The notes under the pieces: generated by a model
What the model was told of the DNA's origin: nothing
The model's database searches: none
The model's input: the letters and a program-made list of their open reading frames with translations, nothing else
Origin: an uncultured Holophagales bacterium
GTDB taxonomy: Bacteria; Acidobacteriota; Thermoanaerobaculia; Multivoradales; UBA5704
Direction of reading: 5' to 3'
Length of the DNA stretch: 64,000 bases
NCBI GenBank assembly: GCA_963842525.1
Contig: CAWJGT010000009.1
Span: 1,344,001 to 1,408,000 of the forward strand
In this document: positions 1-64,000 of the stretch, one piece after another
How the letters are laid out: every line of letters begins with the position of its first letter
How positions within the stretch are numbered: position 1 is the first letter of the stretch
Made by a program: the position numbers and the translations under genes

Positions 1-2
1 CC

Positions 3-3000
3 ACGGCCGAGGCCCGCAGGCCCTTCGATTTGGCCGCGGGCCGGCCCATCCGTTCGACCCTGTTGAGGCTCGGCCCCGCACGGCACCTCCTGCTCCTGAC
101 GCAGCACCATATTGCCTTGGATGTCTGGTCCGTCGGCCTTCTCGTCGACGAGCTGGCAGAGCTCTACCGGGCGTTTGCCGCGGGCCGGCGGTCGCCGCTG
201 CCGGAGCCGGAGGTGCAATACGCGGATTTCGCGGCCTGGCAGCGCGAGCACCTCCAGGGAGAGGTCCTGGAGAAGCTCCTGGGGTACTGGCGCGAGAGGC
301 TGGGCGACCGCCCGGCCGGGTTCGAATTGCCGGCCGACCGACCGCGGCCCGCTGTCCAGACCTACCACGGAGCGGCCGAGCGGATCGAACTCCCCCCGGC
401 CGCCGTGGAGGGGCTGCGCCGGCTCGCCGCGGCGGAGGGAACGAGCCTCTTCGCTGCCGCGCTCGCCGCGTTCAACGCGGTCCTCCACCGCTGGGTCGGG
501 CAGGACGACGTGATCGTCGGCACCGCGGCGGCGAGCCGTCCCGATGTCGCCGTCGAAACGCTGCTCGGCCTCTTCATCAACACCCTCGTGCTGCGCACCG
601 ATCTCGGCGGGGATCCGACCTTCCGTGAGCTTCTCGGCCGGACGCGCGAGACCGCCCTCGGGGCTTTCAGCCATGCCGAGCTGCCGTTTCAGCAGCTCGT
701 CGAGGTCCTGCAGCCGGAGCGCGACCTGTCACGCGGCCCGCTCTTCCAGATCTTCTTCTCGCTCCAGAACGTCGGCCTGCCCACCCTGGAGCTGCCGGAC
801 CTGACGATGCACCCGGCCGAGTCCTCCTCGGGGGCCTCCCAGTTCGACCTCGCGGTCTATCTCACCGAGTCACCGGCGGGGGTCGACGGCTGGATGGAGT
901 ACAACCCCGACCTCTACGACGCGGAGACGATCCGCCGCCTGGCTCGCCATTTCGCGACGCTCGCCGAGGGAGCTGCCGAGCACACTGACCGGCGCCTCTC
1001 GGATCTCCCTCTGTTGAGTCAGGACGAAGAGGACCGGCTGCTCCGGGAGTGGAGCCATGCCCGGCCCGGCGAGGTGCTCTCCGCGCCGGCCTGCCTGCAC
1101 GAGCTGTTCGCGCGGCAGGTCGAGGAAAGAGGTGGAGAGATCGCGGCAGTTCATCGTGACCAAAGCTGGACCTATCGCGAGTTGGACGCCCAAGCCGGGG
1201 AGGTGGCCCGCCGTCTGCGCGCGCTGGGGGTGGGCCCAGGGGATCGGGTGGGCCTCTGCGCGGAGCGCTCGCTGTCTCTGCTCGCCGGACTGCTGGGCAT
1301 CCTGAAAACCGGGGCCGCCTACGTGCCGCTCGATCCGGGAGCGCCAGCCGCCCGGTTGGAGTGGATGTTGGGCGATGCTGCAGCCTCCGCCGTAGTGATC
1401 CAGGGAGGCCGGGCAGCGCGGTTGATGGCGGGCCGAGAACGAGTCATCGATCTGTCTGTCTTTCCCCCCTCTCCCGGTCGGTGGGGGGGCGATGGGAGGG
1501 GGGCCGGGGGTGAGGGGTCCCCCGCCTACGTCATCTACACCTCCGGCTCCACAGGCACCCCCAAAGGCGTAGTGGTCAGCCACGCCAACGTGGCCGGCTT
1601 CTTCGCCGCCCTGGACGAAGTTCTGCCCAGCCGCGAGCCGGGGGTCTGGCTGGCGGTGACCAGCGTCTCGTTCGACATCTCGGTCCTGGAGCTGCTGTGG
1701 ACCCTGACCCGCGGCTGGCGGGTGGTCATCCAGGACGAGATGGGCGCCGGCCTGGTGCGCGCCCAGCGGACGCCCCGCCGGCCGATCGATTTCAGCCTGT
1801 TCTATTTCGCCGATGCGGGAGGAGACCCGCGGGACAAGTACCGCCTGCTGCTCGAAGGCGCCCGCTTTGCGGACGAGCGCGGCTTCCAGGCGGTCTGGAC
1901 CCCCGAGCGGCACTTCCACGCCTTCGGCGGGCTCTATCCCAATCCCTCGGTCACCGGCGCCGCCGTGGCCGCGGTCACCCGCCGGGTGCAGATCCGGGCG
2001 GGGAGCGTCGTCCTGCCTCTCCACGACCCCCTGCGGGTGGCCGAGGAGTGGTCGGTCGTGGACAACCTGTCCGGCGGCCGGGTCGGTGTCTCGTTCGCCT
2101 CAGGCTGGCACGCCGACGACTTCGTCTTCGCGCCGGACCGCTACGCCGCCCGCAAGGAGGTCATGCTGCGCGAGATCGAGACCGTGCGCGCCCTCTGGCG
2201 TGGCGAGCCGGTCCGCCGCACCGGCGGCAGCGGCCGGGAGGTCGAGGTGAGCGTCCTGCCGCGGCCCCTCCAGCCCGAGCTGCCGATCTGGCTCACCGCC
2301 GCGGGCAATCCCGAGACCTTCCGCCTGGCCGGCGAAATTGGCGCCAGCGTCCTCACGCATCTGCTCGGCCAGACACTCGACGAGGTGGGGGAGAGGATCG
2401 CGGTCTATCGCGAGGCATGGCGTCGGGCCGGGCATCCTGGTGAAGGCGCCGTCACCCTGATGCTCCACACCTACGTCGGAGGCGATGACGCAGCCGTCCG
2501 GGAGATCGTCCGCGGTCCCTTCACCGAGTATCTGCGCAGCTCCTTCGGCCTCGTCGAGAACCTGACGCGCAGCGTCGGCCTGGGCGATCCACGCGAGCTG
2601 TCCGACGAGGATCGCGAGGCGCTCCTCGTCCATGCCTTCGACCGCTACTTCGAGACCAGCGGCCTCTTCGGCGGGCCCGAGACCTGTCTGCGGACCATCG
2701 ACCGTCTGCGGGAGATCGGGGTCGACGAGGTCGGCTGCCTGATCGACTTCGGGATCGATTTCGACACCACGATGGAGGGGCTGCGCCGGCTGGCGGAGCT
2801 GAGGGAGCAACTCGCCGCGGAGGTCCCTCACCCCCCTGGCCCCCCTCTCCCATCCGCACTCCCAATCCGCCGGGAGAGGGGGGAAGGGACACCGATCGAT
2901 GAGGAAAGAGGCCTCGGAACCTCGCTGCTCCCCTCTCCCGGGGGCCGGGGAGTGCGGATGGGAGAGGGGCCGGGGGTGAGGGGCCTTCGCGGCGGCGAAG

Positions 3001-5144
3001 AGTCCTCAGACGACCTCGACCTCTTCTCGCTCTCCGCCCAGATCGCCCGCCAGGGCGCCACCCACCTCCAGTGCACCCCCTCCCTGGCCGGCGCGCTCGC
3101 CGCCGATCCCGACACGCTCGCCGCCCTGGCGCCGCTCCGCACCCTCCTCCTCGGAGGCGAGGCCCTGCCGGCGCCCCTCGCCCGGACCCTGCGCGCCACC
3201 CTTGGCGGCGAGATCCGCAACATGTACGGCCCGACCGAAACCACGATCTGGTCGCTGAGCCATCCGGTGGAGGAAGCCGGAGACCGGGTGCCGATCGGCC
3301 GGCCGCTCGCGAACAACACCGTCTATCTGCTCGACCAGCACCTGCGTCCGGTCCCGCCCGGCATGCCCGGGGAGATCTTCCTCGGCGGCGACGGCGTGAC
3401 CTCCGGCTACTGGCGACGGCCGGACCTGACCGCCGAGCGCTTCGTGCCCGACCCTTTCACGGATCGGCCCGGCTCCCGGCTCTATCGAACGGGCGACCTC
3501 GGGCGGTTCCGGCCCGACGGCGCCGTCGAGTTCCTCGGCCGGATCGACCAGCAGGTCAAGGTCCGCGGGCACCGCATCGAGCTGGGAGAGATCGAGGCGG
3601 CGCTCCTCGCGCATCCCGGGGTCCGGGAGGCCGCCGTGGTGGCGCGGGAGCATGCGCCGGGCGACCTCCGGCTTGCCGCCTACGTGGTGCCCGCGGCCGG
3701 CCGCGCCGCGGAGCCGCTGCAACCCCGGAGCGACGTGCAGCAGGACCGGCCGCACTTCCTGATGCCCAACGGCATGCCCATGGCCTACGTCACCGAGTTC
3801 CAGATGCGAGGAGGCTACCAGGAGATCTTCGCGGACGAGATCTACCTGCGGCACGGCATCGAGCTGCCGGACGAAGCCACAGTCTTCGACGTGGGTGCCA
3901 ACATCGGCCTCTTCACCCTCTTCGTCCACCAGCGCGTGCGGCACCCGCGGGTCTTCGCCTTCGAGCCGTTCCCACCCACCTTCGAGGCTCTTCGCGACAA
4001 CGTAGAGCTCTACGGCCTCGACGTCCGCCTCTTCCACCGCGGCGTGGCCGACCGGCCGGGGCAGACGGAATTCACCTTCTACCCGAACGCGCCCGGCCTC
4101 TCCGGCCGCTTCGCTGGAACCCCGGAAGACCTGGCGGAAAACCGCGCCCTCGTCCTCGACTGGCTGGAGAAGAGCGGCGCCGGGGCCGACCTCCCGGCGG
4201 AGCAGATCGAGGAGGTCCTGCGGGACTACCTGCGGACGGAGACCTTCCCCGTCGAGCTGGTCGCGCTCTCGGATGTGATCCGCGAGCACGGGGTCGAGCA
4301 CATCGACCTCCTCAAGGTGGACGCCGAGAAGAGCGAGGTCGAGATCCTCCGCGGCCTGCTCCCGGAGGACTGGCGGAAGATCGACCAGGTGGTCCTGGAG
4401 GTCCACAGCGACGAGCTGCTGGACAAGGTTTCCCGAATCCTGAAGAGCCACGGGTTCGAGCTGGCGGTCGACGACTTCGCCGTTGCCGAGGAGCGGGACG
4501 ACCGGCAGGCGGTGCGCGTGACCATGGTCTACGCGATCTCCGCCGCGAAACGCGCGCAGAGAGCCGGAGCCGTAGTGCCCGGTCCGGTCTCGGCGAACGA
4601 GCTGCGGCGCTGGCTCGGCGAGCGCCTGCCCGAGCCCATGATCCCCCCCTGCTTCGTCTTTCTCGAGTGCCTGCCGCGCACCCCCGGCGGCAAGATCGAC
4701 CGCCGTTCTCTCCCCGCGCCAGTTGCCGAAGCGCGGCCGGAAGCCGCCTATGTGGCGCCGCGCACTCCGACCGAGGAGGCGATCGCAGCCGTCTGGCGCG
4801 AGATCCTGGGCCGCGAGCGGGTCGGTATCCATGACAACTTCTTCGAAGCCGGCGGCAGCTCCCTCCTGCTGGTCCAGGTCCACGCCCGCCTCAAGCGGGC
4901 GCTCGGCCGCGAGATCACCATGGTGCAGCTCTTCCGCCATCCCTCGGTCCAGGCCCTCGCGCGTTTCCTGGACGAAGGGCCGCGGGAGACGCTCGCGCTC
5001 GCCGGAGCCGAAGAGCGGGTCTCGCGCGCCCGCGCCGCCCAGCCGGGAGGCGCCCTCGACCGCCAGCGGCAGTTCCTCGAAGAGCGGAGAAAGCGCCGCG
5101 ATATTCGCGGTACTGGCGATCCTGGCCGCCGGAGCCCGTCATGA
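3..5144 (+). CDS. NRPS, 5'-truncated: C - A(Gly) interrupted by luciferase-like monooxygenase and FkbM methyltransferase - PCP
   Basis: Frame is open from nt 3 (TAEARRPFDL), so the listed TTG at 30 is not the start. Motifs: C HHIALDVWS; A3 YVIYTSGSTGTPKG; A4 FDIS; LLM FSLFYF..WTPERHFH (~1783-2820); A5 NMYGPTE; A8 GRIDQQVKVRGHRIELGEIE; FkbM FDVGANIG..LLKVDAEKSE (~3750-4540); PCP FFEAGGSS. Code DILQLGMIW = Gly-type. Confidence 0.95.
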   Translation, partial: TAEARRPFDLAAGRPIRSTLLRLGPARHLLLLTQHHIALDVWSVGLLVDELAELYRAFAAGRRSPLPEPEVQYADFAAWQREHLQGEVLEKLLGYWRERLGDRPAGFELPADRPRPAVQTYHGAAERIELPPAAVEGLRRLAAAEGTSLFAAALAAFNAVLHRWVGQDDVIVGTAAASRPDVAVETLLGLFINTLVLRTDLGGDPTFRELLGRTRETALGAFSHAELPFQQLVEVLQPERDLSRGPLFQIFFSLQNVGLPTLELPDLTMHPAESSSGASQFDLAVYLTESPAGVDGWMEYNPDLYDAETIRRLARHFATLAEGAAEHTDRRLSDLPLLSQDEEDRLLREWSHARPGEVLSAPACLHELFARQVEERGGEIAAVHRDQSWTYRELDAQAGEVARRLRALGVGPGDRVGLCAERSLSLLAGLLGILKTGAAYVPLDPGAPAARLEWMLGDAAASAVVIQGGRAARLMAGRERVIDLSVFPPSPGRWGGDGRGAGGEGSPAYVIYTSGSTGTPKGVVVSHANVAGFFAALDEVLPSREPGVWLAVTSVSFDISVLELLWTLTRGWRVVIQDEMGAGLVRAQRTPRRPIDFSLFYFADAGGDPRDKYRLLLEGARFADERGFQAVWTPERHFHAFGGLYPNPSVTGAAVAAVTRRVQIRAGSVVLPLHDPLRVAEEWSVVDNLSGGRVGVSFASGWHADDFVFAPDRYAARKEVMLREIETVRALWRGEPVRRTGGSGREVEVSVLPRPLQPELPIWLTAAGNPETFRLAGEIGASVLTHLLGQTLDEVGERIAVYREAWRRAGHPGEGAVTLMLHTYVGGDDAAVREIVRGPFTEYLRSSFGLVENLTRSVGLGDPRELSDEDREALLVHAFDRYFETSGLFGGPETCLRTIDRLREIGVDEVGCLIDFGIDFDTTMEGLRRLAELREQLAAEVPHPPGPPLPSALPIRRERGEGTPIDEERGLGTSLLPSPGGRGVRMGEGPGVRGLRGGEESSDDLDLFSLSAQIARQGATHLQCTPSLAGALAADPDTLAALAPLRTLLLGGEALPAPLARTLRATLGGEIRNMYGPTETTIWSLSHPVEEAGDRVPIGRPLANNTVYLLDQHLRPVPPGMPGEIFLGGDGVTSGYWRRPDLTAERFVPDPFTDRPGSRLYRTGDLGRFRPDGAVEFLGRIDQQVKVRGHRIELGEIEAALLAHPGVREAAVVAREHAPGDLRLAAYVVPAAGRAAEPLQPRSDVQQDRPHFLMPNGMPMAYVTEFQMRGGYQEIFADEIYLRHGIELPDEATVFDVGANIGLFTLFVHQRVRHPRVFAFEPFPPTFEALRDNVELYGLDVRLFHRGVADRPGQTEFTFYPNAPGLSGRFAGTPEDLAENRALVLDWLEKSGAGADLPAEQIEEVLRDYLRTETFPVELVALSDVIREHGVEHIDLLKVDAEKSEVEILRGLLPEDWRKIDQVVLEVHSDELLDKVSRILKSHGFELAVDDFAVAEERDDRQAVRVTMVYAISAAKRAQRAGAVVPGPVSANELRRWLGERLPEPMIPPCFVFLECLPRTPGGKIDRRSLPAPVAEARPEAAYVAPRTPTEEAIAAVWREILGRERVGIHDNFFEAGGSSLLLVQVHARLKRALGREITMVQLFRHPSVQALARFLDEGPRETLALAGAEERVSRARAAQPGGALDRQRQFLEERRKRRDIRGTGDPGRRSPS
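1464..1517. repeat. Half copy of CCCTCTCCC/GGGTGAGGG palindromic (REP-like) element, in frame in NRPS
   Basis: CCCCCCTCTCCCGG...GATGGGAGGGGGGCCGGGGGTGAGGGG matches the right arm of the full copies. Translated as PPSPGRWGGDGRGAGGEG directly before A3. Confidence 0.8.
2825..2982. repeat. 158-bp REPIN-like inverted-repeat element, in frame in NRPS
   Basis: Arms CCCTCACCCCCCTGGCCCCCCTCTCCCATCCGCACTCCC / GGGGAGTGCGGATGGGAGAGGGGCCGGGGGTGAGGG. Each arm has its own CCCTCTCCC..GGGAGAGGG hairpin. Lies at the LLM/A-domain junction. Confidence 0.9.
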
Positions 5145-6055
5145 CCGAGCCCGCCCGCCGCCACACTCTGCCCAACGGTCTCGAGGTCGCCTACCAGTCC
5201 AAGGCCGAGCTGCTGCAGTTCTACGAGGACATCTTCGAGAAGCAGGTCTACACCCGCGGCGGGATCACCCTGCGCGACGGCGACACGGTCTTCGACGTCG
5301 GCGCGAACATCGGCCTCTTTTCAGTCTTCGTGGCCGAGCGCTGGCCAGGCGCGCGCATCTGGGCCTTCGAGCCGGCGCCGCCCCTCTTCGAGATCCTGCG
5401 CGCCAACACGGCCCGCTATGGCGACCGGGTACGGCTCCTCAACTGCGGCCTGTCGAACCAATCGGGCGAGGCCCGGCTCACCTTCTATCCCCACACGTCC
5501 GGCATGTCCTCCTTCTACCCCGATGGGCAGCAGGAGGCCGCGGCCCTGCGCACCCTGATCCGCAACGAGGCGCAAGGCCGGAAAGAAGTGGAGGAGCTGC
5601 GCGCCTGGGAGGACGAGCTGATCGAGCAGCGCCTCCGGAGCGAGACGTTGACCTGTTCCCTGCGAACCCTCGCCGAGGTCGTCCGCGAGGAGGGAGTGAC
5701 CCGGATCGACCTCCTCAAGGTCGACGTCGAGAAGAGCGAGATGGACGTCCTCGAAGGCATGGATGCCGAGGCCTGGAGCAAGGTCGAGCAGGCCGTCGTC
5801 GAGGTCCACGACCTGGGCAGCCGACTCCTCGACATCCAGCGCCGTTTCCGCGATCTCGGCTTCGCGGTGACCCTGGAGCAGGACGACCTCTACCACGGCT
5901 CGGACCGCTACAACCTCTACGCGCTGCGCGAGCACCTCCGCAGCTCCGACCTCCACCACCTCCGCCGTCCCGACCGCGCCGCCACCCTAGGCCGCATCGA
6001 AGACCGCGCGAAGAAGCTCCGGGACGCCATGCACAAAGGGCCGCGCAAGATCTGA
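5141..6055 (+). CDS. FkbM-family SAM-dependent methyltransferase
   Basis: ATGA overlap with the NRPS stop. Motifs VFDVGANIG, AFEP, IDLLKVDVEKSE. Clearly similar to the FkbM domain embedded upstream. Confidence 0.92.
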   Translation: MTEPARRHTLPNGLEVAYQSKAELLQFYEDIFEKQVYTRGGITLRDGDTVFDVGANIGLFSVFVAERWPGARIWAFEPAPPLFEILRANTARYGDRVRLLNCGLSNQSGEARLTFYPHTSGMSSFYPDGQQEAAALRTLIRNEAQGRKEVEELRAWEDELIEQRLRSETLTCSLRTLAEVVREEGVTRIDLLKVDVEKSEMDVLEGMDAEAWSKVEQAVVEVHDLGSRLLDIQRRFRDLGFAVTLEQDDLYHGSDRYNLYALREHLRSSDLHHLRRPDRAATLGRIEDRAKKLRDAMHKGPRKI

Positions 6056-6072
6056 GTCGTCAACAGCGAGGC

Positions 6073-7689
6073 TTACAGCGGCCCGCCGCCTGAGCGTTCC
6101 CGCCTCCCCTGGAAGGCGTGGAGGTCCACACGTTCGAAGGTATTGACGTCGCCTCCGGCGGGCACATGGATCTTCCACTCGCGGGTCGCCTGCTGCCGAA
6201 TGTAGGCGCCCACCTGATAGGACCACGAGGCCGTGTAGGGAGCGTCTGCCCAGCCCCAGGGCGAGCCGTCCGGGGCCGGCCCGAGCACGGTGGGACGCTG
6301 GCCCGCAGGCGGGAGGTCGAAGGCGCCCACGATCCAGACGCGATGGCCCGACCGCAGGGTCCGGCGGACGGCGCGCAGCACATCCCTGATCGGCTCCTGC
6401 GCCGTCATCCGCGCCTTGAACAGGTCATAGCGGTGCATCCTGTGGTCTGCCAGCCGCGGGACCGTCGTCTAGCGCGCTTCTCCCTGGTAGTAGCGGTGGA
6501 AGCTGATGCCATAGAACCAGGGATTGACCAGGATGAGGTCCCGTGGCCCGGCGTGCCCGGCAAGGTGCTGCGCGATGCGATCGACGTTGGTCATCCGCAG
6601 GCTCGCTTCCCGGTATGCGGCCGGCAGCAGGAGGGCGGTGAAGACCCCGGCCGCTGCCAGGCGCACGAATTGGAGCGCGGGGAGACGCACGGGGCTCGCG
6701 AGCAGCCCATCCAGGGCGCTTGCCATGAGAGCCATCAGGGGGAGGCAGTACCAGATCCGTGGCTGGTAGCCCAGCACCACGAAAAGGGCGTACTGGGCGC
6801 CGAAGGCCGCGGGGATCGCCAGAAGCCGGAAGAGCCGCGCATCGGCCGCCGCCGGGTCCGGATCGGTCTTGCGGACCAGAGCCCAGAGCGCTGCGGCGAA
6901 GGCGACCACGAGGAGGGCGATCCAGGCCCGGTAGACGGGGATGCGGACATGGGTGAAAGCGCCGGCGATCGCCAGCAGGATCCTCTGGGCGCCGAGGTCC
7001 TCGACGAGCAGGATGTCCCACTGCCGGGCGGCGGCGAGCGGCCGGACATAGGGAAGCAGAGAGAGGGCCGCCAGGAGACCCACGCCCAGGGCAGCCACGG
7101 CCACCCGCCAGCGCCGGCGGACGACACCCACGATGGCGGCGGCCACGCCCATCCCGAGGAGCAGCGCCGCGTTGTGCAGCAGGCAGTGGACGCTCAGCAC
7201 GGCCATCAGGGCCGCGGCGGCAATGGCTCGCCCGTCCGGCCGTGCGACGAGCCGCGCGAAGGCCCAGAAGGTGAGCAGGATCAGCGCCGTCCCCATCCCG
7301 TAGCCACGGACCGAGTCGCCATAGACCAGGAACCAGGGGTGGAATGCCAGCACGGCCACGGAGACCAGAGGCACGGTCCCGGCGGCGCGGGCATTGAGCC
7401 ACAGCACGCCCAGGATGGCGAGCCCGACGATCAGGCCGAAGAGGCGAAAGGAGAGGTCGGAGCCTCCGAAAGCCGCTGACCAGGAGCGGAGGGTCAGCGG
7501 GAACAGCATGGGAAAGGCTTCGTGGGGGAACCGCTGGAAGACCTCACCCAGGGTCGGGAGGCTCGCGAGCTGCACGGCGCCCGCCTCGTCCCGCCACAAA
7601 CCGCCGGCGTTCTGCGTCCGCACGACATGGAGCGCCACCGCCAAGAGGCTCAGGAGGACGGCGGCGGCAGTCTCGAACCGTTTCAGCAT
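6073..7689 (-). pseudogene. Polytopic membrane protein, GT-C/PMT(GT39)-like, with in-frame TAG at 6469-6471
   Basis: ORFs 6469..7698 and 6073..6438 are in the same frame (YYQGEAR*TTVPRLADHRMHRYDLFK). LWRDEA loop and many hydrophobic helices. The stop may be a sequencing error (TGG>TAG). Confidence 0.65.
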
Positions 7690-7767
7690 CTCCGCCAACT
7701 CACACGGCGGCGCATGCTAGCACGGCGTAGCGGTGGCCCCGGCGCTGCCCGGGGCCGCCTCTTCCGC

Positions 7768-8466
7768 CTACTTGAAGGAGATCAGGACGCGGCGCGCGCC
7801 GCAGCCGGTGCGGTGGGTACCGCCGATGACGCGGTTGAGGCCGAGAAAGATGGCCCGCTTGTCCGCCGCCGGCACCGTGGGATCGGTATCGGGAATGGCG
7901 AAGAGGTTCTTGCTGGCCGGCGCCTGCGCGCGGGCGAACGGCTGCCCCCAGCTCACGTACTGGTTCTTGACGACGAACTTGAGGGAGCCGTCGGTCAAGG
8001 AGACGTGCTGGAAGAAGCTCGGGTTGTCGGGAGCGGCCCCGCCGTTGGTCAGTGCGAGATCCTCGTTGAGGACCCACAGCTCAGCGTCGTTCGTCGTGGA
8101 CCCGGAGTCCCCCGCGTGGCCGTCATTGGTCGGCGAGTCGCCAAGGTTCACCGACCACGCCGAAGGCAGGCCCTCATACTCGACGACGACGTTGGCCTGG
8201 GTGCAGTTCGCGGGGATGACGATCCTGAGGGCTGCCATCTTCCAGCCGGCCGCGGCAGGGCAGGATGCGGTCACCGGAACCGGGCTGAGAGTTCCACCTG
8301 GCGTGAAGCCGACGGAGCCGGCCGGGAGGGGGGCGACGGTGTAGCCGACCCCTGTCTTGAGGTCCAGACCGACCAATCCTGTCGGGCATTGCGCCTGCAC
8401 GGCAGCCGGGGCCGCTGCCAGAACGAGACCGCAGAGAACGAAGTGGATCATGGATTTGCGGAGCAT
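7768..8466 (-). CDS. Secreted protein of unknown function (Sec signal peptide)
   Basis: Start MLRKSMIHFVLCGLVLAAAPAAVQA with AAAGGAAG RBS upstream. Four Cys in the mature part and an acidic GDSPTNDGHAGDSG..NDAE motif. Confidence 0.8.
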   Translation of the reverse strand: MLRKSMIHFVLCGLVLAAAPAAVQAQCPTGLVGLDLKTGVGYTVAPLPAGSVGFTPGGTLSPVPVTASCPAAAGWKMAALRIVIPANCTQANVVVEYEGLPSAWSVNLGDSPTNDGHAGDSGSTTNDAELWVLNEDLALTNGGAAPDNPSFFQHVSLTDGSLKFVVKNQYVSWGQPFARAQAPASKNLFAIPDTDPTVPAADKRAIFLGLNRVIGGTHRTGCGARRVLISFK

Positions 8467-8518
8467 GGTGTTTCTTCCTTTCGTTGGGTTGATGGCTCGT
8501 GGCCGGCAACCCCTCATC

Positions 8519-8533
8519 GCAACGGCCGTGCCG
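8519..8533 (-). promoter_or_regulatory. Sigma-54 (-24/-12) promoter for the secreted protein gene
   Basis: Minus strand reads CGGCAC-GGCCG-TTGC, matching YGGCAC-N5-TTGC. It is ~50 bp upstream of the ATG and divergent from a sigma-54 activator. Confidence 0.75.
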
Positions 8534-8647
8534 TGCCCGTCACGATCCGCTAAACCCATTCAGATCAATGCCTTGTCTTCTCCTTTCGGCAGCCGCGGAG
8601 GCCGTTTTCAGGGGCGGCTTCGCCGCGGTTTTGGTAAAGTCACCCCG

Positions 8648-10136
<1,489 letters not shown>

Positions 10137-10162
<26 letters not shown>

Positions 10163-13100
10163 GCGCGGCCCGGGCGCGGCGGGCGAGGAGGCCATAGCCG
10201 GCCGCGGCGGCCTCTCGTGCGACCGCCGCCAGCCGTGCGCGGCCGGTGGCCTCGCCCGTCTCATCGGCACCGGCCTCCAGGGTGCCGAGGATGAGCCGGG
10301 CCTCCAGGGCGAGCGGGCGCAGGCCCATGTGCTCCGCTTCGGCGAGGGTGGCGCGTAGCGCACCAGCCGCCTGGCGAACCTGTCCTGTCGCCGCTTGAAC
10401 CCGCGCCGCGGCCAGGGACGCCTGGAGCTGAAGCACCCGGTTCTCGCAGGCGGCGAGAGGCTCTGCGGCGCGCTGGACCTCGGCGGCGGCAGCGTCCTTG
10501 CGGCCCTGGGCCAGGGCGGCCAGGACGAGCACGGTCCGCGCCGGCAGCTCGTCATCCGGCGACGGTTTCGCTCCCAGGGTGGCCAGGGATGCGCGCACCA
10601 TGGCGGCCCCGGCCTCGGCCTGGCCGGCGTCCACCAGGACCCGCGCCAGCTCGACCCTCTGGCGCGCCGCCCAGAGCTTCTCGCCCACGGCGTCGAGGCC
10701 GGCGGCGGACGCCCCCAGCTCTCGTTGCGCCGCAGGCAGATCGCCGCGCAGAGCCAGCACCTGTCCCTGCAGGCCCCGGTCCTCGGCCACTCCGGACGCC
10801 TCGCCGGTCGAGCGATGCAGCGCCAGGGCACGGGATACCAGGTCCGCCGCTTCCTGGAGCTTCCCTTCCTCGATGGAGAGCGCGGCCAGATTGGAGAGCA
10901 CCGCCGCCTCGCTGCTGCGGTCGCCGAGCTCGCGCAGGGTGGCCGCTGTCTCCGCGAACAAGGCTCGCGCCTGAATGCGCCGACCCAACCGCTGGTCGAC
11001 GCGCGCCAGGTTGACGCCGATCTGGGCCGCCGTCCTCTTCGCTCCGATGCGGCGGAAGATGGCCAGCGCCTCCTCATAGCTTTCCCGAGCCCCGGCCAGG
11101 TCGCCGCGCTCCGAGAGGGTGACGCCGATGTTGGTCAGGCCGAGACCTCGGGTCTCCTCATTCCCGGTCGCACGGCCGATGGCGATGACCTCCTCGAACG
11201 TCCGGCGGGCGGCGGCAAGTTCACCCTGCTGCGCGAGGACGGAGCCGACGGCGCTGAGCGCCGTGGCCGCCGAGACGAGGTCTCCGGACGCCCGGAACAG
11301 CTCGTGGGCGCGCTCGTCGGCGACCCGCGCCTCGGGCAGGCGGCCGAGAGCGCGGAGGCCGACCCCCTGGAAGTACAGCGCCCGTGCGACCACGAGCGGC
11401 GCATCCTGGAGCTCCCCTTCGCGTTTGGCGCCTGCCGCAGCCTCGAGCGCCTGCTCGTAGTCGCCGAGGCTCAGGGAGGCTTCGGCTTCGACGAGGTCGA
11501 TCCGCGGGTCGTCGCGCCCGGGAAGCGCCGACGCGCGCAGGAGCGCGACCGTGTCGAGGGCGGCGACCGCGTCTCCCTTCTGGATCTGCACCCGCCCCAG
11601 GCGGAGGCCGTATTCGAAGTCGTCGGGAAAGCGGGTCCACAGCTCGCGATAGACGGCGGCTGCCGGCTCCCACTGCCGCAACGTCTCGTAGAAGCGGGCC
11701 TCCACCCGCCGCCGGGATTCATAACCGAGCGCGGACGAGCGGCGGAAAGCCTCCCGCGCGGACTCCTCGGCGCGTGCCTGCCAGCCCAGCGTCTTCCAGG
11801 CGGCGGCCAGCTCGGCCCGGATGAGCGCATTGTCCGGATCGGCGTCGCGCGCCTGTTCGAGCAGGCTCGTCGCCTGCAGGGTCTCGAAGCGCGAGAGCTT
11901 CTCCAGGCCCTCGGCATAGAGGCGGGCAGCACGCACGCTGGCCGGCCGGGCCGCCTGCATCGCCTCCTTTTCCGCAGTGGACAGATCCTCCATTCCCAGG
12001 CCGTGGCGCAACCGCATGCCGAGCGTATCGATCAGATCGAGGAGGGCCTCCTCGGTCCCGTCCTCGCGCACCGAGCCGACGATCTCGCCGCTGCGGGCGT
12101 CCTGGATCGTCACGGTACAGCGGACCCGTCCGCGCTGGCGGGCGAGGTACGCGCCGGTGATCACGAAGTCGGCGGCGAGGCGGGTACGCAGGCGCGCCAG
12201 GGCCTCCGGAGAGAGGTCCGAGCCGGTCGACAAGGCGAGGTCCTGCCGCGCCCGGGTCACCTGCTCGCCGGGGATCAGCCGCAACCGCTCCCCGGCGGCG
12301 AGCTCGGAAGGCAGGAGTCGCACCAGCGAGCGCTCCACATAGTCCAGCTCCGGATCCCGGGATAGGTTCTCGAAGCCGAACACCGCCACGGCGGGGCGTG
12401 GTGCGGCTGGCGACGGAGCGACGGAAGGCTGCCGGAGGGTCTCCCACGTCCGCCAGCCGATGGCGGCGAGGACGATCAGCACCACGGCTGTGCCCGCGGC
12501 CCACGCCCATCGGGAACGGCGCCGCCGGCGCAACGTGCGCGGTGAGGGCCCCGAGCCACGGGCACCGCCGGAGGTGGACAAGGCCCGCGCCACCTCGACC
12601 GGCGTGGCAAAGCGCTCGGCCGGATCGCTCTCCAGGCAGCGCAGGATCACCTCCTCCCAGAGCGGATCGAGGCCGGGCTCGTAGACGCGCGGCAGCGTCG
12701 GCGGCTCGCACAGGCGCTTGATCGCCGTTCCGACCGCTGTGTCGGCGCTGAACGGCAGACTGCCGGTGACCATCTCGTAAAGGACGATGCCGAAGGCGTA
12801 GACGTCGGTGGCCGGCGTCACCGGCTCGCCCCGGACCTGCTCAGGGGCCATGTAGGCCGGCGAGCCGAGGATGGTACCCGTGCGGGTGACCGAGGCCGAC
12901 ACCGAGCTGCTCCAGGCGAGGCCGAAATCGGTGACCACGGCGCGCAGGCCCTCGGACCCTTGCACCAGCATGACGTTGCCGCTCTTGAAATCGCGATGGA
13001 CGACGCCGGCCTGATGGGCAGCCTGCAGGCCCTCGGCAATGTGGGCGACCAGCGGCAGCGCCTCGGGCGGGGTCAGCCGTCCCGTGCGCTGGAGGCACTC

Positions 13101-13448
13101 CTCCAGCGTCTCGCCGCACAGCAGCTCCATGGTGATGAACGCGAGATCGGCCCCGCCCTCTCCATGGTGATGGAACAGGTCGAAGGTCCGGCAGACGCTG
13201 GGATGGGTGACCCGGCGGGCGAGCTGGATCTCGCGCTTGAAGCGGTGCAGCACCTCCGGATCGCGGGCGATCTCGGGGCGCAGCACCTTGACGGCCACCT
13301 GCTCCTCGAGCTCGAGGTCCGTGGCCTCGTAGACCTCTCCGATCGCCCCCTCGCCGAGACGGGCGACGATCCGGAAACGGCCGGCAAGAACCTGGCCCGC
13401 TGCCAGCAGCGGTGCGCCGAAACGGCTCTTGGAGGGCGGCTCTTCCAC
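10137..13448 (-). CDS. Ser/Thr protein kinase with transmembrane segment and TPR repeats
   Basis: LGEGAIGEVY, VAVK, HRDFKSGN, TDFG, YMAPE; TM helix (WAWAAGTAVVLIVLAAIGW); VAVFGFENLS domain; helical TPR-like repeats. GTG 13448 with GAGG RBS is taken as the start. 3' end overlaps the activator by 26 bp. Confidence 0.9.
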
Positions 13449-13569
13449 TCTGGTTGACCTCTCAGCCGGGATCAAGGGTACCGTCCTCACTATATCGTGC
13501 CAGGCAGCCCGAAGCGGGAACAACCGTCGGCATGTCCTCCTCCCTACCTCGGTGGGTATGGGGGAGATT

Positions 13570-13947
13570 GCAGTGGGAGTTGCCGCTGCCGCGGTGGGCT
13601 TTGCCGCCGCCGCGGTTGGAGCTGCCGCTCCCACGGGAGCGGTTCGACTCCCCGCGGGGAATGTAGCTGGTCCCGCAGTGGGAGTTGCCGCTGCCGCGGT
13701 GGGCTTTGCCGCTGCCGCGGTTGGAGTTGCCGCTCCCGCGGGAGCGGTTCGACTCCCCGCGGGGAATGCAGCTGGTCCCGCAGTGGGAGTTGCCGCTGCC
13801 GCGGTGGGCTTTGCCGCTGCCGCGGTTGGAGTTGCCGCTCCCGCGGGAGCGGTTCGACTCTCCGCGGGGAATGTAGCTGGTCCCGCAGTGGGGGTTGCCG
13901 CTGCCGCGGTGGGCTTTGCCGCTGCCGCGGTTGGAGTTGCCGCTGCC
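13570..13947. repeat. Higher-order tandem repeat: 3.6 x 105-bp unit, each of five related 21-bp subunits
   Basis: GCAGTGGG starts recur at 13570, 13675, 13780 and 13885. Subunits: GCAGTGGGAGTTGCCGCTGCC / GCGGTGGGCTTTGCCGCTGCC / GCGGTTGGAGTTGCCGCTCCC / GCGGGAGCGGTTCGACTCCCC / GCGGGGAATGTAGCTGGTCCC. Confidence 0.95.
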
Positions 13948-13999
13948 ACGGACGGCTACCCCCGGCAGCCGGCGCTCTCTGCTGCTAAAATAACGGCTC

Positions 14000-15001
14000 A
14001 TGCCCAGATCCCTGATGCCTGAAGAGCGCGCGGCGATCCGCAGGCTCTCGCGGCGGAGCAACGCGCGGGCCTTTCTCACCATCGCTCTGGACTGGGGTGT
14101 GATCGCGCTGGCGGCGGCGCTGGCCGAGCTGTCGGCCTCCCCCTGGGTCTATGCGCTGGCCGTCATCGCCATCGCCCGGCAGATGAACGCGCTCTTCGAG
14201 CTCCACCATCACGCGATCCATGCCAACCTCTTCACCCGCAAGGCCTGGAACCGCGCCCTTGAGCCTCTGTACTCGCTGCCGCTCTGGGTCACGGTCGACT
14301 CCGACCGGGCCGACCACATGGAGCACCACCGCACCTTCACCGTAGAGGACTCCCACACCTGGGGCACCGGCTACGGCCTCGATCCGGCGCGGCGACACGA
14401 CCGGCGCTACATGCGTTGGTTCCTCATCATCCGGCCCTTCCTGGGGATCCTGCAGGCGGCCGACCTGCGGGAGATCCTGACCTCCCGGCGATGGCAGGAC
14501 GCTGGCTACCGGCGCCGGGTGCTCGCCTTCTGGGCCTGTGCCGTGGGGCTGCTGATGGTGGCCGGCCGGCTCGACCTGCTGCTCTGGTACTGGCTCGTGC
14601 CGCGCTTCACGGTGTTCCCGATCCTGTTTTTCTGGGACGACATGATGGGCCACTACAACAGCCAGCGCACCGGCACGCGGGAGATGCGCGGCTTCTGGTT
14701 CGCGCTCTTCTGCGCGCACGGCACGAGCTTCCACAACGTCCACCACCTCTTCCCGGCCGTCCCCTGGTTCCGGATGGAGGCGGCCACGAAGGTCGCCGTG
14801 GACGAAGCCGAGGTGGACGTGGCGCACGGCTTCCTGGACGGCATGCGGCAGCTCTGCGAGGTGCCGGAGGCTGGAAGGTCCCCGTCTTGGGCTCAGACCC
14901 CGTCGTGTCATCCTGAGCGCAGCGAAGGATCTGGGGGAAGGCGAAAGAGATCCGACGATTTGGGACCTTGGCTCGCGGAGCCTTCCCGTTCGCGCCAATA
15001 G
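14000..15001 (+). CDS. Membrane-bound fatty acid desaturase family protein
   Basis: Three His boxes (HHAIH, HMEHH, HNVHH) and hydrophobic segments. The C-terminal ~40 aa read through a REP-like sequence. Confidence 0.88.
   Translation: MPRSLMPEERAAIRRLSRRSNARAFLTIALDWGVIALAAALAELSASPWVYALAVIAIARQMNALFELHHHAIHANLFTRKAWNRALEPLYSLPLWVTVDSDRADHMEHHRTFTVEDSHTWGTGYGLDPARRHDRRYMRWFLIIRPFLGILQAADLREILTSRRWQDAGYRRRVLAFWACAVGLLMVAGRLDLLLWYWLVPRFTVFPILFFWDDMMGHYNSQRTGTREMRGFWFALFCAHGTSFHNVHHLFPAVPWFRMEAATKVAVDEAEVDVAHGFLDGMRQLCEVPEAGRSPSWAQTPSCHPERSEGSGGRRKRSDDLGPWLAEPSRSRQ
14906..14953. repeat. REP-like element TGTCATCCTGAGCGCAGCGAAGGATCT with truncated inverted partner (AGATCC)
   Basis: Resembles the widespread (C/T)GTCATCCTGAGCG..GCGAAGGATCT REP class, with internal ATCCT..AGGAT palindrome. 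Confidence 0.7.
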
Positions 15002-15045
15002 GTGTTAAAGTTTCTTTCTGGAACGACTCCGATGGGAGCCAAGCC

Positions 15046-15828
15046 ATGAGCCAGTCCGCCGCCGCATCGCTCGCGCGCCTTCCCTTCGAGCTCGTCTACG
15101 AAGACGGGGAGCCCATGGAAGATCACTGGCATGTCGTCGGGAAGGATCTGCTCATCGACCAGGTCCGCCAGGTGATGGCGGAGAGAGGCCGGTCCGACTA
15201 CTTCACCAGCGGCAATATCTTCGTCTACTACTCCTTCAGGCAGGCTGAGGACGTGGTGAAGGGGCGTTCCTACTTCCGCGGTCCGGACTTCTTCTACGTG
15301 GGCGGAGTCGACGGCCGGCGGGAGCGTCACGCCTGGGTGGCGTGGGAAGAGGGAGGGCGTCTCCCCGATCTCATCGTAGAGCTGTTGTCTCCCAAGACGG
15401 CGCAGGTGGATCGGACGACGAAGAAGGAGCTGTACGCCCGGACGTTTCGGACTCCGGAGTATTATCTCTACGACTTCGAGACCCTGAACCTCGAGGGGTT
15501 CCTGCTGGCCGGCGACGCATACGTACCCATGGTGCCCAACGTGCAGGGCCGTCTCCGGAGCCGGCAGCTCGGGCTCGACCTGGGCCTCTGGCACGGACTG
15601 CGGGATGAGGTGGAGACCACATGGTTGCGGTTCTACCATCCCGATGGCCGCCTCGTCCCGACCCGCGACGAAGCCGCGAGTCAGCGTGCCGAGGCTGAGC
15701 ATCAACGTGCCGAAGCTGAGCACCAGCGCGCCGAAACCGAGCGTGAGCGAGCCGAAGCGGCGGAAGCGCGCGCCGAGGCGGCTCTGGCCGAGTTGGAGCG
15801 CCTGCGCGCCAAGCTTGCCCATCTTTAG
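15046..15828 (+). CDS. Uma2 (DUF820) family PD-(D/E)XK endonuclease with C-terminal coiled coil
   Basis: EDGEPME..H, GPDFFYV, PDLIVELLSP.T..DR..KK, EYYLYD; heptad QRAEAEH tail. Confidence 0.88.
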   Translation: MSQSAAASLARLPFELVYEDGEPMEDHWHVVGKDLLIDQVRQVMAERGRSDYFTSGNIFVYYSFRQAEDVVKGRSYFRGPDFFYVGGVDGRRERHAWVAWEEGGRLPDLIVELLSPKTAQVDRTTKKELYARTFRTPEYYLYDFETLNLEGFLLAGDAYVPMVPNVQGRLRSRQLGLDLGLWHGLRDEVETTWLRFYHPDGRLVPTRDEAASQRAEAEHQRAEAEHQRAETERERAEAAEARAEAALAELERLRAKLAHL

Positions 15829-16082
15829 ACACTGCCTGAATTCTGCTTGCTAGCCTGCCAGAGGCGCCCGAGGGCGGCGTTCTCCCGACCGTTGCGTCAC
15901 TTCTTGAAAGCGCCAGAAGAGAAGTAGAACACCCGTTCAACTTTCTTGTCCCGCTTTATCGCCTCTGCTGCACTTTGAAGCAAAGCCCGGTAGGCACAAG
16001 GTACATTTCAGCTCGTACGGGGCGTCTACATTTTTCAATTCTCCTCCCCTTTTGGGGAGGTCTGTTGGTTGGAGGGAGATCG

Positions 16083-18305
16083 ATGTACAGACGTGCATTT
16101 GCGTGCCTGTTGCTGCTGATGGTCCGTACCGCAGTGGCGCAGGAGACCCCGGTTCCGGCTTCTTCTTCCCAGTATTCAGTCGAGCCCACTCGGATCTCCG
16201 CCGCTCCCGCGATCGACGGACGGCTGGACGATGCCGTGTGGCAGGACTCGGCGTCCATCGGGAATTTCATCCAGTACGAGCCGCGGGAAGGGGTGCCGGC
16301 GACGGACCAGACCGAGATCCACGTCGCCTACGACGACCATAACCTCTATTTCGCCGTGCGCGCCTGGTCGGCGGAGCCGAACAAGATTGTCGCCAACATC
16401 ATGCGGCGCGACGGCGACCTCTCGAACGACGAGTCGGTGCAGATCTTCCTCGACACCTTCCTCGACCGCAGGAACGCCTTTTTCTTCGCGATCAACCCGC
16501 TGGGCGCCGAGGTGGACGGCCTGGTGCGCAACGAGGGCGAGGAGGTCAACTTCGAGTGGGACGGCCTGTGGGACGCTGTCACCGCCCGCGATGCCAAGGG
16601 ATGGACGGCCGAGATCGCCATCCCGTTCAAGACGCTGCGCTTCAATCACGCCGACGAGCAGGTCTGGGGCCTGAACGTCCGGCGCTTCATCGCGCACCGG
16701 CAGGAAGAGACGCACTGGCGGCCGATCCTGCGGCAGTGGGGGTATTTCGCCCGCTTCAAGGTCTCCGAGTTCGGCGAGCTGCGCGGCCTCCAGGGGGTGG
16801 CCCCCGGCGGGCGCTACCAGCTCGAGCCCTATACGGTGGCGCGCAACGAGCGCCAGGACTTTGGCGGCAAAGAGGGGTACACCAGCGGCGACATCGGCGG
16901 CGATTTCAAATGGAACATCACCTCGAACCTCGTGGCGGACGTGACGGTCAACACCGATTTCGCCGAGGCCGAGTCCGACCTGCAGCAGATCAACCTGACC
17001 CGCTTCAAGCTGTTCTACCCCGAGAAGCGCGAGTTCTTCCTCGAGGGCTCGAACCTCTTCTACTTCGGCGAGCGCATCGAGCCCTATGACGTGCCGGAGC
17101 GCTTCATCATGTTCTTCAGCCGCCAGATCGGCATCGCCGAGAACGGCGTCGAGGACATTCCGGTGCTCGGCGGGGCCAAGGTCTCCGGCCGGGTGGGGAA
17201 GACCGGCATCGGTTTCCTCAACCTGACGACCGACGACTACCGTTTCGCGGGCTTGAACGGGCAGGCGGTCGAACAGCCGCGGACCAACTTCACGGTCCTG
17301 CGGCTCAAGCAGGAGATCTACCCGAAGTCGAGCGTCGGGCTGATCGGTCTCAGCAAGGACCCCTCGGGAGATCATTACAACCGCGGCTACGGCTTCGACT
17401 GGGACCTGGCGATCGGCAAGCACCTGCAGTCGATCGGCTTCGTCACCCAGACCGCCACGCCGGGCCTCGAGGGGAATGACACGGCGGCCTCGGCCGACCT
17501 CCTCTATCAGAACAAGCACATCCGCGCGCGGACGATGGTCCTCGACATCGGCGAGAACTTCAACAACGAGCTCGGCTTCATCACGCGCACCGGCATCCGC
17601 AAGAGCCAGACCGACATCGGCTGGATCTTCAAGCCGCAGAAGCGCCTCGTCCACCGCGGGCTGCTGATCGGCGACTTCAGCCACGTCTCCGACCAGGAGG
17701 GCGAGCTCCAGTCGCAGATCTCGAAGCTCGAGCTCAACCTCTCGGCGCGGAGCCGCGACGGCATCGCCTGGCTGTACTTCGACAGCGTCGAGGTCCTGAA
17801 CGCGCCGCTGGTCCTCGCCCCGGGCGTCGTCGTCCCGCCCGGCCATTACCGGTTCCGCAACCTGTTCACCGGCGTTGCGTCGAGCTACACCCGTCCGCTC
17901 GGGTTCACCGCCTGGTACGACCAGGGAGGCTTCTACAACGGCGACCGCCTGCGCACGCTGCTGTCGGTCGTCTACCGGCCGGTCGACGGCCTGCTGGTGG
18001 CGGTGACGCACGACCGCCAGGACATCGAGCTGCCCACGGCCGGCTTCGTGTCCGACCTCATGTATTCGGATGTCGTCTACTCGTTCACGCCCACGCTCTT
18101 CACCCGCGTCCGCCTGCAGTGGAACAAGGACGACAACGTCCGGGCCAACGTCCTGCTCAACTGGACGTACGGGCCTGGCTCGGACATCTATCTGGTCTAC
18201 AACGAGATCCAGGATCTGAACGATGTCCGGCGAGCCCGGGAATTCAACCCGCTGGCCCCCGGGAGATCCCTGATCATCAAGGCAAGCAAACGGTTCGACT
18301 TTTGA
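16083..18305 (+). CDS. Outer-membrane protein, N-terminal CBM9/DOMON-like domain plus DUF5916-like beta-barrel
   Basis: GGAGGGAG RBS, signal peptide, PAIDGRLDDAVW, WTAEIAIPFKTLRF, NTDFAEAESD..INLTRF.LFYPEKREFFLE, C-terminal Phe. Confidence 0.85.
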   Translation: MYRRAFACLLLLMVRTAVAQETPVPASSSQYSVEPTRISAAPAIDGRLDDAVWQDSASIGNFIQYEPREGVPATDQTEIHVAYDDHNLYFAVRAWSAEPNKIVANIMRRDGDLSNDESVQIFLDTFLDRRNAFFFAINPLGAEVDGLVRNEGEEVNFEWDGLWDAVTARDAKGWTAEIAIPFKTLRFNHADEQVWGLNVRRFIAHRQEETHWRPILRQWGYFARFKVSEFGELRGLQGVAPGGRYQLEPYTVARNERQDFGGKEGYTSGDIGGDFKWNITSNLVADVTVNTDFAEAESDLQQINLTRFKLFYPEKREFFLEGSNLFYFGERIEPYDVPERFIMFFSRQIGIAENGVEDIPVLGGAKVSGRVGKTGIGFLNLTTDDYRFAGLNGQAVEQPRTNFTVLRLKQEIYPKSSVGLIGLSKDPSGDHYNRGYGFDWDLAIGKHLQSIGFVTQTATPGLEGNDTAASADLLYQNKHIRARTMVLDIGENFNNELGFITRTGIRKSQTDIGWIFKPQKRLVHRGLLIGDFSHVSDQEGELQSQISKLELNLSARSRDGIAWLYFDSVEVLNAPLVLAPGVVVPPGHYRFRNLFTGVASSYTRPLGFTAWYDQGGFYNGDRLRTLLSVVYRPVDGLLVAVTHDRQDIELPTAGFVSDLMYSDVVYSFTPTLFTRVRLQWNKDDNVRANVLLNWTYGPGSDIYLVYNEIQDLNDVRRAREFNPLAPGRSLIIKASKRFDF

Positions 18306-18331
18306 CGACGGCCAAGACCGGAGGAGCGGCC

Positions 18332-21300
18332 ATGAGCTCGCAGAATCTGGATCAGGCGATCGCCGTCGTCGGGTTGGCTTGCCGCTTCCCGGGAGCCCGC
18401 AACCCGGAGGAGCTGTGGCGCAATCTGCGCGAAGGGGTGGAAGCGATCCGTCTCCTGTCGGACGAGGAGATGGAGGCGCTCGGCGTGCCGGAAGCGGTGC
18501 GCCGCGACCCCGCGTGGGTGCCGGCGGTCTCCCTGCCCGACGGGATCGAGGAATTCGACGCATCATTTTTCGGCGTCAGCCATCGCGAGGCCGAGATCAT
18601 CGACCCGCAGCAGCGGCTGTTCCTGGAGTGCTGCTGGGAGGCGCTGGAGGACGCCGGCCATCCGCCGGAGCAGGGCTCCAGCCTGGTCGGCGTCTTCGCC
18701 GGGGCGACGACGAGCACCTACCTTCTCTTCAACCTGACGCGCAACCGCCAGGTGATGGCCTCGGTCGACCCGTTGCAGCTCGTGGTCGGCAACGCGGTCG
18801 ACTCGCTGGCGACGCGTGTCTCCTACAAGCTCGACCTCAAGGGGCCGAGCCAGGCGGTGCAGTGCGCCTGCTCGAGCTCGCTGGTGGCGGTCCACCAGGC
18901 CTGCCAGAGCCTCCTCAACCACGAGTGCGACATGGTCCTGGCGGGCGGCGTGTCGGTCAACGTCGCGCAGCGCGCCGGTTACACCTACCAGGAGGACTCG
19001 ATCCTGTCGCCCGACGGCCACTGCCGCGCCTTCGACGCGCGGGCCCGCGGTACGGTCTTCGGTGGCGGCGTGGGCGTAGTGGCGCTCAAGCGGCTGGCGG
19101 ACGCTCTCGCCGACGGCGACACGGTGCGCGCGGTGATCCTCGGCTCGGCGATCAACAACGACGGCGCGGTCAAGGTGGGCTATGCCGCGCCGAGTGTCGA
19201 GGGGCAGGCCGGGGTGATCACCGAGGCGCTGGAGGTCGCGGGCGTCGAAGCCGACTCGATCTCCTACATCGAGGCGCATGGCACGGGCACCAGCCTCGGC
19301 GATCCGATCGAGATCCAGGCCTTGACCAAGGCGTTCCGCGCCTTCACCGATCGCAAGGGTTTTTGCGCTCTCGGATCGATCAAGGCCAATATCGGCCATC
19401 TGGACATCGCATCGGGTATCGCCGGCCTGATCAAGACGGTGCTGGCCCTGGAGCACCGGGAGATCCCGCCGAGCCTGCACTTCACGGAGCCCAGCCCGCG
19501 GATCGACTTCGACGCGAGCCCGGTCTATGTCAACGACCGGTTGCGGCCCTGGAAGAGCGCGGATGCGCCGCGGCGGGCCGGCGTCAGCTCGTTCGGCTTC
19601 GGCGGCACGAACGCGCACGCGATCCTGGAGGAGGCGCCCGAGCGTCCGGCTCCGGCGGCGGAGCGGCCCTGGAAGCTGCTGGTGCTCTCCGCGCGCACGC
19701 CGACGGCCCTGGACGCCGCCACCCGCCGCTTGGCCGGGCATCTCCGCCGCCATCCTGAGGGGAGCCTTGACGATGTTTCGTTCACGCTTCTCGCCGGCCG
19801 GCGGACCTTCCCGTTCCGGCGTGCCTTGATTTGCCGCAATGCCGCGAATAACGCGGACGCGGTGGCCTGCCTGGAGGGGAGAGATCCCGAGCGGGTGCTC
19901 CTGGGGACGGGCGACGAGCCGCGGCAGCGGAAGATTGCCTTTCTGTTCCCGGGGCAAGGTGCGCAGCACGCCGGCATGGGACGCGGCCTGTACGACAACG
20001 AGCCGGTCTATCGGGCGGAGGTCGACCGCAGCTGCGAGCTGCTGCGGCCCCTGCTCGGCCTCGATTTGCGGGAGGTCCTGTTCCCGCGGGCGGGGGAGGA
20101 GAGCGAGGCGGACGAGAAGCTCGCCCGCACGCGGCTGACACAGCCGGCGCTCTTCGTCGTCGAATACTCCCTGGCGCGGCTCTGGATGTCGTGGGGGATC
20201 GAGCCGCAGGCGATGCTCGGCCACAGCGTGGGCGAGTACGTGGCGGCCTGCGTGGCAGGCGTCTTCTCGCTGGAGGACGCCCTGGCCGTGGTGGCCGAGC
20301 GCGGCCGGCTGATCGATGCCCTGCCCGAAGGGGCGATGCTCGGCATCCCCCTCGACGCCTGGGCGGTCTGGGAGCTGGCGTCGGACCTCGTGTGCGGCAT
20401 GGACCGTCCGGGGATTGCGGAGGAGCGGCGCAACGGCGGGCGGACCCGCTGGGAGGGAGGGTCTCTCTCCCTCGCCGCGATCAACGAGCCGGGACGGTCG
20501 GTGATGGCCGGCCCCGAGGAGGCTGTCGCGGAGCTGGAGCGCCGCCTGGCGGAGAAGGGGATCGCGGCGCGGCGGCTCCACACGTCGCACGCCTTCCACT
20601 CGGCCATGATGGAGCCCGCGGTGGCGCCGCTCCTCGATCTCCTGCGCCGGGTGCGCCTCGCGCCGCCGCGCATCCCGTTCGTCTCGAACCTCACCGGCAC
20701 CTGGATCCGGCCCGAGGATGCCATCGACCCCGCGTACTGGGCGCGCCACCTGCGCGAGCCGGTGCGCTTCGCCGACGGCCTGCGCGAGCTGCTCGCCGAG
20801 CGCGACCGGGTCCTCCTGGAGGTCGGGCCGGGCCGCACGCTGACCACGCTCGCGGCACGGCAGGCCGCGGGCCGGCCGGCGATCGCCTCGATGCGCCACC
20901 CGAAGGACGCGGGAGCGGATCAGGCCCGCCTGCTGGAGGCCTTGGGGCGGCTGTGGCTCGCCGGCCACCGGCTCGACCCGGCACGGGTGTTCGCCGGCCA
21001 GGAGCGGCGCCGCGTGCCGCTCCCGACCTACCCCTTCGAACGCCTTCGCTACTGGATCGAGCCGACGCCGGGCGACGAGCTGACGCCGGGCCTCGCCGCA
21101 CAGCCCCGATCCTCGGTGGACGAGGAGCGGACCGTCGAAGACCGGCGGACGGGGGAGAGGACGGAGTCCGAGCAGAAGCTCCATCCGCGTCCGCCGCTCG
21201 CCGTGGCCTACGTGGCGCCGCGCAGCGAGGTGGAGAAGCGGGTGGCCGGCGTGTGGCGCGAGATCCTGGGGCTCGACGAGGTGGGCCTCCACGACAGCTT

Positions 21301-21563
21301 CCTCGAGCTGGGCGGGGACTCTCTCCTCGCCACCCGCCTCATGTCCCGCCTGCGCGAAGAGCTCTCGGTGGAGCTGGCCGTCGAACGGCTCTTCGAAGCT
21401 CCCACCGTGGCCGGCGTCTCCTTTGCCGTCATGGAGAGCCGCGCCGAGCGGGTGCACACCCAGCAGCTCGACTGGCTGCTGTCCCAGATCCAGGGACTAT
21501 CCGAGCAGGAGCTGGAGACCGCCTGGGCCGAAGAGGTCGGCTCCGGGCCGGAGGAGCAACAGC

Positions 21564-21571
<8 letters not shown>
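18332..21571 (+). CDS. Type I PKS, KS-AT(malonyl)-ACP
   Basis: GGAGGAG RBS before ATG 18332. KS CACSSS, HGTGT, NIGHL; AT GHSVG, HAFH; ACP LGGDSL; acidic docking tail. Confidence 0.95.
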
Positions 21572-29607
<8,036 letters not shown>

Positions 29608-29687
29608 CGTCGTGATGTCTTGAGGGCCGGGCCTGTCGTTTTGCAGGTTTGCTGTTTTTGCAGGGTCTGTGGTGAGGGGATGCCGTT

Positions 29688-56976
<27,289 letters not shown>

Positions 56977-56987
<11 letters not shown>

Positions 56988-59900
56988 AGTTGCAGAGGAT
57001 GAGGCCCTGGAGGAGAGGGCGGAGGTCGAGAGCCAGCGGCTGTTGCATGCGCTTTTCGAGGAGCGCTGCGACGAAGACCCCCAGGCGGTCGCGCTGGTCG
57101 ACGGCCGGGACCGTCTGACCCGCGCCGAGCTGGAGGGCCGCGCCAACCAGCTCGCCCGGCATCTGCAATCCCTCGGCGTCGGCCCCGAGGTGAGGGTCGC
57201 GATCTGTGCCGAGCGCACAGCCGAGATGATCGTCGCCCTGTTCGCCGTGCTCAAGGCGGGCGGCGCTTACGTGCCGGTCGATCCGACCTATCCGCGCGAG
57301 CGGCAGGCGATCATCCTGGAGGACAGCCAGGCGCCGCTCCTCCTCACGCAGGAGCGCCTGCTCGACCGGCTGCCGGCGACGTCGGCCGCGATCGTCTGCC
57401 TCGACCGTGACTGGCCCAGCGTGGAGCGGTGGAGCGCGGCGCGGTTGGGCCAGCCGGCGCCGCTGGGGCTCGCGCGGCTGCCGCTGGACCTCGCGCGGCA
57501 GCCGCCCGACCTCGTGGACCCTCACCCCCGGCCCCTCTCCCATCCGCACTCCCGACCCCCGGGAGAGGGGAGCCCCCCACCCGAGAGCTTCGTGCCTGTG
57601 CATCTTCCCCCCTCTCCCGGTGGGATGGGAGTGCGGATGGGAGAGGGGGGCCAGGGGGGTGAGGGTCCTGCTCCCGGCAACCTCGCCTATCTGATCTACA
57701 CCTCCGGCTCGACCGGCCGGCCCAAGGGCGTCGCCATCGAGCACCGCTCGGCCGTGGCCCTGATCCGCTGGGCGAGCGAGGTCTTCCCTCCCGACGAGCT
57801 TGCCTGCGTCCTGGCCTCGACGTCCATCTGCTTCGACCTGTCGATCTTCGAAATCTTCCTTCCGCTGGCCCTGGGCGGCCGGATCGTCCTGGCCGAGAAC
57901 GCCCTCGCTCTGCCCAGGCTGCCGGCCGCGGAGGAGGTGACGCTCGTCAACACCGTCCCCTCGGCGATTTCCGAGCTGGCGCGGATGGGCGGCATCCCGC
58001 CGTCCGTGCGGGTGATCAACCTGGCGGGAGAGCCGCTGCGCAAAGCCCTGGTCGAACGGCTCTACCAGGTGCCGACGGTGGAGAAGGTCTACAACCTCTA
58101 CGGTCCCTCGGAGGACACGACCTACTCGACCTGGGCGTTGATGCGGCGCCAGGACCCCTTTGCTCCGTCCATCGGCCGGCCGCTCGACGGCACCCGGGTC
58201 CACCTGCTCGACGCCGAAATGCAGCCGGTGCCGGCGGAGGAGGCGGGCCAGCTCTATCTGGCCGGAGCCGGCCTCGCCCGCGGCTATCTCGGCCGGCCGG
58301 ACCTGACCGCGGAGAAGTTCGTCCCCGACCCCTTCGCCGGGCAGCCGGGCGAGCGCCTCTATGCCACCGGCGACCTGTCGCGCTACCGGCCGGACGGGGA
58401 GATCGATTTCCTCGGCCGCATCGACCACCAGGTCAAGATCCGCGGCTTCCGCATCGAGCTGGGCGAGATCGAGGCGGCCCTGGAGCGCCATCCCGCAATC
58501 GCCGACACCGTGGTGGTGGCCCGCGAGTCCGAGGCGGCCGAGATCTCCGAAAGGGTCCTGGTCGCCTATGTCGTGGCCGTCGGGGGCGCTCCGCTGGCGC
58601 CCGTCGAGCTGCGCGCCTGGCTCCAGCGCAGCCTGGCCGAGTACATGATCCCTTCCCACTTCGTCCTGCTCTCCGCGCTGCCGCTGACGCCCAACGGCAA
58701 GGTGGACCGCAAGGCGCTGCCGGCGCCCGAGCGCGCGGTGGCGGATGGGTACATGGCGCCGCGCACGCCTCTGGAGACGAAGCTGGCCGGGATCTGGGCC
58801 GAGGTGCTGGAGCTGCCGCGGGTCGGCGCCGGGGACGACTTCTTCGCCCTGGGCGGTCATTCCATTGTGGCCACACGCATCCTGGCGCGGGTGCGCGAGA
58901 GCCTCGGCGTCGAGCTGCCGGCTCGCACCCTGTTCGATGCGCCGACCGTGGCCCTGCTGGCCGCGCGGGTGGCGGCGGCGAGCCGGAAAACCGCGCCGGA
59001 CGCGGTGGGCCTGCCGCCCGTCGAGCCGGTCTCCCGCGAGCTGCCGCTCGACGCCTCCACCTCCCAGGAAGGGATGTGGCTCGCCGATCGCCTGAGCCCG
59101 GCCTTCCCGCTGTTCAACATCCCCCTGCAGCTCACCTTGCGCGGACCGCTCGACGCCGCGGCGCTGCAGCGCGCCCTGTCCGAGATCGTGCGCCGCCACG
59201 AGGCGTTGCGGGCCGTGTTCGGGGAGCGTGACGGACACCTGCGGCCGGCGCTCTCCGCCGCGGCCACGGTGGAGCTGCCCGCGATCGATCTGCGGCTGCT
59301 GCCCGATCCCGCGGCGTCCGCAGAGGCCCTGGCCGCCACGGCCGCACGCCAGCGCATCGACCTCGCCTGCGGGCCGCTGCTGCGGGCTCTCCTCCTGCGC
59401 GTCACCGATCGCGAGCACCGGCTCGTCGTCGTCGTCCACCATATGGCCGGGGACGACTGGTCGACCTGGGTCCTGGTGCGCGAGCTGGCGGCCCTGTATG
59501 CCGCGTTCGCCGCCGGCCGCCCGTCGCCGCTCCCCGAGCTGCCGGTCCAGTACACCGACTTCGCGTCCTGGCAGCGGGCCTGGCTCGAAAGCCCAGCGGC
59601 CGAGGCCCAGCTCCGCTTCTGGGTGGAACGCCTGGCGGGGGTTCCGGAGCTGCTGGAGCTGCCGGCCGACCGGCCGCGCCCCGCGGTCCGCAGCTTCGAG
59701 GGCGGGCGCCTCACCGCCATGGTCCCGGCGACGGCCGTGCGCGCGCTTGCCGGCCTCGCCCGGCGCCGCGGGGCCACGCCCTTCATGGCCCTGCTCGCGG
59801 TGTTCGAGACGCTGGTCCACCGCGTCACCGGCCGGGAGGACGTCGTCGTCGGCTCGCCGATCGCCGGACGGCGCGTGCCGCAGGTCCAGGACCTGATCGG

Positions 59901-62900
59901 CCTGTTCACCAACAACCTGGCCTGGCGCGGCGACCTCGCGGGCGATCCGACCTTCCTCGAGCACCTGGCGCGCGTCCGCGAGACGGTGCTGGAGGGCGCC
60001 GACCGGCAGGAGATCCCGTTCGACCGCCTGCTGCGCGAGATCCAGCCGGAGCGGACCCAGCGCTACAGCCCGGTGGCCCAGGTCGCCATCGCCCTTCAGA
60101 ACACGCCGCCGCCGCCGCGCGAGCTCGGCCCGGGGCTCGGCCTCGAAGTGCGCGAGCTGGGCAACGGCACGGCCAAGCTCGACCTCATCGTCTATCTGCA
60201 CGAGACCGAGCAGGGCGGCCTGGCAGGGGACTGGGAGTATGCGAGCCCGCTCTTCGATGCCACGACGATCGCCCGTCTGGCCAGGCATTTCCGCGCCTTG
60301 ATCGCGGCGGCCCCGGCTCACGCCGAGGCACGGCTCGCGGACCTGCCGATCCTCGACGCGCCGGAGCGCCACCAGACGCTGGTGGAATGGAACGACACGG
60401 CCGTGCCGTTCCCGCGCGACGCCTGCGTCCACGAGCTGTTCGCGGCGCGCGCCGCGGAGGCGCCCGGCGCCGTGGCCCTGGTGGCCCCGGGCCGCAGCCT
60501 CACCCGCGGCGAGCTGTACGACCGTGCGCAGGAGCTGGCGCGGCACCTCCGGCACCTGGGAGTCGGGCCGGAGGCGCGGGTGGCGGTCGCGGCCGAGCGC
60601 TCTCCCGAGATGGTCGTGGCGCTGCTGGCCGTCCTCCAGGCCGGCGGGGCGTATGTGCCGCTCGATCCCGGCTATCCGGTTGAGCGGCTCGCCTGGATGC
60701 TGGAGGACTCCGGGGCTGCGGTGCTGCTCACGCAGGGGCATCTGGTTTCGCGGCTGCCGGCGTTCGGGGGGATGGTCATCGACCTCGACGTCTCCCTTCT
60801 CCCCGAATCCAACCCCGCAGGGGTGGCCGGAATTAGCCCGGGATTTCAATCCCGGGAATCGGACGCATCCCCAGACCTCCTGAGCCCCGCCAGGGGCGAC
60901 AGGAATCCGACCGGCGAGCCCCTGCCGCCCCTGCCGGGGCTGATGGAGAGAGATGGCCTCCCGTTCCCGGGCCTGAAGGCCCGGGCTAATTCCGGCCGCC
61001 CCTGCGGGGCTGATGTCCAGACGCTGGTGGACCCCGTAAACGCCGCCTACGTCATCTATACCTCCGGCTCCACCGGCCGGCCCAAGGGCGTCGTCGTCTC
61101 TCACCGCTCCCTGGTCAACCTGGCCGAGGCCCAGGTCCGGCTCTTCGAGCTGGGGCCGGGGAGCCGCCAGCTCCAGTTCGCCTCCTTCAGCTTCGACGCC
61201 TCGGTCTCGGAGATCTTCACAGCCCTGCTGTCGGGAGCCGAGCTGCATCTCGCCTCGCGTGACGAGCTGCTCCCCGGGCCGGCCCTGGCGCGCACCGTGC
61301 GCGAGCGCGGCATCACGGTGCTGACCCTGGCGCCCTCGGCCCTGGCCGCGCTGGAGGCCGCGGACGGCGGGCGGCTGCCTTCGGTCCGCACCCTGGTCGT
61401 GGCCGGCGAGGCGTGCCCGGCCGGCCTGGCCGCCCGCTGGTCGCGCGGACGGCGCTTCCTCGACGCCTACGGGCCGACCGAGGCCACCGTCTGCGCCACC
61501 GCCGCGGTGCTCGGCGACGGAGAGACCCTCTCGATCGGGCGCCCGATCGGCAATGCCCGGATCGCCGTGCTCGGGCCGGGAGGCACGCCCGCGCCCATTG
61601 GCGTCGTGGGCGAGATCGGGATCGGCGGCACGGGCGTGGCGCGCGGCTACCTCGGCCGGCCGGAGCTGACCGCCGAGCGCTTCGTGCCTGACCCGGTGAC
61701 CGGCGAGCCCGGCGCGCGCATGTATCGGAGCGGCGACCTCGGACGGCTCCTGCCGGACGGCCGGATCGAGCTGTACGGCCGGCGGGACGACCAGGTCAAG
61801 GTCCGCGGCTTCCGCATCGAGCTCGGCGAGGTCGAGGCCGCGCTTGCCCGCCAGCCTGAGGTGCGCGAGGCCGTCGTCGTCGTGCGGGACGAGCCCGGTG
61901 CCGCCGGCGCCCCGGCCGACCGGCGGCTGGTCGCCTGCCTGGTCCCGGCCGTCGAAACCGATCCGGCCGATCTGATCTCCGAGCTGCGGAGCCGGCTGGC
62001 GGCGGAGCTGCCGGACTACATGGTCCCCAACGGCTGGAGTGTGCTGCCCGCGCTCCCCCTCACCCCGAACGGCAAGGTGGACCGGCGCGCGCTTGCTCTG
62101 CTGGAGACCGTCGCCGCCGCGGCGGACGCCTACGTGCCGCCGGCCGGCCCCGTCGAGGAGCTGCTGGCCGGGATCTGGGCCGAGGTGCTGGGCGTCGAAC
62201 GTGTGGGGGCACACGATCGCTTCTTCGACCTCGGCGGGCATTCGCTCCTCGCCACCCAGGTGCTGTCGCGGGTCCGGAAGGCGTTCGACATCGAGCTGCC
62301 GATGCACCTCTTCTTTGCCGAGCCCACGGTGGCCAGCCTGGCACGGCAGGTGGAGCAGGCGCGCCGCGAAGGCCCTGGCGGCCGCGCCTCGGCTCCGCCC
62401 ATCGAGCGGGCACCGCACGACGCGGCCCTGCCGCTCTCCTTCTCCCAGAGCCGGCTCTGGCTGCTCGACCGGCTGGAGCCCGGCTCGCCGCTCTACAACG
62501 TCGCGCAGGTCCTGGCGCTCCGCGGCAGCCTGCGGATCCCCGCGCTGCGCTTCGCCCTGGGCGAGGTCGTGCGGCGCCACGAGGTGCTGCGCTCCCGCAT
62601 CGAGTCGGTGGAGGGCAGGCCGCTCCAGGTCGTCCTGCCGGCGTCGCCCCTCGACCTGCCCGTGATCGACCTGGCGGCGCTCCCCGCGGCTGTGCGGGCG
62701 GCGGTGGCGGACCGGCTTGCCGGGGAGGAAGCGCGCCGTCCGTTCGACCTCGTGCATCCGCCGCTGCTGCGCGCCGCGGTCTACCGCCTGGGGGAGGAGG
62801 AGCACCACCTCGTCCTGGTGGCCCATCACATCGCCTCGGACGGATGGTCCCAGGGGATCCTCGCCCGCGAGGTCTCGGCCTTTTATACGGCTTGCGTCGA

Positions 62901-64000
62901 GGGCCGGCCGTCGCCGCTGCCGGAGCTGCCCCTCCAGTACGCCGACTTCGCGCGCTGGCAGCAGCGCTGGCTGAGCGGCGAGCGGCTCGCGGAGCACCTC
63001 GCCTCTTGGCGGCGGCGGCTCGAAGGGGCGCCGACCGTGCTCGAGCTGCCGCTCGACCGGCCGCGTCCCGCCTCGCGAGGCACCCAGGGCGGCGAGTTGG
63101 ATGCCGAGTATCCGCGTGAGCTTTCCCAGGGCGTCCGCCGTCTCGCCCGCCGCCAGGGCGGGACGCCGTTCATGGTCCTGCTCGCGGCCTTTGAGACCCT
63201 CCTGCACCGCTACACCGGAGCGGATTGCCTGCTGGTCGGTACGCCGATCGCCGGGCGCACCCGGTCCGAGCTCGAAGCGCTGATCGGCTTCTTCGTCAAC
63301 ACCCTGGTGCTGCGCGCCGACTTCGCCGGAGACCCGCCCTTCGGGGAGCTTCTCGGCCGGACGCGCAAGGTGACCCTCGAAGCGCACGCCCACCAGGACC
63401 TCCCGTTCGAGAAGCTCGTCGAGGAGCTGCGGCCGGAGAGGGACCTTGCCCATACGCCGCTGTTCCAGGTGATGCTGGCCGTCCAGAACGTGCCGCTCGC
63501 CGCGCCCTCCCTGCCCGGTCTGGAGGTCGCCATCCTGCCGGTCGACCGCGGGACCGCGAAGTTCGATCTTTCTCTGTTCCTGCTCGACCACGACGACGGG
63601 ATCAGCGCTTCTTTCGAGTACGCGACCGAGGTCTTCGACCGCGCGACGATCACGCGCTGGGCGGGGCACTTCGAGACCCTTCTCGCGGGCGCGGTTGCCG
63701 ATCCGGAAGTGCCGGTCTCGGCGCTCCCGCTCCTCGGCGGCGCCGAGCGGGCGCAGCTCCTGGCCGAGTGGAACGATGTTGGAGACCTCGCGGACGCGCC
63801 GCTCTGCCTGCACCAGCTCTTCGAATTGCAGGCGGCGCGGACGCCCGACGCCGAGGCCCTGGTCCATCCGCGCGAGCGCCTGACCTACGCCGGGCTGAAT
63901 CGCCGGGCGGACCTGCTGGCCGCCCATCTGCGCGAGCTCGGAGTCGGGCCCGAGGTGCTCTGCGGCGTGCTGCTGGACCGCACGCCGGAGCTGCTGATCG
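56977..64000 (+). CDS. NRPS, 3'-truncated and absent from the ORF track: A(Ala)-PCP-C-A(Tyr-like)-PCP-C-A(partial)
   Basis: TTG at 56977 after GAGGAGG, overlapping the upstream stop. All motifs read in frame 1: NLAYLIYTSGSTG (57679), NLYGPSEDTTY, GGHS, HHMAGDD, YVIYTSGSTG (61048), DAYGPTEATVC, GGHS, HHIASDG. Codes DLFNNALTY and DASTVAAVC. Confidence 0.93.
57519..57665. repeat. 147-bp REPIN-like element (same family, opposite orientation), in frame before A3
   Basis: CCCTCACCCCCGGCCCCTCTCCCATCCGCACTCCCG ... GGGAGTGCGGATGGGAGAGGGGGGCCAGGGGGGTGAGGG, flanked by GGA/TCC. Confidence 0.92.
60813..61009. repeat. 197-bp nested inverted-repeat element (REPIN/MITE-like), in frame before A3
   Basis: 30-bp terminal IR with 1 mismatch (CCCCGCAGGGGTGGCCGGAATTAGCCCGGG / CCCGGGCTAATTCCGGCCGCCCCTGCGGGG). 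Inner IR AGCCCCGCCAGGGGCGACAGG / CCTGCCGCCCCTGCCGGGGCT. Confidence 0.9.

Follow-up and report, generated by a model that had tools for sequence, protein, structure and literature searches.

Interrupted adenylation (A) domains are the best-understood fusion of tailoring to substrate selection in non-ribosomal peptide synthetases (NRPSs), and doubly interrupted A domains have already been built by hand. Elsewhere, N-acyl-alpha-methoxy units are made by pairs of a hydroxylase and an O-methyltransferase, as in the N-acyl aminals of the pederin family and in the alpha-methoxylation of cephamycin and sulfazecin.

Natural A domains with two separate insertions are described as family 7 (Lundy, Mori, Garneau-Tsodikova 2020; PMC8341866), in which two methyltransferase (M) domains sit at a2-a3 and a6-a7. 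According to the same source, the M domains of KtzH and TioS are inserted between a8 and a9 and modify the residue that the host A domain has loaded; families 2a and 5a have the boundary L(V/A/I)(A/G)(Y/F)xxx between a8 and a9 and the SAM motif DVGx(N/H)xG (PMC8341866). The main text of that paper contains the words 'monooxygenase' and 'FkbM' 0 times, and MOx occurs there only in the introduction and in the list of abbreviations.

A monooxygenase (MOx) is found in the terminal modules MtaG and MelG of the myxothiazol and melithiazol assembly lines, which are organised as C-A-MOX-A-T-TE and for which alpha-hydroxylation of the condensed glycine has been proposed (PMC11411415). The MOx of PuwE (puwainaphycin) is the proposed maker of a 2-hydroxy group on a carrier-bound acyl chain, which is then extended (PMC4219810). 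PMC8739492 describes luciferase-like monooxygenases (LLMs) of this subfamily, from several assembly lines, as alpha-hydroxylases, and cites the LLM OnnC, of the onnamide cluster, as a proposed hydroxylase; regarding the origin of the pederin-type aminal, the text available from PMC7196800 and PMC7157528 holds nothing.

A Gly-type A domain with two inserts

The gene considered here (G000:C9:1343559-1349144) encodes a protein of 1861 residues (P0002) and corresponds to positions -441..5144 (+) of the window, that is, of the whole stretch of 64,000 nucleotides that was analysed. The open reading frame at 3..5144 (+) runs off the 5' edge of the window, and the start of the gene is 441 nt further upstream. 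Protein positions are those of the window-truncated protein P0001 (adding 148 to a P0001 residue number gives that of P0002), other positions are those of the window, and all features of the module are on the plus strand.

The product is a single NRPS module, C-A-PCP, whose A domain is split twice. The condensation domain (1..1043; Pfam Condensation at P0001 4-347) has its HHIALD motif at 105-125. The Pfam AMP-binding profile matches in two stretches, the better of which (P0001 369-579) covers the N-terminal part of the A domain (A1-A4, 1107..1739), with A3 at 1536-1568 and the FDxS motif of A4 at 1671-1691, where FDISVLE holds the code residues D, I and L. The first insert, a MupA/Atu3671/PuwE-type FMN luciferase-like monooxygenase (1791..2810), interrupts the domain between A4 and A5 and is separated from the middle part of the A domain (A5-A8, 3024..3707) by a linker that contains a repeat. 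This middle part, which corresponds to the second stretch of the TIGR01733 match, bears the code residues Q, L, G, M, I and W, with the strand of code position 278 at 3063-3083, A5 at 3219-3239 and A8 at 3537-3596. At its end, AMP-binding_C (P0001 1196-1235) matches over profile positions 1-39 of 76 only and is split after position 39. The second insert, an FkbM-family, KtzH-like 'type II' SAM methyltransferase, follows between A8 and A9 (3759..4478). The C-terminal part of the A domain (4536..4733) comprises A9 (4626-4649) and A10 (4683-4703), whose PGGKIDR contains the code lysine, and the PCP (4779..4970; PP-binding at P0001 1593-1656, GGSS at 4839-4868) is followed by a basic tail of about 50 residues that ends at the stop, 5144.

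The doubly interrupted A domain is thus real, as the first-pass annotation had described it: domain mapping with HMMs, Pfam and TIGR matches and motif positions agree with the monooxygenase that it had placed at about 1783-2820, the FkbM domain at about 3750-4540, and the insertion sites, A4-A5 and A8-A9. Only the start of the span has to be moved, since position 1530 coincides with the A3 motif and the A domain begins near 1107. The code DILQLGMIW could also be reproduced; with the lysine, the Stachelhaus-type columns read DILQLGMIWK, where the Gly-type expectation is DILQLG(L/M)IWK. How these columns map to GrsA numbering, and that DILQLGMIWK stands for glycine, are our assumptions.

The same annotation had named MtaG/MelG as precedents for a monooxygenase inside a glycine A domain, and KtzH/TioS for a methyltransferase between A8 and A9, and PMC11411415 and PMC8341866, respectively, confirm these analogies. 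Like MtaG/MelG with their glycine A domains, the module has a monooxygenase inside an A domain, here one with a Gly-type code, but it has an additional FkbM insert between A8 and A9, its protein ends about 50 residues past the PCP where MtaG and MelG have a TE after the carrier, and most relatives of known context pass the chain on. Family 7 likewise has two separate insertions in a natural A domain, but its arrangement differs from the present one, in which the monooxygenase is at a4-a5 and the M domain at a8-a9.

Integrity and affinities of the inserts

Both inserts look functional, judging from their conserved residues. The monooxygenase matches the full TIGR04020 profile (MupA/Atu3671 LLM; positions 1-341 of 341, P0001 597-934) with 525.9 bits for a cut-off of 244.45, and Bac_luciferase (PF00296) at P0001 605-909 (E 4e-47), and it keeps 109/109 of the columns that are at least 95% conserved among 142 relatives. 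Its closest solved relative is PuwE (PDB 6KET; E 1.6e-117, 346 residues aligned). For the PuwE MOx, too, hydroxylation of the carbon beside a thioester has been proposed, on a carrier-bound chain that then undergoes extension (PMC4219810); but the domain is located outside any A domain, with a PKS module on one side and an NRPS module on the other, and its substrate is a beta-amino acyl chain instead of glycine.

The methyltransferase matches Methyltransf_21/FkbM (PF05050) over the whole profile (1-173 of 173, P0001 1296-1487; E 1.6e-16, 61.4 bits for a Pfam gathering cut-off of 22.7) and keeps 36/36 of the columns conserved to at least 95% among the same relatives; a search of PDB sequences with this insert gave no relative at E<=0.01. 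The A/M boundary reads LAAYVVP (3672-3692), and the SAM motif FDVGANIGLF (3885-3914) is intact, its DVGANIG fitting the KtzH-type DVGx(N/H)xG. In these two respects the domain is of family 2a (A8-MII-A9), whose specificity is for Ser/Thr, but its code is Gly-type. KtzH(A8-MII-A9)4 and ColG have the same location, boundary and SAM motif and O-methylate a carrier-bound residue (PMC8341866); here, however, with a Gly-type code, the hydroxyl would have to come from the monooxygenase insert, and the FkbM domains of MOx-bearing modules form a clade of their own. FkbM-family enzymes in characterised clusters (n=29) are described as O-methyltransferases, 4 from experiments and 25 by inference, and EreM, of the same family, N-methylates backbone amides (PMC9259500).

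Relatives and the fate of the chain

A domains that carry both inserts were found 142 times among 241 database proteins, gathered with the target gene and one paralogue as queries; these counts, and those below, describe a sample and not a census, and the relatives are not independent of each other. The first-pass annotation knew of no characterised A domain with this pair of insertions, and in the literature that was searched (mainly open-access main texts) there is indeed no description of an A domain doubly interrupted by MOx and FkbM/M, nor of a natural methoxyglycine unit; but the architecture itself is far from unique. This kind of interrupted A domain appears to be uncharacterised and unstudied, and it is common in uncultured soil bacteria; the cultured carriers named in the database include Corallococcus sp. 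Z5C101001, Herpetosiphon sp. NSE202 and Nostoc strains. Other searches were less productive: scanning genome contigs gave 2 close loci only, scanning metagenomes with alignment A1 added a single locus with both inserts among 80 retained matches, and a phylum-wide genome search, in which 2 candidates were scored per genome, gave one clear case, on a short contig.

The code is complete in 141/142 of the doubly interrupted A domains and reads DILQxGxxWK in 140 and DIVQLGLVWK in one. Modules with only the monooxygenase have a Gly-type code in 87/88 cases, the remaining code being incomplete. Glycine offers no nucleophilic side chain other than one that the monooxygenase might create.

In the tree of embedded FkbM domains, the grouping follows the substrate class of the host A domain. 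The sequences from MOx-bearing A domains fall into a single clade (support 1.0), which consists of the 142 and of 4 others from A domains that have no MOx and have Glu-like and Ala-like codes. The FkbM-only A domains (n=98) have Thr-, Ser-, Gln-, Glu- and Asp/Asn-like codes, which implies that the family is not confined to Ser/Thr hydroxyls.

The module ends the protein directly after the PCP in 130/142 doubly interrupted cases and in 66/88 MOx-only cases. A TE in cis (PF00975) is present in 0/142 doubly interrupted proteins, compared to 7/88 MOx-only proteins. The next step is known for 14 doubly interrupted modules, and 12 of them pass the chain to a KS, a C domain or an E-C pair. This continuation is in cis in 9/142 proteins (3 C-A-PCP, 1 KS, 5 E-C); it is found in the next, overlapping or adjacent gene as KS-AT-ACP in the second copy of the same genome and in L063, and in L013 the module is followed by an FkbM gene and then by KS-AT-KR-DH-ACP. 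The tail after the PCP of the target resembles those of the relatives that precede a KS-led protein. Methylation is not a precondition for extension, since extension in cis is no rarer among the MOx-only Gly modules (10/88) than among the doubly interrupted ones.

The domain that follows the PCP in P0096 is, by sequence, a true E domain: it matches the chains of TycA, TycB and GrsA (2XHG, 6TA8 and 5ISW, which we take to be E-domain structures) with E values from 1e-89 to 1e-95, compared to 1e-11 to 1e-12 for C domains, and TIGR01720, presumably an E-domain marker, with 168.9 bits. The five E domains that follow doubly interrupted modules are 47-66% identical to each other and all keep HHxxxDG; they share one architecture and may represent a single lineage. 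E domains follow 5/9 of the doubly interrupted modules extended in cis, and E-domain motifs occur in 0/21 of the MOx-only tails of at least 300 residues. As a control, Gly-coded A domains precede an E domain in 0/18 cases in the same genome, compared to 14/267 for A domains overall. The presence of an E domain after a "glycine" module implies that the alpha carbon must have become chiral and that it is retained.

At the locus itself the chain has no such visible continuation. The module is the last NRPS gene of its operon, followed only by a gene for a free-standing FkbM-family methyltransferase (5141..6055, +; 304 residues; PF05050 with E 1.2e-18, TIGR01444 with 106.5 bits), whose start overlaps the NRPS stop and which closes the operon, and by convergent genes. 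A free FkbM gene likewise follows the homologues in L012 and L013, and in L012, which is the closest relative (the FkbM regions are 74% identical), the module is again the last of the operon, with neither a TE nor another module after it. Among the flanking genes examined there is no TE, and the target operon has no downstream module; the first-pass expectation that the glycine is extended rather than released receives no support from this gene order. A TE or hydrolase encoded next door was considered and rejected, since the plus-strand ORFs at 6118-7479 and 7522-8553 show non-coding GC3 and the real genes are on the minus strand; the minus-strand genes beyond the free FkbM gene gave no informative family matches.

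Proposed chemistry and alternatives

We propose that the A domain would activate glycine and load it onto the PCP, after which the C domain would acylate it with the upstream chain. The embedded FMNH2/O2-dependent monooxygenase would then hydroxylate the alpha carbon of the N-acyl-glycyl thioester, the same chemistry as has been suggested for MtaG/MelG and PuwE, and the embedded KtzH-type FkbM domain would use SAM to O-methylate the new hemiaminal hydroxyl. The product would be a chiral N-acyl-alpha-methoxyglycyl (N,O-acetal) unit, which would not fragment to an amide and could be retained in the chain. These two steps, directed at a carbon that carries an acylated nitrogen, would follow the same logic as in the pederin family, cephamycin and sulfazecin, except that the enzymes are free-standing there and that the beta-lactam cases use non-flavin oxygenases.

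We give the formation of an alpha-methoxyglycyl unit by hydroxylation and then O-methylation a probability of about 0.5. We infer where hydroxylation and methylation take place, and in which order, from what can be read directly, namely the architecture, the code, the intactness of the inserts, their families and the wiring of the relatives. The DVGx(N/H)xG motif, the PuwE-like monooxygenase, the lack of a TE in all 142 relatives and the extension domains after 12/14 modules, 5 of them with E, lend indirect support to this idea, which was that of the first-pass annotation; retention at this very locus is the part that the gene order does not support. An O-methyl oxime derived from the free amine of glycine was also considered, and rejected, since the upstream C domain has an intact HHxxxD motif and the module is fed by an upstream PCP.

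It may be instead that the module is a terminator like MtaG and MelG, in which collapse of the hemiaminal frees an amide and leaves glyoxylyl-S-PCP, the FkbM domain having another role, for example an N-methylation that gives an N-methylamide, or methylating some other group. The position of the target and of L012 at the end of operons with neither TE nor downstream module, the 130/142 proteins that stop directly after the PCP, a MOx-only Gly module of the same genome that is also operon-terminal and devoid of TE, the MtaG/MelG precedent itself and the N-methylation of an amide by EreM all speak for this possibility. We consider it unlikely, however, since release would leave the KS, C or E-C domains fed by 12 of the 14 modules of known context useless, the downstream E domains imply that a chiral alpha carbon is retained, the TE of MtaG and MelG has no counterpart in 142 proteins, and the tail of the target is like those that precede a KS-led protein.

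Somewhat less likely still is a mechanism in which the alpha-hydroxyglycine is retained as such and the FkbM domain methylates another nucleophile, which could be the amide nitrogen of the backbone or, in the upstream residue, a hydroxyl or carboxyl. The hydroxylated form can probably be carried on, as suggested by the in cis extension of MOx-only modules, and the internal alpha-hydroxyglycine of nyuzenamide D is stable enough to be crystallised (PMC12224093); the Gln-, Glu- and Asp/Asn-like codes of FkbM-only A domains, and the four members of the Gly-MOx clade that have no MOx partner, also point to this mechanism. Against it, the embedded M domains that have been studied, KtzH and TioS, act on the residue of their own A domain (PMC8341866), the tree of FkbM domains follows the substrate class of the host A domain, and in our sample E domains are found only after doubly interrupted modules.

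Returning to the formation of alpha-methoxyglycine, we are slightly less confident, a little short of even odds, in a broader proposal: that these modules are a large and unstudied class, first recognised here and present in Acidobacteriota, Chloroflexota, Cyanobacteria, Myxococcota and Gemmatimonadota, which would make chiral alpha-methoxyglycine wholly in cis, with both enzymes nested in one Gly A domain and the stereocentre set, in some of the lineages, by a dedicated epimerase, and which would usually feed a ketosynthase. The catalogue of interrupted families would be widened by a natural A domain with an oxygenase nested at one site and a methyltransferase at another. If the proposal is correct, alpha-methoxyglycine joins the building blocks of NRPSs as a protected hemiaminal with a new stereocentre, and the presence of an epimerase after a "glycine" module is explained. 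The module would offer a compact, portable way to make N-acyl-N,O-acetals, which are the central motif of pederin-type toxins, and would mark more than 100 orphan clusters, mostly from uncultured soil phyla, whose products should show a diagnostic +30 Da glycine.

Integrity of the locus

The linker between the monooxygenase and A5 contains a palindromic REP/MITE-like repeat of 182 nt (2813..2994, +), with inverted arms at 2813-2835/2972-2994 and 2842-2889/2922-2969, which matches 518 places in the genome. It is read through in frame and adds 57 residues that are absent from 10 homologues, where the alignment has a gap. The NRPS gene directly upstream has four frame changes (L009, about 11.4-15.3 kb) and a C domain directly before a PCP, and a weak Rpn/transposase-like match comes from the gene that separates the first two megasynthase genes. 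An assembly line with this linker repeat and these upstream frame changes may not work in this strain.

A search of sequencing runs retrieved one DNA run, from a soil metagenome, with 0.09 of the sampled words, whose contigs are short (150-335 nt, depth 2-3), and no RNA run with the sequence of the locus. One of these independent contigs (a single contig, depth 2.3), otherwise identical over 151 nt, is 1 nt shorter exactly at a frame change (L062:6212). That the locus is decaying or inactive, with an inherited architecture and no product, as the upstream frame changes, the C domain before a PCP, the transposase-like gene and the repeat might suggest, is the least probable of the alternatives, since the target gene is an unbroken frame of 1861 codons that keeps all conserved columns, the repeat is in frame and in a linker, the metagenome contig differs at a frame change, and the other NRPS cluster of the window is likewise broken into overlapping ORFs, which fits assembly indels better than decay.

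A Gly-type adenylation domain with two inserts

The frame that is open at the window edge (3..5144, + strand) begins at an ATG 441 nt upstream of that edge, which overlaps the stop codon of the NRPS gene before it. The window is G000:C9:1344001-1408000 in contig coordinates, in a source genome of 9.95 Mb and approximately 70% G+C. The 1861-aa product (P0002) contains C, A and PCP domains and, within A, two foreign domains (Pfam, NCBIfam). The first, a luciferase-like monooxygenase (MOx), matches TIGR04020 over the full profile (525.9 bits, cut-off 244.45) and lies, by motif mapping, in A4–A5: A4 (FDxS) precedes it and the strand with code position 278 follows. The second, an FkbM methyltransferase (PF05050, 61.4 bits, cut-off 22.7), is mapped to A8–A9, directly after LAAYVVP. 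The AMP-binding match falls into two stretches, and that to AMP-binding_C breaks off after profile position 39 of 76. Domain profiles and motif mapping agree on the double interruption described in the first-pass annotation, including its coordinates (MOx at ~1783-2820, FkbM at ~3750-4540); only the start that it gave to the A domain has to be moved, since 1530 is the A3 motif and the domain begins at about 1107. The ten code columns read DILQLGMIWK, which we take, with these columns assigned to GrsA numbering, to specify glycine.

Both inserts appear intact: 109 columns of the MOx and 36 of the FkbM insert are at least 95% conserved among 142 doubly interrupted relatives, and all are present in the target, whose FkbM insert carries DVGANIG. 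The MOx matches the solved PuwE domain (PDB 6KET; E 1.6e-117, 346 residues aligned); no sequence relatives of the FkbM insert were found in the PDB. DVGANIG fits the KtzH-type motif DVGx(N/H)xG, and the A/M boundary agrees with that given for a8–a9 insertions, in the accessible text of a published survey (PMC8341866).

The MOx–A5 linker contains a 182-nt imperfect palindrome (REP/MITE-like, window 2813-2994) that is read through in frame and adds 57 residues; it is absent from 10 homologues. Its pieces match 518 places in the source genome; 289 of these match on both strands, and 108 lie within stop-free frames of at least 1000 codons. Further copies or pieces occur in the window at ~1444-1517, ~41946-42107 and ~57516-57669, and P0004, a close metagenomic homologue, has a similar piece before A3.

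Distribution of the double interruption

A search with residues 700-1720 gave, among the matches listed, 120 clusters (query included), all with both PF00296 and PF05050; a KS is present in one of these 120 and a thioesterase in none. Their named sources are Acidobacteriota (Thermoanaerobaculia, Pyrinomonadaceae, Blastocatellia), Chloroflexota (Herpetosiphon, Roseiflexaceae), Nostoc, Corallococcus and Longimicrobium. The target gene has its closest relatives in Acidobacteriota (Thermoanaerobaculia) MAGs. A second search, with the A8-FkbM-A9 part and for longer proteins, added 120 proteins among the matches listed, all with FkbM and about one fifth also with MOx.

When domains were mapped in 241 proteins with probes cut from the target gene, 250 FkbM instances were located: 142 with MOx in the same A domain, 98 without, and 10 unplaced. 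Codes are complete in 141 of the 142 doubly interrupted A domains, 140 reading DILQxGxxWK and one DIVQLGLVWK; the 98 FkbM-only A domains have Thr-, Ser-, Gln-, Glu-, Asp/Asn-like and other codes. In a tree of 243 FkbM sequences, these separate according to the substrate class of their host A domains. All 142 MOx-associated FkbM domains fall in one clade (support 1.0), together with four intruders, whose hosts are Glu-like and Ala-like A domains devoid of MOx. On a tree of 230 MOx domains the presence of FkbM switches at least 15 times; the methyltransferase is therefore readily gained, lost or swapped. The source genome itself encodes another module with both inserts (P0131, C9:1538696-1541224) and five more MOx copies without FkbM.

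The FkbM-interrupted A domains with Gln-like (DAWQFGLIDK), Glu-like (DAKDLGVVDK) and Asp/Asn-like (DLTKxGHxGK) codes, each with its own FkbM clade, go beyond the published description of type II as Ser/Thr. P0128, P0126, P0169, P0148 and P0241 are examples outside Ser/Thr, and a TauD-type hydroxylase domain is also present in two such proteins.

Fate of the glycyl unit

The most economical explanation, to which we give a probability of about one half, is that the target makes an alpha-methoxyglycyl thioester that is retained. Glycine would be loaded on the PCP and N-acylated, the flavin enzyme would hydroxylate its alpha carbon, and the KtzH-type methyltransferase would cap the hemiaminal, the resulting thioester being kept. 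In the accessible parts of the literature, a paper on puwainaphycin proposes that the MOx of PuwE, together with an aminotransferase, forms a 3-amino-2-hydroxy acyl unit for extension by the following NRPS module (PMC4219810). A paper on palmerolide describes TIGR04020 members from several assembly lines as alpha-hydroxylases and names OnnC, from the onnamide cluster, as a proposed hydroxylase (PMC8739492). In characterised clusters, 29 FkbM-family enzymes are O-methyltransferases (4 shown, 25 inferred), EreM being the sole N-methyltransferase among those surveyed, as far as the accessible text goes (PMC9259500).

An unlikely alternative is release of the MtaG type, the methyltransferase having some other role; the operon-terminal position of the target speaks for it. 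What follows the relatives points to extension. In 130 of the 142 doubly interrupted cases the protein stops 150-330 aa past the FkbM insert, where a short tail follows the PCP; another three proteins are truncated, and nine continue in cis, into C-A-PCP (three), a KS (one) or two condensation-like domains (five). In these five the first domain has what we take to be epimerase motifs. That of P0096, a database homologue, matches the TycA, TycB and GrsA chains, presumably E-domain structures, with E 1e-89 to 1e-95 (against true C domains, 1e-11 to 1e-12), and also TIGR01720, which we take as an E-domain marker. The five E domains share 47-66% identity, all keep HHxxxDG, and follow A domains with DILQMGxxWK codes. 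The A domains of the source genome served as a control: of 267 detected, 14 precede an E domain, but not one of the 18 with a Gly code does. An epimerase would have nothing to do behind a glycine module unless the alpha carbon had become a stereocentre and remained in the chain.

The next gene is visible for five modules that end their protein. P0131 (locus L060) closes a 4568-aa FAAL-led protein; the next gene overlaps it and opens with KS-AT-ACP-C-A-PCP-C-A-PCP, the KS having TACS, HGTGT and NxGH motifs. L063, a metagenome locus, is arranged in the same way downstream. In L013 a free FkbM gene precedes KS-AT-KR-DH-ACP and C-A, in L012 a free FkbM gene precedes a convergent gene, and the target is followed by a free FkbM gene and convergent genes. 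Extension, which the first-pass annotation proposed in place of release, is thus seen in 12 of the 14 known downstream contexts, but not in the target's own surroundings. The post-PCP tail of the target is basic (...DRQRQFLEERRKRR...), like those of relatives preceding a KS, and tails before C-led proteins in its cluster are acidic, a weak hint that its partner may be KS-led.

For comparison, the paralogue at C9:1018137 was used as query, and 88 proteins with MOx and no FkbM were found among the matches listed, with complete, Gly-type codes in 87 and an incomplete one in the other. The protein stops after the PCP in 66, has a TE (MtaG-like) in seven and more than 650 aa downstream in ten; none of the 21 tails of at least 300 aa has epimerase motifs. 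A TE is seen only without FkbM (7/88 vs 0/142), and E domains are confined to modules that have it. We take these contrasts as tendencies, since the relatives do not count as independent cases and our own queries defined both samples. Extension in cis is no commoner with FkbM than without. One MOx-only Gly module of the source genome (L061, G000:C9:1016892-1022141, minus strand; MOx 67% identical) is the last of its operon, with no TE in cis or in the neighbouring ORFs scanned.

It is rather improbable that hydroxyglycine is retained and methylation occurs at another site. Alpha-hydroxyglycine does persist within a peptide, nyuzenamide D, which was crystallised, according to the accessible text (PMC12224093).

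Interrupted A domains have been surveyed systematically (PMC8341866): the accessible text distinguishes seven families, one of which is di-interrupted, with M domains at both a2-a3 and a6-a7, and it mentions MOx in the introduction and abbreviations list only. Our literature search, which covered main texts but few from subscription journals, found nothing on the MOx–FkbM pair or on a natural methoxyglycine unit, in line with the first-pass annotation, which knew of no characterised A domain with this pair. Automatic annotations of these proteins already name both domains; the architecture is visible in databases, yet not interpreted there. The prediction of a retained methoxyglycyl unit is sharp and testable, hence its above-average interest.

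The locus and its surroundings

Upstream of the target lies a gene for a 3387-aa FAAL-ACP-C-A-PCP-KS-AT-KR-ACP protein, followed by a DUF4440 gene and, on the opposite strand, a weak Rpn/transposase-like gene; KS-AT-KR-ACP, an NRPS-domain stretch, C-A-PCP and the target come next. No TE was seen in the target locus. The free-standing FkbM gene (window 5141-6055, + strand) is translationally coupled to the target gene and also found after its homologues in L012 and L013; on the FkbM tree all three group with embedded FkbM of Glu-coded A domains (support 0.85), apart from the target's own insert. Inactivity of the locus in this strain is the least probable reading: the NRPS stretch (L009 ~11400-15400; G000:C9:1335400-1339400), shortly before the window, has four frame changes and a C domain with a PCP immediately behind it, but we consider assembly indels likelier than decay, an independent soil-metagenome contig (151 nt identical; single contig, depth 2.3) being one base short exactly at one frame change (L062:6212).

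Next to the cluster, 745 nt before its first megasynthase gene, a B12-binding radical SAM protein is encoded (L010:10536-12074, + strand); it has weak matches to HpnR- and BchE-type methylases and may be a further alkylating enzyme. A second NRPS/PKS cluster (window 21423-64000, + strand) is broken up into overlapping ORFs, the breaks falling within domains. It begins C-A-PCP-KS-AT-KR-ACP and continues with many C-A-PCP modules, including three Gly-coded A domains in succession (C9:1390486, 1393551 and 1396635). With about 267 A-domain cores detected in 9.95 Mb, the source genome is unusually NRPS-rich.

Follow-up and report, generated by a model that had tools for sequence, protein, structure and literature searches.

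Elements in the window and their host genes

The window, the whole 64,000-nucleotide stretch analysed here, contains two element-bearing loci on the + strand: a gene open at its 5' end (3–5144) that encodes C, an interrupted A, an FkbM methyltransferase and a PCP, and an NRPS assembly line of ~11 modules (29676–63999). The original prediction held that four A domains carry inverted-repeat DNA shortly before YxIYTSGSTG, and this is what we see at all four sites; the other eight of the 12 A3 motifs in the window are unoccupied. In the first gene, a family-A single arm (1461–1530, +) encodes ~22 Pro/Gly-rich residues in frame and stops 2–3 codons short of the A3 motif (1536) of the first A domain. 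The assembly line hosts the other three, all in frame on the + strand: a family-A doublet at 41945–42113 (55 residues; A3 at 42127), a second family-A doublet at 57513–57675 (~52 residues), which ends 8 codons upstream of A3 (57697), and a REPIN-like family-B doublet at 60806–61016 (~68 residues), which ends ~12 codons upstream of A3 (61057). As predicted, two families share the four sites, A holding three and B the last, and each copy lies without stops in an uninterrupted long frame (3–5144, 39082–48789 or 56977–63999), stopping shortly upstream of the Y-x-I-Y-T-S-G-S-T-G codons. A further claim, that the elements occur in both orientations, has little meaning for palindromes.

A fifth copy had been missed. 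This family-A doublet (2817–2990, +), also in frame, sits at the C-terminal junction of a luciferase-like monooxygenase domain that interrupts the A domain of the first gene between motifs A4 and A5, so that this gene has two family-A copies. A third repeat family occupies the same pre-A3 loop 170 bases beyond the window end.

The arms of the 41945–42113 doublet are complementary over 42 nt at 100% (41967–42008 against 42053–42094) and those of the 60806–61016 doublet over 57 nt at 84% (60810–60866 against 60956–61012). The predicted RNA fold of the first reaches −142.6 kcal/mol (z −12.8), that of the second −153.5 kcal/mol (z −11.7), with 0 of 200 shuffles as stable in either case. A chance origin of these inverted repeats is excluded, because both families A and B are multicopy genome-wide.

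The assembly line runs through several reading frames with ~8 single-base frame switches, one of them falling in a G7 run and three others at TTCGAA sites, and homology continues in the new frame. These switches look like base-calling errors in the sequencing, and the element copies sit within unbroken stretches. We found neither read-level nor expression data for the window genes, nor any orthologues of them above 67% identity.

In an AlphaFold2 model of an insert-bearing A domain (mean pLDDT 83.3), whose fold matches solved A domains, the insert (residues 130–184; pLDDT 44–52, without secondary structure) is placed between strands 125–129 and 185–191. The model thus portrays it as a disordered surface loop between two strands, in keeping with the surface loop originally proposed. 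The native loop measures 17–24 residues in eight homologues (58–67% identity) against 55 in the 41945–42113 copy, and the A2–A3 distance minus the element is 32–57 residues in 8 of 13 occupied loops, against a minimum of 58 in unoccupied ones. By these lengths, the inserts mostly replace the native loop rather than simply extending it, which corrects the earlier view that residues are just added.

Repeat families across the genome

The genome carries at least three families of small palindromic repeats, unrelated to one another and each in multiple copies, in line with the expectation that the elements would be multicopy elsewhere. Family A has ~580 BLAST loci and ~800 arms (411 L and 386 R); families B and C have 26 and 47 loci, respectively. 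Family-A arms form 266 L-to-R doublets against one R-to-L; the G-rich R arm reads CCCCTCTCCC, loop, then GGGAGGGGGG and GGGGTGAGGG, and a single arm has a 10-bp stem only. Families B and C are inverted doublets, and two Y1 transposase genes are flanked on both sides by half or whole copies of them (family-B half copies in the case of the gene on contig C32). Between one another, the Y1 genes share 35–59% identity, which makes each of them in effect single-copy. Both flanked transposases pass the NCBI IS200/IS605 model (65.9 and 68.4 bits; cut-off 55), whereas against the NCBI REP-associated tyrosine transposase (RAYT) model one scores 19.6 bits (cut-off 80) and the other has no match; no Y1 (IS200-type) gene lies within 3 kb of any family-A copy. 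The suggested search for RAYT genes found Y1 genes beside families B and C, but below the RAYT cut-off, and none near family A.

Most copies lie outside coding frames: 102 of the 580 family-A loci are in frame, compared with 1332–1459 (44–49%) of 3000 random places put through the same classifier. Family-A doublets have on average 2.5 of six frames open (3.05 for in-frame doublets, 2.2–2.4 for the others), which makes chance an improbable reason for ~100 copies staying open and in frame. One reading frame of the terminal GGGGTGAGGG contains a TGA; the peptides actually seen, with ...GGEG or ...GVR at their ends, use the two that remain. This choice of frame and the more numerous open frames of in-frame doublets are signs of filtering. 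Folding per nt is equally strong in in-frame doublets (−0.82 kcal/mol) and non-coding ones (−0.80). NRPS/PKS genes host ~60% of in-frame copies: 53 of 104 lie in NRPS modules, and a scan of 40 other hosts added 7 copies in 6 PKS/NRPS hosts. Non-NRPS hosts of in-frame copies include DnaE, UvrD, Lhr, RecQ/topoisomerase, an MrfA-like helicase, a PD-(D/E)XK nuclease and UDG.

A hotspot before the A3 motif

Genome-wide, the pre-A3 loop is occupied in 34 of 288 A3-motif (adenylation-type) domains (~12%); the raw count was 28 A, 3 B and 4 C copies at 289 A3 motifs, with one A locus duplicated on two overlapping contig ends. The stretches before A3 amount to ~0.6% of the genome and contain 28 of 580 A loci (27 deduplicated), 3 of 26 B loci and 4 of 47 C loci. 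The 35 occupied loops form 32 clusters at 85% identity, with element-to-A3 offsets of 0 to ~29 codons. When the 53 in-frame NRPS copies are placed on a reference module, 26 fall before A3, 6 in A8–A9 and 4 in A3–A5. These segments, A2–A3, A8–A9 and A3–A5, are the three at which A domains are interrupted by auxiliary domains. In 18 element-free chains, the length SD is 8.4 for A2–A3, 16.8 for A8–A9 and at most 4.2 for other segments. Because A8–A9 is no less variable in length than A2–A3 yet has 6 copies against 26, tolerance alone is insufficient to account for the counts.

Family A is also denser in these loops than in DNA outside genes: 27 copies in ~20 kb, against ~380–480 loci in 1.0–3.5 Mb of non-coding DNA, a several-fold higher density on a rough estimate, since the non-coding size depends on a crude gene caller. 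The single arms found before A3 comprise 11 R and 1 L, while those in frame elsewhere divide into 21 L and 20 R. The presence of three unrelated families in one loop argues against targeting by a single enzyme. In-frame REPs are already known; in the literature, we found no paper on a palindromic-repeat hotspot at the NRPS pre-A3 loop.

Turnover and selection in relatives

Among 92 genomes of the taxonomic family, 19 contain the element–A3 junction and none a reversed control pattern. The junction is also present in named public MAG records from the assemblies of other groups; in the form 'GGGGTGAGGG + C/CC + CTCGCCTAC' it recurs in many genomes on many separate contigs. As anticipated, relatives have empty sites, with homologues and orthologues whose loops are unoccupied or differently occupied. 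Across six orthologous domains from another genus, at least three different multicopy families sit in the same loop; one of the six has also lost the native helix-strand, and the most distant has a degenerate remnant resembling a triplex motif. Paralogous modules with flanks 92–94% identical carry a doublet in one case and a single arm in the other at the same site, another paralogous pair has conserved arms and unrelated central loops, and three paralogous domains carry one common single arm.

In a second orthologous domain, one single arm is common to three species at the same site. The flanks in this three-species set, as distinct from the window genes, have a dN/dS of 0.16–0.20 at a dS of 0.27–0.49, values that indicate purifying selection. 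Within the arm, three 10–11-base blocks are unchanged and the intervening loop has ~8 changes and a 3-base indel, a pattern which suggests that the DNA itself is constrained or homogenised.

Discussion

The earlier reading, that mobile palindromes are retained inside megasynthetases, is supported, and all the checks that could be run were favourable. We favour, with a probability of about 0.68, the explanation that insertions are filtered by selection at the permissive A2–A3 loop, the site at which TioN and MarQ carry a whole methyltransferase, and local turnover probably adds to this filtering. From the copies described above, we infer the following filter, order of events and mechanism of turnover. 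Small palindromic families, three at least and unrelated to one another, spread through the genome, family A as doublets of a BoxC/triplex-motif-like arm and families B and C as REPIN-like elements, each with its own single-copy IS200-type Y1 gene. Copies landing in genes would normally be lost, and survival would require that the frame is kept, that no stop codon is introduced and that the insertion point lies in a stretch dispensable to the protein. The most forgiving such stretch of an A domain would be the variable surface loop between A2 and A3, just ahead of the A3 L-A-Y strand, where the element would be translated as a disordered Pro/Gly-rich linker of 20–70 residues. The native loop, and sometimes the preceding helix-strand, could then become dispensable and be deleted, leaving the element as its replacement. 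An occupied loop would remain occupied, its copies inherited across speciation with the enzyme still under purifying selection, and copies would be swapped for other copies or families by re-insertion beside or into an existing palindrome, or by conversion. The pile-up in this loop would show where the giant peptide-making enzymes of this soil bacterium tolerate extra sequence, and the in-frame copies how selfish DNA can survive inside genes.

A possible, if less probable, alternative is active targeting or attraction, in which the elements prefer a feature of the loop and selection merely trims the outcome. A palindrome or triplex-forming tract already in place could be this feature, with nesting as the result, and so could the DNA just upstream of the highly conserved A3 codons. 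Nesting does occur, as other multicopy elements lie inside the central loops of family-A doublets, and the left flanks of these doublets are rich in G and the right flanks in C, which gives the impression of larger palindromes around them. Attraction would also suit the roughly estimated excess of loop over non-coding density, the 4-fold excess over the equally variable A8–A9, the R-arm bias, the replacement of families and the remnant in one orthologous loop of six species, and the differences between paralogous modules. However, around 251 family-A doublets we found no conserved target sequence or target-site duplication beyond 3 element-owned bases, and the distance to A3 varies. Moreover, one loop is shared by three unrelated families, of which two have transposases of their own, and this is more readily attributed to the protein than to the target of one enzyme.

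It is doubtful that a putative nucleic-acid function keeps the elements in giant genes with the encoded peptide incidental, whether as mRNA hairpins (ribosome pausing, protection of a long transcript) or as DNA hairpins or triplexes (polymerase pausing). The hairpins are very stable and equally well kept in in-frame and non-coding copies, three blocks persist in three orthologues as the rest of the arm drifts, and NRPS/PKS genes dominate among hosts. Yet most A3-motif domains, in the window as in the genome, do without an element, single arms with their short stem are retained too, families of different structure replace one another, and the same families occur in unrelated genes and mostly between genes. 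In addition, purine-motif triplexes cannot form in RNA, according to the published passages on these motifs, and those on earlier BoxC/PIT work report no in vivo effect and no promoter or terminator activity.

We also think it unlikely that recombination, gene conversion or module duplication carrying the A3 region along, instead of independent insertions, accounts for most of the spread of the elements. The single arm common to three paralogous domains and the junction recurring across genomes could be read this way, and NRPS A-core regions are described in the literature as recombination hotspots, but the 35 occupied loops barely collapse on clustering, they combine three families, both usable frames, doublets and single arms with widely varying offsets, and copies of paralogous modules have unrelated central loops. 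Assembly errors, or dead genes yet to gain stop codons, are very improbable: the assembly line has its frame switches and we found no sequencing run containing the window DNA, but those switches are single-base with continuing homology, the junction is shared by 18 further genomes in the taxonomic family and by the records of other groups, the control pattern is never seen, and element-bearing orthologues in three species have the low dN/dS given above.

Selective filtering at a permissive loop has partial precedents. RPEs (Ogata et al. 2000, 2002) are likewise palindromic repeats, of ~150 bp, translated in frame as extra peptide inside apparently functional genes, and the passages available describe the encoded segments as thought to be compatible with the protein fold (PMC10969869, PMC3733652). 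Their hosts are housekeeping genes of many unrelated kinds in the reduced genome of an intracellular bacterium, whereas the copies here concentrate in NRPS/PKS genes and one defined loop; each RPE has a conserved peptide frame (PMC10969869), whereas the present copies belong to at least three families and, with 2.5 of six frames open, are not coding-adapted. GTAG/CGTC REPs and dimers in coding regions encode 20–82 residues, many in replication and repair genes, and in one case, recB of two Xanthomonas species, the REPs at nearly the same position differ (Di Nocera et al. 2013, BMC Genomics 14:522). In-frame copies here are similarly found in replication/repair-type genes (DnaE, UvrD, RecQ/topoisomerase and others), but family A has no evident GTAG/CGTC tag at its ends, and the main-text passages of that study, whose host-ORF list is Additional file 3, mention neither NRPS hosts nor a domain-level hotspot.

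Family A resembles BoxC/triplex-motif repeats more than classical REPs, as far as sequence comparison with the published description goes. Its arms have the three blocks of BoxC/PIT/'TMECO', arranged identically (CCCTCTCCC, loop, GGGAGAGGG, short linker, GGGTGAGGG) and likewise pair as inverted doublets (Holder et al. 2015, NAR 43:10126). That work, in the passages concerned, reports 23 copies in E. coli MG1655, 'always located intergenically', with loops of 3–5 bases, whereas family A has a first loop of ~20 bases, ~800 arms and ~100 loci in frame; the search of that work, limited to loops of 1–6, would therefore miss it. The same work links triplex-motif repeats to local genomic instability, which by analogy fits the turnover seen in the loops. 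Families B and C are like REPIN-RAYT systems (Bertels and Rainey 2011 and later) in being inverted doublets in tens of copies with a flanked Y1 gene, but their transposases score as IS200-type, family A has no nearby Y1 gene, and REPINs are described as extragenic.

Interrupted A domains provide a parallel within the protein. Published descriptions place the insertions of TioN and MarQ between a2 and a3, those of most other cases at a8–a9 and some at A4–A5, with adenylation kept despite large inserts (PMC11355689, PMC8097286), so that the TioN precedent invoked originally is indeed in print. The insertion points in the fold are the same as those of the elements here. Interrupted A domains, as described, contain folded catalytic inserts with structured linkers, whereas the inserts reported here are repeat-derived, predicted to be disordered and non-catalytic.

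Palindromic elements before A3 motifs in the window

The window is ~70% G+C and contains mainly NRPS/PKS genes, and 4 of its 12 A3 motifs (Y-x-I-Y-T-S-G-S-T-G, a core motif of the NRPS adenylation (A) domain) carry a palindromic element a few codons upstream. The original prediction, made from the sequence alone, placed inverted-repeat DNA from two unrelated element families shortly before A3 in four A domains, and both points were borne out: a single arm of family A (1461-1530), two full family-A doublets (41945-42113 and 57513-57675) and one family-B doublet (60806-61016) each lie in a long open frame. It overlooked a fifth copy, a family-A doublet at 2817-2990, at the junction of a luciferase-like monooxygenase domain inserted into the first A domain; in this first NRPS (3-5144) the interrupted A domain is followed by an FkbM-type methyltransferase and then a PCP. 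Just beyond the window, 168-335 bases past its end (C9:1408168-1408335, on the same contig), a member of a third unrelated family, C, sits in frame before A3 of the A domain that follows in this assembly line.

These elements are strongly self-complementary. A repeat finder gives 42 nt of perfect complementarity between the arms at 41945-42113 and 57-nt arms with 84% complementarity at 60806-61016, and their predicted RNA folds reach -142.6 kcal/mol (z -12.8) and -153.5 kcal/mol (z -11.7), respectively. Elsewhere in the window, a 21-base tandem repeat array with at least 10 register copies (13549-13972) lies inside a long minus-strand frame, 10137..13949.

Three multicopy families

All three families are multicopy in the source genome (G000, 9.95 Mb). 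BLAST with the window copies returned 580 merged family-A loci; family B has 26 loci (median ~200 nt) and family C has 47, of which 33 are at least 100 nt long, with a hairpin of -110.5 kcal/mol. Families B and C are palindromic doublets. For family A, a motif search found 411 left and 386 right arms, and adjacent arms less than 300 nt apart were ordered left-then-right in 266 pairs and right-then-left in 1. The consensus of 169 doublets begins with CCCTCACCCC, GG, CCCCTCTCCC, ~20 variable bases and GGGAGAGGGG, passes through a poorly conserved centre that separates the arms by 20-150 bases, and closes with a mirror arm ending in GGGGTGAGGG. Its three blocks run in the order CCCCTCTCCC, ~20 nt, GGGAGAGGGG, 4-5 nt, GGGGTGAGGG, with a column identity of 90-100%. 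A MITE would have terminal inverted repeats, target-site duplications and a related autonomous IS. In family A the terminal inverted repeats are sharp (GGN-CCCTCACCCC ... GGGGTGAGGG-NCC), and no conserved sequence extends more than 3 bases into the flanks. We found no target-site duplication of 3-9 nt around family-A doublets above the level of shuffled pairings (n=251), and a 2-nt flank match at 28 of the 251, against 11.6 expected.

Judged by their sequence, the blocks of the family-A arm are those of the BoxC/PIT/triplex-motif repeat, the triplex itself being putative. Compared by eye with Table 1 of PMC4666352, the arm has in common with the BoxC/PIT/'TMECO' intrastrand triplex motif of E. 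coli a C-rich block, its G-rich complement and a second G-rich block. Its second loop (4-5 nt) fits the motif search described there, whereas its first is ~19-20 nt against 1-6 nt. Shorter-loop versions of the arm stand before A3 in relatives and in other phyla, with peptides such as ...PSPARGRGAGGEG and ...PSPLVGEGPGVR.

The original prediction proposed a search for RAYT (TnpA-REP) genes, and Y1 transposase genes lie beside copies of two of the families. Half copies of family B (C32:133447-133539, 134068-134162 and 134808-134901) surround a Y1_Tnp gene at 133626-133973, and copies of family C (C14:203970-204104 and 204745-204885) surround a Y1 transposase gene at 204236-204577. The two flanked proteins score 65.9 and 68.4 bits against the NCBIfam IS200/IS605 transposase model (cut-off 55); against the REP_Tyr_transpos (RAYT) model (cut-off 80), one scores 19.6 bits and the other gives no hit. 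We therefore use 'REPIN-like' for families B and C, without assigning them to the RAYT systems. Five Y1 proteins that we compared share 35-59% identity, as would be expected for one gene per repeat family. None of the 19 Y1_Tnp matches in the genome lies within 3 kb of any family-A copy.

As candidates for an autonomous master element of family A, we considered left and right arms 3.7-5.5 kb apart and rejected them, because the two cases examined enclose multicopy DNA (a DUF900 hydrolase, an HTH protein and unknowns) without a transposase. Arms ~5.4 kb apart occur at C23:194371-199921, C25:196639-202135 and C19:152122-157688; the first two interiors are multicopy (on at least 7 contigs), with internal repeats and a DUF900 hydrolase or HTH gene and no transposase, and the C19 pair has no sequence in common with them. 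Some family-A doublets have other multicopy elements, in part palindromic, nested in their central loops (C8:18511-19035, C9:1766640-1767166, C3:1965740-1966027, C34:128157-128452, C6:159705-159981, C6:173938-174215 and C9:56126-56396), one of them a 410-base insert with ~55 genomic copies.

An insertion hotspot before A3

Taking an A domain as occupied when an element lies in its A2-A3 segment or in the 70 residues ahead of A3, we found family A at 28, family B at 3 and family C at 4 of the 289 A3-motif matches in the genome. One family-A locus was counted twice where two contig ends overlap, leaving 34 of 288 occupied, and the occupied loops fall into 32 clusters at 85% identity. When the 104 in-frame copies were mapped onto an element-free reference module from the window, 53 could be placed and the other 51 matched no module. 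Half of the placed copies (26) lie before A3, in a loop that makes up ~2-3% of module length; the remainder fall in the A8-A9 loop (6), the PCP-C linker or C N-terminus (6), C3-C4 (4), A3-A5 (4), the A5-A6 loop (4), the A10-PCP linker (2) and the C-A linker (1). The excess of single arms before A3 (11:1) is of the G-rich right arm on the coding strand, and in-frame single arms elsewhere are balanced (20:21). At C34:306133-306576, a pre-A3 loop of 148 residues has grown from a tandem PLPHDP-type repeat with no palindromic element, further evidence that this loop tolerates changes in length.

Outside the module mapping, a Pfam scan of 40 of 42 host frames identified 6 PKS/NRPS parts and 7 replication/repair genes, the rest being diverse. 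The replication/repair hosts are DnaE, UvrD, an Lhr helicase, a topoisomerase/RecQ-type protein, an MrfA-like helicase, a PD-(D/E)XK nuclease and UDG, with in-frame family-A copies at C9:96829, C9:711330 and 711972, C6:196482 and 196641, C25:158451 and 158617, C4:116330 and 116512, C12:49667 and C3:1988017. This bias matches the one that Di Nocera et al. 2013 (PMC3733652) described for intragenic REPs. A further doublet (C9:302512-302681) lies in one open frame between HisF-like and HisIE parts, and is either a gene fusion through the element or an intergenic copy that is open by chance.

We applied a conservative in-frame test, which required that a frame run through the element without a stop, stay open for at least 90 nt on either side and have coding-type GC3 in both flanks. 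By this test, copies in frame within genes numbered 102 of 580 for family A and 2 of 26 for family B, compared with 1332-1459 of 3000 random places. The elements are thus depleted in genes ~2.5-4 fold, yet ~100 copies are read through. Family-A doublets have on average 2.5 open frames of 6, against 3.2 for random DNA of the same length and 3.05 for the in-frame doublets, and the terminal block carries TGA in one frame, the encoded peptides ending ...GGEG or ...GVR, that is, in the other two. By these sequence features, the copies are not built for coding; the pattern is the one that a selection filter on random insertions would leave. Total length is a multiple of three in 114 of 251 doublets, a figure unusable as a test of selection since the motif-based ends are not exact insertion boundaries.

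The insert takes the place of the native loop

Natural A domains are interrupted by auxiliary domains at A2-A3, A8-A9 and A4-A5, with TioN and MarQ at a2-a3 (PMC11355689, PMC8097286), and the element positions coincide with these interruption points. Among 18 element-free domains, the standard deviation of segment length is 8.4 residues for A2-A3, 16.8 for A8-A9 and at most 4.2 for all others, values that rest on the few domains (18 complete A2-to-PCP chains) recovered by strict motif chains.

An AlphaFold2 model of the A domain at 41560-43200, built with 22 homologues, has a mean pLDDT of 83.3 and a pTM of 0.80. The insert (residues 130-184) is predicted to be disordered, with a pLDDT of 44-52 and no secondary structure, and joins strand 125-129 to the strand that opens the A3 motif; the remainder aligns structurally with solved A domains that activate serine (best Foldseek match, E 1.5e-68). 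In the model, then, the A-domain fold is kept and the insert is looped out.

The original prediction held that the inserts add Pro/Gly-rich residues. Extra residues are indeed present in frame, but the native loop is mostly replaced. Eight homologues (58-67% identity) have 17-24 variable residues where the window domain has its 55-residue insert, beside which 0-2 native loop residues are left. In addition, across the genome, subtracting the element leaves an A2-A3 distance of 32-57 residues in 8 of the 13 occupied loops that could be measured, below the minimum of 58 in unoccupied ones (n=134). These sequence comparisons indicate that the insert replaces the native loop rather than being added to it. 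The nearest matches to the window's own modules were 63% identical among 30 relatives and 65-67% in metagenome contigs, so the comparison here is with homologues, and true orthologues were found for a relative's domain instead. The original prediction proposed an alignment of orthologous modules: these searches yielded no close orthologue of the window modules, their homologues have short loops, and the relative's orthologues are differently occupied.

Spread and turnover among relatives

Family A is present in 18 of 31 genomes searched, G000 included (5/5 other genomes of the genus; 15/18 other genomes of the family). The junction 'GGGGTGAGGG, 10-40 bases, A3 codons' was found at 55 places, distributed over 19 of the 92 genomes of the taxonomic family, including 4/5 in the source genus and 10/11 in another genus (g6), and the reversed control pattern occurs in none of the 92. 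Because this strict pattern recovers only 6 of the 27-28 family-A-occupied loops of G000, the true numbers in other genomes are likely higher. Across GTDB, with one genome per species, the junction was found at 68 places, 52 of them in records titled Thermoanaerobaculia, Holophagales or Acidobacteriota MAGs. In Chloroflexota (L099 and L117), Gemmatimonadota (L062, L065 and L110) and Nitrospirales (L078), a few of the matches have related arms of triplex-motif-like type, mostly shorter and read in frame ahead of A3; several of these are in ...FTSGTTG-type domains, which by this motif variant may be acyl-CoA ligase-like. Matches in Streptomyces, Microbispora, Archangium, Acetobacteraceae and Acidimicrobiia have no element arms and were taken as chance. 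In the cross-phylum check, a complete right arm was found at 59 of 98 examined loci, the two locus sets overlapping.

Both persistence and turnover can be followed in the relatives. In three g6 species, one single arm is found at the same site in all, and its flanks (~1000 codons) have a dN/dS of 0.16-0.20 at a dS of 0.27-0.49; the three blocks of the arm are unchanged, and the inner loop differs at ~8 positions and by a 3-base indel. In six orthologues of another domain, with flanks 74-91% identical, a single loop has differing occupants. Two species have a family-A doublet there; the others have a separate family-A doublet with a long loop, a different palindrome of 93 bases, a triplex-motif-like palindrome of 88 bases or a degenerate remnant. 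One of the two species sharing the doublet has also lost ~68 bases for the native helix and strand, which captures one step of loop replacement. The 93-base and 88-base palindromes are multicopy in their own genomes, with 139 and 170 first-look candidates. In G000, a doublet and a single arm occupy the same site in paralogous modules whose flanks are 92-94% identical, and in another paralogue pair the arms are conserved and the centres unrelated.

Assembly quality and decay

The frame of the window's assembly line switches ~8 times, with homology running on in the new frame. Single-base switches inside NRPS domains lie at 33305, 33958-33963, 39045-39050 and 49031-49036, with ~4 more between 29.6 and 57 kb; one coincides with a G7 run and three with TTCGAA, which the window contains 21 times where 5.8 would be expected. 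This suggests base-calling errors more than decay, probably systematic and perhaps at a methylated site. The elements are also present in independent assemblies of other genomes. In five sequencing runs, at most 6% of the window's sampled words were present in any, and no RNA run with this DNA was listed.

Why this loop

We consider a selection filter at a permissive loop to be the main cause of the hotspot, with a probability of roughly two in three. Unrelated families use the loop, their sites are the known permissive sites and those of natural length variation, the model loops the insert out, and the tested host genes are under purifying selection. Such a filter is not the whole story, because the copies in A2-A3 outnumber those in the equally variable A8-A9 fourfold; the density of family A in the loops exceeds that in non-coding DNA, a rough comparison given a whole-genome coding mask of 64.5% coding, too low to be right, likely owing to frame errors and strict GC3 limits; right arms outnumber left ones 11 to 1 among the single arms before A3, against 20 to 21 elsewhere; one orthologous loop has been occupied several times; and the blocks are conserved beyond the need of a disordered linker. 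We read these five observations as local turnover, whether by re-insertion into or beside an existing palindrome or by conversion from other copies. They leave real room for targeting of the loop by the elements, which we nevertheless regard as unlikely to be the main cause. They leave only a small chance that the elements serve a function as nucleic acid. Neither alternative is exclusive of the selection filter.

More speculatively, and doubtful at present, the pre-A3 loop could be more than a tolerant place, namely a self-renewing docking site that, after a first triplex-motif or REPIN-type palindrome has settled in it, attracts further copies and families. The unstable sequence shared by dozens of A domains could then provide recombination break points that speed A-domain swapping in NRPS-rich Acidobacteriota, or a pause site that aids folding of the N-terminal part of the A domain. 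If so, selfish repeats would be a built-in part of megasynthetase evolution or production.

Implications and comparison with known systems

In-frame palindromic repeats are already known as Rickettsia palindromic elements (RPEs) and intragenic REPs. The literature that our searches retrieved, in the text available, consists of general papers on in-frame REP/MITE and triplex-motif repeats; we found none with palindromic elements in NRPS A domains, and the supplementary host list of PMC3733652 could hold NRPS cases. As far as these searches show, what is new is how numerous such repeats are in a free-living bacterium, how they concentrate in megasynthetases, a hotspot at domain level common to several families, genera and, more weakly, phyla, the replacement of the native loop, the turnover among orthologues and the BoxC/triplex-motif nature of the main family. 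In-frame palindromes, known from Rickettsia and isolated REP examples, thereby extend to a free-living soil lineage rich in NRPS genes. We envision these copies as a natural large-scale insertion scan of NRPS modules, in which ~100 in-frame inserts of 20-70 residues mark accepted sites (before A3, A8-A9, A4-A5, A5-A6, C3-C4 and linkers) that could be used for engineering tags, auxiliary domains or split sites. The inserts also lengthen A2-A3 spacings, can lead domain callers and specificity predictors astray and, through their hairpins, can break short-read assemblies of biosynthetic clusters.

Set against known systems, the elements combine several partial likenesses. BoxC/triplex-motif copies of E. 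coli K-12 MG1655 are reported to be always intergenic and associated with local genome instability (Holder et al. 2015, PMC4666352), and this class of repeat is now tied to protein-coding sequence. Families B and C resemble REPIN-RAYT systems in being inverted palindromic doublets in many copies that flank a single-copy Y1 gene, and differ in that the profile scores place their transposases outside the RAYT clade; family A differs further, with no adjoining Y1 transposase gene. Like RPEs, ~100 of the copies lie in frame and free of stops within genes, and orthologous host genes are under selection (dN/dS 0.16-0.20); translation of the inserts is predicted from the reading frames. Finally, as in interrupted adenylation domains, extra sequence lies at a2-a3 (or a8-a9, a4-a5) with the A fold intact in the model; unlike in those domains, the insert, given its repeat origin and modelled pLDDT of 44-52, would be no folded auxiliary catalytic domain.
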